The notes under the pieces: generated by a model | Database searches by the model: none | Told to the model about the DNA's origin: nothing | Seen by the model: the letters and a program-made list of their open reading frames with translations, nothing else | DNA from: a virus | Taxonomy: Duplodnaviria; Caudoviricetes | Reading direction: 5' to 3' (one strand) | Virus record (IMG/VR): IMGVR_UViG_3300032295_002982 | Span: 20,266-84,265 of that record | DNA length: 64,000 nucleotides | Shown here: positions 1 to 64,000 of the stretch, piece after piece | How the letters are laid out: each line of letters begins with the position of its first letter | Numbering within the stretch: the stretch's first letter is position 1 | Position numbers and translations under genes: made by a program

Positions 1-1
1 C

Positions 2-397
2 AATCTCATTGCAGGCACTGTGGGCGAAGGTCTAGCTGTGAAGTTCATGCAGCATCGCAAGGTGGCAGCTCGTATGCCGCGTCCTGAGGACATCCTCAGC
101 GGCAAAGTCAAAGATCTGGACATCAAAGAAGTTTCAGCCATGTACTCGTTGGTGATTTCCATGTGCTACGAGCTCAAGGCGGCAGTGGAGAACAAGGTTG
201 ATGACAAACAGTTTCATGACATGGCCGATAACTTCCTGGGCTATATGATGAAGAACTTTGAGACAGAACTCACTGTGATGGGGGCTCGTATTGCGCTGAC
301 AACATACAACCTCCCGTTCTTGCCCACCAAGCTCAAGAACTTCAACGAGTTCCACCAGCGTTTTGGCAAGTACATCCTGCAGGCAGCTGCCAACTAA
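2..397 (+). CDS. C-terminal part of a MoxR-like AAA+ ATPase (5' truncated by the window edge)
   Basis: Frame is open from base 2 (NLIAGTVGEGLAVKFMQHRK...). It resembles the helical C-terminus of phage MoxR-type ATPases, and a peptidase-vWA gene lies 1.6 kb downstream. The Walker motifs are outside the window. Confidence 0.55.
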   Translation, partial: NLIAGTVGEGLAVKFMQHRKVAARMPRPEDILSGKVKDLDIKEVSAMYSLVISMCYELKAAVENKVDDKQFHDMADNFLGYMMKNFETELTVMGARIALTTYNLPFLPTKLKNFNEFHQRFGKYILQAAAN

Positions 398-404
398 CCA
401 ACCA

Positions 405-431
405 GGGACTGCTTCGGCAGTCCCTTTTTTT
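405..431 (+). terminator. Rho-independent terminator
   Basis: GGGACTGC-TTCG-GCAGTCCC followed by a T7 run, just after the ATPase stop. Confidence 0.9.
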
Positions 432-434
432 GCC

Positions 435-752
435 ATGCACTATCGAGTGATTCACACCGATCGACGCCACAACTGGCATCGGCACTTTAGATACATCATT
501 GAATTTGTGCCCAACTATCCCGGCAGTGGTGTCTTGGATTTTGATCGCGCCCTTAAGTGGTTCAATCGTACCTGGGGATGGAGCACCGACGTAGACTTGG
601 CCATGCGGGTAAAGGAAAGTGCCGACATGATAGAACTGGGTCAACAGATCAATCCACACTGGGCCTACAGTGGACAATATCGCAAGTATCGCATCTATGT
701 TCAAGGCGACCAAGAGCTTGCAATGTTTCAGTTGGTGCACAGTGGTACCTAG
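435..752 (+). CDS. Hypothetical protein, small aromatic-rich phage family
   Basis: ATG at 435, just after the terminator (the longer 363 start runs through the hairpin). Ends RIYVQGDQELAMFQLVHSGT. Confidence 0.7.
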   Translation: MHYRVIHTDRRHNWHRHFRYIIEFVPNYPGSGVLDFDRALKWFNRTWGWSTDVDLAMRVKESADMIELGQQINPHWAYSGQYRKYRIYVQGDQELAMFQLVHSGT

Positions 753-1007
753 GTGCACACCATCAAAAACAATCTGTTGATCATGCATCGCCCGGCCGAC
801 TGGGTGGTGCTACAGCACAGGTTGATTCAAGACTACGGCGACAGTATTTCAATCAGCTGGGTATGTCGTCGCAAGCTAGGATTCACTGTTCGCAAACACG
901 AAGCCTGGATTCACGTACAGGGAGGGGCTTATCGTAGAGAACCACAGATTCACCTTGATTTTTTTGACAGCACAGCCCTGAGCTGGTTTGTGCTACGATA
1001 TCTGTGA
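753..1007 (+). CDS. Hypothetical protein, small aromatic-rich phage family
   Basis: GTG start abuts the previous TAG. Ends IHLDFFDSTALSWFVLRYL. Confidence 0.65.
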   Translation: MHTIKNNLLIMHRPADWVVLQHRLIQDYGDSISISWVCRRKLGFTVRKHEAWIHVQGGAYRREPQIHLDFFDSTALSWFVLRYL

Positions 1008-1070
1008 TGTTGCAAAAAAGCAACACTGTAGACCCTGTGTTTTCAATGGTTTTGCGCCTGAATTCGTCGG

Positions 1071-1099
1071 TTGACCTAAATTCGCCATGGCTGTATAAT
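1071..1099 (+). promoter_or_regulatory. sigma70-type early promoter
   Basis: TTGACC-17 nt-TATAAT in an intergenic gap, with an AAGGAG RBS before ATG 1132. Confidence 0.85.
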
Positions 1100-1131
1100 A
1101 TGGGTATAGTGAATAACAAGGAGCATACGAA

Positions 1132-1398
1132 ATGAGAACAGCATTTGAAGGTCTTACTACCAAAGAAATCCGCGAAGTTCGCATGTACGGTTGCACTGAA
1201 GCGCAAATGCGCCAAGCAGTTGAGTCCAGCAGCACTTTCAAGTTCAGCGGTCCTGCAATGGTTGCAGCTGGCATGATGTCGGATGCACAAGAAATGATGG
1301 CTTTCGAACAGCCGGACTTCAATATTATTGAAGATCAGCGTCAACTATTGAACCGTGCTAAATTTGTGCTATTCACTTATGTCATGGACAAGGAGTAA
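1132..1398 (+). CDS. Hypothetical early protein
   Basis: 88 aa ORF with a strong promoter and RBS. Confidence 0.8.
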   Translation: MRTAFEGLTTKEIREVRMYGCTEAQMRQAVESSSTFKFSGPAMVAAGMMSDAQEMMAFEQPDFNIIEDQRQLLNRAKFVLFTYVMDKE

Positions 1399-1402
1399 TA
1401 CA

Positions 1403-1558
1403 TTGGAAGACCAAACTTTGCTTGATTGCCTGTACGAAGAACTTGCTAGCCTTGACGAGCAGGCCGGTTGCTTTGATGAAGTAACTAACCGTTTCATTGA
1501 TGATCAGCGTCGTAAACTTATGACCCAAATTCTTGAATTGGAGACTGCCAATGTTTAA
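1403..1558 (+). CDS. Small acidic hypothetical protein
   Basis: AAGGAG RBS then TTG at 1403; fills the gap between neighbouring genes. Confidence 0.6.
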   Translation: MEDQTLLDCLYEELASLDEQAGCFDEVTNRFIDDQRRKLMTQILELETANV

Positions 1559-1937
1559 TCAAACTGTAAATTTCCGCACTCAAACCAATGGCCGCGGCTA
1601 CTGGAGTTCTACTGCCAAGTTGGTAACCGTCAACCGTGTTCGTCTTGCTTACCTTGATGACGACGGCGAGTTTGGTGAACTTCGTGCCTACTTTGATCCC
1701 AAAGAGTGGAACGTTGACAACGACGGCTTAATTTATACCGACCAGGCTTGGATGTCAAATTTCCGTGAATGGATGAATACCTTGGGCTTCAGCGATGCAG
1801 CCCTTGACGATATTGATTATAGCGAGCAGGGCATGCAGGGCGACAACTATGTGAGCATGGATGTTGGCAGTGACTTCATCCGCGAGTGTGATGCACTGTA
1901 TCGCTTTACGATCAATGGTCAGGCAGTGTCTGCTTGA
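1551..1937 (+). CDS. Hypothetical protein
   Basis: GGAG RBS before ATG 1551; overlaps the previous stop. Confidence 0.75.
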   Translation: MFNQTVNFRTQTNGRGYWSSTAKLVTVNRVRLAYLDDDGEFGELRAYFDPKEWNVDNDGLIYTDQAWMSNFREWMNTLGFSDAALDDIDYSEQGMQGDNYVSMDVGSDFIRECDALYRFTINGQAVSA

Positions 1938-1939
1938 CT

Positions 1940-1968
1940 TTGCTGTAAATTCGCAGGTGTGCTATAAT
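1940..1968 (+). promoter_or_regulatory. sigma70-type promoter with extended -10
   Basis: TTGCTG-17 nt-TATAAT with TG at the extended -10 position; AAAGGA RBS before ATG 1992. Confidence 0.75.
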
Positions 1969-1991
1969 TACAAAAACGTTGAAAGGACACT

Positions 1992-3269
1992 ATGACTGCC
2001 CAAACTACTGCAAACAAAAAAGAATCTGACAAGTTCAAGGACCTTATTGGTCCCATGGACAGTGCGCTAGACCGTGTTGTGCGAGAGAAATTGATCACTG
2101 CTCGTGTGGGTCTCTTGCTGCGGGCAAGCTTTTTTGGCAACCTAGCCACGCGATTGAAACTGGTCAATGCTGACGAATGGTGCGGTACCGCAGCCACTGA
2201 CGGCAGAAACTTTTACTACAACAGTCGTTTCGTAAACATGCTCAAGCCCAAAGAAATTGAATTCCTGTTTGGGCACGAAGTGTTGCACTGTGTGTATGAC
2301 CATTTTGGTCGTCGCAGCGAGCGTGATCCCATGCTGTGGAACATTGCCAATGACTTTGCGGTGAACTCTGACCTCCGCAAACACGGCGTGGGCGAATTCA
2401 TAACCACAGTGCCTTGCTTGTTTGATCGCAAGTACGACGGCATGAGTTCAGAAGAGATCTATGATGATCTCTACGAGAACGCAGAAAAGATCGACATCAG
2501 CCAGTTGATTGATCGCATGATTGACGAGCACATGGATGGCGACGAAGAAGGTGAAGGCAACGGCAATGGCACCGAAGGCGATGGCAAAGGCCGTCCCCGA
2601 CTCAGTGCAGAAGAACGTGCCAAGATCCGTGATGAGATCAAAGAAGCCATGCTGGCGGCAGCACAGACAGCAGACGGTGCCGGCAATATTCCAGCCGGTG
2701 TGCGTAGACTGATTCAACAGCTCACAGAGCCCAAGATGAACTGGCGAGAGCTGTTACGCCAGCAGCTGGAGAGTACCATCAAGTCAGACTTTACCTGGAT
2801 GCGAGCAAGTCGTCGAGGCTGGCACATGGATGCTGTGATGCCGGGCATGAAGCTGGATCCCATGATTGACATTTGTGTGGCCATTGATGCATCAGGCTCC
2901 ATGGACGATGACATGCTCAAAGACATCCTGGGCGAAGTTCAAGGCATTATGGACACATTCCCGGCATTTCGAATTCATGTCATGAGCTTTGACACTGAAG
3001 TGTACAATCCACAACAGTACAACTCAGAGAATCTTGACAGCATCACCAGCTATGAAATACAGGGTGGTGGCGGCACTGACTTCAGTTGTGTGTTTGACTA
3101 TCTCAAAGCCGAAGAAATTGAGCCCAAGCGACTGGTGATGTTCACAGATGGCTACTGCGATCGGTGGGGCGATCCTGACTACTGCGACACAGTGTGGGTG
3201 ATTCACAGCAACCCACATCTGGACTCTGTGCCGTTTGGTACTTTTGCGCACTATGAAGAGCAAGACTAA
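1992..3269 (+). CDS. Metallopeptidase-vWA fusion protein (DUF2201-like), probable MoxR ATPase partner
   Basis: TAATDG and HEVLH (HExxH) motifs at the N-terminus, an acidic/Gly linker, then vWA motifs DASGS (MIDAS), GGGGTDF and FTDG. Confidence 0.85.
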   Translation: MTAQTTANKKESDKFKDLIGPMDSALDRVVREKLITARVGLLLRASFFGNLATRLKLVNADEWCGTAATDGRNFYYNSRFVNMLKPKEIEFLFGHEVLHCVYDHFGRRSERDPMLWNIANDFAVNSDLRKHGVGEFITTVPCLFDRKYDGMSSEEIYDDLYENAEKIDISQLIDRMIDEHMDGDEEGEGNGNGTEGDGKGRPRLSAEERAKIRDEIKEAMLAAAQTADGAGNIPAGVRRLIQQLTEPKMNWRELLRQQLESTIKSDFTWMRASRRGWHMDAVMPGMKLDPMIDICVAIDASGSMDDDMLKDILGEVQGIMDTFPAFRIHVMSFDTEVYNPQQYNSENLDSITSYEIQGGGGTDFSCVFDYLKAEEIEPKRLVMFTDGYCDRWGDPDYCDTVWVIHSNPHLDSVPFGTFAHYEEQD

Positions 3270-3303
3270 TCTACGTTTTTCACCTGGACGGCGGGATGGC
3301 AGC

Positions 3304-3510
3304 ATGTACTACACAGTGCTGGTGCTATCTCAGCCATTTTACGGCGACAATCCTGAGTGGGACAACATGATGTCCTGGTGTGTTGAAAACTTCGGCCCGA
3401 CTTCGCATGTCACTGTGGGCGAACCTGCTCAGCGTTGGTATGTAAACAACACTCGCTTTTGGTTTCGTGATCAACAGGATTTTGAGTGGTTCTCTTTGAA
3501 GTGGCTATAG
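3304..3510 (+). CDS. Hypothetical protein, small aromatic-rich phage family
   Basis: Contains WCVENFGP and QRWY; ends RFWFRDQQDFEWFSLKWL. Confidence 0.7.
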   Translation: MYYTVLVLSQPFYGDNPEWDNMMSWCVENFGPTSHVTVGEPAQRWYVNNTRFWFRDQQDFEWFSLKWL

Positions 3511-3533
3511 TCAATCTTGCCAATTTGCTCCTC

Positions 3534-3567
3534 AATGCTGCAAAAAAGAATTTGCAGCATTTTTTTT
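3534..3567 (+). terminator. Rho-independent terminator
   Basis: AATGCTGCAAA-aaagaa-TTTGCAGCATT followed by a T run. Confidence 0.75.
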
Positions 3568-3582
3568 GACTTAAATATCTGC

Positions 3583-3777
3583 ATGGACAATACACAACTC
3601 ACCATTGCCGACATGGCATCACTCAAGACACTGATCGAAGCTGCCTGCACTCGTGGTGCTTTCCGCGCTCAGGAAATGAGCACAGTGGGACCAATCTATG
3701 ACAAACTGACTCGATTTATCGAGTACACTTCAGCACAAGTTGCTGGCAAGGCACCAAGAGGAGAAGAAAATGCTTAA
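3583..3777 (+). CDS. Hypothetical protein
   Basis: ATG 3583 follows a CTTAAATA late-promoter-like motif (3570-3577); overlaps the next start. Confidence 0.7.
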   Translation: MDNTQLTIADMASLKTLIEAACTRGAFRAQEMSTVGPIYDKLTRFIEYTSAQVAGKAPRGEENA

Positions 3778-4492
3778 ACATATCGGACGCCACGGAGACA
3801 GAAAAGTGGCATTGCTGTGGCGTGAAGTCCCAGGCGAAGACCACATGTGTCTAGTGGTTTACCCAGAAACATTGCCCACACATATTCACAACAGTATCAT
3901 GGCCACACTGGAGAGCCCGCCCGGTCAGGCTGCTACCACCTTGGCCGAAGTTTTACACAGAAATTATTTGCCAGACGGTAGAGTACAACTCACTGCCCTG
4001 CATCAAGAAGGCATGATCAAAAAGATACCTACCAACCAGGTCATAGTCACGCCCAACGCTCAAAGTTCTGTAAAGCTTGACGAGCTAAATCGCATCCTCA
4101 AGGAAATGGAAACTGGTGAAGCTGCACGTCAGCGCATGCAGGCCATCGACGAGGCCACAGGCATTGTGGATCCTGCGGTGAAGCGCAAGGCCGAAGCTGA
4201 ATTCAAGCGTCAACAAGAACGTGGGACACCACCTCCGGTGCCCAACATCGCAGCCGGTCCCAACGGTGCATTGGATGATCAGAGTCTGGCCATGAACATG
4301 CTGGCACAGGCCAAACGCATGGAATCTGAAGCAGAAGGCATGATAAAAGAAGCAGCTCGCATGAAAAAAGACGCAGAACGCATGTACCCTGGTGTAGTGC
4401 CTGGCACATCCGAGGCTCAAGCCAAACCAGTGGCCACCAAAACCACTCGCGGTCGTCCCAAAAAAGCGGTGGCTGAAAATGCCGCTGAATGA
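3770..4492 (+). CDS. Hypothetical protein with helical/coiled-coil C-terminal half
   Basis: GGAG RBS before ATG 3770 (MLKHIGRHGDRK...); 240 aa. Confidence 0.8.
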   Translation: MLKHIGRHGDRKVALLWREVPGEDHMCLVVYPETLPTHIHNSIMATLESPPGQAATTLAEVLHRNYLPDGRVQLTALHQEGMIKKIPTNQVIVTPNAQSSVKLDELNRILKEMETGEAARQRMQAIDEATGIVDPAVKRKAEAEFKRQQERGTPPPVPNIAAGPNGALDDQSLAMNMLAQAKRMESEAEGMIKEAARMKKDAERMYPGVVPGTSEAQAKPVATKTTRGRPKKAVAENAAE

Positions 4493-4781
4493 AAATTTCA
4501 TTGCGATGTGGGAACACATCATTGAAGAAGTCAACAAAACTGATGTGCCACTGGAATGTATCAAAAAAATGGTGATCAAACTGCATGGCAAAAAACAGCG
4601 CACATTGAATCTTGATGTGTTGCGTAAACAGGGCCTGGACAATGAACAATTGGAGGCTGTTGTAAACAAAACATTTCATGAACTCAATGACGAAATACGC
4701 GATGTTGAGTTTGTGGTTGATGTCAATGCCGTGGCACAACTGGTGCAGCCAGAAACTGATCGATTGTTGAACGGTCTTTGA
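4479..4781 (+). CDS. Hypothetical protein
   Basis: 100 aa ORF overlapping the previous stop and followed by a terminator. Confidence 0.75.
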   Translation: MPLNENFIAMWEHIIEEVNKTDVPLECIKKMVIKLHGKKQRTLNLDVLRKQGLDNEQLEAVVNKTFHELNDEIRDVEFVVDVNAVAQLVQPETDRLLNGL

Positions 4782-4785
4782 AACA

Positions 4786-4806
4786 GGGTGCATAGCACCC
4801 TTTTTT
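4786..4806 (+). terminator. Rho-independent terminator
   Basis: GGGTGC-ATA-GCACCC followed by T6. Confidence 0.75.
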
Positions 4807-4807
4807 A

Positions 4808-4836
4808 TTGACCACAGTCAATATCTGTGTTACAAT
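4808..4836 (+). promoter_or_regulatory. sigma70-type promoter for thyX (probably leaderless)
   Basis: TTGACC-17 nt-TACAAT; the ATG lies 6 nt after the -10 box and there is no RBS. Confidence 0.8.
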
Positions 4837-4842
4837 AATCCT

Positions 4843-5529
4843 ATGCAAGTACGTTTACTATCTTATAGCCAACCCACATCAGAGTTTGCGGCGCAAGGCA
4901 TTGCTGATGCGCAGGAACTCATTGCCTACTGCGCAAGAGTCAGCAATCCCAGCAATCAGCTCAATACAGAGACATCCCAACGTCTGATCCGATACCTGAT
5001 CAAACATCAACATTGGTCGCCCTTGGAGATGGTGAGTGCATGTCTGGAGATCACTACCACTCGAGACATTGCTAGACAAATTCTACGACATCGCAGTTTC
5101 AGTTTTCAAGAATTCAGTCAACGCTATGCGGATCCCACACAGGATCTTGATTTTGTCACACGCGAAGCTCGACTACAAGACACTGCCAATAGACAAAACA
5201 GTATAGAACTAGACCTTGCCCATGACCTTGATGCTAGAGAACTCAATCGCGAATGGTATCAGCGTCAGTTGGATGTGATCAAGGCAGCACGTGAAACCTA
5301 TACCTGGGCTGTAAACAACGGCATTGCCAAAGAGCAGGCTCGTGCAGTGCTGCCCGAAGGACTCATGAGCAGTCGTTTGTACATGAATGGCACTCTACGT
5401 AGCTGGATACATTTCATAGAACTGCGCAGTGGCAATGGCACCCAACGCGAACATCAGCAAGTGGCTGTGGCCTGTGCCAATGTCATTGCAGCAATTTTTC
5501 CCATGGCTGTTGAGTTGACTTCGGCCTAA
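4843..5529 (+). CDS. thyX: Flavin-dependent thymidylate synthase
   Basis: ThyX signature RHRSFSFQEFSQRY, plus HWSPLE, AKEQARAVLP and LRSWIHF. Confidence 0.95.
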   Translation: MQVRLLSYSQPTSEFAAQGIADAQELIAYCARVSNPSNQLNTETSQRLIRYLIKHQHWSPLEMVSACLEITTTRDIARQILRHRSFSFQEFSQRYADPTQDLDFVTREARLQDTANRQNSIELDLAHDLDARELNREWYQRQLDVIKAARETYTWAVNNGIAKEQARAVLPEGLMSSRLYMNGTLRSWIHFIELRSGNGTQREHQQVAVACANVIAAIFPMAVELTSA

Positions 5530-5530
5530 C

Positions 5531-5767
5531 ATGCCACGAGTCAAGGTCCATGAATTCAATCTGGGCGATGTTGAGGATCCAGATTTGTATGTAGCAGCAC
5601 CAATTATGGAATGGCAAAACACCGAAGTGGGTCAATGGGTCATGCAACATTCCAGTGACACTGTGTTTCAGCGCCACAACAATCCCTTGGTTTGGGGTTA
5701 CACCTACAGTATTGTTGCGGATTTGTCTGATCAAGACGCTGTGTTCTTTGCATTAAAATGGCAATAA
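5531..5767 (+). CDS. Hypothetical protein, small aromatic-rich phage family
   Basis: Ends YSIVADLSDQDAVFFALKWQ. Confidence 0.7.
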   Translation: MPRVKVHEFNLGDVEDPDLYVAAPIMEWQNTEVGQWVMQHSSDTVFQRHNNPLVWGYTYSIVADLSDQDAVFFALKWQ

Positions 5768-5777
5768 TTGTTAGAAT
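5748..5777 (+). promoter_or_regulatory. Possible sigma70-type promoter for the sugar-synthesis genes
   Basis: TTGCAT-18 nt-TAGAAT with extended -10 TG, 10 nt before ATG 5788. Confidence 0.45.
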
Positions 5778-5787
5778 AGGATCAAGC

Positions 5788-6786
5788 ATGAAATTTTTAG
5801 TTACTGGTGGTTACGGTTTGATTGGACACAATGTTGTTCAGCGTCTCAAACAGCAAGATTATGAAGTCAAGATCATTGACAACATGACCAATTATGGTAT
5901 CATTCCACAGAGCGAACTCAACTACCTAATGAGTGAGCGCATGAAGAAACTCAATCACCACGAGTTTTTCCGCGCCAGTATTGAAGAAGGCAATGTGGTT
6001 GACTACATCATGGAAAAAACACAGCCAGAAGTTGTGATTCACTGTGCCAGTTTCCCAAGACAAAAAGTCGTCAACGCTAATCCTGCACACGGTGCTCAGG
6101 TCATGATGGAAGGCTTGATCAATCTCCTGGAGGCTGCAAAGAAACACAAGGTGCAACGTTTTGTGTACATCAGTTCCAGCATGGTGTATGGAGACTTTGA
6201 AGATCAAGTGTTAGAGGATGACGAATGTAATCCACAGGGACAGTACGGTGTCATGAAACTGGCTGGCGAATGGCTGGTGAAAGACTATGCGCGGCGCACT
6301 GGTATGGAATATGTTATCATAAGACCCAGTGCTGTGTATGGTCCTCTAGATGTGGAAGACCGTGTGGTTGCCAAGTTCATGCTGGCAGCCATGCGTGGCG
6401 ATGTACTCAAGGTAAACGGTGCTCAAGAAACCCTGGACTTCACCTACGTTGACGATGCAGCTGACGGCATTGTGGCTGCTGCTACATTGATCATGGCTCG
6501 CAACAACACCTACAACATCACCAAGAGTCACAGTGTGAGTCTGTTACAGGCAGCAGAAATGATTGTTGACATGGTAGGCTCTGGCACAGTGGAAGTGCGT
6601 GACAAAGATGCAGACTTCCCCAGCCGTGGTGCTCTCAACATTGATCGAGCCCGGCGTATCCTGTTTTATGATCCCAAGGTAGACGTTGAGGAAGGTTTCC
6701 AACGCTACTATGATTGGCTCAAGGACAGTCCTTATTGGAACAAACATGCAAATACCCTTCACCAATCTACATCAGCAGTATCTTGA
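5788..6786 (+). CDS. NAD-dependent nucleotide-sugar epimerase/dehydratase (extended SDR)
   Basis: TGGYGLIG Rossmann motif, ISSSMVYG, YGVMK (YxxxK), RPSAVYGP, LDFTYVDD. Confidence 0.92.
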   Translation: MKFLVTGGYGLIGHNVVQRLKQQDYEVKIIDNMTNYGIIPQSELNYLMSERMKKLNHHEFFRASIEEGNVVDYIMEKTQPEVVIHCASFPRQKVVNANPAHGAQVMMEGLINLLEAAKKHKVQRFVYISSSMVYGDFEDQVLEDDECNPQGQYGVMKLAGEWLVKDYARRTGMEYVIIRPSAVYGPLDVEDRVVAKFMLAAMRGDVLKVNGAQETLDFTYVDDAADGIVAAATLIMARNNTYNITKSHSVSLLQAAEMIVDMVGSGTVEVRDKDADFPSRGALNIDRARRILFYDPKVDVEEGFQRYYDWLKDSPYWNKHANTLHQSTSAVS

Positions 6787-7831
6787 TTGTCAGCCAGAAA
6801 TAGATCAGGCCATTGCTGACACAATTGCTAGCACCAGTTTTATCACTGGTCCTGATGTCACACGATTTGAAACTGCCTTTGCTGACTATGTGGGAGCCGA
6901 AGACTGTGCTGCCACTGGCTCTGGTACCACTGCTCTAATTTGTGCTCTGCGAGCCTTGGGCATTGGCCCTGGCGACAAGGTATTGACCACTCCGCACACT
7001 TTTGTTGCTACCACAGAAGCCATTGTGGTGGCAGGTGCTGAACCTGTGTTTGTTGACATTGATCCAGACACACATCTAATAGATCTAGATGATCTCGAAC
7101 GCAAGATAACTCTAGAATGTCGTGCGGTGTTGTTTGTAGACATCTATGGGCAATGCCCCGATCTTGTGAGGCTCAACGATATCTGTACTCGTCATGACTT
7201 GGCCATGATTGAAGATGCTGCGCACAGCATTGGCAACACATTCAATGGTAGGCCCGTGGGTAGTATTGCTGATATTACTTGTTTCAGTTTTAATCCTGTA
7301 AAAAATCTAGGTGCAATGGGCGATGCAGGCTGCTGCACTGGCAGTCGTCGACACATGGAACAGGTGAGAAAATTTAGAGATCACGGACGCACCGGACGCT
7401 ATGACATTGTGGACATTGGTTACAATGCCAGAATTGACAACCTGCAGAGCAACATTGTGTTGGCCAAACTACCACAATTGTCTGCATGGTTGGAACGCAA
7501 GCGCACCATATGTGCCTACTACGACCACAGGTTCAATGACGTGGTTAAAACTGTGCGTCGTGAATCAGGCAACAGTCACAGCTATTATGTGTATGTGATA
7601 CAGACCGAACAGCGTGATCAGCTGCGAGCTTTTCTGGAAAGTCGCGGTATTGGTACCAACATTCACTATGCAACTACCACGCACTTGCAGCCGGCCTATC
7701 AACGCTGGAGCACACCGTGTCCGGTGGCCGAACGCACTGTGCAAGAAATTTTGAGTCTGCCGTGTTGGTACAGCATGAGTGATGACCAAGTTGACTGTGT
7801 GGCTGACACCGTTGTGGAGTTCTTTGCATGA
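6746..7831 (+). CDS. DegT/DnrJ/EryC1/StrS PLP-dependent sugar aminotransferase
   Basis: IEDAAH, SFNPVKNLGAMGDAG (PLP lysine), GYNARID, LSLP. Start taken at MQIPF (6746). Confidence 0.93.
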   Translation: MQIPFTNLHQQYLDCQPEIDQAIADTIASTSFITGPDVTRFETAFADYVGAEDCAATGSGTTALICALRALGIGPGDKVLTTPHTFVATTEAIVVAGAEPVFVDIDPDTHLIDLDDLERKITLECRAVLFVDIYGQCPDLVRLNDICTRHDLAMIEDAAHSIGNTFNGRPVGSIADITCFSFNPVKNLGAMGDAGCCTGSRRHMEQVRKFRDHGRTGRYDIVDIGYNARIDNLQSNIVLAKLPQLSAWLERKRTICAYYDHRFNDVVKTVRRESGNSHSYYVYVIQTEQRDQLRAFLESRGIGTNIHYATTTHLQPAYQRWSTPCPVAERTVQEILSLPCWYSMSDDQVDCVADTVVEFFA

Positions 7832-8703
7832 ACATGTGGCTGGTAGGTGCTGGATATTGGGGCTCGCGCCTGGCACAAGATCTTGAGTTGCTGGGTGTGA
7901 CACCGCGCATCATTGACATCAAGAACGATCAAAGCATTGACGATATTGATACTCTAGATCCTGTGATGCTGGCCACTCCACTGTGGGAACACCACTCACA
8001 GGTGTGTGAGTTACTGCAACGTGGGCACGATGTGTACGTGGAAAAGCCCATGGCAGAAACTCATGACCAAATCTGCCAAATCAAAAAATGTCTTGGTGCG
8101 GATCAACTGCTGATGGTGGGACATTTGTTCATACATCATCCGCAAATGGATGAAATCAAATCCTTGATTGCCACCAACGAAATTGGAGACCTACAACATA
8201 TCAGCAGTCGCAGATTGAACTGGGGCATCTATCAAACCAAGACAGATCCTGTGTTGAGCTTGGCAGTGCATGACATCAGTATTGTCATGGAATTCCTTGA
8301 TCAGCCCATACACTGTGTGCAAGTCAACTCCTGGAATTACAGCAACAATTCTCAAGCTGATCGCGTGTGGTTTTCAGGCAAGGCCGGTATCACATTTGAT
8401 GTTGATGTGAGTTGGGCATGGCCTGTGCGAACAAGACAAACTGTGTTTGTTGGAACATCAGGACAAATTGTTTGGGACCAAGATGCCAACACTGTGACTG
8501 TGTACAAAAACACCGTGCAAAATTCACGTGCGGTGGCCGATCCTGCACCTAGAGTGATTGCATACAGTTATGAGCTCACTCCTTTGCAGGTAGAACTGCG
8601 GCACTGGTTGGATTGTTTGCGCACACGTCAACAGCCTCGCACCGGCATCGCTGCTGCCGAAGCAGTGGCCAACTTAGTTGACCAGATCAAGACTTTAATC
8701 TAG
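7828..8703 (+). CDS. Gfo/Idh/MocA family oxidoreductase
   Basis: VGAGYWG, HDVYVEKPM, LMVGHLF, LAVHDISI; ATGA-coupled to the aminotransferase. Confidence 0.9.
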   Translation: MNMWLVGAGYWGSRLAQDLELLGVTPRIIDIKNDQSIDDIDTLDPVMLATPLWEHHSQVCELLQRGHDVYVEKPMAETHDQICQIKKCLGADQLLMVGHLFIHHPQMDEIKSLIATNEIGDLQHISSRRLNWGIYQTKTDPVLSLAVHDISIVMEFLDQPIHCVQVNSWNYSNNSQADRVWFSGKAGITFDVDVSWAWPVRTRQTVFVGTSGQIVWDQDANTVTVYKNTVQNSRAVADPAPRVIAYSYELTPLQVELRHWLDCLRTRQQPRTGIAAAEAVANLVDQIKTLI

Positions 8704-10893
8704 TTCACCGTAACGGCTGCGGAAACGATCTCTCAGCCATTCCCACCTAAAGCTTTGTTTTAACAGTGCAAGACTGCCTTGGCATTGATTGAAAAATTCA
8801 ACACCGTCGGCGGCACCACGCAACACCCACTCATTGTTTCTACCTTGTGCCTGCGATAACCATGTGCTGAGTCTATAGGCACCATCCACAGTGGGCGATT
8901 GGGATTCAAAATAACTCAGTTTGGCAGTTTCTCTAAATGCAGTGCGCCAGGCATGATAGGGAGTAGTGGCAAAGTCTGCGTGACAACTCAGTATGGGCAC
9001 AGACTCATGTGGAAAACTCAAGGTGTAATCTAGACCAAACTCACCCTGCTGATTGATTTCACGCACACCTTGACAGTTGTACATTACCATACCCATGTGT
9101 CCATACACAAGATCATTTGTGACATTGTGACAATCAAAGATGTAATGTTTGGGCTGTTGTAGATAGTCAGGCACAAAGTCAAAATCAAAACTGGGCTCTA
9201 GTTGAGTCTTGGCAAACACAGCGTAGAACCAAGGTGTGGTACTGACATCAGCAGCAGCTTCAAGCGCCAGTTCCATGCCAGCAACACCATGCACACGCCG
9301 AGCTCGGGCGCATCTTTGCTGTAACAACTGCCAGTTGGCATCGGCTTCAGGTTCATCGTAACTGATGAACACCACATCTTGCAATTGAGCTGGCATCCAG
9401 TTCTGCCGCGATCTATCTATGTTGGCGTAATCATAAAGTTGTTGACGTATATCTACCTGAGCCTGTCTAGGAACGATAACTGTGTTGCCAGCACGATCCA
9501 AAGGTATCATGGCTCTGGTTTCACTGCGCCATAAATTCACAGCAGGCAGCGAGTCAGGCACAGTGTTTGTGCAAAACACTGCGAGTGGTCCTGACCAAGC
9601 AGCGGTTCGCACTGGCACAACATGACTGTCTTGATTGTGTTTTATGCATGGCAAAGGTCTACGCGGCACTGATTGATCAACAAAATTAACTGAATACCAT
9701 TCCAGCAATTCGCTGCGTTCGGCCATGCCAGCAAAGCTGGGCACATGCATGAAAAATGTATCGCCAAACTTTTGATCATCGCTGGCAAACACATGCAACA
9801 TTGTGCTCTGCCATTGCTCAGGGTGCCAGGTAAAATCAAAATTGGTGTAATCACACACCGTGCTGATGATCCAGGCATATTCGTGTTCGCCCACAAGAGT
9901 TTTTGCAATGCGAATCAAGGTGTCGCGATAGTTGTCAAAAAATCTTGCACGTCTATCAGCTACACCCGATGTATTTCCATCCAGATGATCAATTTCAACT
10001 GTGACCGTGGCCACGGCTGTGCTTTTGACCTGCAGCTGATCAAGGTACTTTACTTTGGTGGCACCGGGCACTGTGTACACTGGTCCTCCAGTGCGTTGAT
10101 GTTGTGTGGCAAATTGATAAATGTAGGGCGGTGCTCCTGGATCAGGTACCCATGAAAAATCTAATTCTGCTGTGTCCACTGTGTCAGGCACTGTCCAATG
10201 TGTAAGATCTGGTACCAGTGTGGCACGTGGATAAGACATATACTTGCGATCAGTGGCACCGTCAACATGATATTCCACTGTGGGCATTTTTTCAGCACTC
10301 CACCATTGATTGCCAAACACATATATCAAGGGCGGATCGCCTGGATCAGGTAACCAACTGTAGTCCCATTCACAGTGCTCTAGAGTTTTCCAATGACGGC
10401 TGTGCCACTGTGGCAATTGGGCCACAGGATACGGCATGTATTTTTTCTCTGTGGCACCGGGTGTGTGATATTCAACTGTGGACATGCGATTGGCTGGGTA
10501 CCACTGATTGCCAAACACGTAGATATAGGGCGGATCCATGGGATGCGGTTTCCAGGTGTAATCAAACTCTGCTGCGGGGTGAGTTTTAAAATTACACTGA
10601 TCCGGTCTTAAGGGTATCACACGGTCATGAAAACGATATTCAATGTCTGTTGCTGTGGCAGGAACCAAGAATGTTCCTGAATACTGGTGCCATTGACTGG
10701 GCCACGCATGCACATAGTGTTGTTCCCAAGACACTGGTTCCCAAAGAAAATCAAAGTCACTGTAATCCAATAAGTAATCTACCCACCAGAAATATCTAGT
10801 GCGTGTCAAAGACTGGGCGTGAGCAATTGATTCTGCTGGACGTTCGTGTGCAAAAAGATTTGGTTTTGTTCTGTTGTAAAATACGTCAAACAT
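8695..10893 (-). CDS. 732 aa protein with Trp/Pro-rich repeats and a C-terminal GT-A-like domain
   Basis: Long ORF. The C-terminal part (DVVFISYDEP...RRVHGVAG...AWRTAFRETAKL) is paralogous to 27371-28297. Confidence 0.8.
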   Translation of the reverse strand: MFDVFYNRTKPNLFAHERPAESIAHAQSLTRTRYFWWVDYLLDYSDFDFLWEPVSWEQHYVHAWPSQWHQYSGTFLVPATATDIEYRFHDRVIPLRPDQCNFKTHPAAEFDYTWKPHPMDPPYIYVFGNQWYPANRMSTVEYHTPGATEKKYMPYPVAQLPQWHSRHWKTLEHCEWDYSWLPDPGDPPLIYVFGNQWWSAEKMPTVEYHVDGATDRKYMSYPRATLVPDLTHWTVPDTVDTAELDFSWVPDPGAPPYIYQFATQHQRTGGPVYTVPGATKVKYLDQLQVKSTAVATVTVEIDHLDGNTSGVADRRARFFDNYRDTLIRIAKTLVGEHEYAWIISTVCDYTNFDFTWHPEQWQSTMLHVFASDDQKFGDTFFMHVPSFAGMAERSELLEWYSVNFVDQSVPRRPLPCIKHNQDSHVVPVRTAAWSGPLAVFCTNTVPDSLPAVNLWRSETRAMIPLDRAGNTVIVPRQAQVDIRQQLYDYANIDRSRQNWMPAQLQDVVFISYDEPEADANWQLLQQRCARARRVHGVAGMELALEAAADVSTTPWFYAVFAKTQLEPSFDFDFVPDYLQQPKHYIFDCHNVTNDLVYGHMGMVMYNCQGVREINQQGEFGLDYTLSFPHESVPILSCHADFATTPYHAWRTAFRETAKLSYFESQSPTVDGAYRLSTWLSQAQGRNNEWVLRGAADGVEFFNQCQGSLALLKQSFRWEWLRDRFRSRYGELD
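10020..10600 (-). repeat. Three tandem ~66-68 aa intragenic repeats
   Basis: FDYTWKPHPMDPPYIYVFGNQW / WDYSWLPDPGDPPLIYVFGNQW / LDFSWVPDPGAPPYIYQFATQH, each followed by a GATxxKY motif. Confidence 0.85.
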
Positions 10894-12010
10894 GATAAGA
10901 GTAGATGAAATCTATAATAACACAATGTGGCCTTGGTTGCAACAAAATAGGCCGGGTGTGCGATTGTTTTTTTGTGACCCGCCAGGGCGCACTGATCCCG
11001 ACAGTCTTGGCAATCATGGAACTCTTGTCATGCGAGAAACCAATTTTGTTTTTCTTCACGATCAAGAACCAATTCATTTAGATCTACACAAACCCTTGTT
11101 TGATGAAGTTGCTTGGCGCAATAGAGATTTAAAATACATCATGCATCCTCGCGGACAGTTTGCAGTGGCCAATCATGATGGAGCAGTGATAACAAGCGAA
11201 CTAGGTGAAAACATGGAGGCTCTTTGCAGTATGTATGACTGGCAGGGGCACTATTATTTCTATCATGGCTGGGCCTGTCTTGACTGGTTCCGTGGATATG
11301 ATCGTAGTTTCTTGATACCAAGAGCCAGAGATAGACAACCCAGCCGCACATTCATGAGCCCAAATCGTATCATAGGTGGACGTAGAGATCACAGAGTTTT
11401 GTTTTTGTACAAGGTGTATCGCCTGGGCCTAGCACACAATCACATCAGTGCGCCAAGACAGTGTCCACAAGAACAGGTTGACATACTAGAAGTTGCCAAA
11501 AGGTATAGTGCATACTATCCTGACATTGTGGAAGTTTTACAACAGGCAGATTTACCACGCATATTTGCTGGCGAGGCCACACAAGAAATGACTTCGTGTT
11601 GGTTGACCAACTTTGTCGAGGCTGCAGACAGCTTGATCTATGTGCCTACAGAAACTGTGTATTTTGGCCGCAGATTACACATCACAGAAAAAACTTTCAA
11701 GGCCATAGCACTGGAAATGCCTTTTGTGTTGATGGCTCCTGCTGGTAGTCTAGAATACATGCGTCGTTACGGATTCAAAACTTTTGATTCAATTTGGGAT
11801 GAAAGTTATGATCTTGAAACCAACGATTTTGAGCGACTGAACAAAGTGTCTGATCTCCTAAAGTCAATAGATGACATGAGTCAGCACGAGCGACAACAGT
11901 TATGGCAACACTGTTTGCCTATTGTTGAACACAACTATAATCATTTTTACAAGGGCGGTTTGGCTGACATACTGTGGCCAGAACTCGTCAACATGTTGAA
12001 TGGCATTTAA
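10892..12010 (+). CDS. GT10 (fucosyltransferase)-like protein, TEK family paralogue
   Basis: C-terminal TETVYFG...ITEKTFKAIALEMPFV...YGFKTFDSIWDESYD. Family assignment is inferred from the E..ITEK motif. Confidence 0.6.
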   Translation: MIRVDEIYNNTMWPWLQQNRPGVRLFFCDPPGRTDPDSLGNHGTLVMRETNFVFLHDQEPIHLDLHKPLFDEVAWRNRDLKYIMHPRGQFAVANHDGAVITSELGENMEALCSMYDWQGHYYFYHGWACLDWFRGYDRSFLIPRARDRQPSRTFMSPNRIIGGRRDHRVLFLYKVYRLGLAHNHISAPRQCPQEQVDILEVAKRYSAYYPDIVEVLQQADLPRIFAGEATQEMTSCWLTNFVEAADSLIYVPTETVYFGRRLHITEKTFKAIALEMPFVLMAPAGSLEYMRRYGFKTFDSIWDESYDLETNDFERLNKVSDLLKSIDDMSQHERQQLWQHCLPIVEHNYNHFYKGGLADILWPELVNMLNGI

Positions 12011-13187
12011 CATTGTTTGTGATAAGATTGTAAAAAACCGGCCTTATCCAGCCATGGCAGTTCATCAGGCAAGACCACTCACCCAAGCCTGGCGACAGTT
12101 TGTACAGCATTGGCCACACACTGTACCGCTTGACCTCTACACTTACTGTGAATCACATCATTACCAGATGCATCTGTTTGATCTTGAATCATCGTGGCCA
12201 GAACATAGTTGGTATGCTGTGGCACTGGGCTGGTTTGACTTTGGCATTGATTATTTTGCAATACTGCCAGCTGTGGTAAAACAAGCAGTGCTGGATAAAC
12301 GTTTACGCATACTGTTCTTCTATCACGAAGGTGACAATCCTGCCAACATTAAATCTAGATTAGACCTATTGGCCAACATGCATCACATGCCTGACCAGTG
12401 TTATAGATTTGTCAGCGCAAACACAGCGGCTTCAAACTTGGAAAACTTTGTTTATTTTCCACATCATGAATTGTTGTTTGCGGAAAGAAACCAACATCAT
12501 GAACCCTTGCCTGTGATCACAGGCCCGCGTCGCTGGAAATTCACTGCACTGAATCGCACTCACAAATGGTGGCGTGCCACCATAATGGCAGACCTGCATG
12601 CTCGGCACATACTGGATCAAAGTTATTGGAGTTATGGTGCTGTAGATACTCTACAGGAATCACGCATGGACAATCCGCTACAAGAAGATGTGCTACACAT
12701 AAGATCACAAGTGGATCAATTTGTGCAACATGCACCATATTTCTGCGATGACATGAGCACTGATCAGCACAACGATCACTCGGTAGTGTCTGCATCTGCG
12801 TTTCAAGACAGTTACATTCACATTGTGTTAGAAACACACTTTGATGCTGATCAAAGTCAGGGCACTTTTATCACAGAAAAAACTTTCAAGCCCATAAAAC
12901 ACGGACAACCTTTTGTGATTGCGGGCCCGGCAGGATCTGTGCAAGAACTTCGTAGGTTGGGATATTACACCTTTGACTCAGTGATTGATCACAGCTACGA
13001 CACAGTGCAAGACAACACTCAGCGTTGGTTGATGTTACGCGAAGAAATTGTGAGACTGTGCAGTGCAGATCTTGAATCAATATTTGCTCAGTGCATAGAC
13101 CAGTGCATATATAATCAGACTCTGTTTGTGCGCAATCGCAATGACAGATTACAACAGTTGGACGATCAAATCAATGACCGCAATTAA
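12000..13187 (+). CDS. GT10-like protein, TEK family paralogue
   Basis: LETHFD...FITEKTFKPIKHGQPFV...LGYYTFDSVIDHSYD. Confidence 0.6.
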   Translation: MAFNIVCDKIVKNRPYPAMAVHQARPLTQAWRQFVQHWPHTVPLDLYTYCESHHYQMHLFDLESSWPEHSWYAVALGWFDFGIDYFAILPAVVKQAVLDKRLRILFFYHEGDNPANIKSRLDLLANMHHMPDQCYRFVSANTAASNLENFVYFPHHELLFAERNQHHEPLPVITGPRRWKFTALNRTHKWWRATIMADLHARHILDQSYWSYGAVDTLQESRMDNPLQEDVLHIRSQVDQFVQHAPYFCDDMSTDQHNDHSVVSASAFQDSYIHIVLETHFDADQSQGTFITEKTFKPIKHGQPFVIAGPAGSVQELRRLGYYTFDSVIDHSYDTVQDNTQRWLMLREEIVRLCSADLESIFAQCIDQCIYNQTLFVRNRNDRLQQLDDQINDRN

Positions 13188-14211
13188 TTCTTATACATCT
13201 TGGCAGCCTCTGGAAGAAGTCATTGTGGGTCGTGCATACTCACCTGACTATTTTGACTTCATTGAAAACAGTCAGGTTAGAAATCAACTACAACAAATCT
13301 TACATGAAACCGAACAAGATCTCGCTAATCTGGCGCGGACTATTGAAACATATGGTGCGCGGGTACGTAGACCAAACCTGCCCAACAGGGAACAATTCAT
13401 CCGCGAACAAATTCACGGCCATGGTGCACCACTACCGCCACTCACACCCAGAGATTGGCAAATCACACTAGGTGACAAGTTGTTGCGAGTGTTGCCCATG
13501 ACAGAACTGGATGACATCTGCAGGGAATACGAACAACAGCAGCCAGGTTCAGTGGTCAATCCACACGGATCAAGCTGGGATCCAGACTGTGTTCTCAACG
13601 GAGCCAGTGCCAGCTGCATAGTGCGTGTGGGCCGCGATGTGTTTTTTGACAACAGTGACTTCTTGCAACCCCAACAAAGTCGTTGGATCATTGACAATGT
13701 GTTGGGCCCTGAGTATCGCGTGCATGAAGCTGTGACAGATGGTCACGGTGATGCTGTGTTTGCCATACTCAAGCCCGGTGTTATTCTTTCCAGCAAACAC
13801 GATGTGAACTTGAACTTTGAACGTGACTTCCCTGGCTGGGAAGTTTGCAAAATCTGGGATAGTTCAATCTGGGCCGCCATGGAAGTTGGCAAATTCAAAT
13901 ACGAGCAAAGCCCTGGTGCCTGGTATGTGCAAGACCAAACTCCCACACCTGAGTTCACAGACTTTGTAAATACCTATCTAACCAAGTGGACTGGATTTGT
14001 TGCTGAGACTGTGTTTGATGTTAACTGTCTGGTACTGGACGAATCACATGTGATCTTCTCAGCATACAATCGTCAGGTGTTTGATTTTTGTAGACAGCAT
14101 CAAATTGAACCCATCATATGTGAACTACGACACAGTTACTTCTGGGACGGCGGCATAAGTTGCTGTACACAAGACATACGCCGCCGGGGCGGTTTAGAAA
14201 CCTATCTATAG
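13174..14211 (+). CDS. Amidinotransferase (glycine/inosamine-phosphate amidinotransferase family)
   Basis: NSYTSWQPLEEVIVGR, PRD, HGD and C-terminal GGISCCTQDIRR (catalytic Cys): pentein-fold signatures. Start taken at 13174. Confidence 0.85.
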   Translation: MTAINSYTSWQPLEEVIVGRAYSPDYFDFIENSQVRNQLQQILHETEQDLANLARTIETYGARVRRPNLPNREQFIREQIHGHGAPLPPLTPRDWQITLGDKLLRVLPMTELDDICREYEQQQPGSVVNPHGSSWDPDCVLNGASASCIVRVGRDVFFDNSDFLQPQQSRWIIDNVLGPEYRVHEAVTDGHGDAVFAILKPGVILSSKHDVNLNFERDFPGWEVCKIWDSSIWAAMEVGKFKYEQSPGAWYVQDQTPTPEFTDFVNTYLTKWTGFVAETVFDVNCLVLDESHVIFSAYNRQVFDFCRQHQIEPIICELRHSYFWDGGISCCTQDIRRRGGLETYL

Positions 14212-14967
14212 ATCTCTGTCAATCACATGATTGTGCATGATATCTTCCACAGTGCGTTTGCGAACATGTTTGTTGGGTTCGCCTAGCACAACAATAATAT
14301 ACTCCTGACTGTTGGTTTTGGCCAACATGGCCACACAGTAACCAGCCGCTGAGGTGAAGCCGGTTTTGCTGACTTCAATTATGTCAAACTCCATGAGAAT
14401 TTTTTGATTGGTATTCTGCAACAGAATCTTGCGCACTCGTTTTTTGTGCTTGGCTTCAATCATCATTTGCTTTTGATGACTGAGCTGGCGAATCACAGTG
14501 TAACGCCCTGCGGCTGCTACTATGCGTCCAACTTCTTCTGCGGTGCTGACATTGCCGTGGCTGAGTCCGCTGGGATCATTGAAGTTGGTAAACACCAATC
14601 CTAGATCCCGAGCTTTGCGATTCATGGCTGCCATGAATGCGGTACGACCTCCCGGATAATCAGCTGCAATGGCTTCGGCTGCACTGTTGTCACTGCGGAT
14701 CAACATAGCAGCCATCATGTCTTTGCGACTGGTCCATTTTGTTTTGCGGCCATTCGCCATGGGCACACGAGCATAGATATTGCTGTTGTAATCAAGACTG
14801 ACCATGGCAGTCATCAACTTGCTGATGCTGGCAATGGGTCTAGTGACACCTGATGATTCAGCCACAATGATTTGCTGTGTGCTGGTGTTTTGAACCCAAA
14901 GAGAAACGTCACGGCAAAGGCCAGGCACTGCTGCCACAAGCAGCAGTATAAAAATAATTTTCTTCAT
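14206..14967 (-). CDS. Peptidase S11 D-Ala-D-Ala carboxy/endopeptidase, PBP7 (PbpG)-like, with signal peptide
   Basis: SISK (SxxK), SDN (SxN) and KTG motifs; hydrophobic N-terminus MKKIIFILLLVAAVP. Confidence 0.9.
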   Translation of the reverse strand: MKKIIFILLLVAAVPGLCRDVSLWVQNTSTQQIIVAESSGVTRPIASISKLMTAMVSLDYNSNIYARVPMANGRKTKWTSRKDMMAAMLIRSDNSAAEAIAADYPGGRTAFMAAMNRKARDLGLVFTNFNDPSGLSHGNVSTAEEVGRIVAAAGRYTVIRQLSHQKQMMIEAKHKKRVRKILLQNTNQKILMEFDIIEVSKTGFTSAAGYCVAMLAKTNSQEYIIVVLGEPNKHVRKRTVEDIMHNHVIDRDL

Positions 14968-16445
14968 GACAGAACCGGTATGTTGTAGAGTTGTTGAAAG
15001 CGATCTGCGTCGCTGCGATTGTTGACCATGGGTTCTCCTTTGATGTTCAGACTAGTATTTAACAACATAGGACAACCAGTAAGCACGTACCATTTTTCTA
15101 GCAGTTCTCGTATGCCCGAACCATCTTTAGGTACAGTCTGTACTCGGCTGGTGCCATCAACATGACATACAGCAGGATACAGATCAGGCCGCCGACAGCG
15201 AGCGACTGACTGCATGTAACGGCTATGGCTCCAGCCAGGGCTGAAATCAAAATACTGATCAGCCATTTCTTCAAGAACCACTGGAGCGAAGGGTCTGAAT
15301 TTTTGTCTACGTTTGATTGCATTTACACGATCCTTGATATCTGGACCTCGGGGATCTGCCAAGAGACTGCGGTTCCCCAGAGCACGTGGACCAAACTCAG
15401 CACGGCCAGAAGCAACACCAACAATATCACCAACCACAAGGTGATCAAGTAAGGGTCCAACCGGATACGGTCCTGAAATATCGTGACCAAGATAAGCATT
15501 GCGCCAATTAAGGCGACGCCCATATTGAAGTGCGGCAGCACCAAGGCTGCTACCAGCATCACCAGGATTAGGCATAATCCAAATGTTTTCAAAATATTCT
15601 CCTAGGTTTCTATTGGCAAGACAGTTTAATGCCACGCCACCCATGTATACAAGATTTGTGCTGAAGTCAAAAGACTGAGCTCGCTTCATGATCTGTGCTA
15701 TCAGACGTTCTAACAGTGTTTGGGCCGACGCTGCGGTGTCAAAGCGATCAAGTGAAATGTTTTCCCAGTTGGACAATCCAACATGCAAATTTTCGCGGAA
15801 AGTACAATTTTCCATGCTGTCTATCAACAATCTCTGTAGACTGCTGGCATAATATTGTTTGCCATAAGCTGCCATGCCCATGGTGATGTATTCGTCCTCG
15901 TTGGGTTTGAGTCCCACACTCTTGGTCATTGCACTATAGAACAATCCTAGACTGTGTGGATAACGTTGACTCCACAGTCGCTGATATTGTGCATGTCCTC
16001 TGCTGTCGTATTCTGCGCCCCAGACTGTAATAGTATCCCATTCACCAATAGCGTCAACAACTACCACTGTGGCACGATCATAAGGACTGGTCTGAAACCC
16101 TGCTGCTGCGTGACTGAGATGATGACAGTGTGTGCTGTAACTTGTGCTAGATATGCGTGATCCCAGTTGTTCAGCCAAAATCTTTTTGGTTTGCAGTCGC
16201 TTCCATTCAATGCCTTCACCACTGTAGAATCTACGCAGTTGTTTTTTCCAGGGAGTTTCGTAATAGGCCACATGATCTATGACACAGTGATTCATGACAT
16301 CATTTAACAATGCATCACAGATGTTGGCGTCATTTTTTATGCCCGAGTATCGTTCGCTGTGAGCAGCAAACACAATGTCTCCGTGACGGTTTACCACTGC
16401 GGCAGCAGCGTCATGAAAACCGGCACTGATACCCAGGATGTTCAT
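14964..16445 (-). CDS. NodU/CmcH-family O-carbamoyltransferase
   Basis: LGISAGFHDAAAA, HHLSHAAAGF, YITMGMAAYG, RAEFGPRALGNRSLL, LLNTSLNIKGEP. Confidence 0.93.
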   Translation of the reverse strand: MNILGISAGFHDAAAAVVNRHGDIVFAAHSERYSGIKNDANICDALLNDVMNHCVIDHVAYYETPWKKQLRRFYSGEGIEWKRLQTKKILAEQLGSRISSTSYSTHCHHLSHAAAGFQTSPYDRATVVVVDAIGEWDTITVWGAEYDSRGHAQYQRLWSQRYPHSLGLFYSAMTKSVGLKPNEDEYITMGMAAYGKQYYASSLQRLLIDSMENCTFRENLHVGLSNWENISLDRFDTAASAQTLLERLIAQIMKRAQSFDFSTNLVYMGGVALNCLANRNLGEYFENIWIMPNPGDAGSSLGAAALQYGRRLNWRNAYLGHDISGPYPVGPLLDHLVVGDIVGVASGRAEFGPRALGNRSLLADPRGPDIKDRVNAIKRRQKFRPFAPVVLEEMADQYFDFSPGWSHSRYMQSVARCRRPDLYPAVCHVDGTSRVQTVPKDGSGIRELLEKWYVLTGCPMLLNTSLNIKGEPMVNNRSDADRFQQLYNIPVLS

Positions 16446-16540
16446 TTGTAAATGAACGGATCTCGCTTGCGAAGCTCTCGCAGTTTGCGTCGATATCTAA
16501 TTTCCAACATAATTCTATTCCAAAGTTTACGCAACCACAT
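16442..16540 (-). CDS. 32 aa basic peptide MWLRKLWNRIMLEIRYRRKLRELRKRDPFIYK (absent from the ORF track)
   Basis: GGAG RBS. It spans the gap between two operon genes, and its TGA overlaps the carbamoyltransferase ATG (ATGA). Confidence 0.8.
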   Translation of the reverse strand: MWLRKLWNRIMLEIRYRRKLRELRKRDPFIYK

Positions 16541-17624
16541 ATTTTTCTCCTCTCAAAGCTGCACACTGCTGATCAATATAATCCGTGTCCTGCCAACAGT
16601 AATCAAACACACAAGATGCTGAACTGGTTGTGATGCGATACACATCCATGTGCTTGGCTACCATAGGCCAAACACGCTGCCACAATGTGGAGCCAAATGT
16701 ACGTTCAAGATCTACCTGACCCACCTGTGGATGTCCGATGGTGAGACTTTTGTCTTCGGGGTCAAAACCATTGGCAATCAACCAGGACCGGAATTTAGCA
16801 AGGTGTTCTTGCTGCCAAAAAAACTGACCAGGGTTGTTGCTCCATTCAATATCAAAATCTCCCGCAGCTTCTGACTGACTGTGCAAGGCCGATGTTGTTA
16901 GTTCGTCAATGCGTGATTGATTGCCTTCGTCATTGAACACTTCCCAGTGATGCTTGCCCACAGCCTTGTTCACACCCACATAAACTCCACCCAAGGGACG
17001 ATTGATAGTTTCAACACCAAACAGTTCATGATCTTCCGGTTCCAAGGCAAATCTTGGTGCATTGAGCCAACACATCAGTTGACTGGGGCGTCGCCATTCT
17101 GGTGTATCTATTTTCCTAAGACTTAGTATGAGACTTTCGTATTCATGGCACAACAGATTGAGTTGTCGGATATACCATCGAGTGTGCGAATCTGCTTGAT
17201 TGTAGTATTCACTCATGCGGCCACTGCGGCCTTGCAAATCTTCAAAGTAACGGTGCAACTGATTGAACTTTTCTCTCACTGCTAGGCCGCCGGCCTGATA
17301 TGCACCCATGGGTCCAGAGGTAATGGTGTTGTCTGGCGTGAAGTGATCGTTGATTTGATAACCCAACTTGGCAGCATTGATTCGTTCAATTGCTGTGTTG
17401 ATCTGTTCACAAAGGAATCGGGGATCGCGGGCACTTTCAATCCATCCCAACCAACAATAGTTTTTTTCCAGATGATATTGATCCGTTAACAAATGATCAA
17501 GAGCCTTGATCCACTTGCGACTGAGACTGTTGTCAAACACATTGATGTAGACATCAAACAGTTCGTCCTGTGGTGATCTCAGTGTGATGACGATTTCATC
17601 AAGCAATTTGTTGCCACCAATCAT
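16527..17624 (-). CDS. Hypothetical protein (365 aa) in the modification operon
   Basis: Long ORF overlapping both neighbours; no motif recognised. Confidence 0.8.
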   Translation of the reverse strand: MIGGNKLLDEIVITLRSPQDELFDVYINVFDNSLSRKWIKALDHLLTDQYHLEKNYCWLGWIESARDPRFLCEQINTAIERINAAKLGYQINDHFTPDNTITSGPMGAYQAGGLAVREKFNQLHRYFEDLQGRSGRMSEYYNQADSHTRWYIRQLNLLCHEYESLILSLRKIDTPEWRRPSQLMCWLNAPRFALEPEDHELFGVETINRPLGGVYVGVNKAVGKHHWEVFNDEGNQSRIDELTTSALHSQSEAAGDFDIEWSNNPGQFFWQQEHLAKFRSWLIANGFDPEDKSLTIGHPQVGQVDLERTFGSTLWQRVWPMVAKHMDVYRITTSSASCVFDYCWQDTDYIDQQCAALRGEKYVVA

Positions 17625-18891
17625 GTATGTTTGCGTCCTGTTCTAGTATGTGTTGCATGGTAAAAGCGTCGCCACGTATCTGTTCCAATTTTAACACACG
17701 TTGCTTGCCGCGAGCAATGGCTTCGGCGTAATCAGCCGGCCAAGATTCTTGAAAGGTGGGCCGTTGCAGCAATTGTGTGATGAGATCACGCATGCTGGAA
17801 GTTTGCACTTGGTTCAAAAGTTTTTCTAACACAGGATGCAAAATTGATCTTGGCAAAGCCAAGGGACTCATCACAATGTCAGGTGTGAAACTGAAAACAA
17901 CCTTGGTGAGCAAATCACAATCAAACTGTTGAGCCAGACGTTCAATGTTCACAATTTCAAACAGTCCAGGCAAGGTCAATGTAAAATCCAGGCGCATCTG
18001 CCGACGATGTGTCTGGATCTGCAGACCCTGTTCAAAGTTGTTCAAGAATTCTTGGTAGCGGAGTCCGGTTCGGATGTATTCTCCGGTGGCTCCTGTCCCA
18101 TCCAGGCTTGCACATATTTGCCAGTCCCGAATATTTGACAAAATATCACGATAAAGATTGACACTGCGATGCTGAATCCTAGAAAGATTAGTATTATACC
18201 TAGCATATAGTTTTCCCCCATCACCCAATTCAACTATGCGGCTCATGTAGCGCCAGTGTTGTTCGTACATCAAGGGTTCGCCGCCAACCCAGTACACTTC
18301 TTCTACGCGATGTTGCTCAACTGCTTCAGCAAACTCTTGTTCTACTTGTTTATCCTGAAACTGTTGTATTTGCGATTTAACTTCGGGTTTCATCCAGTGA
18401 TTTTTGGCATTGGTCCAGTCAATCATGTTGTGTTGGCGCTGTTCACTTTCCCAACTTGAACTCAGCATGTCGCCGCAGGTTCGGCATTTGAAGTTGCAGA
18501 GATTACTGAACCTATAGTCCCATGACACAGGCAGCAAACTTGTGGCACCGTCAGCATCAGTGTTAGCGTATATTTCATCTATCTTGTGACGAAACAGATG
18601 TAAAAAATAATCACGATACACAGAGGTATTCAACAGTTTGTCATTGCACACTTCGCACTCTGGCAATGTTTCCCCAGCCATCATGCGACGACGCACACTG
18701 CGCATGTGGTCACTGTTCCAATGCTGGTCAAGTGTGATAGGAATGTAGTTGCCAGTGCCTGTTGCAGTGTCAATGTACTGACGAAAGTTCTGCGCAGGTT
18801 CTCTGCTGGCACAACACATTCGTCGTTCGGTCTGAGGACTGAGATAAGTGTGTGTCCAGGGCGCGGGACAGAATGAACTAGGTGGCTGCAT
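17599..18891 (-). CDS. Radical SAM protein with N-terminal SPASM/twitch-like domain
   Basis: FCPAPW...MCC...CEVC, then CNFKCRTC (CxxxCxxC) and GGEPL. Confidence 0.9.
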   Translation of the reverse strand: MQPPSSFCPAPWTHTYLSPQTERRMCCASREPAQNFRQYIDTATGTGNYIPITLDQHWNSDHMRSVRRRMMAGETLPECEVCNDKLLNTSVYRDYFLHLFRHKIDEIYANTDADGATSLLPVSWDYRFSNLCNFKCRTCGDMLSSSWESEQRQHNMIDWTNAKNHWMKPEVKSQIQQFQDKQVEQEFAEAVEQHRVEEVYWVGGEPLMYEQHWRYMSRIVELGDGGKLYARYNTNLSRIQHRSVNLYRDILSNIRDWQICASLDGTGATGEYIRTGLRYQEFLNNFEQGLQIQTHRRQMRLDFTLTLPGLFEIVNIERLAQQFDCDLLTKVVFSFTPDIVMSPLALPRSILHPVLEKLLNQVQTSSMRDLITQLLQRPTFQESWPADYAEAIARGKQRVLKLEQIRGDAFTMQHILEQDANIHDWWQQIA

Positions 18892-19480
18892 TTATCAAAT
18901 CAAAGTAATAATTGGCTATACGTTCATGGATGTGAGATTCCACAATGTGATAGTATGGTCGCAACACTCGATTGGGGCAATAATCCCACACACAGATTTC
19001 ACTGCGCCAGGCATTGTACTTGTGAAAATAACCACCAGTGCCACCAAAACTTGCATGTTCAAATCCGCCCTGATCAAACACAAAACGTTGACCGCGATCA
19101 ACTAGCCGTTGTAGTGTTGCTTCAATTATGCATTGATTTTCAGATATTGCGATGTCAAGATCAAAAAATTCTTGAAAATAGGCACGCAACAAAATTAAAC
19201 TGTTGTCATCAAGTCCTGTGGAGTCATCAAGGCTGTGCCAACTCATTGGCACAATTCTTTTCTTTCTGCGGATCTGTGTGCGAGTGCTGGCCGTAAACAA
19301 CACTATCACAAAGTCTGCTTCTGTTGCTTTGTCAACCTGTTGAGATATAACCAGATTACTGGCGCATCGTTCAGCTAGGTTTATAACAGGCTTTCCTAGT
19401 TTTTGTTCTATAATCTCCACCCACATTGGACCAAAGTCAGGATCAGGCACTGCAAAACTGTCTCCACAAATGTATATCAT
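18878..19480 (-). CDS. SGNH/GDSL hydrolase-like protein
   Basis: IYICGDSF (block I), INLAERCASN, His near the C-terminus. Confidence 0.65.
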   Translation of the reverse strand: MIYICGDSFAVPDPDFGPMWVEIIEQKLGKPVINLAERCASNLVISQQVDKATEADFVIVLFTASTRTQIRRKKRIVPMSWHSLDDSTGLDDNSLILLRAYFQEFFDLDIAISENQCIIEATLQRLVDRGQRFVFDQGGFEHASFGGTGGYFHKYNAWRSEICVWDYCPNRVLRPYYHIVESHIHERIANYYFDLINAAT

Positions 19481-20142
19481 TGCAAATATTTCTCCATGGC
19501 TTCAAAAATTTGCTGTTTGGTATAACACCAAGGCTCAAGGTTGTAGTTTAGACTGTGTTGTGCAAAATTAATGATCGGGCTGGGACAAAATCGTTGCAGC
19601 AATTCTTGATTTTGAATTGGCTCGCTCACGATGTTTGCAATTTGTCCAGGTTGCGCCCAGTCTATTAATCTTGACAAATCATCAAGCAAACACCACTGCT
19701 GCCAAGCGCCTGCATTGACAAAATTTAAAAATTGTTGATGTTTGATATCAAACAGCAAATTTTTCTTTATAGCTGCGCCCACCAGACTTGACAGCCTAAA
19801 CACTGTGATATCGCAAATTTCACGCAATTCATGTTCAAGACGTAGACGATTACGTCCGTAAGGTGTGTTGGACATGACCACAGCATCTACACTGCTGAAT
19901 AAAATCACTCTGGCACATTTGCTGCGTTGTACAGCGGTGACAATTTGTGTGACGTCTTGATCATCTTGCGCACTGTTATTATTGATGGCTAAACGATTTC
20001 CTGACGGGGCTGCTATCACAATAGATTCAAAATGATTGGGCAACAATAAATCAAGATTGTCACGATTGAACACTGATTCAAAATCAATGCGTGGCAATAA
20101 ACTTTGACCCACAACGCCGTGGCTACCAATCAAGGCTTTCAT
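19477..20142 (-). CDS. Short NAD(P)-binding Rossmann protein (sugar epimerase/reductase-like)
   Basis: LIGSHGVVG, FSSVDAV, YGRNR. Confidence 0.65.
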   Translation of the reverse strand: MKALIGSHGVVGQSLLPRIDFESVFNRDNLDLLLPNHFESIVIAAPSGNRLAINNNSAQDDQDVTQIVTAVQRSKCARVILFSSVDAVVMSNTPYGRNRLRLEHELREICDITVFRLSSLVGAAIKKNLLFDIKHQQFLNFVNAGAWQQWCLLDDLSRLIDWAQPGQIANIVSEPIQNQELLQRFCPSPIINFAQHSLNYNLEPWCYTKQQIFEAMEKYLQ

Positions 20143-21095
20143 TGCGATTCTACAAAATTGGTTATGACATTCACGATGTTTCTTTCAAATCTTTTGGTAA
20201 CACGCACATCGTCCCAAAACACTGAATGATTGTGCTTAACAATGTCTTTCACAGTGGGTGTTTGTAGCACAGATCCAGAATGCATGAATTCCTCAAAGAG
20301 ACTAGATACTGTGTCCAACACTGCTTGTTGTCTACGACGTGTTTGAGCAATAGAATCGTAAGTTTCATCTAAGACCAAGCCAAATGTTTCAAAACCAAGA
20401 GACTTTAGATATCGCAGATTATGCATGGTGCCTTGGATCACAAATGGATGTTCTAAAGCCAAGGGTTTAAAACTTTTTTCGCTCACAAACAACGCCGAGC
20501 TACCATAGCCCATACCTAGGGCATCAACAGTGCTTTCACTTACCAAACTAAAACAAGTTTCGCTGTACCATCTTGGAACATATAATAAATCATTGGCAGT
20601 TCCGTGGTGATTTGGATGTTGTATAAAAACATCATCCTGGATGTGATGTCCTCGTTCAACATAGCTCCAAATTGATGTTGATAGGTACGGTGATGTTTGA
20701 TCTAATAACCAATCTCTATGGTCACGAGCTAGATTCATCAACAGCAAGAAAAACTTGTCAGGCACAGATTCTGATCTAGTCTGGTAATCTTGTTTGAATA
20801 CCCATTGACTGTTTATCCACATCCAATCAGCACCTTGCAATGTTAATTCTGTTCCGCTATTCTCACAGGGATCTAAAGGGCCACTGTCAAACAAATGATC
20901 ATTGATCAAGGGCAACTGATATTGCCGATAGTGTTCAATGTCAGTGTAATAGGCTATGATTGCAGTGCGACCGTCGTTGACCAGGTATTCTGGTGCAAAA
21001 TCTACCAGTTCAAAGTACCGTTCCCAATGAAACCTTTGATAAGGCAGTGTGGGACTACTACCTGGTGCACACACAAGACGTATCTTAGAAGGCAT
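20139..21095 (-). CDS. GT10-like protein, TEK family paralogue
   Basis: FSLVSEST...VSEKSFKPLALEHPFV...LGFETFGLVLDETYD. Start taken at MPSKIRL (21095). Confidence 0.6.
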   Translation of the reverse strand: MPSKIRLVCAPGSSPTLPYQRFHWERYFELVDFAPEYLVNDGRTAIIAYYTDIEHYRQYQLPLINDHLFDSGPLDPCENSGTELTLQGADWMWINSQWVFKQDYQTRSESVPDKFFLLLMNLARDHRDWLLDQTSPYLSTSIWSYVERGHHIQDDVFIQHPNHHGTANDLLYVPRWYSETCFSLVSESTVDALGMGYGSSALFVSEKSFKPLALEHPFVIQGTMHNLRYLKSLGFETFGLVLDETYDSIAQTRRRQQAVLDTVSSLFEEFMHSGSVLQTPTVKDIVKHNHSVFWDDVRVTKRFERNIVNVITNFVESQ

Positions 21096-22302
21096 TTTTA
21101 TTGTATGCCAACAGCGAAGCCATTTCAGGACTGCTTGATGCAAAATCTTGTTGACGTTTGCGATCAAGGTCTGCTATTTTCATTTGGGTCATGAAACCAT
21201 CAGTACTGGCTCCGCGCTGCATGAAATCTACCACGCTGTTTATATCGTTGCGATACTGATTGGGAATATTGGCCTGAGTCAAATAATCTGCCACTGCGGC
21301 CTTGACAGTGTCTGGCAGACAGGCCACACTAAAATACCATGCATCGTGCAGCACGTTCCAATACACAAAATCAAAACCCTGTTGGCTCAACCACTGTGCC
21401 ACAGTGTCAATATACCTAACGTTGAACACGTTCACAGTGGTGCAGGCCTGTAACTGAATATTGCTGTGTTGATCACGAAGCAGTTTAAATCGTGCCACGT
21501 TATCAACCACTTCTGACCATACTGCGTTGCTGCGTTGGTATTCAAATCTTGTGCCAACGTCATCAATGCTGAAGGCAATTTCCACGGTTTTGAAATGCTG
21601 CCATATTTCAATGGCTTCGTCAGGGTAGGTTGTGCCGTTGGTGTTGTAGTGTATTTCCACCTGATGTGCTATACCGCGTTTGACGATGCCGCGCAACATT
21701 TCAAAGTGTTCGCGAATCAAAAATGGTTCACCACCAGTGAATTCAATATAACGAATCTGATCAAGATGCTGATCAATTTCATTCCAAAATTGAGTGTTTT
21801 CTCTAGGCCAAGCACCGGCTCGTAACATCTGATAAGAATAACTTTGCCGTTGTTCTTCACGATTCATGAACTGAAGTTCTTCACTGGCAGACTGTGAACT
21901 TGACCAGGGTCCGCAGATTCTACATTTGAGATTGCAAATGTTTCCCAGTTTTAGATCCAAGAACAGCAATGGTTTGGCATCCAGTGTCCACTCTGTGTGT
22001 GGCACAACGTGTTTGAGTCGATCCAGGGTGTGCATGCGTTTGCTGGTACGGCCAGCACGTTCTTCGTTCCAGCACTTTCTGCAAGTTTGTGGTTGCTGTC
22101 CATCAATGAACTGCTGTCGCAGATTCCGCATGTAATCACTGTTTTGAATATCACCAAATTGTGACTGTTTTAGATCAAATTTTTTACCTTGGCCGTCTAC
22201 AATTTCATCGTCGGCCAGACAACAAGGGCGCACAGTGCCAATTGGCGAAGCTTCAAGGCTGACCCAGGGTAAAACGCAGAATTTATCGTGTGGTATTTTC
22301 AT
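21085..22302 (-). CDS. Radical SAM protein with N-terminal SPASM/twitch-like domain
   Basis: FCVLPW...PCC...CRKC; CNLKCRIC; GGEPF. Confidence 0.9.
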   Translation of the reverse strand: MKIPHDKFCVLPWVSLEASPIGTVRPCCLADDEIVDGQGKKFDLKQSQFGDIQNSDYMRNLRQQFIDGQQPQTCRKCWNEERAGRTSKRMHTLDRLKHVVPHTEWTLDAKPLLFLDLKLGNICNLKCRICGPWSSSQSASEELQFMNREEQRQSYSYQMLRAGAWPRENTQFWNEIDQHLDQIRYIEFTGGEPFLIREHFEMLRGIVKRGIAHQVEIHYNTNGTTYPDEAIEIWQHFKTVEIAFSIDDVGTRFEYQRSNAVWSEVVDNVARFKLLRDQHSNIQLQACTTVNVFNVRYIDTVAQWLSQQGFDFVYWNVLHDAWYFSVACLPDTVKAAVADYLTQANIPNQYRNDINSVVDFMQRGASTDGFMTQMKIADLDRKRQQDFASSSPEMASLLAYNKNAF

Positions 22303-23561
22303 TTCAATGCTGCCAATTCAGGCAAAATATCCAGTATGCTTTCATTTCTTATGTTGTCCAGCTCATGTGTTTTTTTCCAAAACTGTGGAATCAACCCGCT
22401 GTTGTCAGTGGCGTGCATGAACGTCATGGCTGATTTGAAACCTTGTGTGGCTCTGCCTAAAGGGTCGCCTGCCTGATCAAGCCATTGCAAATGACTGTGA
22501 TACACTGAGGCTAGCTGTGATTTATACTGCTCAGGGGCAATGTCTATGCGGTAGTGGGGCGGATCCTGTAGTATGTTGACATTGAGATCTTGCGCACGAA
22601 TCAGTCCTTGCTGTACCCAGACACGATGAAACTGCGGCAGGTGCAAAGCGTTCATGATGCTGAGTGTGGGGCTGATGTAAAAATCAACCTCAGGACAAAT
22701 GCGCAACATATCTCTGCGATTTTGTTCTACCTGGGTCCAGTTTGTGCCTTTGCGAATGTATTCGGCACGTGGTCCCATGGCATCTAGACTGGCGCCCACA
22801 GCCACTGATTGAAATTTTTTCCAATAATCAAACACACTGCGACCTTTTAGATCTATGTGTGTGAAGTTGGTGTTGTAGATCAATCGCACATCAAAGCGTC
22901 CGCGACGCTCTAACTCGTCTAGGATACGATAATGTTCTTCCATTAACAGGGGTTCGCCACCAGCAAAATAAATTTGCTCCACATAATCAAGATGTGGTTC
23001 CAGCTGCGACCACATGTCTGTTGCTGTGCGGCCAGCATAGTTTAACACAGTGTTCTTTTCTTTCCAGTCACCGCCGGCCAGCCGGGCCTGATCTTGATAC
23101 CATTGCGAGCTAAAGATATGCCCGCAACTACGACAACGTAGGTTACATAGGTTTGAAAAACGAATGTCCCAGTAGATCATTTCAAACGGATTTGCTTCCA
23201 GCTTCTTGACATGATGTCCGTGATGTTTGTTGGCACTGCGACGACCACTGAAGAAGCCTGCTGCTTCCTGTTCGTAGCAACGACGGCAGGCGTCGCTTTT
23301 GACTTCATTCAACATGTTGTGTCTTAACTGCTGCATGGGTTCATCACGCCAGATTTCTTCCAGTGTCTGACTGCGACAGTTGCCCACACTGTTGGCCATC
23401 TCTGAATGACAGCAGGGATAGGCTTCGCCAGTGGGATAGGCATGCAAGTGGATCCAAGGATAGATGCAAAATGTCTTGGATTCTTTCAACAAGAATTCTT
23501 CACGAGCAGTGAGATCAACTGGCCGTACTAGATCTGCGCTGTTGTAGTTATAGTTGGCCAT
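22299..23561 (-). CDS. Radical SAM protein with N-terminal SPASM/twitch-like domain
   Basis: FCIYPW...PCC...CRRC; CNLRCRSC; GGEPL. Start taken at MANYNY (23561). Confidence 0.9.
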   Translation of the reverse strand: MANYNYNSADLVRPVDLTAREEFLLKESKTFCIYPWIHLHAYPTGEAYPCCHSEMANSVGNCRSQTLEEIWRDEPMQQLRHNMLNEVKSDACRRCYEQEAAGFFSGRRSANKHHGHHVKKLEANPFEMIYWDIRFSNLCNLRCRSCGHIFSSQWYQDQARLAGGDWKEKNTVLNYAGRTATDMWSQLEPHLDYVEQIYFAGGEPLLMEEHYRILDELERRGRFDVRLIYNTNFTHIDLKGRSVFDYWKKFQSVAVGASLDAMGPRAEYIRKGTNWTQVEQNRRDMLRICPEVDFYISPTLSIMNALHLPQFHRVWVQQGLIRAQDLNVNILQDPPHYRIDIAPEQYKSQLASVYHSHLQWLDQAGDPLGRATQGFKSAMTFMHATDNSGLIPQFWKKTHELDNIRNESILDILPELAALK

Positions 23562-24879
23562 ACCATTCTGCAAGGTTGGGGAAAGTGGCTGCAAAGTTCT
23601 TGCCGCGACGTTGATCATATTGCTGATAAAACTTGCGAAAATCCCCACGCAGTGTGGGCAAATCAAAAGCATCACTGTGCGGTGTTTTGACCACGTCAAG
23701 ATAGTCTATGAGTCTCTGCACATGATTGCGTTCGTGTTCCTGCAACATGGCATGGTTGTGCCAGGTATCTAACCACTGTTGCAGTCGGTCACGATGCTGC
23801 ATCCTGATGTGATCTGGTAACACCAAGGGCGATTGAAAACTAGGGAACCGTAATATGTTGAGTGTGAAGTTGGGAAAGTCCGCACCCCACTGAGACTTCA
23901 GTGTCAAGAGATAGGTCAAAAACTCAGGTAGACTTTCCAAACACAGTGCATTGATAGTGTTCATGACATGCAATCCACGCAAGCGACCACTGCGTATCAA
24001 CAACATCATGTTGCTTTCCCACTGTTGCCAATCTAGACCATCACGAATGTATTCAGCCTGTGCAGTCATGCTTTCGTTGCTGGTATATAGATCAAGTTCA
24101 ATGCCATCACAGGCATCAAGTAAACGTTGTATCTTGTCAGACTCCATGCTCAAGTTTGAGTTAATGGCCAAGCGTGTGCGACTGCGGCCAGGGTTGTCAC
24201 GGAACCAATCAATCAATTGCCAGGTATAGCCTGACATCAGGGGTTCACCTCCGGTGATGCGTAGCTCGTCTAGAGTTTGGTGGAGGTCAGATTCCCACCA
24301 CTGAAAAAACGCTTCCACATACGGATTGCTCTCACCGTATTTGTAACGCTGACTACTGTCGTGAGTGTGAGTAAAATGATTGCGACCATCTGATTCCAGG
24401 CCCACATAGGCTCCGTGAACACGAATATCTCGAACCCAAGTGCTACTAAAAGCAGGATTACAATAAGAGCAAGCCAGTTGGCAAGTGCGATCAAAGGATA
24501 TCTCAAGTGTTTTAAGATTGAAGTCTTGGTCGGAATCAGATGTGGAGGCATGTAGTAGGTCCTTGATAGGGTAAATTTTTGATTTGTACACACGGTCGCT
24601 GATGGCGTCGCGACCCATGTCTTCGATTCGCCAGCAGTATTCGCAACCGGCAGGTCGTTGACCCTGTTGCATCATGTGTCTGTCGCGTTTTTTTTCCGCG
24701 GTGTTGTGCAGTAGCCTAGGGTTGGCACGGACTTTATCAGTGTCCACCAAATGGGCCGGAGGATGATGGCATGATGTAGTCATGCCGGAACCCAACCAAA
24801 TGGTAGCATTGTACCATTTGGCTGCACAAAAACTTGGACTTATTGAGTCCAACTTGGTTTTGAATTCTTGATCAGTCAT
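23548..24879 (-). CDS. Radical SAM protein with N-terminal Cys-rich domain (second subtype)
   Basis: FCAAKW...SCHHP...CEYC; CQLACSYC; GGEPL. Start taken at MTDQEF (24879). Confidence 0.9.
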   Translation of the reverse strand: MTDQEFKTKLDSISPSFCAAKWYNATIWLGSGMTTSCHHPPAHLVDTDKVRANPRLLHNTAEKKRDRHMMQQGQRPAGCEYCWRIEDMGRDAISDRVYKSKIYPIKDLLHASTSDSDQDFNLKTLEISFDRTCQLACSYCNPAFSSTWVRDIRVHGAYVGLESDGRNHFTHTHDSSQRYKYGESNPYVEAFFQWWESDLHQTLDELRITGGEPLMSGYTWQLIDWFRDNPGRSRTRLAINSNLSMESDKIQRLLDACDGIELDLYTSNESMTAQAEYIRDGLDWQQWESNMMLLIRSGRLRGLHVMNTINALCLESLPEFLTYLLTLKSQWGADFPNFTLNILRFPSFQSPLVLPDHIRMQHRDRLQQWLDTWHNHAMLQEHERNHVQRLIDYLDVVKTPHSDAFDLPTLRGDFRKFYQQYDQRRGKNFAATFPNLAEWYGQL

Positions 24880-25975
24880 TGAGCCATTCAGCCAACTGTG
24901 CAGGCATTGCTGCACGTTGAGCCTGATTGTATTCCTTTAGATGCTGGTAATTGTACTTACATACATCTAGTGAAGCCTGCAAGAAATCCAGAGCACCCGT
25001 ACGCACAATGTCAGCTATCACTGCAATGGTACGATTGATTCTATCTGTGGGATCGTCTATGAGATCAAAACTTTCATCTATGAGATGATCAAAAGTTCTA
25101 AATCCTGCACTGTGTAGATCACGATAATACCCACGATTGCTGGCCACAACAAATGGATGCAGCATGATCATGGGCTTCCAAATTTTTTCTGTTCTAAAAC
25201 TGCAGGGGTAATCGTATATGGTTTCTGTCACCACTGAGAAACAGGTATCAACATAGGCCTCGGGGTTTATGATGGCATCTCCCCAGGTGTTGTTGAACAA
25301 AAAATGTTTGGCGAAACTGTAGCCCTGAACCTTGTCAAGATTGGGCACCGCTCGTTCAATTTCATATTGGGCTGGTAACAATCTAACTTCTTCAGTGGGC
25401 GCAGTTTTTAACACACTGGTCCAGGCAAGATCCACATTGCTTTGCAGATTGGTCCACAGTGCGCGATCCAACAGCCCAAGATCACGCATGCTGTCAATCA
25501 TGTATTTGCGATGTGGCCTAAGTCTGCCGTTGAGAAACAAGAAGTCATAAGGTTTAGCGGCTGTGCGTACTCTGTCACTGTGACTGTGTGCTGCTTGATT
25601 TTCCAAGAAATCAACAATGTTGGTGAAGTAACAGTCAACGCTGAGTTTGCGATACCCTGGTTCAAGATCACCTGATGTAATCAAACGTATAGCGCCCGAT
25701 GCCACTAGTTCAGTGATGCGTAGTCGGCGAAGTTGCAACAATGCAGTCTGTGAACCTTCTGCGGGATTACAAAAAATAATCCTGCCTGGGTATTGTTGTG
25801 CGTAGTCACAGATCAAGTTATGGTTTTCTTTCAACTGCACACGACCAATGATGTAGAAACTGTTTGGATCAAAATCTATATCGCGAAACTGCCAGAACGT
25901 TTGATCAGCATAGGGCTTCAAAAGATCAAACACTTCGTCCCACTCATCTACAACTATTCTATGTTTTTCTAGCAT
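24872..25975 (-). CDS. GT10-like protein, TEK family paralogue
   Basis: FSVVTET...RTEKIWKPMIMLHPFV...AGFRTFDHLIDESFD. Confidence 0.6.
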   Translation of the reverse strand: MLEKHRIVVDEWDEVFDLLKPYADQTFWQFRDIDFDPNSFYIIGRVQLKENHNLICDYAQQYPGRIIFCNPAEGSQTALLQLRRLRITELVASGAIRLITSGDLEPGYRKLSVDCYFTNIVDFLENQAAHSHSDRVRTAAKPYDFLFLNGRLRPHRKYMIDSMRDLGLLDRALWTNLQSNVDLAWTSVLKTAPTEEVRLLPAQYEIERAVPNLDKVQGYSFAKHFLFNNTWGDAIINPEAYVDTCFSVVTETIYDYPCSFRTEKIWKPMIMLHPFVVASNRGYYRDLHSAGFRTFDHLIDESFDLIDDPTDRINRTIAVIADIVRTGALDFLQASLDVCKYNYQHLKEYNQAQRAAMPAQLAEWLND

Positions 25976-27377
25976 AATATTCGCACTCTTTCCACCACGC
26001 TTGCATTTCAGGAAACGTGGCTAAAAAATCTGTTCCTCGACGCCGATCATGTTCGGCAAAGAAACGATAAAAATCTGCTTTGTTTTGTTGCAGGTATTCT
26101 GCAGGTAATTTTTGCCCGTCACGCATCCAGGCAATGTCGCGATCTAGTCGAGTGAGTTCGTAGTCTTTGAATCCTCGGAAAGGTTCTTCCGCAGTTTCAA
26201 GTTGCCGCAACATCCAGGCCCAAAGATGTTCCAATTTATCAACATAACTTTCTGGCAACAGTTGTAGGCTTTGCCACGTGGGCTGTCGCAATACTGGAGT
26301 ATCAAACCACACACGTTGATATGTTTCACTGTAGGTTTTTCGCAGTCCCAGTATGCCAGCAAACAGACTGTCAAGGCTGGTCACACTGAGGTTGTTCATT
26401 GTGACAATAAAGGTAATGCTGCTGCATTCAGGAACCTCGGTCAAGAACTGATTGACTCGCTCCCACAGTAGATCAAAATCTAGACCGTGCCTGATGTATT
26501 CGGCTTTTGGCCCCCAGGCATCAAGACTAACATACTGCATGAAATGTTCAATATGTCCTGGCTTACAAAGTTGTTTGACCTTGCTGATATATCTATCCCA
26601 CAGTCCCTGCTCCACACTGAAGTTGCTGGTGACATTGAGATGCAGTTCAGGATTGGGATTTTCCAAAACATAGTCAAACACACGATAGGTATTGCGATCC
26701 ATGAGTGGTTCGCCACCAGTCATACGAAAATGTTTTAATTTTGGATACAAAGTTGGCCACCATGCCCAGAATGCTTCTACATATGGGTTATATTCGCGAA
26801 CAGGTATAGGCTTGCGAGGACCGTTAAAATGACTCGGGTCATTATGAGGTTCATTAGTAGGGTAGGCGCCCCATCGACGGGCTTCGTCCTCCCACGACGA
26901 ACTAAACTGTGGACTACAGTAACTACACTTAAGATTACAAGCATGATTAAAATTAACTTCCACATAGGAAGGAATAACATCTTCGTCTCCAGTTGAATTT
27001 ACTATGTTATCAAAATGTTCAGCTGCCCAGGGTTCTCCAGATCTAAAATGCCTATCGCTGAGTTTGTTGTTGTCCTCCATGGCCCAGCAATAACTGCACT
27101 CCGCAGGACGTTGTTGCTGTAACATCAACTGGCGCTGTTGTTTTTTGTGTTGAGTATTGTGTAGAGCGCTGGGATTGCGTTGAATATCCTCAACGTTGAT
27201 TCTGTGCAAAGGCGGATGATAACAACTGTTGTTCATGCCAGTGGCAAGATGCAGACTCACCTGCTGCCATTTGGCCAAGCACAGCGCCGGTCCAAGATTG
27301 TTTTGCATGTTTTCTGCTGAGTACAAAAACTTGCTTTTTACTCCCACAGTCTCATCGCCAGGATTTTGCATTACCAT
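25959..27377 (-). CDS. Radical SAM protein with N-terminal Cys-rich domain (second subtype)
   Basis: LCLAKW...SCYHP...CSYC; CNLKCSYC; GGEPL. Confidence 0.9.
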   Translation of the reverse strand: MVMQNPGDETVGVKSKFLYSAENMQNNLGPALCLAKWQQVSLHLATGMNNSCYHPPLHRINVEDIQRNPSALHNTQHKKQQRQLMLQQQRPAECSYCWAMEDNNKLSDRHFRSGEPWAAEHFDNIVNSTGDEDVIPSYVEVNFNHACNLKCSYCSPQFSSSWEDEARRWGAYPTNEPHNDPSHFNGPRKPIPVREYNPYVEAFWAWWPTLYPKLKHFRMTGGEPLMDRNTYRVFDYVLENPNPELHLNVTSNFSVEQGLWDRYISKVKQLCKPGHIEHFMQYVSLDAWGPKAEYIRHGLDFDLLWERVNQFLTEVPECSSITFIVTMNNLSVTSLDSLFAGILGLRKTYSETYQRVWFDTPVLRQPTWQSLQLLPESYVDKLEHLWAWMLRQLETAEEPFRGFKDYELTRLDRDIAWMRDGQKLPAEYLQQNKADFYRFFAEHDRRRGTDFLATFPEMQAWWKECEYYARKT

Positions 27378-28297
27378 CCTTCTTGCTGCCTGATCACATC
27401 AATCTCTCGTGTCATGATGCCGCGATTGTACCAGTTGCTGCGGTAATGCTGTTTGAAAAACTCACTGTGTTCAGCTTCAAACAAGCACATAGGCAAATCC
27501 AACTGTGTGGCCAAATCCACGCCCACACGATTGGCCAAGATTCTAGCATCACTAGTGGCCACTGTGAGCCAAAGTTCATGCAACACATCAAAGTCTCTAA
27601 CCTGTACATGATCCCATGCCGTGAGCATGGTCATGTATGTGCCTTGTCTGGCTCCGGCTATGGCCCAGATACCGTTGTCAGCATCCATGCCCACATTGTG
27701 CCATATGGTGAGATGGTCAAGATTTCTTTGATGTACCTGTTGTTTGAAGTCTTCAACAGTGGGTCGACGTCCACGGTTTAGACACATTTTTACACCTTCC
27801 CTAAAACCTGCTCGCCAGGCCTGCTCTGGTGTGGCATTGGGATAGGTGGTTGAGTAACAGTCATGCATGGCCCAGTATCTAGGGTCAAAACAAAACTCCA
27901 CGGCTGTGTCATCACTGCCGTCACTGGCTTCGTGAGTGCGCATGTTCATCACAAAGTCTTGTGTCCAGCAGCTGATGCCACCGTTGCCATACATCAATCC
28001 GTTGATGTGATTACGACTCCGCCAGCGAAATACGCAATCGCGGTTAGTGTCATCCAGAACGAGCTGTTGGTTAAAAAACTCAGCGTCAGGAATGTTATCA
28101 CCATCAACAAGCACAAAGCGATCAGTGGTCGACGCCATCGCTGCCGCTTTGTGAGCGGCGTCAGACCCCGCAACACCATCCACTCGTCGTGCCCAGGGTA
28201 CCATGTTCCGAATACGTGCCCAATTTTCCTCAGCATTAGGTTCATCATAGGTCAAAAATATACAATCAAGGTCAGCTATATCAATCTGTTTGGTCAC
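27371..28297 (-). CDS. GT-A fold (GT2-like) glycosyltransferase
   Basis: CIFLTYDEP...RVDGVAG...FVLVDGDN (DxD)...AWRAGFREGVKM. Confidence 0.6.
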   Translation of the reverse strand: MTKQIDIADLDCIFLTYDEPNAEENWARIRNMVPWARRVDGVAGSDAAHKAAAMASTTDRFVLVDGDNIPDAEFFNQQLVLDDTNRDCVFRWRSRNHINGLMYGNGGISCWTQDFVMNMRTHEASDGSDDTAVEFCFDPRYWAMHDCYSTTYPNATPEQAWRAGFREGVKMCLNRGRRPTVEDFKQQVHQRNLDHLTIWHNVGMDADNGIWAIAGARQGTYMTMLTAWDHVQVRDFDVLHELWLTVATSDARILANRVGVDLATQLDLPMCLFEAEHSEFFKQHYRSNWYNRGIMTREIDVIRQQEGW

Positions 28298-28616
28298 TGC
28301 GTAGACTCCATTGGGTATTGGGTTGATGCTGTGAAACCACTATGGCAACATCACAAGGATGACAAGGTGTTCCTGTGCCTGGTTTCAATTTTGGCAAGCT
28401 AGGCAATGCCAGGGGAATGATCTTGCCATCGCGTATGCGTATTCGCATGCTGCTGCGATGATAGGTTTCAGCATCAATTGTGATGTATGTACCTGGTAGA
28501 TCTTCCATGCTGTAGCTTATTGGCTTTCCAGTTGTAGGATCATAGTACAATCTAAAAAACACCGGAGCCGGCTCCGCTGCGTCATGTAAGATTTTCCAAA
28601 ACTCTTCTGGTGTCAT
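28281..28616 (-). CDS. Hypothetical protein
   Basis: Start taken at MTPEEFW (28616), ATGA-coupled to the upstream gene. Confidence 0.7.
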   Translation of the reverse strand: MTPEEFWKILHDAAEPAPVFFRLYYDPTTGKPISYSMEDLPGTYITIDAETYHRSSMRIRIRDGKIIPLALPSLPKLKPGTGTPCHPCDVAIVVSQHQPNTQWSLRSDQTD

Positions 28617-29371
28617 GGCTGCCAAGTCTTGATATGATAATGAAATGCACCCCATTGCGCCACAGTTTGTATTCGCAAGGGATCAGTTTCCCACACCAAT
28701 TCACGACTCCAGTCAGCCTGCGTGGTTCCGGCATGGTGCTGTTTCATATGAACAATGCGTGGGTACGTGACTGTTGTTGGCAGTGTGCATTTGTCAACAC
28801 CGATGATTTGTGCAGCCATGGCATATACCAAATCAGTGCTGGGTGTTTCTTCTGCAAACTTGATCATCTGACGAAACTGTGACCAGTTGTGGAAAATTTG
28901 ATTTACCAATCGGAAAAAATCTCGTGCAGTTTCACTGCGCCGCCAGTAGGTGATGGCATTGTAAACGTCAGGCAAATGATTTTCACGAAAACAGCGACGA
29001 TAAACAGCAACATCACTGACTTCGTCACGCCAGTTCCTACAGCCTGTGCTGACAACAACATCGCGATGACGGAACATGGTCCACCAGTGATCTATGGCAC
29101 TAGCTATCAGCATGTCTGCTTCCAGCTTGACAGTTTCGCGATAGGGTGTAAGCCTAAACAGTTGCCCTTCGTTGGCATAGGGATTGTCACGATCTGGCAC
29201 AATACGACGCACATGATCAAACACAGGATCTGCTGATTCATGGTCTGTTACCAAACAGATTGACACATCTGGATGCCAGTGTCTAATGCTGTGCGCCAAA
29301 CGTGTGGCACAGGCCACATAGTCAACTGTGTCTGTGTTTACTGCAACAATGAGATATCCTTGTTCAATCAT
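28613..29371 (-). CDS. GT-A fold (GT8/nucleotide-diphospho-sugar transferase-like) protein
   Basis: GYLIVAVN...DYVACA..LA.SI; TVKLEADM; paralogue of the next gene. Confidence 0.6.
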   Translation of the reverse strand: MIEQGYLIVAVNTDTVDYVACATRLAHSIRHWHPDVSICLVTDHESADPVFDHVRRIVPDRDNPYANEGQLFRLTPYRETVKLEADMLIASAIDHWWTMFRHRDVVVSTGCRNWRDEVSDVAVYRRCFRENHLPDVYNAITYWRRSETARDFFRLVNQIFHNWSQFRQMIKFAEETPSTDLVYAMAAQIIGVDKCTLPTTVTYPRIVHMKQHHAGTTQADWSRELVWETDPLRIQTVAQWGAFHYHIKTWQP

Positions 29372-30170
29372 GAGCTGCGATTATGGCTTCTAGACTGGCT
29401 TTGCCCATGGCATGAAAATCCTGATTCACAATGGCATGACGACGTTGGCGCTTGTCTGCAGTGGTATAACATATTTCGTAATGGTCTTGCGATTTCTGCA
29501 CGAGCAGGTCACTGGTTAGCACTGTCACAAGGTTCCAAGGCACAGTGTCAAATCTGGGTGTGTGTCCGTTGGCTATACCCAAGGCAATTGACAGTGCAAA
29601 ATCATTTCTGTAGGTGCGCTTGGTTATGCCATAAAGATCGCAGTAGTGTTGCCAGTTGTTGCGAATCATGTTCATGCATGCAAACACAGTTTGTGCATAC
29701 TGACTCTTTCTAAACATCACCACTGTGGCCCAGGCCATGGGCATTTTATAATTGCCAAAAGTATTCAATCCTGTGAGTTCCTGTCCTCTGGCAGCATCCA
29801 CTGCTGTACCATGACACAAAAAGTCTTGATTGCTGGCCAGCAATGTAGACAATTGATCACTGGCCACAACATAATCAGCGTCCAATAACAACGTCTGTTG
29901 CCACGGTGACAATTCATATACTTCGGGTCTGCCAGCATTGTGCCATGTCACGGTAGCGTTGTAATCTTCAAAGTATCTAGTGCCGCCTGATTCAGCAGAT
30001 GCTGTAATCACACAATCCACTGCGCACAGTCTGGGATCTTGTGGTTGATTGGTTATCACGGCTGTGGGAAGACCTAGATGTCTCTTGATATTGGCCGCAC
30101 TCCAACAGGCCATGCCCACGTAGTCGGTGGCTTCGTTGTTGAAGGCAAGAATCACTGCACCCGTGGTCAT
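29364..30170 (-). CDS. GT-A fold (GT8-like) glycosyltransferase
   Basis: GAVILAFNN...DYV; TLLLDADY (DxD); WATVVMF; RNDFALSIA. Confidence 0.65.
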   Translation of the reverse strand: MTTGAVILAFNNEATDYVGMACWSAANIKRHLGLPTAVITNQPQDPRLCAVDCVITASAESGGTRYFEDYNATVTWHNAGRPEVYELSPWQQTLLLDADYVVASDQLSTLLASNQDFLCHGTAVDAARGQELTGLNTFGNYKMPMAWATVVMFRKSQYAQTVFACMNMIRNNWQHYCDLYGITKRTYRNDFALSIALGIANGHTPRFDTVPWNLVTVLTSDLLVQKSQDHYEICYTTADKRQRRHAIVNQDFHAMGKASLEAIIAAHD

Positions 30171-30472
30171 CGTTGACTGTTTGTCTGTTCAAACTCCACA
30201 TGCCAGGCATTCATTTGTTCCTGGTAATGTTGCTGTGCTTGAATCAAAAACACCTGACGATCAATGCGGATTGGATTGTCATAGAGATCCGCAAGATAGA
30301 TATCATCTGTTGGCCAAGTTTTTACAAATGCCAGGAGTTCAGGTGTGATTTGAAACAGTCCGCCCTGATGTGCTAGAATCAATCGGGCTTGGTATTTTTC
30401 TTTTAACACACGCCGGGCTGCTGCATGATCAAATCTTGCCCGTGAGTATTCATAGATATCATCTGTAGTCAT
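30167..30472 (-). CDS. Hypothetical protein, first gene of the 16 kb minus-strand operon
   Basis: 101 aa ORF, ATGA-coupled to the next gene. Confidence 0.75.
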   Translation of the reverse strand: MTTDDIYEYSRARFDHAAARRVLKEKYQARLILAHQGGLFQITPELLAFVKTWPTDDIYLADLYDNPIRIDRQVFLIQAQQHYQEQMNAWHVEFEQTNSQR

Positions 30473-30477
30473 GCTTT

Positions 30478-30506
30478 ATTATAAAGGTATTGCGCTCAAA
30501 AGTAAA
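30478..30506 (-). promoter_or_regulatory. sigma70-type promoter for the modification operon (probably leaderless)
   Basis: On the - strand: TTTACT-17 nt-TATAAT, then AAAGC and ATG 30472; no RBS. Confidence 0.75.
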
Positions 30507-30523
30507 GGGCCTTTTGGCCCTTT
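30497..30523 (-). terminator. Rho-independent terminator ending the tail-fibre transcript (possibly bidirectional)
   Basis: AAAGGGCC-AAAA-GGCCCTTT then ACTTTT on the - strand; a T run also follows on the + strand. Confidence 0.75.
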
Positions 30524-30526
30524 TTC

Positions 30527-31495
30527 TTAAACAACTGAGCTTGTAATAGTTGGTGTGCCCCAACTTTGTACAAGAAGATTGGTTGATGAGGGGAAGAAGT
30601 ATGACACCAAAGTACAAGGTGCGGTTCCAGGTGTGCCACTGCTGTCTGCCGTGCCTCCCGAAATTACATCACTGTCTGCATTTTGCCAAAGAGTAGTAAT
30701 TATTAATTGGGTTGACGCTGCATTTCTACTCAAACTCACCCTTATGAAATTGCCGGTGTAGGGAGCTGTGTCTGCATTTTGCTGATACACCGTGGTTGCT
30801 GCTCCGCCGGGAGTGAGATCGTAATATCCTGTGGTGCTTAGATTGGTAACCGGAACTCCTGTACCACCACTGCGTGTAGTGCCGGTATAGGCAACCCCTG
30901 CAATGGTCTGCGTGGCTGTTCCGCCGGTAAAGAACAAATCACTCATGAGAGTGGTAGCTAGATCATTCCATTCAGCGTCGCCAAGGTTGCCAGTACTGCT
31001 TTTTGAGGTTTCTAATCTTATTCTACCTCCAGCATTGAAGAAGTATCTTGCAGCGTCAGCTGACGCCCAGGTAATTGTGCTGGTAAAGGTGATGGTCCAG
31101 TTCGCGCCGCTGGTGGTTGTAGTCTTGGATTGTGCCCCAGTGTAGGTCACTACCTGTGCACCAGAAGCCACTGCATTGAGACGATTTGTGTTGATGTTGT
31201 TGATGTCTACCGCCACGTTGGCCAACACTGAAATCAATGTGTCCGCTACAGGTGCAGTTCTAGCAGTTATTGTTGTACCCGTGTGTGCACCAGCTGCAGA
31301 CAAACTGTTGACCAGTGTGGACCATTGAGTGGCAGCAACTGCTGTGACGTTTTGAGTCACTGTGCTGATAGTGGCTTGTCCCCAACCAGAATCCCCTGTA
31401 CCGGTGGCCCAAAAACCATTGATGTTGGGTGTGCCATTCTGTACAAAGTTGTTGTAATCTGTGGCTTCAATTAATCCTTGGCTAGTGTATGACAT
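30527..31495 (-). CDS. Virion structural protein (tail-fibre associated)
   Basis: Thr/Ala/Gly/Ser-rich 322 aa protein directly downstream of the fibre gene. Confidence 0.65.
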   Translation of the reverse strand: MSYTSQGLIEATDYNNFVQNGTPNINGFWATGTGDSGWGQATISTVTQNVTAVAATQWSTLVNSLSAAGAHTGTTITARTAPVADTLISVLANVAVDINNINTNRLNAVASGAQVVTYTGAQSKTTTTSGANWTITFTSTITWASADAARYFFNAGGRIRLETSKSSTGNLGDAEWNDLATTLMSDLFFTGGTATQTIAGVAYTGTTRSGGTGVPVTNLSTTGYYDLTPGGAATTVYQQNADTAPYTGNFIRVSLSRNAASTQLIITTLWQNADSDVISGGTADSSGTPGTAPCTLVSYFFPSSTNLLVQSWGTPTITSSVV

Positions 31496-31504
31496 GAGCG
31501 ATCC

Positions 31505-33340
31505 TTAGTTTTTCAATGTGACAATCGCATTTACCATGCCAAGCTCGGCAATGTTTTTATCTTCTAGGCAACGGCCAATCACGTTGAACGGTGTGATTTC
31601 TTCTCGCAATGCTACTCTAGCAATACCATCACCCGCACTGACCAGTCGATCACCCTTGCGAGCAGTGCCTATGACCTTGACTGGCACTCTGCCTGCCACA
31701 GCCACGGGAGGATGTGTATCATCCTCGCCTGCGCCGCCGTTCATGAGATATGCTGGTGCTGTTGAAATCACACCAAAAACATCATCACTGAGAGCTCCAC
31801 GTGCTCGTGTAATCTCTCTGATGCCGCCCAGTTCAACCACTGTGCCTGGCTCCAGGAATTCGTCTGCTGCAAAACGTTCTGCAACGTCAGAATACAGAGC
31901 TGATGTTGATGTTGCAAACACTCGGTTGAAGTAACCAGTTGAACTTCCAATATTGCCCACAGCATTGCCTGCCAAGTTCTGAATAGCAATAGTTCCGCCG
32001 CCGCTGTTGACACCAACCACACCGCTCGTGGTCAAGCCTGAAGTTCCCACAACCACTACGTTGGCAGTTGCACCAACTGTCATGGCAATGTTACCACCAG
32101 AAGTGTTGATTTCAACGTTGCTGGTACCGTTGACAATTTTGGTCACAGACACAGCGGCACTGAGTCCATCAAGCAAAGCTCCGTTGCCTAAAAAATATGA
32201 TCCAGAAATGTTGCCCACGGCAGTGATATTGCCTGCTGCAGAAACAAGGCCGCCGGTACGTAGGTTTCCGCCAGTGATGTTGGCGGTGCTTTGAATTGCG
32301 CCTGTGGCTGTTATCAAACCAGCTGTGCTAATGTTACCGCCCGTGATGTTACCAGTTACCGTAGCGAACCCACCTGTGATTAGGTTACCGCCTGTGACAT
32401 TACCTGCTGCACTGAGAGTAGTGCCTACTGTGGCTGCGTTGGAAATAGCCAGTGTACCGTTGCTACCTAGAGCTCGGGCTACGTTGTAAGTTGTGCCACC
32501 TACATTGGTTGTAATCACCAGGTTACCTGTGCTGATACCAGCAGCAATCACACCGTCGTTGCCAGTTTCAGAAATGATTACAGCATTTGCAGTGCCTACA
32601 AACAGTCCGTTGTCATTGTTGACCTGTAGTCTACCAGTGGTAGCTGTGTTGGCTGTTGCTCGCATGAAATCTGTTGAATCTAAATTGTCCAACAGATCAG
32701 AATTGGTTGCTGTACCACCAAACACCGGACTGCCTGAATTCCACAGAGTTATACCATTGTAAACTGCAGGAAAGGTTGTGTTGATGGGTGCAGCTGGAGT
32801 AAAAGTTGCATCTTTGCTGACAATGGCCACCCGAGTGTTGTTTACATACAGGCTGGTAATAAAGTGCGGACTCGCGCCACTGTCATTGATCGTTTCAGGA
32901 ATGGCACCTGTGGTTCCCTGTGTGCTGGTAAATGCCGGGCCCACCACAATGAATGCACTACCATTGTAGATTTTCAACTGTTGATTTCCAGTGTCCCACC
33001 ATAGGTCGCCAGTTTGTACAGAAATGGTTGGAGTAGTGCTACTAGCATTGGCTGTTGCCACCACTTTCCAGCCGCCCGTGGTATAAATTTTGAGTAGTGT
33101 ATTGGTTTTGTCAAACCAAAGTTGTCCAATCAAGGGGCTGGCCAATTTGGCCACTGTGGGGTTGCCGCCCACGCTGTTGCTGGAAAAGTTCTCCAACATC
33201 TGAATGAAGTTTTCGTCTAGAAATTCTCCATACCCTGCGTAGTTTTTGCCCACCAGCGTCACGCTGCTAGAGGTGTTGACTGTACCGTCTGCTACTGTGG
33301 CAAACACGTTGCCATCGGTCAAGTTAATTGTATATGCCAT
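31505..33340 (-). CDS. Tail fibre protein
   Basis: N-terminal anchor (LVGKNYAGYGEFLDENF...GDLWWDT), GN(I/V)TGGN repeats, C-terminal YSDVAERF...GRVPVKV domain. Confidence 0.75.
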   Translation of the reverse strand: MAYTINLTDGNVFATVADGTVNTSSSVTLVGKNYAGYGEFLDENFIQMLENFSSNSVGGNPTVAKLASPLIGQLWFDKTNTLLKIYTTGGWKVVATANASSTTPTISVQTGDLWWDTGNQQLKIYNGSAFIVVGPAFTSTQGTTGAIPETINDSGASPHFITSLYVNNTRVAIVSKDATFTPAAPINTTFPAVYNGITLWNSGSPVFGGTATNSDLLDNLDSTDFMRATANTATTGRLQVNNDNGLFVGTANAVIISETGNDGVIAAGISTGNLVITTNVGGTTYNVARALGSNGTLAISNAATVGTTLSAAGNVTGGNLITGGFATVTGNITGGNISTAGLITATGAIQSTANITGGNLRTGGLVSAAGNITAVGNISGSYFLGNGALLDGLSAAVSVTKIVNGTSNVEINTSGGNIAMTVGATANVVVVGTSGLTTSGVVGVNSGGGTIAIQNLAGNAVGNIGSSTGYFNRVFATSTSALYSDVAERFAADEFLEPGTVVELGGIREITRARGALSDDVFGVISTAPAYLMNGGAGEDDTHPPVAVAGRVPVKVIGTARKGDRLVSAGDGIARVALREEITPFNVIGRCLEDKNIAELGMVNAIVTLKN

Positions 33341-33365
33341 GTCAGTTACCTGTTCCTGTTTCCAA

Positions 33366-33373
33366 TATTTATA
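33366..33373 (-). promoter_or_regulatory. T4-type late promoter TATAAATA
   Basis: Exact T4 late consensus 25 nt upstream of the tail fibre ATG. Confidence 0.7.
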
Positions 33374-33974
33374 CTGCGTTAATGTTGCTCAACGTTTGAA
33401 TACGCAGTGTGTAATCAATTTGAATCTGGCGATTCAAGCTCTTTTGTACTGGGTGAAATATCACATGAGTAATCAAACGCAGATTGTCAGCTGCGCCGTT
33501 CCAGACCTTGAGTCCCAGTTCATCAAACACATATTCACCGTTGAAATTGGTTGAATTGTCAAATGCCTGCTGCTGCGGTGGCTCACCGTAGTCCAACAAG
33601 CAACTTACCAAAATATCACTGTAAAAGTTACCAGATGTGTGCAGCACTGTCATCTTGTTGTTCTGCGGATCCTGATTGGCAGCAGATCTATCATCCACAA
33701 CTTTTTGATAGGTTTGATTGTATAGATCAGCATTTTGTCCTGTAGTGTTGGGCGGCAAATAGGTAATCACGCCCGTGGCATCAACAGAGCTACCGCCGTT
33801 GCCAAATGCCATTTCATAGATATACCCAATGTTTCTGTTGCTGAGAGTCTGGGCCATTGCAATGCTGATGTTTTCATAGTTGATAGCATTGCGCTTGTCT
33901 ACAAAAACTGTGCCGTCAACGGGATCAAAGATCTTTACGAATCCCTCCATTTTTACGATGCCGGGTGTAATCAT
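33369..33974 (-). CDS. Baseplate/tail-fibre-associated structural protein
   Basis: MAFGNGG, FDELGL, IQIDYTL motifs and its position in the tail block. Confidence 0.6.
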   Translation of the reverse strand: MITPGIVKMEGFVKIFDPVDGTVFVDKRNAINYENISIAMAQTLSNRNIGYIYEMAFGNGGSSVDATGVITYLPPNTTGQNADLYNQTYQKVVDDRSAANQDPQNNKMTVLHTSGNFYSDILVSCLLDYGEPPQQQAFDNSTNFNGEYVFDELGLKVWNGAADNLRLITHVIFHPVQKSLNRQIQIDYTLRIQTLSNINAV

Positions 33975-34120
33975 CCTCGCTTCTCCACAATGGTTTTTTT
34001 GGTATTGGGATCAAATATGCGCAGATGAGCTTGCACATTGATGCTGCCGGTTTCGTTGGGTCGACGCTGTACATCGCTGGGGCGCAGTTGTTTGTCGTTT
34101 GGTAACTGTGTATTTGACAT
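33971..34120 (-). CDS. 49 aa protein MSNTQLPNDKQLRPSDVQRRPNETGSINVQAHLRIFDPNTKKTIVEKRG (absent from the ORF track)
   Basis: GATAAATA motif just upstream; TGA overlaps the next ATG; resembles the N-terminus of the downstream gene. Confidence 0.7.
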   Translation of the reverse strand: MSNTQLPNDKQLRPSDVQRRPNETGSINVQAHLRIFDPNTKKTIVEKRG

Positions 34121-34127
34121 GATAATC

Positions 34128-34135
34128 TATTTATC
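34128..34135 (-). promoter_or_regulatory. Late-promoter-like GATAAATA
   Basis: Intergenic, 7 nt before ATG 34120. Confidence 0.6.
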
Positions 34136-34140
34136 TTGTT

Positions 34141-37100
34141 TTAAAGCCCCCGCAAGAACCTTGCTGCCAGGGTATTGGTGTCTTGCAGTGCTACACCATC
34201 GCTGGGTGTACCATCGCCCGGAGCATACCAGGTTACCCCACGACGCACCAATATTGTAACCTCAACACCAGCTGCTGGGGCTCTTAGTTCAGGGTAAGCT
34301 GCTTGATCAATAACAAATTCCACAGCCACTGGATTGAAATCGGTCACAAACCAACGATATTCGCTCTGAGCTGTTGTGTCACTGTAGGCATATTGTCTCA
34401 CGCCACCAACATATACTTCAACAGCTTCTGCTGCCACAGTGCTGCTGTCACCGATGTTTTCTATGTCAATACTGGGAGCATAGAACAATGCCGTTGATCC
34501 ATCACCCAAGGTACTGTCGCTCACGATGTAGTCTTGATACTCAGGGAACAGCAGATTACCACGTCCAAGATCATACACAGCAGTACCAGCAGCATGATCT
34601 GCAGCTCCAGTACCTGCAGTACCACGCAATAAACTTGACAAGCTGTTGGTTGCTAGGTCACGTATGCGATACATGATACGTTCGCCACCAATGGTTACTA
34701 CCCCAAAGATTCCGTTCTCTAGATTGGGTTCAGTCAAGACCGAAGCATCAGTTACAAAAATCTCTGTGTCTGTTTGCAAGCAAGCTTGTGCCACAGTTGT
34801 GGTGGTTGCCGCAGTGATTCTATAGGTTGTCTGTACTCCACGCATGTCTTGGAAGATACGGAATGCCATGCTTTCTGGTACCACACTGTTGGTGAACTGA
34901 GTAACCACTACCACCTGAGCTGCACCAATTGCACCAGTTGGTAATATCAATTGGCCGTTTTCTACGCTGTAGTCTTCACCTTCAAACAGTCGCTCACCGT
35001 CAAGTGTTACCCATAGTCTACCCGGATCTATCACCCCACGACTGTTTTCTGGATCCAGTATGAAATCATTGGTGGGAAGTCCGATACCAATAGAATAGTC
35101 ATAAGATCCCGGGGTGCCATTTGCTGTAGCACTGTCAAAAGGCGTGCTGTCAAACGGTTCATCAATGGTGATACCAGTTGTGACCGGTCCCTTGAAAATC
35201 TGTGTAACAATGTTTTGTTGTTGCGTGTCGTTCCAAGTTATGATTTGGAATTCATCACCTAGATTTATTGGAGCCACAATTTCCAGTTGATTGCCAAATA
35301 CTACATAATCAGCCTGTGTGCTCACTGCTATCAATACTCTTGCACCTGCAGGAGGAGGCTCAAAGAATTGAACCTGACGTCCAGGAACCTCGCTGCCGCC
35401 CCAGGGAGTAACTAGATAGTCACCAGATTCTGGACCAGCTTCGGTTTGGATCTGCGGAATACCATTGACATATACAGTGACATCATTGCCGCTGTTGATG
35501 ATCTCTTGGCTGTAGCCGCTGCGTTGAGGAAGTCCAAACTGTACACTGCTGTCATCTCCTATCCATTCAATACCAGCAGCAGGTTGCAGTCGCAGACCAT
35601 TCTGAATCACAATCATGTTGACAGGATTGGTTCCGCCTGCAAAGTTATCAAGATCTATGAGTTTGGTATCAACATTGGTTTGTGTGGCCACACGTTGTTG
35701 AACCACTGGTGTGCTCCAACTGTATTGCACCGGTGTTGTTGGTCCAAGCACAGCTAGGGCCACACTGTGACCAGTTGGGAACACCTGGTTGAATTCAACC
35801 AGAGTCAACAGTGTGGGTGCGAATTCAATCCAATACAGTGTGTTGTTGATATCAATACCAACAGGAACGTCTTGAATAGCACGATAATAGTGTGTGACAC
35901 TGGTCACAATGTTGTTGACAACATCATTCTGCAGGTATGAGCCAGTGATTGTCCAGGCAGTGCTGTCAATGTAGGGACTGTAGGTTATGCCCGCAATAGG
36001 AATGGCATCATTGAAGGCTGCTATCTCAAATATTTCAGCTTCATTCACTGGAATGATCACCTGCGCACCACCGGCTTGATTGATGTCATCGCTGATGTAA
36101 TTTGCTCGATACAGTTGACTGCCGCCGCCTAGTTCGTAAACAGTGATATTGATGATGTCGCCCACACTGACTCGGAACGAGCTGGGCTCAATTGTGATGT
36201 CCTGTGCCACCCAGTCAATGGTGTAGTCAACACCAAGATAAAGTTCAAGTCCGGTTGTGGCATTGGCCACCAAGATTTGGAAATAGTTTTCTACCAGGCC
36301 TGCCCAACTATATGTGGCAAGCACAGCCGGATCATAGGTGTATCTAATGGCTCGCAACTGGAAGCCGTGGCCGTCAAAATTCCAGTCGCTGCCCGGACGA
36401 GTGATGACTCTGAAGTCCAAGGTATCAAATTCGCTGCCATTGACTAGTTCTTCAGGTGCATGGCCTTCGTAGGGACCAATGAATTCACCGCCATCAACAT
36501 TGATTGAGCTAAACCCAAGACCCAGTGTGGTGTCTGTGAATTCGCTGCGATACTCTGCATCAATTAGAGCAGGATCACCCAAGAAACCTAGGCCATAGAC
36601 CTGGACCCCTGGGTAGTCAACACCATCTATCAACAACGGCAATTCAAGGCCGGGTTGATTTACTGAAGGCACATACAGTCCCATGGTACGGTCAACTCCA
36701 CTCAAACCAGTGGCCACGTTAGAGCCAGGGTAGGTGTATGTTGCAGCGTCAACCAAGGTCCAATTGGCCAAGTCAAAATCTGGACCCACCACTGCCGAGC
36801 TGTCTACACTTGTGGCTTCGTAGACTTCGTTATTGTAGCGCACCAGTTGGCCGTTTTGGTAGGTGCCATTGGCACTCCAGGGTACAACACTGGGCACATA
36901 TTGATTTCGGTCAAATCTAATTGTGGTGCGGAAAATTCTTGGAGCAAAGTATGTGTTGATAGTCAGGGGCACCGAAGATTCACTGAAATTCTGACCTGCT
37001 GCACTGCCTGTCATTATAGCATAGGCTCTTGCACCTGTGCCGTTACCGCCTACAAACACAATTTCTGGTGTGGCTGAATAACCCACACCCTTGGTTGTGA

Positions 37101-40100
37101 TAGTGATGCTGACTACGTGTCCTAAAGAGTTCACTGTACAAGTTGCCGTGGCTGGGATCACAGCATTGCCTACTATCTCAATTGTGGGTGCTTCGTTGTA
37201 TCCGTCGCCGCCATCAACAATTTCAATTTCATCAAGATTCAACAAATAGTTTTGATACCATGAACTGTAGGGCCATGTCTGCCACACAGTGCTGTTGGCC
37301 GGCGTGTCACTCTGCAGAGTCAATGCCGAGTTAAATGCAGTGCTTTGAGCATAGGGCAACAGTATGGGGCTGGTGAATTCTGGGATCTCCAGTGAAGTAT
37401 TAAAATATGCTGGCAAATCAAAATCTGAAAGATCGCCCAAGAAATCGTCAACACCCTGATATTTGAGATTGAACTCACGAATCTGCACATGATAAGGCTT
37501 GACTTCTTGAATATACTGTTCAACAAACTCCTGGTTGTCACGAATGTAATTCTGGAACGGTACAAGATCACGCAAGCGGTGATCTACATCTATCAAGCTG
37601 GTTTTTACCAACCACTCTGGTGCACCAAATTCGCTCAACACAAAGTTGAACACCAAGATCAACAAGCGATTGCGTTCAATGGCCAAGTCATCTACAAACA
37701 GTTCTTGATTGATACCCTGAATGATTTTTCTAGTTTCAATCACAGGTTCTTGATCAAAATACTGTGCATCAAAAACTTCAATGTCCCAACCAAATCTTCC
37801 AAGTTCATAGTCCCAGAGCTCGGCCTTGAATTCTATAGTGCCGTCTTGCAAGCCCACTCTGGTCCAGCCCAAATCACGCAGTTGATAAATTTCAAATTTG
37901 CCTTGAGAATTAGCTGTGAGTTTGACGCTACTGCCCACGGGAAGATCCAGAGACTCAAGGTCACTCACGTTGGTGATTTCTGCCACAATTTGTTGACTGG
38001 AGTTGTAGCCTGGCAGGTACCAATCAATGTATTGCCAGTAGTCTGGTGTTACAAAATTTTGCACTCTGTAAAGCACCAGCAATCGCACTGCTGGATCAAT
38101 TTCACTGGTCTGTACTTGATAAATGGTCCATCTACCACCGTTGTTGCTGTCGCTTTCTACTAGGTAACGATAGCCCAGTGGCACTGCGTCAATATTCTGG
38201 AAACCAAGAATTTCAAGATTTGCTACTTCAAGATTCCAAAGCCCGCTGTTGGCTGATGGTATTGGTTCGCTGCTCAACAGCAGATTTAGAGTTCGGTTCT
38301 CAACTATGGGATATAGTTTCACAACAGAATTCACTCGTGACAGATAATTGCGTAGTGCTTCAAATCTGTCAACAAACATGCTCTGTCTTGGTCTAAACTG
38401 AATACCATATCTTTCAGCTGGGCCTAGATTGGGATCAGGCACAAGGTTGCCAACAGTGTCAACACCGCAGAAACTGTCTTGCATCTTGCGATAAATCTGA
38501 TCACTCACAAATCCATCAGCACGATCCTGTGGCACAAGATCATATTCCACATGCACATTGTCAGATGTCAATTCACGATCATACTCAATGTGCAGTATGG
38601 TATCCTGTGCTTCAATTAGATCCAGACAGTTGTAAAGAGACACAGTGCTGCTGTTGAGGGCTGCAAGATACGCTATGCCGCTGGCCTTGGGTTCTAGAAT
38701 ATAATTTGCCACAGTGGAAGCTGGCAAAGTTTTTCCAAGATTGGTGGCAGTCACTGTTATGCCCTGCACCCAGAAATAGTATTCAGTTTCAATCAAGCCT
38801 GACAGCGACAAACGAGTGTTCACGCTGTAATTGTTGACATTTCTTGGTGTGCCTTCGCCTGCATAATTGGCAGGAGCCACATCACTCTTGACCCATTGGT
38901 AAATTGATATTGTGCTGCCTGGAAACACCTGACTCCAGCGTCGGCTGGCATAGATCAAACTGTCTTGATTGGGATCAATGAATCTCACTGTGGCAGTGTC
39001 CCACCAGATTTCGCCCACATGCGAGGCTCCCCAGGTGGCTCCTGTGTTGTTAAGCACTCCGGCATTGTAGGCCGCAGGATCAACTGCTCCTATGTAGTCT
39101 ATGTTTTGTCTTGCAGCTCCTAGAATCTTGCCCTGCAGTGGATCAATAAAATCCAAAAATTCTGTAGTGGCGCTGGTGATTCTGTCGTAGAGGAAAACAC
39201 TGTTCAACAGTCGCACGTCAACCACTGGTTGCTCTAGCTTGATAATTTGCCAGGCTGGTGTGTTGTTTGGGTTAACAAACACAGAGACTGAGCCGTATTC
39301 TGAACTGCTGCTGTCGCCAAGATCGCTGGCCGGTGCGCCTACTGTCAGCACGCCAGATGTATAGTTGACACTGTATCCAAACAGATCAAATTCGTTGATC
39401 TCGTTGTCGCCCAGCTGTTGACCAAACACAAAATTGCCAGGATTCAACACGCTGGGGCTGGCACTGGGCAGGAAATCAAATGTGTAAACTGCTCCGCTTT
39501 GAACTAGCACACTGAAAAACACCGTGCTGCCCACATCAAAAATAGTGGTTCCGTCGTCAAATATCTGCACCAGATACAAGGTGCCACGTGGTGCACCAAC
39601 CACAAGATTTTCAGCTCCGGTGTCAATGCTGAGACTGCTGCCAAAGTTGGCAAATTCCACCGGGTATGGACTTACGATGTTTTGCACCCAAACATAGGTG
39701 TCAAAGCCAATGTCGTCAAACGCAGTGCCAACACTGCCTGGTGCCACATTGACTTTGTTGAAAGGATCTGCTGCTGCATTGTTTGTGACTGTGAGTGTCA
39801 TCAATCCAGTGGAAGCACTGACCGTGGCAGTGACGTTGGGCACTGTGCTGTTTATAGCAGCGGCCAAGCCGGCCAAAGATTGATCAGGTTGTACTGGCAC
39901 ATCAATGTTGTTGACACGTAGAGTGTGACCATTTGTGAGTGTAGGTGCAGGGTTAAGACTGGTTATGGTGCCATAGAGTCTTGACTGGTTTACACTGCGC
40001 TCAACAATGCCACCTTTGTAAATCTGCACACTGCTGTTGGGTTCGCCCACATACAAGCTGCAATTGTTTTCACACAAATCAACTGCTGATCCAAAATTGG

Positions 40101-43100
40101 AGAATTCTGCCACTGTCTGTTGGTGCAACTGATCCAACAGAGTAAAATTGTTGGTTTCAATCAAGATTTCGTCACCAACGTTGACAGGTCCGTTCAAGGT
40201 GAAACCATTTGATCCATCCCAGCTGAATGTATGGACACCACCTATCACGCTGTCTGCTTCGTTGATCCAGCGTTCATTGTTGACAGTGACACCCACTGGA
40301 GCCACTGCTGCAGGGCCCAAAACTGTGAATGTTGGGTTGACAGCATCAGCGTTGACAATAAAGCGCTGAACATTGCGATCAAACACATACACTGTGCCAG
40401 CCTCAACTGCGCTGTACACTGTAGAGTCAGGCGATCCGCACAATATTTGAGTGCCGTCGGTGCTGGTAGACACGCTGGAGCCCATGCGGTCACTGGGTGT
40501 AAGTCCCGCTACCTGTAATGAAGAAACATATCTAAAATAGCTTTCGGCTCGAACAATTATTTCTGAGCCTGCTGATGGTATAGTGGTGAATGTTAGATCT
40601 AGAGTGCCAGTATTGAAAGAATAATCAATGTTGGGTCGCAGTAGCACTTCTTCGTAAAACACACTGAAACTGTCAATATTGGTTGCTGTGAAGAAATAGG
40701 TTCCAAGATTGAACACTGTCTGCAGAGCCGGCGGTGTGTAAGCAATTGTAAAAGTTTGCAGTTCACCAGTGCCACTGACACCGGTAACTGTGAGAGTGAT
40801 GTCATTGACTCCGCTGACACCACCGTCAAATGCTGTTGCATCAATGGTTATGGTGTTGCTGACTGCATAGCCTGATCCGCCACCGTTTACACCAACAAAA
40901 CCGCTGTCAGCCCCTGGCTGTCCAACTTGGCCGCGCACTCGCTCAATTGTGAACACAGCACCGGCGCCGCCGCCCGAAGTGGCAGACTGAGTGACTCCGT
41001 AGTAGATACCGTAATCCAGCTGTTGCTGATTGATACGTTGTATGCGAATGTCTACTCCAATAGCCGGAGCAGTAACAAAAGTCACATTCTCAAATGTGCC
41101 GTCCACAGTGTAGTCTGTGGTCAAGAATTGCACAGTACCATCAAGCGTTACCACAATCTGTGTGTCTTGATCAATTTGAATTTCGTCAGCAATATAAAAA
41201 GTGTCTGTGAAGCCGTCACCTGTGGCTATGACAAACTGATGTTCCCAATCCACTCGCCCATAGGCATGTACATTGCTGATGCCAGGAGCTCCAATGTACA
41301 TCCAACGTTCGTCAGTGCTCATGGTCACGCTGTAGCCAAACTCACCTGCGCCCGGAGTTGTACTGGGTGTTGTGCCAGGCTGTGTCAACAATTGCCATTG
41401 AGCAAAGGGCACAATGCCTGGTTCACCAAGACCCGGATCTCTATAAATTACAGCAGCGTATCCGTTGTCTGCTTGAGATGCAGGGCCAAGACTGCGACTG
41501 GCGCCGGCCACGGCCCAGGTTTGATTGCCAAAATCCACTGCGTTTCCATAACCTTGCACGCCGGCAACATCCAGCGTCAACACAGCATTTACACTGTTGG
41601 GCAACGGAGTCACAGGAGTGTACTGATCACTATCGCTCTTGACATACACATATACGCCACCGTGTTGCACAGCACTTCTAGTATAAAACGGCGCACCAAC
41701 CAAGAGCGCAGTGCGGTTCTGTGCCTGTGTCACACTGTGACCGTAGTTCTCATTCTGGAACGTGGTCATGGGATCAGGGTTCAACACAGTGATAGCACTG
41801 AATGGATTTTGCTTTTCAAACACAGCCCAATGACCAGTGCCGTCATCATCGGCCCAGACTCTGGCCCCAGGCTGAATTTCATTGGCATAAGGCAGATTCA
41901 ACACATCGCTGGCCTGTGCCACACGCTGAGTCTGCAGTGTGAAACCAATACCGTCGCCGTCGGCCACGGTGCGATCACCCAGAAACTGAAACTCAATGTT
42001 CACTGTGGTCAAGTTCAACACAGACACCACGGTGTATACGCCATCAACTTCGGTGTCAAACTGTTTGATTATGAGTTTTTGACCTTGACTGAGATCGTGT
42101 TGACCTGAAAACACCACACGACTTGTGGTATCCAAGTTATCACACACATGAACAATGGTGCCCGGTACAGGTTGCGCACGATAGATGTTCCAATCATATT
42201 GGTTGATCTTGGCCACCCAGATACTGGTGCCTACCTCAATGTTGTCAAGGTTGGCTGCAAATTCGTCGTTGTCTTCGATATCAAAGATTGTGATATCAGC
42301 ATCGTCTAGGCTGACATAGCCAGCATTGGGCAATCCAATGTCTGTGGGCAGTTCTGTAGTGACTGGCAAAAATGCCGGTGATGTCAACTTGTAGCTCTGA
42401 CGCCACACCGCTCCCAGCTGAATGTTTTGGTCAGCTTCGCTGGTTTCCTGTGGTGTGGTAACTTTTACAATGCTGGGATTACTGTTGAGTAAACCACGAT
42501 TCAGTCGCAATTCAACAAAGCTTCGATTGGCATTTGCACCGTACACTGCACGTTGCACTGCCCAGTTTTCATAGATGTCGTAGTCAGCAGTTTCTTTGCT
42601 GAAGTTTGCGCCTTTGAATAGTTCGGCTGCCAACACTGTGCCTTTGCTGCCCAAGAACTGTCGATAAACATTGATCTGACTAACATCATCAAGATTCAGC
42701 GCTGCCATGTACTGCCGCGGACGATAACCAATCAAGCCGTAAGACAACAAATCATTGTCTGTTTCAATGTTGGCAGAATTGATGTTGTAGCTGTTGGCCA
42801 ATTGATCAGCTTTGTTGGCAATGTTTGGTAACAGTCCCAGCTGTATCTGTTCATAGTCACTTTGCACCCAGTCATTGAAGTTGAAACTGGTACTAGGCTG
42901 CACAATAGTCAGTGCGCTCCAAAAAACATTTTTGTAGCGAACAATTTCGCCCTTGGTATAAGTTCTAAGTCCGGTCCATTCTTCTACGTTGTTTTGATTG
43001 AGAATAAATCCTGGCGCATTCACAGTACCATTCCAATCAACACTGTTGACCGCAATTAGATTCAATCTACTTTGACGATCGCCTGTGGTAGGGTCATAAA

Positions 43101-46100
43101 TTAGGTCACCAAACACGCTTTGATTGCTGAGCACAATAATGTGTTCAAACGATGTGAAATTCAATTCAGCGTAGGTAACAATTTGTTCTACCAGGCTCTG
43201 AATGGTAAAGGTATTGTCAATTCTAACAATGTTGAGATTTCTTGTGGCAAAATCCTGACTGTTTTGATCCAATAGCTGTGTTTCCACAGTCTGTGTACGG
43301 ATTGAATCCACCACGGCTTTTTCTTTGGTCACCGTCAATTTGTCGGCCAAGGGGTTGAGATTGAGAATTGCTTCTAGACTCCAACCCTGCTGTGCCCAGT
43401 ACAAGAATTCATAACCCATTCTAGGCCAGTCCAGCACATAACCGTTAGACACATTGGTAAAGGTTAGGCCTTGGCTTTCAAGATATTTGCCATAACTCAA
43501 CAAAAAGTCAACCACAGCACTGGTGGTAGTAAACACAGTTCCGTAGGGTATCTGTGTGACTGTGGTACTGTAGAGAGTTGGTACTTGAATTTCAATGACA
43601 CCAAGTGCAAAAGTCTGTAATCGTCCACCGCGACTCTGAAACACGTTGAAGAACGGTTGCAAGGTGCTGTAACCAGTCACACTATAACCGCCGCTGCCAG
43701 TTCTTTGTATTGTTACACTGCTGTAAACAACCTGTCCAAACGGCTGATTTTTGTAAACAAATAAATCGTAGCTTTCGTCTGGAATCACCAACGCGGTGTT
43801 GGTAGAACTAGGACTGCTCTTTTCTGTAATAATCTTGATGTATTGCTTGTCACTGAAGCTGGCCATGCGATAGCATAGACGCACATCAAGATTGGTCAAA
43901 TCTGCAGTCAGCGCATCAGTGCTGTTGAGTCCAGACACTCGGTTGTAATCAACTATCCAGTTTATGTAACTGGCCTTGCTGACACCGTTGCCGTACACTT
44001 GTATGCCGTTGGCATCTAGACGATATCTGTTGTCATAGAGATACTGCTGATAGTCAAGATTGTATCTGTAACGATCGCGGTCAGCAAACAGTGCAAAGAA
44101 CTTTGCGGTGCGAGTCAGGGCCAACAGTCGCATCACTGCAAATGGATAAGCACTGCTGTTCCACCACGAAGCTTCTACTGGGCCGCCATCGCCCACAGCC
44201 CAACTCTTTTGGAACTGTGTTTCATTAAAGAAGCCCATGACACTGAGGTTGGGCGGCGACAATTCGCCTTCGCTACCGGTGGGAATAATTTCTGTTAGAC
44301 CTGGTCTAGCATAGGCTGGCAAGTAATAAGGCAACACAGGATCAGCCACGTATCCTGCTTCAAGATCATCCCATAGCACCAAGTTGTCACTGGTGTAGGG
44401 AGCAGGACCATAGCGGTCTTCCCACCAGGAGGGTTCAATGCTGAATCCCAGCATTTCCCAAGGAGTGTATTGCGGCTGTTGTGTGTCGTAGGTAAATCTG
44501 TAGATTCCTCGCCAACCGCCCAACAATGGTTGATTATCTAAGCGATTCTGCGCACTACTGTAATTGTATGTGAATGTGTTGTTGACATCAAACTGCTGTG
44601 TGCGGAAATCCAGTTTGTTCCAACCACAATAACTTAGAAAATCTTGACCCAAGATGTTGTTGGTTTCTTGATAGCTGAATCCTGTGTCTCTAAACTGACC
44701 AGGTTGGACATCTGCCACGGTCAAGGGCACGGGGTTGCCGTCCAGTTTTAGATTGTCATAGACTCGTGTTTCAAACTCCAACAATATTTGATCACGAAGA
44801 TCTCCATACAGCGGCGTGGTGCTGCCGTCGTGTCCTAGGGTGGCAGATACAATGGCGTTGCTGGTTTTGATAGACACAATGCCCGGCTGCCAGGCAGGAT
44901 ACAGTCCCAGTTTGGTAGGTGTGTTTGGAACAAAACTGCCATATGTGTGCGAATATTCATTTATCAATATCACATCGCCAGGCACCAAAGGGATGTCAAT
45001 GGTCACACGCGGGCCATCTGTGGCCACTGTGTAATCAACTCCGCGAGTGAGTAGCACACTGTTTAGATATATCAGCAGCCCAAGGTAGTTGCTTGATTCA
45101 AAATTGTACACTTGCACAGTGTCAAACACTGGTTGGGTGGTAAACCCTACTTCATAACTGTTGCTGTAGTTAGGAATACCAGAAGGCAGCATGTCGCTCC
45201 AATAGAACGGCTGCGAATCAACTTTGCCAAGTGTGATTTCTTGTATGGCATCATCAAGAATTTGACCACTGGTCTTGAAAGAGATATTTTGTCGCAGCAC
45301 AGCATCCATCAGTTGTGCTTTGTATTTGAGATATTCCTGACTGTTGTATTTTAGAGCAGCAAAAATATTGTATTCTTTGCTGCGCATGAAGTAACCTGCA
45401 AGAGTCAACGGTGCACTCTGCTGAAGTATGACCAAACCATAAGGCACAAGATTGCCAAGGTCACGTGTGTTGTTTGCACCGTTGACTGGGCCAGTCAAGG
45501 TTGTTAGATTTTCACAAATGCTTTGGTAGTGAGTTCTCACCGTGCCCAAGGTAAATCTAGGGCTGTTGGCATTGAGTGGATTGCTTTCAAGATTGATGGG
45601 AACCTGATAAAAAGCAGTTGTACTGGTTTGATCACTCAGTACCAAGACCTCAATGATTTCATCCGGAACATAATCTTGCAGAAGATTGATTTCTGTTGTG
45701 GTGGCTGTGGTAGTATAGCTGTATTGGCTGGCTGGCAAGAACTGTGCGCCAACATAGATCTTGATCACCGGCACAGCACTGGCAACTTGATTGTTGGCTG
45801 CTACATCCAGAACCAAGGCCTGATTGTTAAAATTGAACCTAAACTGTTGATAGGTTTGACTATCAACTATGGCGTTTTGCCAACCAATCAGTTTCTGGAA
45901 TGTGGTGCGAGTAGCATACTCTCTAGCAGCGCCGCTGCTGATGTCCAGTGTGACACTGGCATTGTCTACCACATAAACAAAACTGTCAACATATAGATTG
46001 TTTTCAAAAACAATGTCGCCTACGTTTTCAATGTTGAGATATTCCAGTGGGAACTGCAACACTGGATCTACCAGTGTGGTATCGCTCACTGCATAACTGA

Positions 46101-48873
46101 ACAGTTTGCTGCCTGTGAAATTTGATGATTGATATTTGGCAGTGTCACCAAAACTAACACCTTCGCCATCGTATACATTGAACAGTGGTGCCTGCTGTAT
46201 TGCGGTTTTTTGTTGTGCCTCTATCCAATCTACCCCATCGTACCAGTATGTTTTGCCTTGAGTGGTATCGCCTTCAAGAATCACCGTGGATTGATCCAAC
46301 AACACATCGCCATCAGTGGCCAGTGTTAGATTGATAATGGGCTGCGCGATCAAGGGGGTTTGAGAATCAGGAATAACAAAACTCACAACATAAATTTTGT
46401 TGCGTACTTCACTGTCGTTGTCAGCAGCAAAAATTACACGAGTTCCCTCAACAAAAGTATAACCATCCACTGAATAACTTGTGGAACCTTCAATATTGCT
46501 GAACGCATCTGTTTCTTCAAAATCAATTATGTCTACAGGCTGTTTGCCCTGTGTGCCCATGTTCCACAGTCTAAGTCCTGGTCTAAACTGCAAAATAGGA
46601 CGTTTTGCGCGATAGGTATTATCAAGCACGGCCACTGTGTCATTGTAAGTGGCTGTGGCATTGATCACATCAATGTGGAACCATCTGTTGCTGCGTGTCC
46701 AGGCATTGAGATCTTTGCTGGCTCTGTCAATGGTTAGATAATCAAGATCTTCTGGCTCAATGGCCACGGTGGTTGTGTCAAAGTCTGTGGCATAGAGTTC
46801 GGGCACCACAAAATCAGTCACAGGCAATAATTCAATTGCTGTGCCAACACCGGCCACATAGTATTCTCTGTTGCTGATAGCCAACGCCGTGGCATTACCA
46901 GTGCCGTTTTGCAGCACTGTGGTTGCACCTCCGGGTTGAGAACTTACAGTGAACTTGATACCGCTGGCAGCGATAGATCTCACAAAATAATTTTGTCCTG
47001 CTACCAATCCACCCAGTGTTGGTGAATTAAACACAATGCGTTGACCCACGTACAGTTGATCAGTGTCATCAGTGGCTGTGATATAGTTGGTGCCGCTCTC
47101 AGTGGCTGTATAGTTGATCGTGGTGGTGTTGCTGCCAAAACTGGCAGGAGATACATCACCGGTAAATTTGACTTTCAATCCATTGGTGAACACAATGCCA
47201 TTGGGACTGGTATAAGTTTTTTGACCCAGTATTTCATCAATGAATATGGTGTTGATCTCGTTTTGTTCTACCAGGTTGATACGACCAAATATGTCAGGAT
47301 CAGTACCGTCTTGATAATACAAAACATCTTGTGCCGCTGACAGCAGAGGTATAGGTAAAATAAACCCTGTGGAATCCTTGTACCATTGAGTGTTTGAATA
47401 CTCTGCACCAAACTTGATTGACCATTTCTCCAAAGGTGCAATGTCAGTGATTTTTTGCAGAGTGATGTATTCTACATCATCGGTGGTAGTGTAGTTAATC
47501 TGCCAGATTTGATAACGATCTTCGGGGGGAACTGGCACCACTTCACTGAATGTGGTGGTATCAAAACTGCCAATGAGACCGTTGTTGGCAACACTTTCCA
47601 CCAGTGGGTCAAACAGCGAAACCACTTCCCAGCCGCCTGCTTCGGTTTCGGTTTCTGGGTTGGTAAACACCAAGGTTCTTTGATTGAGATCTGTGATACC
47701 ATCAATGCCGCCATAGGTGTCTATAAACTGTGCAACTGGTATGTTGTTGATCTGACGGAATTGCAGAGTTGTCAAAAGATCAACAGCAGGGATAGGAGTG
47801 AGATTGTAATAAAAACTTTGCCCGTCTTTGTAAGGCACGTTGAAGGTCACTACACCAAGATCTTCGCCATTGTTGAGCACGCCAAAAACATCTCGGCTGC
47901 TGATGTTGGGAGTTGATGGCACTGCTCCGCTGACTCCAGGTGCGGTTTGAATCCAAAATCCTGGTCCGGTGCCTGGTGTGCTGTCTACAATATTGAACTG
48001 ACCTTGCATGGCAGCTCGGTTGCCAGCAATGTAGTACAGTGTGTCTGGTGCGTCGCGTGGCACAGTAAATGTTACCAAACCAGTACTGGAACCATTTCTC
48101 AATACACCGTCGTTGTAGGCATCAACTGAACCAGTCACTGGTTGAGTCTTGATCCAGAATGGGAACACACCATTCACAGTGATGTTGAATACGTAGGTAT
48201 TGCCTCGTGCTAGAGTAAGACTGGGATTGCGTTGACCATCAATCACATAGGCAGTGTCAGTGCTGTTTTTGACACGAAAGTTAACAGTTTCTTTGTCGTT
48301 TTGCGCCACTGAAAAAGTGTAGTTGCCACCACGCACAAGATCAATTGTGGGATTTTCTCCGCTGACTCCAGCAAAGGTATAGACACCGTTGGCTCGAGTA
48401 ACTTCAAAATTGGCACTGATGGGGATACCAGTAGCACTTGCACTCACAGCATCCGGACCGTTTGGTAGCCAAAAATACTGACTGAAATTCACAAACGTGT
48501 CAAAATCTACAAACGGATCCCAGGTGTAGTATTCGCTTTGGTATAGTCGGTCAGGTCTAGTGCCTTGGCCACCCTGGAAAGTGATGGCATCATTGAGTCC
48601 AGGATAGGTTATGGCATCACGAATGATGTCTGTGTCTGGTTGTAGACTGATGACACCGGGTTCAAGTTGATAATTGGTACGAGTTTGATCAATTTCAACC
48701 ACATAACGGTCATTGGGGTTGACACCTGGACCAACACGACGACCAATAAAGCCTTGAGTGTTTTTGAATCTTGGTTCTTGAACCAACTGATCAAGTGTGG
48801 CCGCTAGAAATTGACGATTGGCGTCGGTTTGGAAAATCTCTGGAAGAAAATCTACAGTTTTTACAGTTGCCAT
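34141..48873 (-). CDS. Giant (4910 aa) virion structural/baseplate-associated protein
   Basis: Uninterrupted 14.7 kb ORF between the baseplate wedge and fibre genes; acidic and beta-rich, with FG-GAP-like repeats. Confidence 0.85.
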   Translation of the reverse strand: MATVKTVDFLPEIFQTDANRQFLAATLDQLVQEPRFKNTQGFIGRRVGPGVNPNDRYVVEIDQTRTNYQLEPGVISLQPDTDIIRDAITYPGLNDAITFQGGQGTRPDRLYQSEYYTWDPFVDFDTFVNFSQYFWLPNGPDAVSASATGIPISANFEVTRANGVYTFAGVSGENPTIDLVRGGNYTFSVAQNDKETVNFRVKNSTDTAYVIDGQRNPSLTLARGNTYVFNITVNGVFPFWIKTQPVTGSVDAYNDGVLRNGSSTGLVTFTVPRDAPDTLYYIAGNRAAMQGQFNIVDSTPGTGPGFWIQTAPGVSGAVPSTPNISSRDVFGVLNNGEDLGVVTFNVPYKDGQSFYYNLTPIPAVDLLTTLQFRQINNIPVAQFIDTYGGIDGITDLNQRTLVFTNPETETEAGGWEVVSLFDPLVESVANNGLIGSFDTTTFSEVVPVPPEDRYQIWQINYTTTDDVEYITLQKITDIAPLEKWSIKFGAEYSNTQWYKDSTGFILPIPLLSAAQDVLYYQDGTDPDIFGRINLVEQNEINTIFIDEILGQKTYTSPNGIVFTNGLKVKFTGDVSPASFGSNTTTINYTATESGTNYITATDDTDQLYVGQRIVFNSPTLGGLVAGQNYFVRSIAASGIKFTVSSQPGGATTVLQNGTGNATALAISNREYYVAGVGTAIELLPVTDFVVPELYATDFDTTTVAIEPEDLDYLTIDRASKDLNAWTRSNRWFHIDVINATATYNDTVAVLDNTYRAKRPILQFRPGLRLWNMGTQGKQPVDIIDFEETDAFSNIEGSTSYSVDGYTFVEGTRVIFAADNDSEVRNKIYVVSFVIPDSQTPLIAQPIINLTLATDGDVLLDQSTVILEGDTTQGKTYWYDGVDWIEAQQKTAIQQAPLFNVYDGEGVSFGDTAKYQSSNFTGSKLFSYAVSDTTLVDPVLQFPLEYLNIENVGDIVFENNLYVDSFVYVVDNASVTLDISSGAAREYATRTTFQKLIGWQNAIVDSQTYQQFRFNFNNQALVLDVAANNQVASAVPVIKIYVGAQFLPASQYSYTTTATTTEINLLQDYVPDEIIEVLVLSDQTSTTAFYQVPINLESNPLNANSPRFTLGTVRTHYQSICENLTTLTGPVNGANNTRDLGNLVPYGLVILQQSAPLTLAGYFMRSKEYNIFAALKYNSQEYLKYKAQLMDAVLRQNISFKTSGQILDDAIQEITLGKVDSQPFYWSDMLPSGIPNYSNSYEVGFTTQPVFDTVQVYNFESSNYLGLLIYLNSVLLTRGVDYTVATDGPRVTIDIPLVPGDVILINEYSHTYGSFVPNTPTKLGLYPAWQPGIVSIKTSNAIVSATLGHDGSTTPLYGDLRDQILLEFETRVYDNLKLDGNPVPLTVADVQPGQFRDTGFSYQETNNILGQDFLSYCGWNKLDFRTQQFDVNNTFTYNYSSAQNRLDNQPLLGGWRGIYRFTYDTQQPQYTPWEMLGFSIEPSWWEDRYGPAPYTSDNLVLWDDLEAGYVADPVLPYYLPAYARPGLTEIIPTGSEGELSPPNLSVMGFFNETQFQKSWAVGDGGPVEASWWNSSAYPFAVMRLLALTRTAKFFALFADRDRYRYNLDYQQYLYDNRYRLDANGIQVYGNGVSKASYINWIVDYNRVSGLNSTDALTADLTNLDVRLCYRMASFSDKQYIKIITEKSSPSSTNTALVIPDESYDLFVYKNQPFGQVVYSSVTIQRTGSGGYSVTGYSTLQPFFNVFQSRGGRLQTFALGVIEIQVPTLYSTTVTQIPYGTVFTTTSAVVDFLLSYGKYLESQGLTFTNVSNGYVLDWPRMGYEFLYWAQQGWSLEAILNLNPLADKLTVTKEKAVVDSIRTQTVETQLLDQNSQDFATRNLNIVRIDNTFTIQSLVEQIVTYAELNFTSFEHIIVLSNQSVFGDLIYDPTTGDRQSRLNLIAVNSVDWNGTVNAPGFILNQNNVEEWTGLRTYTKGEIVRYKNVFWSALTIVQPSTSFNFNDWVQSDYEQIQLGLLPNIANKADQLANSYNINSANIETDNDLLSYGLIGYRPRQYMAALNLDDVSQINVYRQFLGSKGTVLAAELFKGANFSKETADYDIYENWAVQRAVYGANANRSFVELRLNRGLLNSNPSIVKVTTPQETSEADQNIQLGAVWRQSYKLTSPAFLPVTTELPTDIGLPNAGYVSLDDADITIFDIEDNDEFAANLDNIEVGTSIWVAKINQYDWNIYRAQPVPGTIVHVCDNLDTTSRVVFSGQHDLSQGQKLIIKQFDTEVDGVYTVVSVLNLTTVNIEFQFLGDRTVADGDGIGFTLQTQRVAQASDVLNLPYANEIQPGARVWADDDGTGHWAVFEKQNPFSAITVLNPDPMTTFQNENYGHSVTQAQNRTALLVGAPFYTRSAVQHGGVYVYVKSDSDQYTPVTPLPNSVNAVLTLDVAGVQGYGNAVDFGNQTWAVAGASRSLGPASQADNGYAAVIYRDPGLGEPGIVPFAQWQLLTQPGTTPSTTPGAGEFGYSVTMSTDERWMYIGAPGISNVHAYGRVDWEHQFVIATGDGFTDTFYIADEIQIDQDTQIVVTLDGTVQFLTTDYTVDGTFENVTFVTAPAIGVDIRIQRINQQQLDYGIYYGVTQSATSGGGAGAVFTIERVRGQVGQPGADSGFVGVNGGGSGYAVSNTITIDATAFDGGVSGVNDITLTVTGVSGTGELQTFTIAYTPPALQTVFNLGTYFFTATNIDSFSVFYEEVLLRPNIDYSFNTGTLDLTFTTIPSAGSEIIVRAESYFRYVSSLQVAGLTPSDRMGSSVSTSTDGTQILCGSPDSTVYSAVEAGTVYVFDRNVQRFIVNADAVNPTFTVLGPAAVAPVGVTVNNERWINEADSVIGGVHTFSWDGSNGFTLNGPVNVGDEILIETNNFTLLDQLHQQTVAEFSNFGSAVDLCENNCSLYVGEPNSSVQIYKGGIVERSVNQSRLYGTITSLNPAPTLTNGHTLRVNNIDVPVQPDQSLAGLAAAINSTVPNVTATVSASTGLMTLTVTNNAAADPFNKVNVAPGSVGTAFDDIGFDTYVWVQNIVSPYPVEFANFGSSLSIDTGAENLVVGAPRGTLYLVQIFDDGTTIFDVGSTVFFSVLVQSGAVYTFDFLPSASPSVLNPGNFVFGQQLGDNEINEFDLFGYSVNYTSGVLTVGAPASDLGDSSSSEYGSVSVFVNPNNTPAWQIIKLEQPVVDVRLLNSVFLYDRITSATTEFLDFIDPLQGKILGAARQNIDYIGAVDPAAYNAGVLNNTGATWGASHVGEIWWDTATVRFIDPNQDSLIYASRRWSQVFPGSTISIYQWVKSDVAPANYAGEGTPRNVNNYSVNTRLSLSGLIETEYYFWVQGITVTATNLGKTLPASTVANYILEPKASGIAYLAALNSSTVSLYNCLDLIEAQDTILHIEYDRELTSDNVHVEYDLVPQDRADGFVSDQIYRKMQDSFCGVDTVGNLVPDPNLGPAERYGIQFRPRQSMFVDRFEALRNYLSRVNSVVKLYPIVENRTLNLLLSSEPIPSANSGLWNLEVANLEILGFQNIDAVPLGYRYLVESDSNNGGRWTIYQVQTSEIDPAVRLLVLYRVQNFVTPDYWQYIDWYLPGYNSSQQIVAEITNVSDLESLDLPVGSSVKLTANSQGKFEIYQLRDLGWTRVGLQDGTIEFKAELWDYELGRFGWDIEVFDAQYFDQEPVIETRKIIQGINQELFVDDLAIERNRLLILVFNFVLSEFGAPEWLVKTSLIDVDHRLRDLVPFQNYIRDNQEFVEQYIQEVKPYHVQIREFNLKYQGVDDFLGDLSDFDLPAYFNTSLEIPEFTSPILLPYAQSTAFNSALTLQSDTPANSTVWQTWPYSSWYQNYLLNLDEIEIVDGGDGYNEAPTIEIVGNAVIPATATCTVNSLGHVVSITITTKGVGYSATPEIVFVGGNGTGARAYAIMTGSAAGQNFSESSVPLTINTYFAPRIFRTTIRFDRNQYVPSVVPWSANGTYQNGQLVRYNNEVYEATSVDSSAVVGPDFDLANWTLVDAATYTYPGSNVATGLSGVDRTMGLYVPSVNQPGLELPLLIDGVDYPGVQVYGLGFLGDPALIDAEYRSEFTDTTLGLGFSSINVDGGEFIGPYEGHAPEELVNGSEFDTLDFRVITRPGSDWNFDGHGFQLRAIRYTYDPAVLATYSWAGLVENYFQILVANATTGLELYLGVDYTIDWVAQDITIEPSSFRVSVGDIINITVYELGGGSQLYRANYISDDINQAGGAQVIIPVNEAEIFEIAAFNDAIPIAGITYSPYIDSTAWTITGSYLQNDVVNNIVTSVTHYYRAIQDVPVGIDINNTLYWIEFAPTLLTLVEFNQVFPTGHSVALAVLGPTTPVQYSWSTPVVQQRVATQTNVDTKLIDLDNFAGGTNPVNMIVIQNGLRLQPAAGIEWIGDDSSVQFGLPQRSGYSQEIINSGNDVTVYVNGIPQIQTEAGPESGDYLVTPWGGSEVPGRQVQFFEPPPAGARVLIAVSTQADYVVFGNQLEIVAPINLGDEFQIITWNDTQQQNIVTQIFKGPVTTGITIDEPFDSTPFDSATANGTPGSYDYSIGIGLPTNDFILDPENSRGVIDPGRLWVTLDGERLFEGEDYSVENGQLILPTGAIGAAQVVVVTQFTNSVVPESMAFRIFQDMRGVQTTYRITAATTTTVAQACLQTDTEIFVTDASVLTEPNLENGIFGVVTIGGERIMYRIRDLATNSLSSLLRGTAGTGAADHAAGTAVYDLGRGNLLFPEYQDYIVSDSTLGDGSTALFYAPSIDIENIGDSSTVAAEAVEVYVGGVRQYAYSDTTAQSEYRWFVTDFNPVAVEFVIDQAAYPELRAPAAGVEVTILVRRGVTWYAPGDGTPSDGVALQDTNTLAARFLRGL
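39270..41760 (-). repeat. Seven FG-GAP-like repeats within the giant protein
   Basis: YGHSV..LLVGAP, YGNAV..AVAGAS, FGYSV..MYIGAP, MGSSV..ILCGSP, FGSAV..LYVGEP, FGSSL..LVVGAP, FGYSV..LTVGAP. Confidence 0.75.
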
Positions 48874-51800
48874 TAGATTACTCCACTACCTGGTGCTGTG
48901 CGTAGGTTAGTGCTGGTCAATGCTTCAATTACCTCAATGTTGTCAATTGTTGCTGCATTGACAAAAATTTCACTGGGTGTTGATCTAATTTCATATAGAT
49001 CGCCAAAAAACTTTTGAGTGTCAAGAGGAACCAACACCACTGAACTAATTATGCTGCCTAGTTCTCTATGGAGGTACGCTGCTAGTTCTGAAAAGAAAAA
49101 TGTGTCACCAAAGTTCCACTTGTCAATGCTGAAATAATCATTCATGGCTGCTACCACCGAACTCTTGATTTCGCTGGTGCTAGCTGTTGATCCCTGTGCT
49201 CTAATAACCTTGATAGTGGCACGCAATTCATTGGCTGCCTTGGCTCCAAACAAAGGTTTGAATATTACTGAGTTTAGAATGATGTTGTCACTCAACATCT
49301 TGTATTCTTGCAGGCCTTGATATTCAGTGCTTAATTCATCAATGGTGGGCACTGGTGGTTCAGGCACAGTGCCAGTGGTGTCTCGAATCCAGTTTTGATA
49401 GGCTGTGTAATAGGCCTGTGTGACCACATAGAGATCAATGATGTTGGTTGTACCTGGATCAATTCTTGCACTGAGTGGCGCATTGTGACGATACTGATAG
49501 TATAGTGCCTGCCTTCCGGTGCGAGCAATGTAACCAGACACCTCATTGAGAGTTCGCACTCCGGCTGCATTGATCAACAGTTCATAGAATGTGCCTTGCG
49601 AGTATGCATAGAACACTTGGCCTGGTGACCATTCAGTTTTAACCAGCTCCAATGCATCCAGCGTGGGATAGTCACTGTTGACCACACCTGGTTCTGTCAG
49701 CAAGTATCTCTGCAGATTGTCAAAGTCAATGGTTTGTTGTAGGAATATCAGTTTTTGATTGGCATTGACACTTGGTGCCACAATTTCGTCAAAGAAATCA
49801 GGGTTGTCAGGCACACCATCGTTGTCAACATCGCGGAATCCCACCAACACTTGAAAATCGTCTACATAGCCATCGCTTTCAACTGGCTGTCCTGTAATGG
49901 TGACAGGCACGTTGCCAGACAGAGTTTGGGTGCTGTCTGGCTTGGTGTTCACTGCTAGAATGTTCACAAAGTCCTTGATCACAGTGCCTGTGCGGCTGTC
50001 ATAGATCTGCTGGTCTTCGTAGAAGAAAAATCTGGTCTGTAACACCGATCCAAAGTTGTAGGCTAGTCCGCGGAATGTGATTGTGTAGCTTTGATTTTGC
50101 ACCACAAACTGCACCAGCCACGATGCATCTTGATTAGTGCCTGAAGTAGACCCTGCATTGGCAAGACTGAAGGGAGCGTCTTGATCAAGATTGGTACTGG
50201 TAATCAAATACCAGGTGTAAGGAGTGCCAGTGATTGTGCCATCGTTGTCATAGCCAATACCAAAGTTTCTAAACAGCAGAATCTGTTCAGCCATGGCAGT
50301 TTCAAGACTCAAGGGCAGATCAGTCACAAACAAGGGAATGATACTGTCAACGATGGCTCCAGTGGGCACAAAGTTGTTTAGAGTTATTGGACCAACACCG
50401 TTGGCTAGATTGCCAAGTCCGTTGTTGTCTCCAGTACCTGCCACGGCCTGGGGACTGGCCCAGATTGAATTTTTTTGATTTTCAGCTGTGGCAGTGCCTA
50501 TCTGAAGTTTGTTGTTTTCGTCAAAGTAATAGCCGGTTGGTGCCACAAACTTGATGAGACTGCCCACCACCACATACTTGAACACTGTGCTGGTTGTGGG
50601 GCCTACTGGAATGGGCGATCCATTGGGCCATTGCTGACTGAATGTGGCATTGCGGAAAAATCCCGTGGTTTCGTTGGCCAGTGTGGTGCTCTGCTGCCAA
50701 GTGAAGCCAGCAGTGGCACCGGTGTTGACTGACTGTCTTGGAAAGTTCGCATAATAAAACTGTTGCAAAGTGCTTTCTGCCAACTGTGGTTGTACCTGGT
50801 TGGTGATGGCATCTGCAATTTCATTGCGATTAACCCAACTGAAAAGAATTGTGGGTGTTACATCTTGGCGCCACAGAGCACCGTCACTGCCAAAGGTATT
50901 GGTTGAACTGTATTTGCCTGTGTTGTCCACAAGGTCAAGATAGCGACTGGTACCAATACTGGCTCTGTTCAAGGCCTTGCTCTTGAGAATTGAGCTGTAT
51001 TGAGTGTAGGGAAACAGATTGTAATCTTCACCGTTGACCATGCGGTCTTGAGTGTAGTATCGGGCCGGAGCTCGCTGTTTGATCTGTTCCAAGGGTTCAC
51101 GTGCCTGGCTGTTGCTCACAGGCTGAGTGATACCACAGGTAAATGTAATGGTTTCAAGATTGCCGCTGCGGCTGATGTAGCTGATAGACAACTGCACGTT
51201 CTGCATTTCTGCAGGATTTATGATGTACTGCAAACCGTTGCTGGCTCGCACATAGGTACGGAATGTGCCCACAGGTATTTCACTGAATACACCATCGCCA
51301 AATATCAAGGTGATTTGATCATTGGTGCGAGATGTTACAGAAAACAGCGGACGCAGACTGGTGCCTAATTGTTCGCCTGCGGCGGTGTAGATGTTTTCAC
51401 TGTATTCCCACTCCCGACTCACATTGCCCACGTTGTCAAGCTGAAACAACCAAAAATCTTTGTTGTTGATGCCTTCAATGTTGATGTTGACTGTGCGATT
51501 GCTGATGCGTTCTGCTAGATTGAAATCTTGATTCTGCAGCACGCCTTGCTTGAACATGAAAAAGTATCCGGTATTTGCGCTGGCAAATCCCAGACTGTCG
51601 TTTCTGAACAGAATGTTGAAAGGTTGATTGGCCTGGGGCGAAGGCTCATACAAAAAGTTTGCACCTTCGCTGGTGGATGTCACTGCTTCAAACGGCATCA
51701 CTACGCCGTCCACAGTGGCATTGTAGGGCACCACTGGCAAAAAGCCTGGCACAAGATTGATCCCGTACTCGTCGGTTCTAATACCTAGAATGTTCTGGCG

Positions 51801-52325
51801 ATTGGCTGGTCTGCCCACACGCTGAGTGTCAACCAAGGCTGCGTTGAGTATGGCAGTGAACTGTTCTTGCCAGTCAGGGTTTGTAGGGTCAGCCCAGTTC
51901 ACCGTGAAGTTGGCAAGGTTGATGCCTTGATAGTCAAACACGTTTTCTGTTGTAACAACAGAAAACACCTTGAGAAAGCCCTCGGCTGCAATATTTCTCT
52001 TGGCAGTGTAGCTCACAAGATTGGCCAATTTGACCACGCTGTCTCTACGCTCTGCGGTGTCAATGTAGTTTTCTCTGGTGTTGAGATCTGTTCTAAAAGC
52101 CAGAGCCTGACCCATGAAAGCAATGACGTCCAGCAGGGCAATGAATTCTGAACTTTCAATGTAGTCATTGAAAGTTTCTGGATAGTACAGACGGAGATAA
52201 TCTACAAAACTCTTGCGCAGAGTTTCAAAATCATAACTTTGGAAGTCTGCTTCGCGATAGGTTTGATAGATTTGTTTCCAATCTTCAACACCAAATATAG
52301 CAGTTTGTCGTGTGGTAATTGCCAT
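48873..52325 (-). CDS. Baseplate wedge protein (T4 gp6-like)
   Basis: YIESSEFIALLDVIAF, NYIDTAERRDSV..LA, IKQRAPARYYTQDRMVNGEDY. Confidence 0.8.
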   Translation of the reverse strand: MAITTRQTAIFGVEDWKQIYQTYREADFQSYDFETLRKSFVDYLRLYYPETFNDYIESSEFIALLDVIAFMGQALAFRTDLNTRENYIDTAERRDSVVKLANLVSYTAKRNIAAEGFLKVFSVVTTENVFDYQGINLANFTVNWADPTNPDWQEQFTAILNAALVDTQRVGRPANRQNILGIRTDEYGINLVPGFLPVVPYNATVDGVVMPFEAVTSTSEGANFLYEPSPQANQPFNILFRNDSLGFASANTGYFFMFKQGVLQNQDFNLAERISNRTVNINIEGINNKDFWLFQLDNVGNVSREWEYSENIYTAAGEQLGTSLRPLFSVTSRTNDQITLIFGDGVFSEIPVGTFRTYVRASNGLQYIINPAEMQNVQLSISYISRSGNLETITFTCGITQPVSNSQAREPLEQIKQRAPARYYTQDRMVNGEDYNLFPYTQYSSILKSKALNRASIGTSRYLDLVDNTGKYSSTNTFGSDGALWRQDVTPTILFSWVNRNEIADAITNQVQPQLAESTLQQFYYANFPRQSVNTGATAGFTWQQSTTLANETTGFFRNATFSQQWPNGSPIPVGPTTSTVFKYVVVGSLIKFVAPTGYYFDENNKLQIGTATAENQKNSIWASPQAVAGTGDNNGLGNLANGVGPITLNNFVPTGAIVDSIIPLFVTDLPLSLETAMAEQILLFRNFGIGYDNDGTITGTPYTWYLITSTNLDQDAPFSLANAGSTSGTNQDASWLVQFVVQNQSYTITFRGLAYNFGSVLQTRFFFYEDQQIYDSRTGTVIKDFVNILAVNTKPDSTQTLSGNVPVTITGQPVESDGYVDDFQVLVGFRDVDNDGVPDNPDFFDEIVAPSVNANQKLIFLQQTIDFDNLQRYLLTEPGVVNSDYPTLDALELVKTEWSPGQVFYAYSQGTFYELLINAAGVRTLNEVSGYIARTGRQALYYQYRHNAPLSARIDPGTTNIIDLYVVTQAYYTAYQNWIRDTTGTVPEPPVPTIDELSTEYQGLQEYKMLSDNIILNSVIFKPLFGAKAANELRATIKVIRAQGSTASTSEIKSSVVAAMNDYFSIDKWNFGDTFFFSELAAYLHRELGSIISSVVLVPLDTQKFFGDLYEIRSTPSEIFVNAATIDNIEVIEALTSTNLRTAPGSGVI

Positions 52326-52342
52326 TTTCTAGCCTCTTTTTT

Positions 52343-52371
52343 TATTTATCGACGGCGAAAACGGCGCAGTT
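52343..52371 (-). promoter_or_regulatory. Late promoter with upstream AACTGCGCCGTTT box
   Basis: AACTGCGCCGTTT-10 nt-TAAATA upstream of the wedge gene. Confidence 0.65.
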
Positions 52372-52747
52372 ATACGTAGGTGGCTGATCTGGATGTGAGA
52401 TCAAAAAATATTGCCAAGCGTTCTACATCTGTGTTGGGCACAATTTGCAGTTCAATCTGTATCAAGATGCCATTGTCTTGCGGGAATACCTGAGCGTCGC
52501 TGATATAGACTCTTGGGTCAGCACCGGCCACTCGCTGTATTTCGCGATTGATTTCCAGCTGTAGGTCTTCCACTTTGTTCTCAAACAAGAAATCCCAGAT
52601 CACAGTACCATAGCCCGGACGACCCGGTAGTGCCCCTTGGCGAATATTGAAGGCATTGATTAGGTCACGTTTGATCAGATCATCGCCGGTCAAGGTGAAT
52701 TTCTTGAACTGATTTATAGTGTTGAATCCGATATAGGTCTGTGCCAT
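52370..52747 (-). CDS. Baseplate wedge/sheath initiator (T4 gp25-like)
   Basis: LIKRDLINAFNIRQGALPGRPGYGTVIWDFLFE...DPRV. Confidence 0.85.
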   Translation of the reverse strand: MAQTYIGFNTINQFKKFTLTGDDLIKRDLINAFNIRQGALPGRPGYGTVIWDFLFENKVEDLQLEINREIQRVAGADPRVYISDAQVFPQDNGILIQIELQIVPNTDVERLAIFFDLTSRSATYV

Positions 52748-52854
52748 TGTGTGCTACCTCTTTGTACTTATTCTAATCAGGCTGTTTGGAGTCTAACAAT
52801 TCGCAAACATATTTTGTTAGCGGTTTGTCTTTTGACCAGTCTAGTAGCCATTTT

Positions 52855-54192
52855 TTATCTTCCACTCAATGCTGCTCGGTTAATTTCTGATTGTATTCTA
52901 ATTCTTTCTTGAATTAACATCCTTATTTTTTCACGATTATCTTGCCATTCTTTATAAATTTTTTCTGCCTCTGGGCTTTCATCTCCATATCGCGCTTGTG
53001 CTGCCTTATATTTTTCTCTTAATGTCACATCATTGGCTTTTGCAGACTCTAAATCTTGTATGATTTGTTTTTGCTCTGCTTGTAACTGTTCCTTAGATTG
53101 CGGCGCAGGGGGATCATATACCGGTTCCGGTACCTTGTCATTGCCCACAATTCTAGCACTGGCAGCATTTACTGTGTCGCGATTTACTGTGGCCACAGCT
53201 GGCACTGGTGTTTCTTCTGCTTTCCAAGCTTCTGGCAATTTTTCCTTTGTATAGGTAACCGCATAGGCACTGTTTCGAACTGTGTTGTCAAATTCTGCCT
53301 TTACTGTCCCGTTGGGGTCATTGGGTATGGGTTTTTCTTTGAAGTAGGCAGCAGCGGCCTGTATGCCCTTGGCCGCTGTGAGTGCCAAGGCTGCTGTGGT
53401 TATAGCATCTGAGCCGCCGCCCACGGCCAAGCCCACTGCTGCTAGGCCAGCTAAACCCTGCACCATGGTGGTTTGTTGTATTTTGCTTTGCAGTTTTTCA
53501 TTGGCCAGCATGTCGTCCAAACTGTTGATACCGTCTTTGCCGGTCCAGGCCGCAGGACTTTTCAGTATGCTAACCGGCGTGTTTGCTGCATTGACCAAGG
53601 CTGCATTGCCTGGTCTAACATAACCAGCCGACTCAAGTTGATTTATAGTCAATCCATATTTGCCTAGACCCTTGCTGTTGCTGACTGCACCTGCGGGTTG
53701 ATTTACGTCATTGCTGACCTGGGCTAAGGCTCCAGTGGTCTGACTCTGATTCATGCCACCTATGCCCAACAAAGCGGTGGTACCTACTGCAAAGTCTCCC
53801 ACGGTGATACCATTGCCCAAGGGCACACTGCCCAGCACCTGACCAATCTTGGTCACAGCAGTACCCAAACTGCTGCCAACTTTGCTCACAGCACTCACAA
53901 GTCCTTTGCCCAAAGACTTCACTGCATTGCCCACACTTCCAGCCAACTTGCCCAAACCTTGGCCCAGTGTTTGTCCTGAGGTAGCAAAATTTTGTGCTGC
54001 TCCGGCCTGCGCCGAAGCTAGGCCCTGCGCTGCCTGAGTGTTGGCTGACAGAGTGTCGCCAGGTTTTAGTCCAACTAAACTGCCTGTGGCAGCCTGTTGG
54101 TCAAAAATAGCACGAGCCTGTTCAGGTGATATGTCGCTGCGAGCGGTTACTGTGTATGATTTGCCGCGACTTTGAAAGGTATATTTGCCCAT
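52855..54192 (-). CDS. Tail/baseplate-associated protein with a possible lysozyme-like central segment
   Basis: GKYGLTINQLESAGY...WTGKDGINSL...LQ resembles phage tail glycosidase-like segments; Gly/Ala-rich N-terminal part and coiled-coil C-terminus. Confidence 0.45.
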   Translation of the reverse strand: MGKYTFQSRGKSYTVTARSDISPEQARAIFDQQAATGSLVGLKPGDTLSANTQAAQGLASAQAGAAQNFATSGQTLGQGLGKLAGSVGNAVKSLGKGLVSAVSKVGSSLGTAVTKIGQVLGSVPLGNGITVGDFAVGTTALLGIGGMNQSQTTGALAQVSNDVNQPAGAVSNSKGLGKYGLTINQLESAGYVRPGNAALVNAANTPVSILKSPAAWTGKDGINSLDDMLANEKLQSKIQQTTMVQGLAGLAAVGLAVGGGSDAITTAALALTAAKGIQAAAAYFKEKPIPNDPNGTVKAEFDNTVRNSAYAVTYTKEKLPEAWKAEETPVPAVATVNRDTVNAASARIVGNDKVPEPVYDPPAPQSKEQLQAEQKQIIQDLESAKANDVTLREKYKAAQARYGDESPEAEKIYKEWQDNREKIRMLIQERIRIQSEINRAALSGR

Positions 54193-54199
54193 GGCAGCC

Positions 54200-55744
54200 T
54201 TAACCTTGAGCTATAATTTCCACACCAGCAGGCACAGGAACAGCACCAGGCGGAGGACCTGGTTGACCTGTTTCAAACGCAACGTCAACGTCAACACCTC
54301 GATTGTGATAGGGATAAGGTTCGTGCGTGGGTGCTCTAGATACAATGCTGGTCAATGCGTTTTCCTGTGCTTGCCATCCGGTGCTGTTGTTGAATGAAGT
54401 ATCATCAAACAGGGTTTTTGTGATGGGGTTGGGAGTCTGTACTTTGTCTGCTGCAGGTCCATTGAGATCTATAGCTCCGGCCTGCAGTTTCATGGCACTA
54501 CCAGCACCCCAAGAACCTGATGCACTGTTAAGAGTCAATGTGCCGTCGGCCTTGACACCTATGGTATCTTTGGAATATATTGTGAATTTGTTTTGTGAAG
54601 TGATTATGGTGTCAACCATGCTTTCAAGGTGCATGTTCTTTTCGCTCTTGATGTTGACTTCACGGCCAGCAAACATGTTGATATCACGGTCAGCATGCAG
54701 ATTTATATCGCCTTTGGTGCGAATGTTTACACTGTTGCTGCTGTAAATGTCCACAGTACCTTCTACGCCAAACTCCAGCCATGTCTGTCCATTGGCATGT
54801 GTGATGTAAAAGAAATTACCACTGTCGCTCATGGTAATTTGATGACCCTTGGATGTTCTCAAACGAATCAACGCATTGTCACCGTCAAGGTTGCCGTCGT
54901 CCATGACAAAACTGTGACCACTCACCCGGCCAATCACATTTACATCTTGAGGTTTGACTTCGCCTGCATCAATTTTTTTACGAATGTCATTGGGCTTGAG
55001 ACCACCTTGGTAGATAGGAATACCTGGAGTGCTGATTCCAAACACCGTGCTAGGACTTTCACGCTGACTGCTGGAAGTGATAGGGCCACGCTCAATGTCT
55101 TTGATAAGACCTTGTTGGAACATGGCCTGTGCTTGATAACTGTGTATTGGCCGAGTGCTGTCCCAAAATCTTGGATCGTTATAGAAAGCATCATTGTTGA
55201 CGTTGATTTCACTTACAGGCAAGAGTAGCGCACCTTCAAAGTAAGCTTTCTGGTTAGCGTTGGCCAACTCAAACGAACTGGAGGCGCCAATGGCAGGAAC
55301 CATGTGTCCCACGGTTTCGTCTGGGGCTACACCAATGTAATAACCTAGACTGCGATCACCATTGACAAATATACAAATTACAGTCACCCCTACGTCAGGT
55401 GGAGTGAACCACATGCCATAGCTGTTGGGATTGCCTGGATAGGTGCCTACAGAATCAGTGCTGCCAGTGGTTGGTGGTGGTGGGGTAGACCCAAAAAACG
55501 GCGGCATGTAACTCACCGTGGTCCACTTGCTTTCGTCTTGCATCACACTGTAGGGATCAGTGGTGCTGATTTGATTGGCTGGACCGTTGAAAGCCGGAAT
55601 AAACACACGCAATCTGCCGCTGCGGGTATTGTCATAGGTGCTCATGACAATGCCGGTAAACGGTCCAAACTCGGTGGGCACACCCCCGCGATCAAATTTG
55701 TAATTGCGTGGTCTACCTCTACTGCGTTGTGTAATTTCTGCCAT
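54200..55744 (-). CDS. Baseplate hub/spike protein (gp5/VgrG-like, N-terminal OB fold)
   Basis: GRLRVFIP, SYGMWFTPPDVG..V...F, then SGHSFVMDD and RTSKGHQITMSD beta repeats. Confidence 0.8.
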   Translation of the reverse strand: MAEITQRSRGRPRNYKFDRGGVPTEFGPFTGIVMSTYDNTRSGRLRVFIPAFNGPANQISTTDPYSVMQDESKWTTVSYMPPFFGSTPPPPTTGSTDSVGTYPGNPNSYGMWFTPPDVGVTVICIFVNGDRSLGYYIGVAPDETVGHMVPAIGASSSFELANANQKAYFEGALLLPVSEINVNNDAFYNDPRFWDSTRPIHSYQAQAMFQQGLIKDIERGPITSSSQRESPSTVFGISTPGIPIYQGGLKPNDIRKKIDAGEVKPQDVNVIGRVSGHSFVMDDGNLDGDNALIRLRTSKGHQITMSDSGNFFYITHANGQTWLEFGVEGTVDIYSSNSVNIRTKGDINLHADRDINMFAGREVNIKSEKNMHLESMVDTIITSQNKFTIYSKDTIGVKADGTLTLNSASGSWGAGSAMKLQAGAIDLNGPAADKVQTPNPITKTLFDDTSFNNSTGWQAQENALTSIVSRAPTHEPYPYHNRGVDVDVAFETGQPGPPPGAVPVPAGVEIIAQG

Positions 55745-55752
55745 GGTTGTGT

Positions 55753-58629
55753 TTAACTTTCTCTTGCCATTTGTTGTGCTTGACGTAGATCAAGACGTGC
55801 GCGGCCCAATGCTCGATCATTGGCCAACGACCTTTGTTCCCAATTGGCAAGAGCCTCGCCGGTGAGAAACTGTCTGCCACCACGAGCCGAACCAAATTCT
55901 TTCTGCAAAGCTGCTTCTTCGGCTTCCAGTCTTGCAACATTGGCCTGCAGAGCACCAAGATTTGGAGGCGGACCTTTGGGAGCATTGCTGGCATTGCTGG
56001 CCACAGAATTGTTGGTGCCATCTGTGGCTGGCTTGGGCGGCGGCGCTGGTCTTAAATCTAGTCCTCCGGGGGTAGGGGCAGCAGCAGTCGTTGTTGGTAC
56101 AGCATTGTTACTGACCGCAGGCTGTGACACTGCTCCGTTGTTGTATGTACCGCCCCGCACAGCCGCGGTGTTGTTTACTGCATTTTGTGCAGCATTTTCA
56201 CGTTGCACTGAGGCTGTACCAACACTGCCATAGCCACCGTTGATAAATCCGCCGCCACCACTTGCGCTAGGCGTTAATGGTCCTGTTTCAACGTCGCCCT
56301 GTCGCTGGAACAGGCTGGTGGGTATGAGATATGCAGCGCCTTCTAGAGTCTGATAGAAACTGCCTTTGGTAAACTCACTGATCACACGTTTGCACAGATA
56401 GATGCGACTCTGGAACGGGTTGCGATTGCGTGTTGGATCATTGCGATAGGGATCTGCTACGCCAGTGGCTGTGTCGTAGTCTACTGGCTTCTGCCAGGCA
56501 ATCTCAAACAGTACATCCTGATTTTCAAAAGCAATGGTTCCGTCGGGCAAGAAACCTTCTGCTAGGCTTGTGCCACTGAACAATTGATTGTTTGGTGCTC
56601 GCACCACACTGCCTTGAGCTATCCAGGCTGGGTCTCCCAGGATCTTGATTCTTACTTCTCTTAGATCTCCTGGTGAATACAATTGTTCGGCAAAGTTGGC
56701 TGCGATTTCCAGTTGTGGTCCACTGCCACCTGCTGAATTTTCTAGGCTGCGAGGAAAATAAACATAGTTGGCTACGTCCAGCAAATTGAATGTGGCATTC
56801 TCAAGACTGTTGTCACGTGCGCTGTCAATTTCTTGACCGGCTGCTGATCGACCGCCGCTGACTGTGAATTGATACAAGGTGTTGAGATCTTCCTTGTAGT
56901 CTAACACAGCGGTATTTTGTCCTGTGAACCAATATGGGTATCGTTTGACCACACCTGTAAAGGCCGGACTCACAAAGTATCTGCTGACAACATTTTTCAC
57001 TAGGCGGCTACCAATGCTGTACACAATACGATAAGCATAGTCGTTGCGTTTGACATCCCAATCCAGCGGTTCAGCATGCATGGCTATGGTAAACCATTTT
57101 AGTGGAGCGTTGCTGCGATTTTCGTTGGGCTTTGCCTTGCCATTCTCGTCGTATATCACCAGGCTTTGATTGCTGATGTAGGTACTGTTTCTGATCATGA
57201 GATCTATCACTTGCACTATGCTGGTACCAGCTACAATGGGCTGGCTTCTGGTCTTGAGATCAACATAGCCACGATCAGGATTAATGGTGCCAGGAGTGGC
57301 CTTGGCAGAGGCTGTTCTTTTCTTGACAATGTCTTTGTCCAACAACTCCAGTCTTGCACTGTACAACTCACCAGCATCATCACCGATGAATCTGATGTCA
57401 TACACATCGGCCTGATCAAATATTCCTTGTTTCACTAACTGCTGTTGAGCATCGTTCAAGGCCTTGACCAATCCTCGATTTGCCGTCAGTACATTTGTGG
57501 GAGCCGCTGCGGTGTTGGGGTTGGCAGCACCAGTGGTAAAGGCCACGCCATTGGTGGACCTGCCTTCTTGCTGCTGTGCTGGAGTGTTGATGTTGGTGGT
57601 ATTGGAAGCCCCGGGCTGGGCGGCTGTCCCGCCAGCTGGTACAGAACTTACATCGCCCACTGTGCCGCCTAGAACGTCGCCCACACTTTTTGAAGCCAAC
57701 TCTATGTCTGCAGGGACAGTGCCACGTCCCACATAATTTGCTTTTAGTTGCCCCACTGGTGCACATTCCCAGGTGTAGGTCACCAACGTGTTGCCCACGC
57801 TGAACTTTATGCCTTTGATCTTGAACGGAATAAACCGTTCAACTATTGCACCCTGTTGACTCACACCTTCTTGATCCACGGTGCCGCCAGTGACCTGTAC
57901 CTGCTTGCCATCTTTGTCATAACCGTAGAATCTAATCACCATGAGATACTGAGCCGCAGCATAGTTCACAGGTTTGCCCTGCAGCTCTGGTGATCTAAAA
58001 TCAGCCACGGCCTGAGCCAATCTGTCAATCAAGGTTATCCCTGTGGGCTCTACCACTGTGAAAGTCATGTTCAAGGCAAGATGTGCAGCGCCAGTGGCTT
58101 TGCCTTGCACATTGTTGTCTAGAGTGATTGAATCTATGTAGAAGTCGTCTGTGAAAAATCTGCTGCGATTCAATCCATCATTGACACCAGTGGTGCTGGT
58201 TTCTCCGTTAACTGTGGCTGAAACACTGCCGGTGAAGTTGGCCTGTGCTCCGCCGCTTTGAAACAGCAGTTGCATGCCGGCCACATTCTTGTTGGCACTC
58301 TGCAATAGCTGTAGGTACTGTGCTTCAGTCATGAGATACACCGAAGCCGAATAGCTGTAGCTGCTGTAGGCATCCAGCACATTGGGCTGCGGTTTGATTC
58401 GGAATTTTTTCCAGTATTCTTCGGTCTTGGGCTGAGAGGTCGTGGGCTGCTGTTGATTGTTGGAGGGCAACACACTGTCGTCCCCGGTTCTCAGTCGAGT
58501 TGCATTTTGGGATGTGGCCAATGCTGGATCTGGCGTGGCAATGTCTTTGCCCTGAGCCAGGGCCAGCTCAACTGCATTTCTAGGACCATTGCCGGGTGCA
58601 AACGGAACAGGTACAGGTGTGTTGGCCAT
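55753..58629 (-). CDS. Baseplate hub-like protein (gp27-like position)
   Basis: 958 aa; PNVLDAYSSYSY, FTVVEPTG, IKILGDPAWI; lies between the LysM-like and gp5-like genes. Confidence 0.6.
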   Translation of the reverse strand: MANTPVPVPFAPGNGPRNAVELALAQGKDIATPDPALATSQNATRLRTGDDSVLPSNNQQQPTTSQPKTEEYWKKFRIKPQPNVLDAYSSYSYSASVYLMTEAQYLQLLQSANKNVAGMQLLFQSGGAQANFTGSVSATVNGETSTTGVNDGLNRSRFFTDDFYIDSITLDNNVQGKATGAAHLALNMTFTVVEPTGITLIDRLAQAVADFRSPELQGKPVNYAAAQYLMVIRFYGYDKDGKQVQVTGGTVDQEGVSQQGAIVERFIPFKIKGIKFSVGNTLVTYTWECAPVGQLKANYVGRGTVPADIELASKSVGDVLGGTVGDVSSVPAGGTAAQPGASNTTNINTPAQQQEGRSTNGVAFTTGAANPNTAAAPTNVLTANRGLVKALNDAQQQLVKQGIFDQADVYDIRFIGDDAGELYSARLELLDKDIVKKRTASAKATPGTINPDRGYVDLKTRSQPIVAGTSIVQVIDLMIRNSTYISNQSLVIYDENGKAKPNENRSNAPLKWFTIAMHAEPLDWDVKRNDYAYRIVYSIGSRLVKNVVSRYFVSPAFTGVVKRYPYWFTGQNTAVLDYKEDLNTLYQFTVSGGRSAAGQEIDSARDNSLENATFNLLDVANYVYFPRSLENSAGGSGPQLEIAANFAEQLYSPGDLREVRIKILGDPAWIAQGSVVRAPNNQLFSGTSLAEGFLPDGTIAFENQDVLFEIAWQKPVDYDTATGVADPYRNDPTRNRNPFQSRIYLCKRVISEFTKGSFYQTLEGAAYLIPTSLFQRQGDVETGPLTPSASGGGGFINGGYGSVGTASVQRENAAQNAVNNTAAVRGGTYNNGAVSQPAVSNNAVPTTTAAAPTPGGLDLRPAPPPKPATDGTNNSVASNASNAPKGPPPNLGALQANVARLEAEEAALQKEFGSARGGRQFLTGEALANWEQRSLANDRALGRARLDLRQAQQMARES

Positions 58630-58630
58630 G

Positions 58631-58930
58631 CTAGAATCCTAGTGTGGCTTTGAGTGTGGCCAGTTTGGGAAGGAATATCACAGTGCCCACCGTGAAATCC
58701 AAGGGCGGTGCCTGCAGAGTATTGGGATTGCGTTGGTAGAATACCCACCACAGTGACCCTGATTCATAGAGGTCAAATGCCAAGAGATCCGGTCTGTACT
58801 GATAGGTAGCATTGATTTCAAACTGTAGGTCGTCGTCCTGTTTGGGAATAGGGCGATTGTCCATGACATCAAGAAAAAACTGTGAATATGTTGTGGTGTA
58901 GTAGGGACTACGACTGTCATATGTGGCCAT
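58631..58930 (-). CDS. LysM-like baseplate protein (gp53/tail X-like)
   Basis: YQYRPDLLAFDLY...LWWVFYQRNP. Confidence 0.75.
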   Translation of the reverse strand: MATYDSRSPYYTTTYSQFFLDVMDNRPIPKQDDDLQFEINATYQYRPDLLAFDLYESGSLWWVFYQRNPNTLQAPPLDFTVGTVIFLPKLATLKATLGF

Positions 58931-60042
58931 TACCAGTAACCTCCCTTGATCAAGTCACCATTGGCAAACTGTTTGAGACTGAACTGAGTGCTGATCTGTT
59001 GTCGTGTTTGCACTGGTATCAGTGTGATGTCAATTTCCATGCTGGTGGGCACATAGGTTGCCATGGCTGTGTTGTTGATGTTTTGTTCCAAGGGTGGCGG
59101 TGCTGGTGGATTGGGCTGCGCTCCCTTGGGCAAGCCGCCTTTCACTGCATTTAGCAAGCGGCGCAATCCGGCCAACTGATTTCCTAGAAACGGCGCTTCA
59201 CTGACCTGTCGGCGATTCAACAGACTTTGTCCATAGTTGTTGGGCGCAATAGCTCGGATATAGTCAACTTCTGTGGGCAGGTTGTAGGTAAAAGCCGACA
59301 CCACACAGGGATGATTCATGAACTGATATTCGCCAAAACCACGCAAGTAAACCAAGGGCGGAGGTGTTCCGCGCTGAGCGTCTTGACCATAAAACATCTT
59401 GGTCACACTGCGGAAAAAGTGTATCACTGCCAAGAGATAGTTGGCTTCCGAGGTATCTTGTGCTGTAAACTTGGCTCGGATTTGCACATCGTCAACCTGA
59501 CTGCTTTTGTAAAAAAGACCGCGAAAGTTGCTGTGTATGAGATTGTAGCTTTCATAACTGGCGCGATAAGCAGTTTGAATACTGGGCGTGTAGGGAAATA
59601 TCACGCCGTTGCTGTTCTGCAACGGTTTCAAGATGCCCACGTCGTTGGCTGCCACAGTGTACAAATAATCACTGTTGGAGGCAAGTTGTAACCTTACTCG
59701 CCAATCCCCAACCTGAGGATTTTTTTCTAATGCCTGTCTTACTGCCTGCTGATTTGCATTTTGTTTTGCTGCCGCAACTTGGGTGTTAAATCCGTTGCTG
59801 ATGGCCAGTCTTTTGCTGTTTTCAAGAGCAGCAGTGGAATTAGGCGGTGGTGGTGGGGTGGGCACACTCACAGGATTGCGTGTTATGGTGCCCACAACAT
59901 TGGCATTGGTTTGAGCTGCAAAGGCCTCACCAACATTGCTTGGTGCTTTTATTGCACGCAAAATATTGACGTTGGTTTGCTGAGTGGTGTAGCCAGTTTC
60001 GTTGCTTGGTACGGGCTGCGGTGATCTTGTGGGTTCGGCCAT
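58930..60042 (-). CDS. Tail tube initiator-like protein (gp48/gp54-like)
   Basis: GVIFPYTPSI, HSNF, FTAQDTSEA, PPLVYLRGFG.Y.F, VVSAFTYNLP.EVDY. Confidence 0.65.
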   Translation of the reverse strand: MAEPTRSPQPVPSNETGYTTQQTNVNILRAIKAPSNVGEAFAAQTNANVVGTITRNPVSVPTPPPPPNSTAALENSKRLAISNGFNTQVAAAKQNANQQAVRQALEKNPQVGDWRVRLQLASNSDYLYTVAANDVGILKPLQNSNGVIFPYTPSIQTAYRASYESYNLIHSNFRGLFYKSSQVDDVQIRAKFTAQDTSEANYLLAVIHFFRSVTKMFYGQDAQRGTPPPLVYLRGFGEYQFMNHPCVVSAFTYNLPTEVDYIRAIAPNNYGQSLLNRRQVSEAPFLGNQLAGLRRLLNAVKGGLPKGAQPNPPAPPPLEQNINNTAMATYVPTSMEIDITLIPVQTRQQISTQFSLKQFANGDLIKGGYW

Positions 60043-60060
60043 AGTAATGTTCCTCTATGT

Positions 60061-60089
60061 TATTTACTCGGATTTTAAACGGCACAGTT
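60061..60089 (-). promoter_or_regulatory. Late promoter with upstream AACTGTGCCGTTT box
   Basis: AACTGTGCCGTTT-10 nt-TAAATA, then a GAGG RBS before ATG 60042. Confidence 0.65.
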
Positions 60090-60100
60090 TAAGAAAAAGG

Positions 60101-60128
60101 TTGACAGCAGTTGCAAAAATGCTACAAT
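60101..60128 (+). promoter_or_regulatory. sigma70-type promoter for the late sigma gene
   Basis: TTGACA-16 nt-TACAAT with extended -10 TG; AGGAG downstream. Confidence 0.7.
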
Positions 60129-60157
60129 AAGTATTCATTTAGGAGACGTCCCACTGT

Positions 60158-61057
60158 ATGACAACCCCGGTACCCAAGAGTTCGCCCAAGGTGAACTATC
60201 TCAATAATCGTGACATTCTCAAGGAAATTCACCTCAGCAAAAACAGTTATTGCTGGTATCAAGATCGCGATCTAGATCATCAATTTGACATCATTCTGTC
60301 CGGTGTTGATCGCATCAATCAACGCACCGTAGCCGAAGCTAGACGCAATCGAGCTGATCGCATCAAACGCGAAACAGGTGTGATTGTTGACCCTAAGAAA
60401 ATACCCAACACAGACATTGTGTTTAGAATTGTGACGTGGGCCCACATACCCAAAGCGCCAAAAAAAGTCAGCAAGGCCGAACTCAAGCGACGCAAACTGG
60501 AAGATATTCTAGATCTTGACGAAAGTGATCAAGACGATGGGCTGCAAGAGCTGTTGGATCAACCTGTGCTTGATCTCAATTATGTGCGTTTGAACTTTCC
60601 GCCTTTTGAACATTATCGCATCACCGAGGATCGCGAAACTGTCTTGGTAGGTCGCAGTCATTGGCAGGGCGATCTTGAGTCTGGGGGATTTTGCAGAGAT
60701 CATGGACAGATGACCAAAAAACTGGCCATGATGTTCATGAAGCTGTGCGAACGCTATGCCACACGATCAAACTGGCGCGGTTACACCTACAACGAAGAAA
60801 TGCGTGGCCAGGCTCTGTTGCAGCTCAGTCAGATTGGCTTGCAATTTGATGAGTCAAAGTCACAAAACCCATTTGCATATTACACAGCAGCCATAACCAA
60901 TAGTTTTACTCGCATACTCAACATAGAGAAAAAGAATCAAAGCATACGCGATGACATACTTGAACTCAATGGTCTAAATCCTTCTTGGACACGACAAAAT
61001 GCCGGTAAAACTTCAGCGGATGTGTCAGGGCCAGTTACATCCATTGACATGAACTAG
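60158..61057 (+). CDS. gp55: Late-transcription sigma factor (T4 gp55-like)
   Basis: YLNNRDILKEI; GYTYNEEM...FDESKSQNPFAYYT...ILNIEKKNQ. Confidence 0.85.
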   Translation: MTTPVPKSSPKVNYLNNRDILKEIHLSKNSYCWYQDRDLDHQFDIILSGVDRINQRTVAEARRNRADRIKRETGVIVDPKKIPNTDIVFRIVTWAHIPKAPKKVSKAELKRRKLEDILDLDESDQDDGLQELLDQPVLDLNYVRLNFPPFEHYRITEDRETVLVGRSHWQGDLESGGFCRDHGQMTKKLAMMFMKLCERYATRSNWRGYTYNEEMRGQALLQLSQIGLQFDESKSQNPFAYYTAAITNSFTRILNIEKKNQSIRDDILELNGLNPSWTRQNAGKTSADVSGPVTSIDMN

Positions 61058-61063
61058 TCCCAC

Positions 61064-61978
61064 ATGATACTAGTGGTGGGAGACACCAGCGAAACACTGG
61101 CCAATTGGTGCAGGCACGAATTTGGTTCCAGTGTTTTGCTTGACAGTTCAAACTGGCAACAGGCACAGTGTGATCAGGTGTATCACACTGGCTTGGGCGA
61201 TCTTGATTTTCATCAACTCAAGTCTGCGTGTTTGTCTGCATCCAGACTGATCTACTGTGATCTAGTGCCCTGGACGGACCAAGCAGCCAAACGCAAAACT
61301 CAACAACTGCTGAATCATGTGCGCCATTTCCGCACTGTTGAAAATTTTCAACCACCGGCCAGTCAACAACAGCTCATGGGGTTTGTGCCCCAGGCCAGTG
61401 CCGGTAACACTGTATGGGCATTTGGCTGTAGTCACACCGCAGGTGAAGCATTGCTGTTGCCAGAACGTCAGCGTTACGCTGCCTTGGTGGCTGATCAGTT
61501 GGGAATGAAAAACACAGTTGTGGCCAAATCAGGCATGAGCACTCGTTGGAGTCTCAATCACATTCTGCAGACTCAATTCAAGCCCAACGACATTGTTATC
61601 TGGGCCACTACCAGTGCCGAACGTGTTCGGCGTACCACGCAGGGTCTGGCACAAGACATGATGTTGACCGAAAGTGATAGAGCCGCAGTGTCTTACTACA
61701 ACGATGATCAACTGTTGTACGAACATCTAGAGTTTATTCACATTGGTGCAACACATCTTGCTCAACACAATACCAAATTTGTTTTGTTGACATTGTTGGG
61801 CAACACACCATTGCTGGACGCAGTTGAACTGCAATGCAGTGGATACAAACAGTGGTGTCCCGCCCCAGACTGGAGACAATTTGATCGCGGAACCGATGGT
61901 CAGCACATTGGACCAATTGGACATCAACAACTTGCTCTGCGCATAGTTGATCATGTAAAATTGCTGAACTATGCCTAA
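61064..61978 (+). CDS. SGNH hydrolase-like protein with an extra N-terminal domain
   Basis: WAFGCSHTAG, VVAKSGMS, C-terminal DGQHIGPIGH. Confidence 0.65.
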   Translation: MILVVGDTSETLANWCRHEFGSSVLLDSSNWQQAQCDQVYHTGLGDLDFHQLKSACLSASRLIYCDLVPWTDQAAKRKTQQLLNHVRHFRTVENFQPPASQQQLMGFVPQASAGNTVWAFGCSHTAGEALLLPERQRYAALVADQLGMKNTVVAKSGMSTRWSLNHILQTQFKPNDIVIWATTSAERVRRTTQGLAQDMMLTESDRAAVSYYNDDQLLYEHLEFIHIGATHLAQHNTKFVLLTLLGNTPLLDAVELQCSGYKQWCPAPDWRQFDRGTDGQHIGPIGHQQLALRIVDHVKLLNYA

Positions 61979-62987
61979 CCTATTCAAAAAAGCCGCGGTG
62001 TTTACCGACATCCATTTTGGACTCAAGAGCAACAGCACGTTGCACAACGAGGACTGTTTGTCATTTGTCAAATGGGCCACTGCCAAGGCTCGAGAACAAG
62101 GGTGTGAGACAGCACTGTTTCTGGGTGACTGGCACAATCATCGAGCCAGCATAAACATTGTCACACTTGACTATAGCCTCAAGGCCTTGGAGCACCTGAA
62201 TGACAATTTTGATGCTGTTTATTTTATTCCTGGCAATCATGATCTTTATTATCGCGATCGTCGCGATATCCAGAGTGTGGCATGGGCACGGAACTTACCT
62301 AACATTCATATTTGTAATGATTGGCATATCGGTGGCGACGTGGTTATTGCTCCTTGGCTGGTTGGGGATGATTATAAAAGAATCACTAAGTTAAACGCCA
62401 AGTACATGTTTGGGCACTTTGAATTGCCTGGCTATCTCATGAACGCCATGGTGGCCATGCCTGATCATGGCGATGTGCGCAGAGAAGACTTTCACGGTTT
62501 TGAGCATGTGTTCACCGGACACTTTCACAAACGTCAAACCAAAAGCAATATAACCTACATTGGCAACTGTTTCCCACACAACTATGCTGATGCCGGCGAC
62601 GATGATCGCGGCGTCATGATTCTAGAGTGGGGGCAAGAGCCAGAGTTCCATGCTTGGCCTGATCAACCCAGATATCGTGTGTTTGGTCTAGCCAATCTCA
62701 TTGACAATGCTGCGGCCATTCTCAAACCCAAGATGCATGTGCGTGTGGAACTTGACATTGACATCAGCTATGAAGAAGCCAACTTCATCAAAGAAACATT
62801 CATCAAAGATTATCAACTGCGTGAAATGAGCTTGATTCCAGTCAAGCGTGGCGATGTTGAAACTGATCTTGCTCCGGGCGAAGTCAAGTTTGAAAGTGTG
62901 GATCAGATTGTGACTGACCAACTCACTGGCATTGAAAGTGAGTTCTACGACAATCGCTTGCTGCTACAAATCTATCACAGTCTATGA
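61971..62987 (+). CDS. gp47: Recombination endonuclease subunit (T4 gp47/Mre11/SbcD metallophosphoesterase)
   Basis: FTDIHFG, FLGDW, PGNHD, FGHFE, TGHFH motifs; next to the gp55-like gene as in T4-like phages. Confidence 0.9.
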   Translation: MPNLFKKAAVFTDIHFGLKSNSTLHNEDCLSFVKWATAKAREQGCETALFLGDWHNHRASINIVTLDYSLKALEHLNDNFDAVYFIPGNHDLYYRDRRDIQSVAWARNLPNIHICNDWHIGGDVVIAPWLVGDDYKRITKLNAKYMFGHFELPGYLMNAMVAMPDHGDVRREDFHGFEHVFTGHFHKRQTKSNITYIGNCFPHNYADAGDDDRGVMILEWGQEPEFHAWPDQPRYRVFGLANLIDNAAAILKPKMHVRVELDIDISYEEANFIKETFIKDYQLREMSLIPVKRGDVETDLAPGEVKFESVDQIVTDQLTGIESEFYDNRLLLQIYHSL

Positions 62988-63721
62988 TCAAAACCGTGAT
63001 TGCAGCAGGTTGCAGTCTCACTAAAGATTTTAGACAGCAGACATGGCCTGATTACCTATCCCAAGCTCTTGACGCCGAGCTGGTCAACGTGGCCGCTCGT
63101 GGTGCTGGCATGCGTTTTGTAAGTCGTCGCACCATGATGGCGCTTGAGCAATATTCCAATGATTCTGTGCTGGTGGCAATTATGTTGCCCAGTTCTGACA
63201 GATTTGATTGTTATATTGACAGCGGTCATGTCATGCGAGATGAATTTGTCAGCATTGCCAGCTGGCAGGATGGTACTGCACCAGGCTTGATTGGTCTTGA
63301 TGGTTCTGTGACCACGAGAAACGGATATTGCCTCACTGGCGGACAGCATCGCAAACTCAAAAAATCCTATTACAAACACTATCACAATGCCACATCGGCC
63401 TGGATTGATTATTGGTTTGATGTGATCAACTTGCAAAATTATCTTAGACTAAGACGTTTTAAATACATTTTCACCATGGCCTATGATTTGAACCACACAG
63501 TTGAACAACCGGTCAATTTTGGTACCATTGAATACGACGATATGTTGAACCTTGTGGACTTTTCGCGATTTGTATTTTATCAGCATCAGCGAGGCTTTTT
63601 GAGCTTTGCTCGTGATCACGGTCATGAGTTTGTGCAACACTACCCCGTACACCAAGCACATGAAGAATTTGTGCAAACATTGATAATGCCAAAACTAGAA
63701 CATGCTGGGCTTACACAATAG
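62984..63721 (+). CDS. SGNH hydrolase-like protein
   Basis: IAAGCSLT, NVAARGAG, C-terminal HYPVHQAH. Confidence 0.6.
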   Translation: MIKTVIAAGCSLTKDFRQQTWPDYLSQALDAELVNVAARGAGMRFVSRRTMMALEQYSNDSVLVAIMLPSSDRFDCYIDSGHVMRDEFVSIASWQDGTAPGLIGLDGSVTTRNGYCLTGGQHRKLKKSYYKHYHNATSAWIDYWFDVINLQNYLRLRRFKYIFTMAYDLNHTVEQPVNFGTIEYDDMLNLVDFSRFVFYQHQRGFLSFARDHGHEFVQHYPVHQAHEEFVQTLIMPKLEHAGLTQ

Positions 63722-64000
63722 ACCCTGGAATGGCGTTGCCAAACATCTGCGCAGCAAATACCGGGTGGTTGCTGAGATAGACTTTTTGGACATTGATTAT
63801 GATGCTCTAAAGTTATATCGTGTGCTGTCGTCTTTGAAAAAGTCCAGCTACGACGCCGATGAAAAAATCTTGATCTACCATTACGATCTAGAATTTTACG
63901 GCAATCTCAAATACGGTGTCATGATTTACAACTTCTTGCAGTGTGTGAGGAGCCTTGACATCAGTCCGTCAGTGTTTGTGGTACTGACCAGTCACTATGG
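63702..64000 (+). CDS. Partial hypothetical protein (3' truncated), possibly another modification-island gene
   Basis: Open frame from ATG 63702 (MLGLHNRPWNGVAKHLRSKYRVVAEIDFLDIDYD...) to the window end. Confidence 0.6.
   Translation, partial: MLGLHNRPWNGVAKHLRSKYRVVAEIDFLDIDYDALKLYRVLSSLKKSSYDADEKILIYHYDLEFYGNLKYGVMIYNFLQCVRSLDISPSVFVVLTSHY

Follow-up and report, generated by a model that had tools for sequence, protein, structure and literature searches.

The window, a 64,000-nt stretch from an uncultured giant T4-like phage, contains a conserved block of ~25 kb in which we confirmed both the enzyme make-up and the gene packing. A T4-type baseplate/fiber module, which encodes a 4910-aa virion protein and fiber-like proteins as well as gp25-like, wedge, and hub baseplate proteins, immediately precedes the island on one and the same strand, so the proposed adjacency to a tail-fiber block is real. 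Positions 5758 to 30472 hold 24 ORFs of at least 100 aa (Table 1); the tight packing described in the original prediction stands, but its count of 25 genes does not. Most ORFs overlap by 4 to 26 nt (more in a few, where start choice decides), and genes in the 16-kb minus-strand array are separated by a gap at only two points (81 and 54 nt). A sigma-70-like element (TTTACT-17-TATAAT, 30506–30478) lies just upstream of the gene for the 101-aa protein. The sequence TATAAATA is found at 33366–33373, 26 nt 5′ of the 611-aa protein start, a single occurrence that is no higher than chance expectation.

Table 1. Features of the island and the adjoining fiber genes (window coordinates)
Feature	Position	Strand	Basis and remarks
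NDP-sugar SDR, 4,6-dehydratase/epimerase type, 342 aa	5758..6786	+	Pfam Epimerase, E 4e-46
DegT/PseC-type sugar aminotransferase, 381 aa	6686..7831	+	Pfam DegT, E 1e-102; likely start ATG 6746
Gfo/Idh/MocA oxidoreductase, 291 aa, variable	7828..8703	+	Pfam N and C3 domains, E 8.5e-07
732-aa protein	8695..10893	-	C-terminal ~200 aa paralogous to 308-aa GT2-like protein
GT-B, GT10-like paralogue 1, 372 aa	10892..12010	+	Paralogy; member of alignment A1
GT-B, GT10-like paralogue 2, 395 aa	12000..13187	+	AF2 model, Foldseek
Amidinotransferase, AGAT/StrB1 family	13126..14211	+	PDB profile search; start probably ATG 13174
Secreted S11 DD-carboxypeptidase	14206..14967	-	Pfam Peptidase_S11, E 8e-37; hydrophobic N-terminal segment
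O-carbamoyltransferase, NodU/CmcH/TobZ type, 493 aa	14964..16445	-	Pfam Carbam_trans_N and _C over cut-off
Family X, conserved protein, 365 aa	16527..17624	-	Partner of radical SAMs
N_Twi radical SAM 1, 430 aa	17599..18891	-	NF033640, 288 bits (cut-off 170)
SGNH-like candidate, 200 aa, variable	18878..19480	-	N-terminal GDS motif, MIYICGDSF
Rossmann-like candidate, 221 aa, variable	19477..20142	-	Gly-rich N-terminus, G-x-x-G-x-x-G-like
GT-B, GT10-like paralogue 3, 342 aa	20139..21167	-	Paralogy; A1 member; likely start ATG 21095
N_Twi radical SAM 2, 405 aa	21085..22302	-	NF033640, 342 bits
N_Twi radical SAM 3	22299..23699	-	NF033640, 387 bits, match begins at residue 74; true start probably near 23490–23560
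N_Twi radical SAM 4, second subtype	23548..24915	-	NF033640, 297.5 bits
GT-B, GT10-like paralogue 4, 367 aa	24872..25975	-	Paralogy; A1 member
N_Twi radical SAM 5, second subtype	25959..27377	-	NF033640, 311 bits
GT-A/GT2-like candidate, 308 aa	27371..28297	-	DGD motif; invariant ...L.DGDN.P
Conserved protein, 124 aa	28281..28655	-	No family match; 56/80 loci
GT8-like candidate, 252 aa	28613..29371	-	Motif level; paralogue of 268-aa protein
GT8-like candidate, 268 aa	29364..30170	-	Motif level; paralogue of 252-aa protein
Conserved protein, 101 aa, first gene after fiber genes	30167..30472	-	No family match
Thr/Ser-rich, almost uncharged protein, 322 aa	30527..31495	-	Composition; no family match
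Tail-fiber-like protein, 611 aa	31505..33340	-	PHROG 972 tail fiber proximal subunit, related families

Gene presence was counted in 80 related loci, copy number and order were scored in 47 full loci, and five near-complete genomes of 250 to 349 kb, two of them at least 95% complete, were compared in detail. Across 160 related IMG/VR loci, genomes of 250 to 349 kb among them, the island genes stay in the same order, and the five genomes compared retain the entire block. Conservation on this scale excludes chance, and the random scatter that had been considered for relatives was not seen. The variable genes are those for the Gfo/Idh/MocA oxidoreductase, the S11 peptidase, and the SGNH-like and Rossmann-like candidates. 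The island is an enzyme set without membrane proteins that is conserved in a large clade of uncultured T4-like jumbo phages.

The predicted enzyme families, typical of nucleotide-sugar modification and glycan tailoring, were borne out by family matches. Pfam supports the SDR, DegT, and Gfo/Idh/MocA labels (Table 1), the last through both N- and C-domains. The SDR scores nearest to the NCBIfam model for dTDP-glucose 4,6-dehydratase (133 bits, under the equivalog cut-off) and is 63 to 79% identical across the five related genomes. The aminotransferase is nearest to PseC (253 bits, under the cut-off); a 24 to 30% identical paralogue takes its position in four of the five near-complete relatives, and neither form was detected in the fifth (G002). 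The Gfo/Idh/MocA protein, nearest to UDP-GlcNAc 3-dehydrogenase (77 bits), is missing from the island position in all five relatives. The amidinotransferase, the best-conserved island gene (median identity 84% in the 80 related loci), matches AGAT (E 8e-18), HsvA (6.5e-14), StrB1 (9e-13), and SxtG (5e-12) in PDB profile searches, and its C-terminal GGISCCTQD aligns to the catalytic-Cys motif GGFHCWTCD. The carbamoyltransferase label likewise held, with both N and C domains present and NovN (E 4e-50), GdmN, and TobZ as PDB matches; its NCBIfam relative is NodU. Thus, dTDP-glucose 4,6-dehydratase, PseC, UDP-GlcNAc 3-dehydrogenase, and NodU, the named nearest relatives, are all sugar enzymes. The pathway was not borne out as self-contained, as we found no sugar-activating nucleotidyltransferase for the island. 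The 200-aa protein has the GDS motif of its SGNH label and the 221-aa protein the glycine-rich N-terminus of a second Rossmann protein, but neither gave a match in family searches; they occur in 5 of 80 and 1 of 80 loci, respectively. The S11 DD-carboxypeptidase, found in 1 of 80 loci, is probably outside the pathway. Neither this peptidase nor protein X appeared in the original prediction.

A diffusible natural product, that is, a free aminoglycoside-, aminocyclitol-, or nucleoside-like small molecule made during infection, would accord with the nearest characterized relatives being antibiotic tailoring enzymes (StrB1, TobZ, NovN, and GdmN), among which DegT-family aminotransferases and Gfo/Idh/MocA dehydrogenases also figure. 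Twitch radical SAM enzymes such as BtrN likewise act in aminoglycoside pathways. The authors of the cyanophage S-SCSM2R study named such genes "antibiotic synthesis genes" (PMC12801897). However, we saw no gene for a scaffold synthase, an exporter, or self-resistance, the eight GT-like genes favor an oligosaccharide over a pseudo-di/trisaccharide, the relatives lack Gfo, which would be a key step toward a cyclitol, and the island's linkage is to structural genes. We consider a small molecule of this kind very improbable.

Among the candidate transferases, the four GT10-like proteins are the best supported. The AF2 model of paralogue 2 (pLDDT 88, pTM 0.87) matched GT-B-fold proteins throughout the listed Foldseek results, nearly all of them glycosyltransferases. 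In alignment A1 of the paralogues, R, E, and K...K are invariant; in paralogue 2, R192, K294, and K297 are invariant and E293 is nearly so. At least four candidates therefore have a GT fold, and the GT10-like label stands for all four on the GT-B model and the R...TEK motif. These genes evolve fastest in the island (31 to 48% identity, with a median of 31% for paralogue 3, versus 84% for the amidinotransferase), a pattern that would fit diversifying surface glycans. Significant support is missing for the other four of the eight candidates. Residues 506 to 697 of the 732-aa protein, which is conserved in relatives, align with the 308-aa protein (blastp E 6e-16), and 5 of 11 orthologues of the latter match PF13641 weakly (best E 0.019); the two GT2-like labels thus have weak family matches but no significant score. 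The 732-aa protein had no match in Pfam, PHROG, NCBIfam, or PDB sequences, leaving its N-terminal ~500 aa without assignment, and the 308-aa protein had none in PDB sequences. The GT8-like pair retains its motifs and an invariant A-D pair within a LEADM segment, but neither Pfam nor PDB gave a match, and hhalign against WaaJ/WaaO returned a probability of 0.35%.

The structural comparison also bears on DNA hypermodification, in which a base of the phage DNA would be decorated with a modified, positively charged sugar, conferring nuclease resistance in the host and aiding the packing of a very large genome. Paralogue 2 reached a VIA Z of 13.2 to the Helicobacter pylori alpha1,3-fucosyltransferase (2nzw) and equally 13.2 to T4 beta-glucosyltransferase (BGT; 1c3j), and the Z values for the T4 beta- and alpha-glucosyltransferases (13.2 and 11.2) are as good as those for GT10. 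The fold of the GT10-like paralogues (family A) ties T4 DNA BGT to GT10 fucosyltransferases, an observation that runs against a virion glycan. The invariant R...TEK motif is common to fucosyltransferases and not to BGT, a point against such a decoration of DNA. ThyX is a conserved neighbor in all five relatives, and in Marine virus AG-345-D19 it lies between an amidinotransferase and a carbamoyltransferase-like gene; by its score, however, ThyX is a genuine equivalog of thymidylate synthase. The Campylobacter phages CP220 and CPt10, reported to carry 11 to 12 radical SAM genes and an amidinotransferase, provide a further parallel (PMC2853527). Against DNA modification, a ThyA-like hydroxymethylase and TGT/DpdA are absent in the five relatives, and structural rather than nucleotide-metabolism genes flank the larger side of the island. 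A DNA target is therefore improbable.

Each of the five predicted radical SAM proteins scores as a full NF033640 member (NCBIfam, N-terminal twitch; 288 to 387 bits) and is intact, with four N-terminal auxiliary Cys, CxxxCxxC, and GGEP present. Radical SAM 2 has >7500 related protein clusters in public data, and radical SAM 4 is 32% identical to its 472-aa paralogue. One-to-one orthologues are 67 to 72% identical and their order is fixed in 47 of 47 full loci, which indicates five distinct functions. New here is conserved protein X (583 representative clusters) as a constant neighbor of these enzymes, present in exactly one copy in 47 of 47 full loci. X always lies beside N_Twi radical SAMs, for example, in the phage-like locus L099 and in a Bdellovibrionota MAG (L100-102), and radical SAM plus X (plus carbamoyltransferase) is the tightest-linked unit of the island. 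The carbamoyltransferase adjoins X and a radical SAM in L099, and a radical SAM in L088 and RsoM2USA. The X model (pLDDT 93.5) had no Foldseek match in the PDB and no clear solved-structure counterpart (VIA Z ≤8.7). H124, N156, H160, and K224 are invariant.

SPASM/twitch enzymes are often peptide maturases, and the radical SAMs and X might instead crosslink or epimerize residues of, for instance, a fiber protein that the glycosyltransferases also glycosylate, in which case they would not tailor sugars. The Bdellovibrionota MAG carries a radical SAM-X-radical SAM unit alone, with no GT within 10 kb; one bacterial NF033640 member is flanked by a PqqD-like peptide-recognition protein and a C13 peptidase; and some X relatives are fused to a ~390-aa domain without assigned function. 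Because of this isolated unit and the PqqD-like neighbor, the radical SAMs are not proven glycan tailoring enzymes. Weak secondary NCBIfam matches include the peptide maturases YhhB, XyeB, PapB, and SkfB, but these are core-level only, with the nucleotide-acting viperin and MoaA scoring equally. Moreover, three of four bacterial N_Twi loci examined also carry glycosyltransferases or sugar genes: GT4 in Rhodoblastus, two GT2 in another, and GLF, DegT, a GHMP kinase, and a carbamoyltransferase in a third. No precursor-like small ORF or RRE was seen in the phage island, and the invariant His, Lys, and Asn of X are what one typically finds in an enzyme or at a metal site rather than in a substrate. 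Radical maturation of a protein thus seems unlikely.

No transmembrane segment was found in the proteins that make up the conserved set, and a signal-like N-terminus occurs in the variable S11 peptidase alone. The five relatives lack lipid-carrier transferase and flippase genes (no Bac_transf, Glycos_transf_4, or Wzx) as well as ThyA-like and DpdA genes. This evidence somewhat lowers both a DNA target and phage-encoded lipid-linked export. A host target would nevertheless be compatible with a set free of membrane proteins, because soluble glycosyltransferases can act on host lipid-linked acceptors too; LPS core transferases such as WaaG are peripheral, without TM helices. Soluble enzymes could thus modify lipid-linked LPS or capsule intermediates of the host at the inner membrane face, altering the cell surface during infection and, for example, blocking superinfection or avoiding re-adsorption of progeny. 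NodU-type carbamoyltransferases and PseC/WbpB-like enzymes typically serve surface-glycan pathways, the bacterial NF033640 loci resemble surface-polysaccharide loci, and the GT-rich host-recognition clusters of pelagimyophages, also with radical SAM cassettes, were read likewise (PMC7029224). Yet an initiating transferase, flippase, and polymerase are absent from the island and the five related genomes, exclusion functions do not usually take up a conserved 25 kb within the late structural strand, and the gene order is shared by very many phages, which probably infect diverse hosts. We regard remodeling of the host envelope as doubtful.

We favor, with a probability of roughly 0.4, a pathway in which a glycan bearing amino, guanidino, and carbamoyl groups would be assembled in the cytoplasm, tailored by radical enzymes, and most likely placed on virion fibers. 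The oligosaccharide would be built in the cytoplasm of the infected cell. Keto- and amino-deoxy nucleotide sugars would come from the SDR and aminotransferase, with the variable oxidoreductases; the amidinotransferase would convert an amino group to a guanidino group, the O-carbamoyltransferase would carbamoylate a hydroxyl, and the GT10-like paralogues, probably also the GT-A-like proteins, would link the sugars. The five anciently diverged radical SAMs, acting together with X, may each perform one nonredundant, oxygen-independent C–H activation on a sugar residue (oxidation, epimerization, deoxygenation, or C–C/C–X coupling); their sugar substrates and the order of steps are our proposal. 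The product would most likely be attached to virion surface proteins encoded on the same strand. First candidate acceptors are the fiber-like 611-aa protein and the 322-aa protein, which is conserved beside the island in relatives and whose composition (18.6% Thr, 28.6% Ser plus Thr, 0.6% Lys, 0.9% Glu) suggests a glycan acceptor.

The chemistry of the island has not been characterized so far; a heavily decorated sugar chain is the most likely product, perhaps for the virus particle. NovN, TobZ, and GdmN, the relatives of its carbamoyltransferase, are O-carbamoyltransferases acting on natural-product hydroxyls, sugars included. In accord with a virion target, virions of S-SCSM2R purified with CsCl were found to contain an amidinotransferase of 31% identity (PMC12801897). 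The view that no characterized system has this composition holds, and similar cassettes have been described, uncharacterized, in pelagimyophages (PMC7029224), cyanophages (PMC12801897), and Campylobacter phages (PMC2853527).

The island lies on an 84-kb IMG/VR viral contig (the window is its bases 20266-84265) that CheckV rates as 21% complete, and the contig therefore derives from a jumbo phage. Within the island, 24 ORFs of at least 100 aa are arranged in three units (see table); overlaps between neighbors are mostly 4 to 26 nt, with a few larger ones that depend on the choice of start. The minus strand that the 16-kb array prolongs begins with a T4-type baseplate hub, a gp25-like protein, and wedge proteins, and genes for a 4910-aa virion protein, a 201-aa protein, a 611-aa fiber-like protein, and a 322-aa protein lie between these baseplate genes and the array. 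The original prediction had correctly placed the island beside the tail-fiber block, and the gene cluster that it described is real and non-random.

Position and strand of the island's units and of adjoining features, in window coordinates
Feature	Position	Strand	Remark
DUF2201 metallopeptidase/VWA protein	1992-3269	+	
ThyX	4843-5529	+	
Unit 1: SDR, DegT, Gfo	5758-8703	+	then a minus-strand 732-aa gene
Unit 2: gene trio	10892-14211	+	
S11 D-Ala-D-Ala carboxypeptidase	14206-14967	-	signal-like N-terminus
Unit 3: 16-kb array	30472 to 14206	-	only two intergenic gaps, 54 and 81 nt
Protein X	16527-17624	-	365 aa
4910-aa single ORF	34141-48873	-	

The 4910-aa ORF matches a virion structural protein family of 3324 positions in PHROGs (E 1.5e-291), with further PHROG matches to baseplate wedge/tail-fiber connector and hub/lysozyme-like segments; its predicted product is a giant baseplate- or fiber-associated protein. 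At the divergent junction, the starts of the 732-aa (minus strand) and 372-aa (plus strand) ORFs overlap by 2 nt (10892/10893), which leaves zero intergenic promoter space, so that either the true starts lie further downstream or the promoters lie within coding sequence. The S11 carboxypeptidase is inserted at the island's convergent junction, and a single one of 80 related loci has it. Promoter and terminator scans yielded no excess marking operon borders, and TATAAATA occurs once, equal to the chance expectation.

Using one radical SAM protein as query, we recovered 160 related IMG/VR loci. A synteny comparison established that the genes are not scattered in relatives; the order kept across these loci is 732/GT10-like/GT10-like/amidinotransferase, then carbamoyltransferase, X, radical SAM, (GT10-like), three radical SAMs, GT10-like, radical SAM, 308, 124, 252, 268, 101, 322, and 611 (numbers are protein lengths). 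Five relatives of 250 to 349 kb, of which two are 95% complete or more, retain the block in full, with the DUF2201 protein and ThyX at one end and the fiber genes at the other. In all five, ThyX adjoins the island and is preceded by the DUF2201 protein and a 250-aa protein of unknown function. Variable components are Gfo, the S11 peptidase, the 200- and 221-aa genes, the DegT paralog (none detected in G002, one of the five), and extra radical SAM copies, the radical SAMs numbering five to eight per 21-kb locus. The GT10-like genes evolve fastest (31-48% identity), and the 361-aa amidinotransferase gene is the most conserved of the island (median identity 84%). One 359-kb contig (L096, JGI 3300071643) carries at least eight radical SAM-annotated genes within 21 kb, three of which are additional copies that separate the carbamoyltransferase from the divergent unit; this points to cassette-wise expansion.

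Enzymes of sugar synthesis and tailoring were recognized by Pfam: an NAD-dependent epimerase/dehydratase, a DegT aminotransferase, a Gfo/Idh/MocA oxidoreductase, a two-domain carbamoyltransferase, and the signal-bearing S11 DD-carboxypeptidase. The closest named families are dTDP-glucose 4,6-dehydratase, PseC, UDP-GlcNAc 3-dehydrogenase, and NodU; every score falls below the equivalog cut-off, and the exact sugars therefore cannot be named. The carbamoyltransferase has both Carbam_trans_N and Carbam_trans_C above the Pfam cut-off (131 and 165 bits) and is nearest to NovN (PDB match, E 4e-50), GdmN, and TobZ. In a PDB profile search, the 361-aa protein matched AGAT, StrB1, HsvA, and SxtG (E 8e-18 to 5e-12), its AGAT-type homology falling into three stretches, at the N-terminus, in the middle, and at the C-terminus. 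Alignment to AGAT pairs GGISCCTQD with GGFHCWTCD and GHGDA with PHIDA, and the residues are invariant in 11 orthologs; we take these motifs to hold the AGAT catalytic Cys near the C-terminus and the triad His. The protein matched no Pfam family at E ≤ 0.01, and phrog_25854 was its sole PHROG match and the only match that the unknown ORFs gave against PHROGs, NCBIfam, and Pfam. From these alignments we assign it as an amidinotransferase of a divergent, virus-specific branch. The SGNH-like and second Rossmann assignments are at motif level only, and both genes are variable.

All-against-all BLAST grouped the candidate glycosyltransferases into four paralogs (372, 395, 342, and 367 aa) and a pair of 252 and 268 aa, and paired the 308-aa protein with the C-terminus of the 732-aa protein. 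With an AlphaFold model of the four-paralog, GT10-like family (pLDDT 88), Foldseek returned GT-B-fold proteins exclusively, glycosyltransferases almost throughout. VIA alignment gave Z 13.2 to Helicobacter pylori α1,3-fucosyltransferase (2nzw, HpFucT), 12.1 to exostosin, and 11.1 to a second GT10 enzyme, FUT9. The likeness to GT10 comprises the fold, over ~265 residues, and an invariant Arg with a TEK...K motif in the C-terminal domain: in the family alignment with orthologs, R192, K294, and K297 are invariant and E293 nearly so, presumably resembling the GDP-fucose-binding Arg195/Glu249/Lys250 of HpFucT. The family differs from GT10 in being only 8-13% identical to it, in lacking a PF00852 match among 31 members, and in having an equal structural score to T4 β-glucosyltransferase (BGT); PDB profile searches with it also found no match. 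For the four transferases that the original prediction called GT10-like, the GT-B fold is confirmed and the motif supports the likeness to GT10; membership in the GT10 family is not supported. An ESM Atlas feature search returned unnamed viral clusters only, with PF00852 neighbors at 0.78 as a lead only.

An invariant DGD motif marks the 308-aa family, and 5 of its 11 orthologs match PF13641 weakly (best E 0.019, far below cut-off). The 252/268-aa family carries GT8-like motifs only, with no Pfam match in 20 members; hhalign against Escherichia coli WaaJ/WaaO gave a probability of 0.35%, with the N-terminal and DxD-like segments in register, and a homolog search with the alignment recovered unannotated orthologs only. 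PDB profile searches found no match for the 308-aa, 252/268-aa, or 732-aa proteins.

All five radical SAM paralogs exceed the NF033640 cut-off of 170 bits (288, 342, 387, 297.5, and 311 bits) over nearly the full model. Each has four auxiliary cysteines (C9, C28, C74, and C77) followed by C123/C127/C130 (CxxxCxxC) and GGEP, all invariant even against the distant homologs of Vibrio phage K566, and the SPASM/twitch-like cluster precedes the Radical_SAM core in Pfam domain order. On these features we classify the five as full-length members of NF033640, the N-terminal-twitch (N_Twi) family. Literature and database searches found no characterized member and no substrate. Relative to the family as catalogued, the island stands out by its five to eight diverged copies per phage operon and a dedicated partner, X. 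More than 7,500 protein clusters in public data are related to one island radical SAM, and the clade is therefore abundant. A pqqA gene was considered as a possible radical SAM substrate and set aside, being ~22 kb distant and without any connection to the island.

Protein X, encoded between the carbamoyltransferase and the first of the radical SAMs, belongs to no known family. Its representative relatives number 583, and each of the 47 full loci carries exactly one copy. On a phage-like contig, X is fused to another domain and again lies between radical SAMs and a carbamoyltransferase. Fusions to an N-terminal domain of ~375-415 aa occur in proteins P0330, P0332, P0338, P0343, P0359, P0370, and P0388; this domain matches no Pfam family and resembles none of the window's proteins. 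Three contigs of a Bdellovibrionota MAG have X between two N_Twi radical SAMs, amid housekeeping genes. Because X is single-copy in all full loci and recurs beside radical SAMs elsewhere, the radical SAM with X, often joined by the carbamoyltransferase, forms the most closely knit functional unit within the island. The model of X is highly confident (pLDDT 93.5); there was no PDB profile match, no Foldseek PDB match at E ≤ 0.001, and nothing useful from the ESM Atlas. VIA gave Z 8.7 to helical bundles (residues 64-171) and ~8 to cyclophilin-like barrels and Pictet-Spenglerases, middling values on which we did not accept homology to any of these. Two helices of LNxL(H/C)HxxE-like sequence carry His, Lys, and Asn residues that never vary, suggesting that X has a metal site or an active site.

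The original prediction read the island as a pathway that builds and decorates a glycan. This remains the best available reading and is partly supported, by the sugar-enzyme families, the GT-B paralogs, and the bacterial surroundings of verified NF033640 members: three such radical SAMs occur with a GT4 in Rhodoblastus, three with two GT2 enzymes at another bacterial locus, and a third locus has a carbamoyltransferase, UDP-galactopyranose mutase, DegT, and GHMP kinase. Radical maturation of a protein would instead account for the Bdellovibrionota module, which has no glycosyltransferase within 10 kb, and for the weak secondary matches of the radical SAMs, among which the peptide maturases YhhB, XyeB, PapB, SkfB, and ScmE and mycofactocin recur; viperin and MoaA score similarly. 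At a sugar-rich bacterial locus (L117, 8506-11288), the neighbors of an NF033640 member are a C13 peptidase and a PqqD-like protein, a hint that some members may act on peptides. Weighing these two sets of evidence, we consider that the island as a whole probably serves sugar or glycan chemistry.

Where the glycan would be placed is a separate matter. The island lies downstream of the fiber genes on the same strand, and the neighboring 322-aa protein, with 18.6% Thr and almost no charged residues, is a plausible O-glycan acceptor. A related amidinotransferase was detected in purified virions of cyanophage S-SCSM2R (PMC12801897). As for lipid-linked export, the conserved-set proteins have no membrane segments, a signal-like N-terminus being confined to the variable S11 peptidase, and Bac_transf (PF02397), Glycos_transf_4 (PF00953), and Wzx (PF01943) occur in none of the five related genomes. 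Phage-encoded lipid-linked export is therefore absent, although host lipid-linked machinery could be used instead.

Modification of phage DNA is suggested by the T4 DNA glucosyltransferases among the best structural matches of the GT10-like model (BGT, Z 13.2; the second, Z 11.2), which are likewise phage-encoded GT-B enzymes, and by Marine virus AG-345-D19, in which ThyX (L090, 15401-15925) has an amidinotransferase gene on one side and a carbamoyltransferase-like gene on the other. However, ThyA-like hydroxymethylase (PF00303) and TGT/DpdA (PF01702) were absent from all five related genomes in searches that included positive controls (the source contig is itself 21% complete), and the ThyX next to the island scores as a normal thymidylate synthase, which lowers the likelihood of DNA modification. 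The island also differs from T4 glucosylation in its conserved motif set and its far larger size. We therefore favor assembly of the glycan in the cytoplasm, radical tailoring, and placement on virion fibers, with modest confidence (roughly 0.4 for the full statement), because of the fiber-adjacent, same-strand position, the Thr-rich neighbor, the S-SCSM2R virion amidinotransferase, the absence of phage-encoded lipid-linked export, and the lowered standing of DNA.

Virus-encoded glycosylation is so far known from a few systems with ordinary enzymes. The island, present in thousands of environmental sequences, combines at least five radical SAMs, a partner X without a clear solved-structure match, a new GT-B family, and an amidinotransferase that is divergent. 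If its product decorates the virion, radical chemistry that needs no oxygen would be shown to serve phages in surface construction, with consequences for host recognition, environmental stability, and the mining of carbohydrate-modifying enzymes. A more speculative and rather unlikely proposal is that N_Twi radical SAMs and X form a radical glycan-editing system, used by some bacteria and by a very abundant group of jumbo phages from aquatic habitats to build guanidino- and carbamoyl-bearing, radical-modified sugars on tail fibers; were it true, no viral surface glycan would have been known to be edited by radical SAMs before, and NF033640 and family X would each gain a first function.

In the literature, we found no described phage island of such composition. 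When 14 kb of the island was compared by megablast with 50,697 phage records, none matched, and tblastn of a GT10-like protein and X against phage records was likewise negative; neither family was found in any cultured phage. Among cultured phages, Ralstonia jumbo phage RsoM2USA (L119, MG752970.1, record positions 123467-128228) comes closest: its N_Twi radical SAM (RsoM2USA_202) and a 46%-identical carbamoyltransferase (RsoM2USA_199) are three genes apart, and it has neither X nor the GT10-like family. Two ~284-aa genes of unknown function accompany them, and all are annotated as hypothetical. RsoM2USA lends itself to work on the radical SAM/carbamoyltransferase pair and, with Vibrio phages K566/K567, which have four N_Twi radical SAMs, offers a cultured entry point for the radical SAM family.

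The pelagimyophage host-recognition cluster contains glycosyltransferases and radical SAM cassettes (PMC7029224), and S-SCSM2R carries DegT, radical SAM, and amidinotransferase genes, termed 'antibiotic synthesis genes' (PMC12801897). Like the island, such regions of pelagimyophages and cyanomyophages belong to T4-like aquatic myophages, lie beside tail-fiber genes, and share DegT, amidinotransferase, and Nol-like carbamoyltransferases, the last common in cyanophages and pelagiphages (136 records). They are described as hypervariable, whereas the island is larger, has a fixed order across 160 loci, and includes X and the GT10-like family. Campylobacter phages CP220/CPt10, compared by description only, have 11-12 radical SAM genes and an amidinotransferase (PMC2853527).

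Aminoglycoside and aminocyclitol tailoring (StrB1, TobZ, BtrN, StsC/DegT) employs the same enzyme families, which stand side by side in the island, although a natural product is an unlikely reading of them; no cyclitol scaffold synthase, exporter, or self-resistance gene was recognized among the Pfam results of the window ORFs. The island further differs from these pathways in the N- rather than C-terminal twitch domain of its radical SAMs, its many glycosyltransferases, and its phage structural-gene context.

Giant viruses make their fibril glycans with virus-encoded glycosyltransferases. In virion-glycosylating viruses, soluble glycosyltransferases and sugar-nucleotide enzymes lie near structural genes, as their predicted counterparts do in the island. 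To our knowledge, such systems comprise one to few glycosyltransferases with ordinary sugar enzymes, and none has a radical SAM, amidinotransferase, or carbamoyltransferase. In mycobacteriophages, virions are reported to be glycosylated by phage-encoded glycosyltransferases (Freeman et al. 2023, PMC10527164). We class the island as a variant of virus-encoded glycosylation, within which the radical SAM/X core could prove categorically new.
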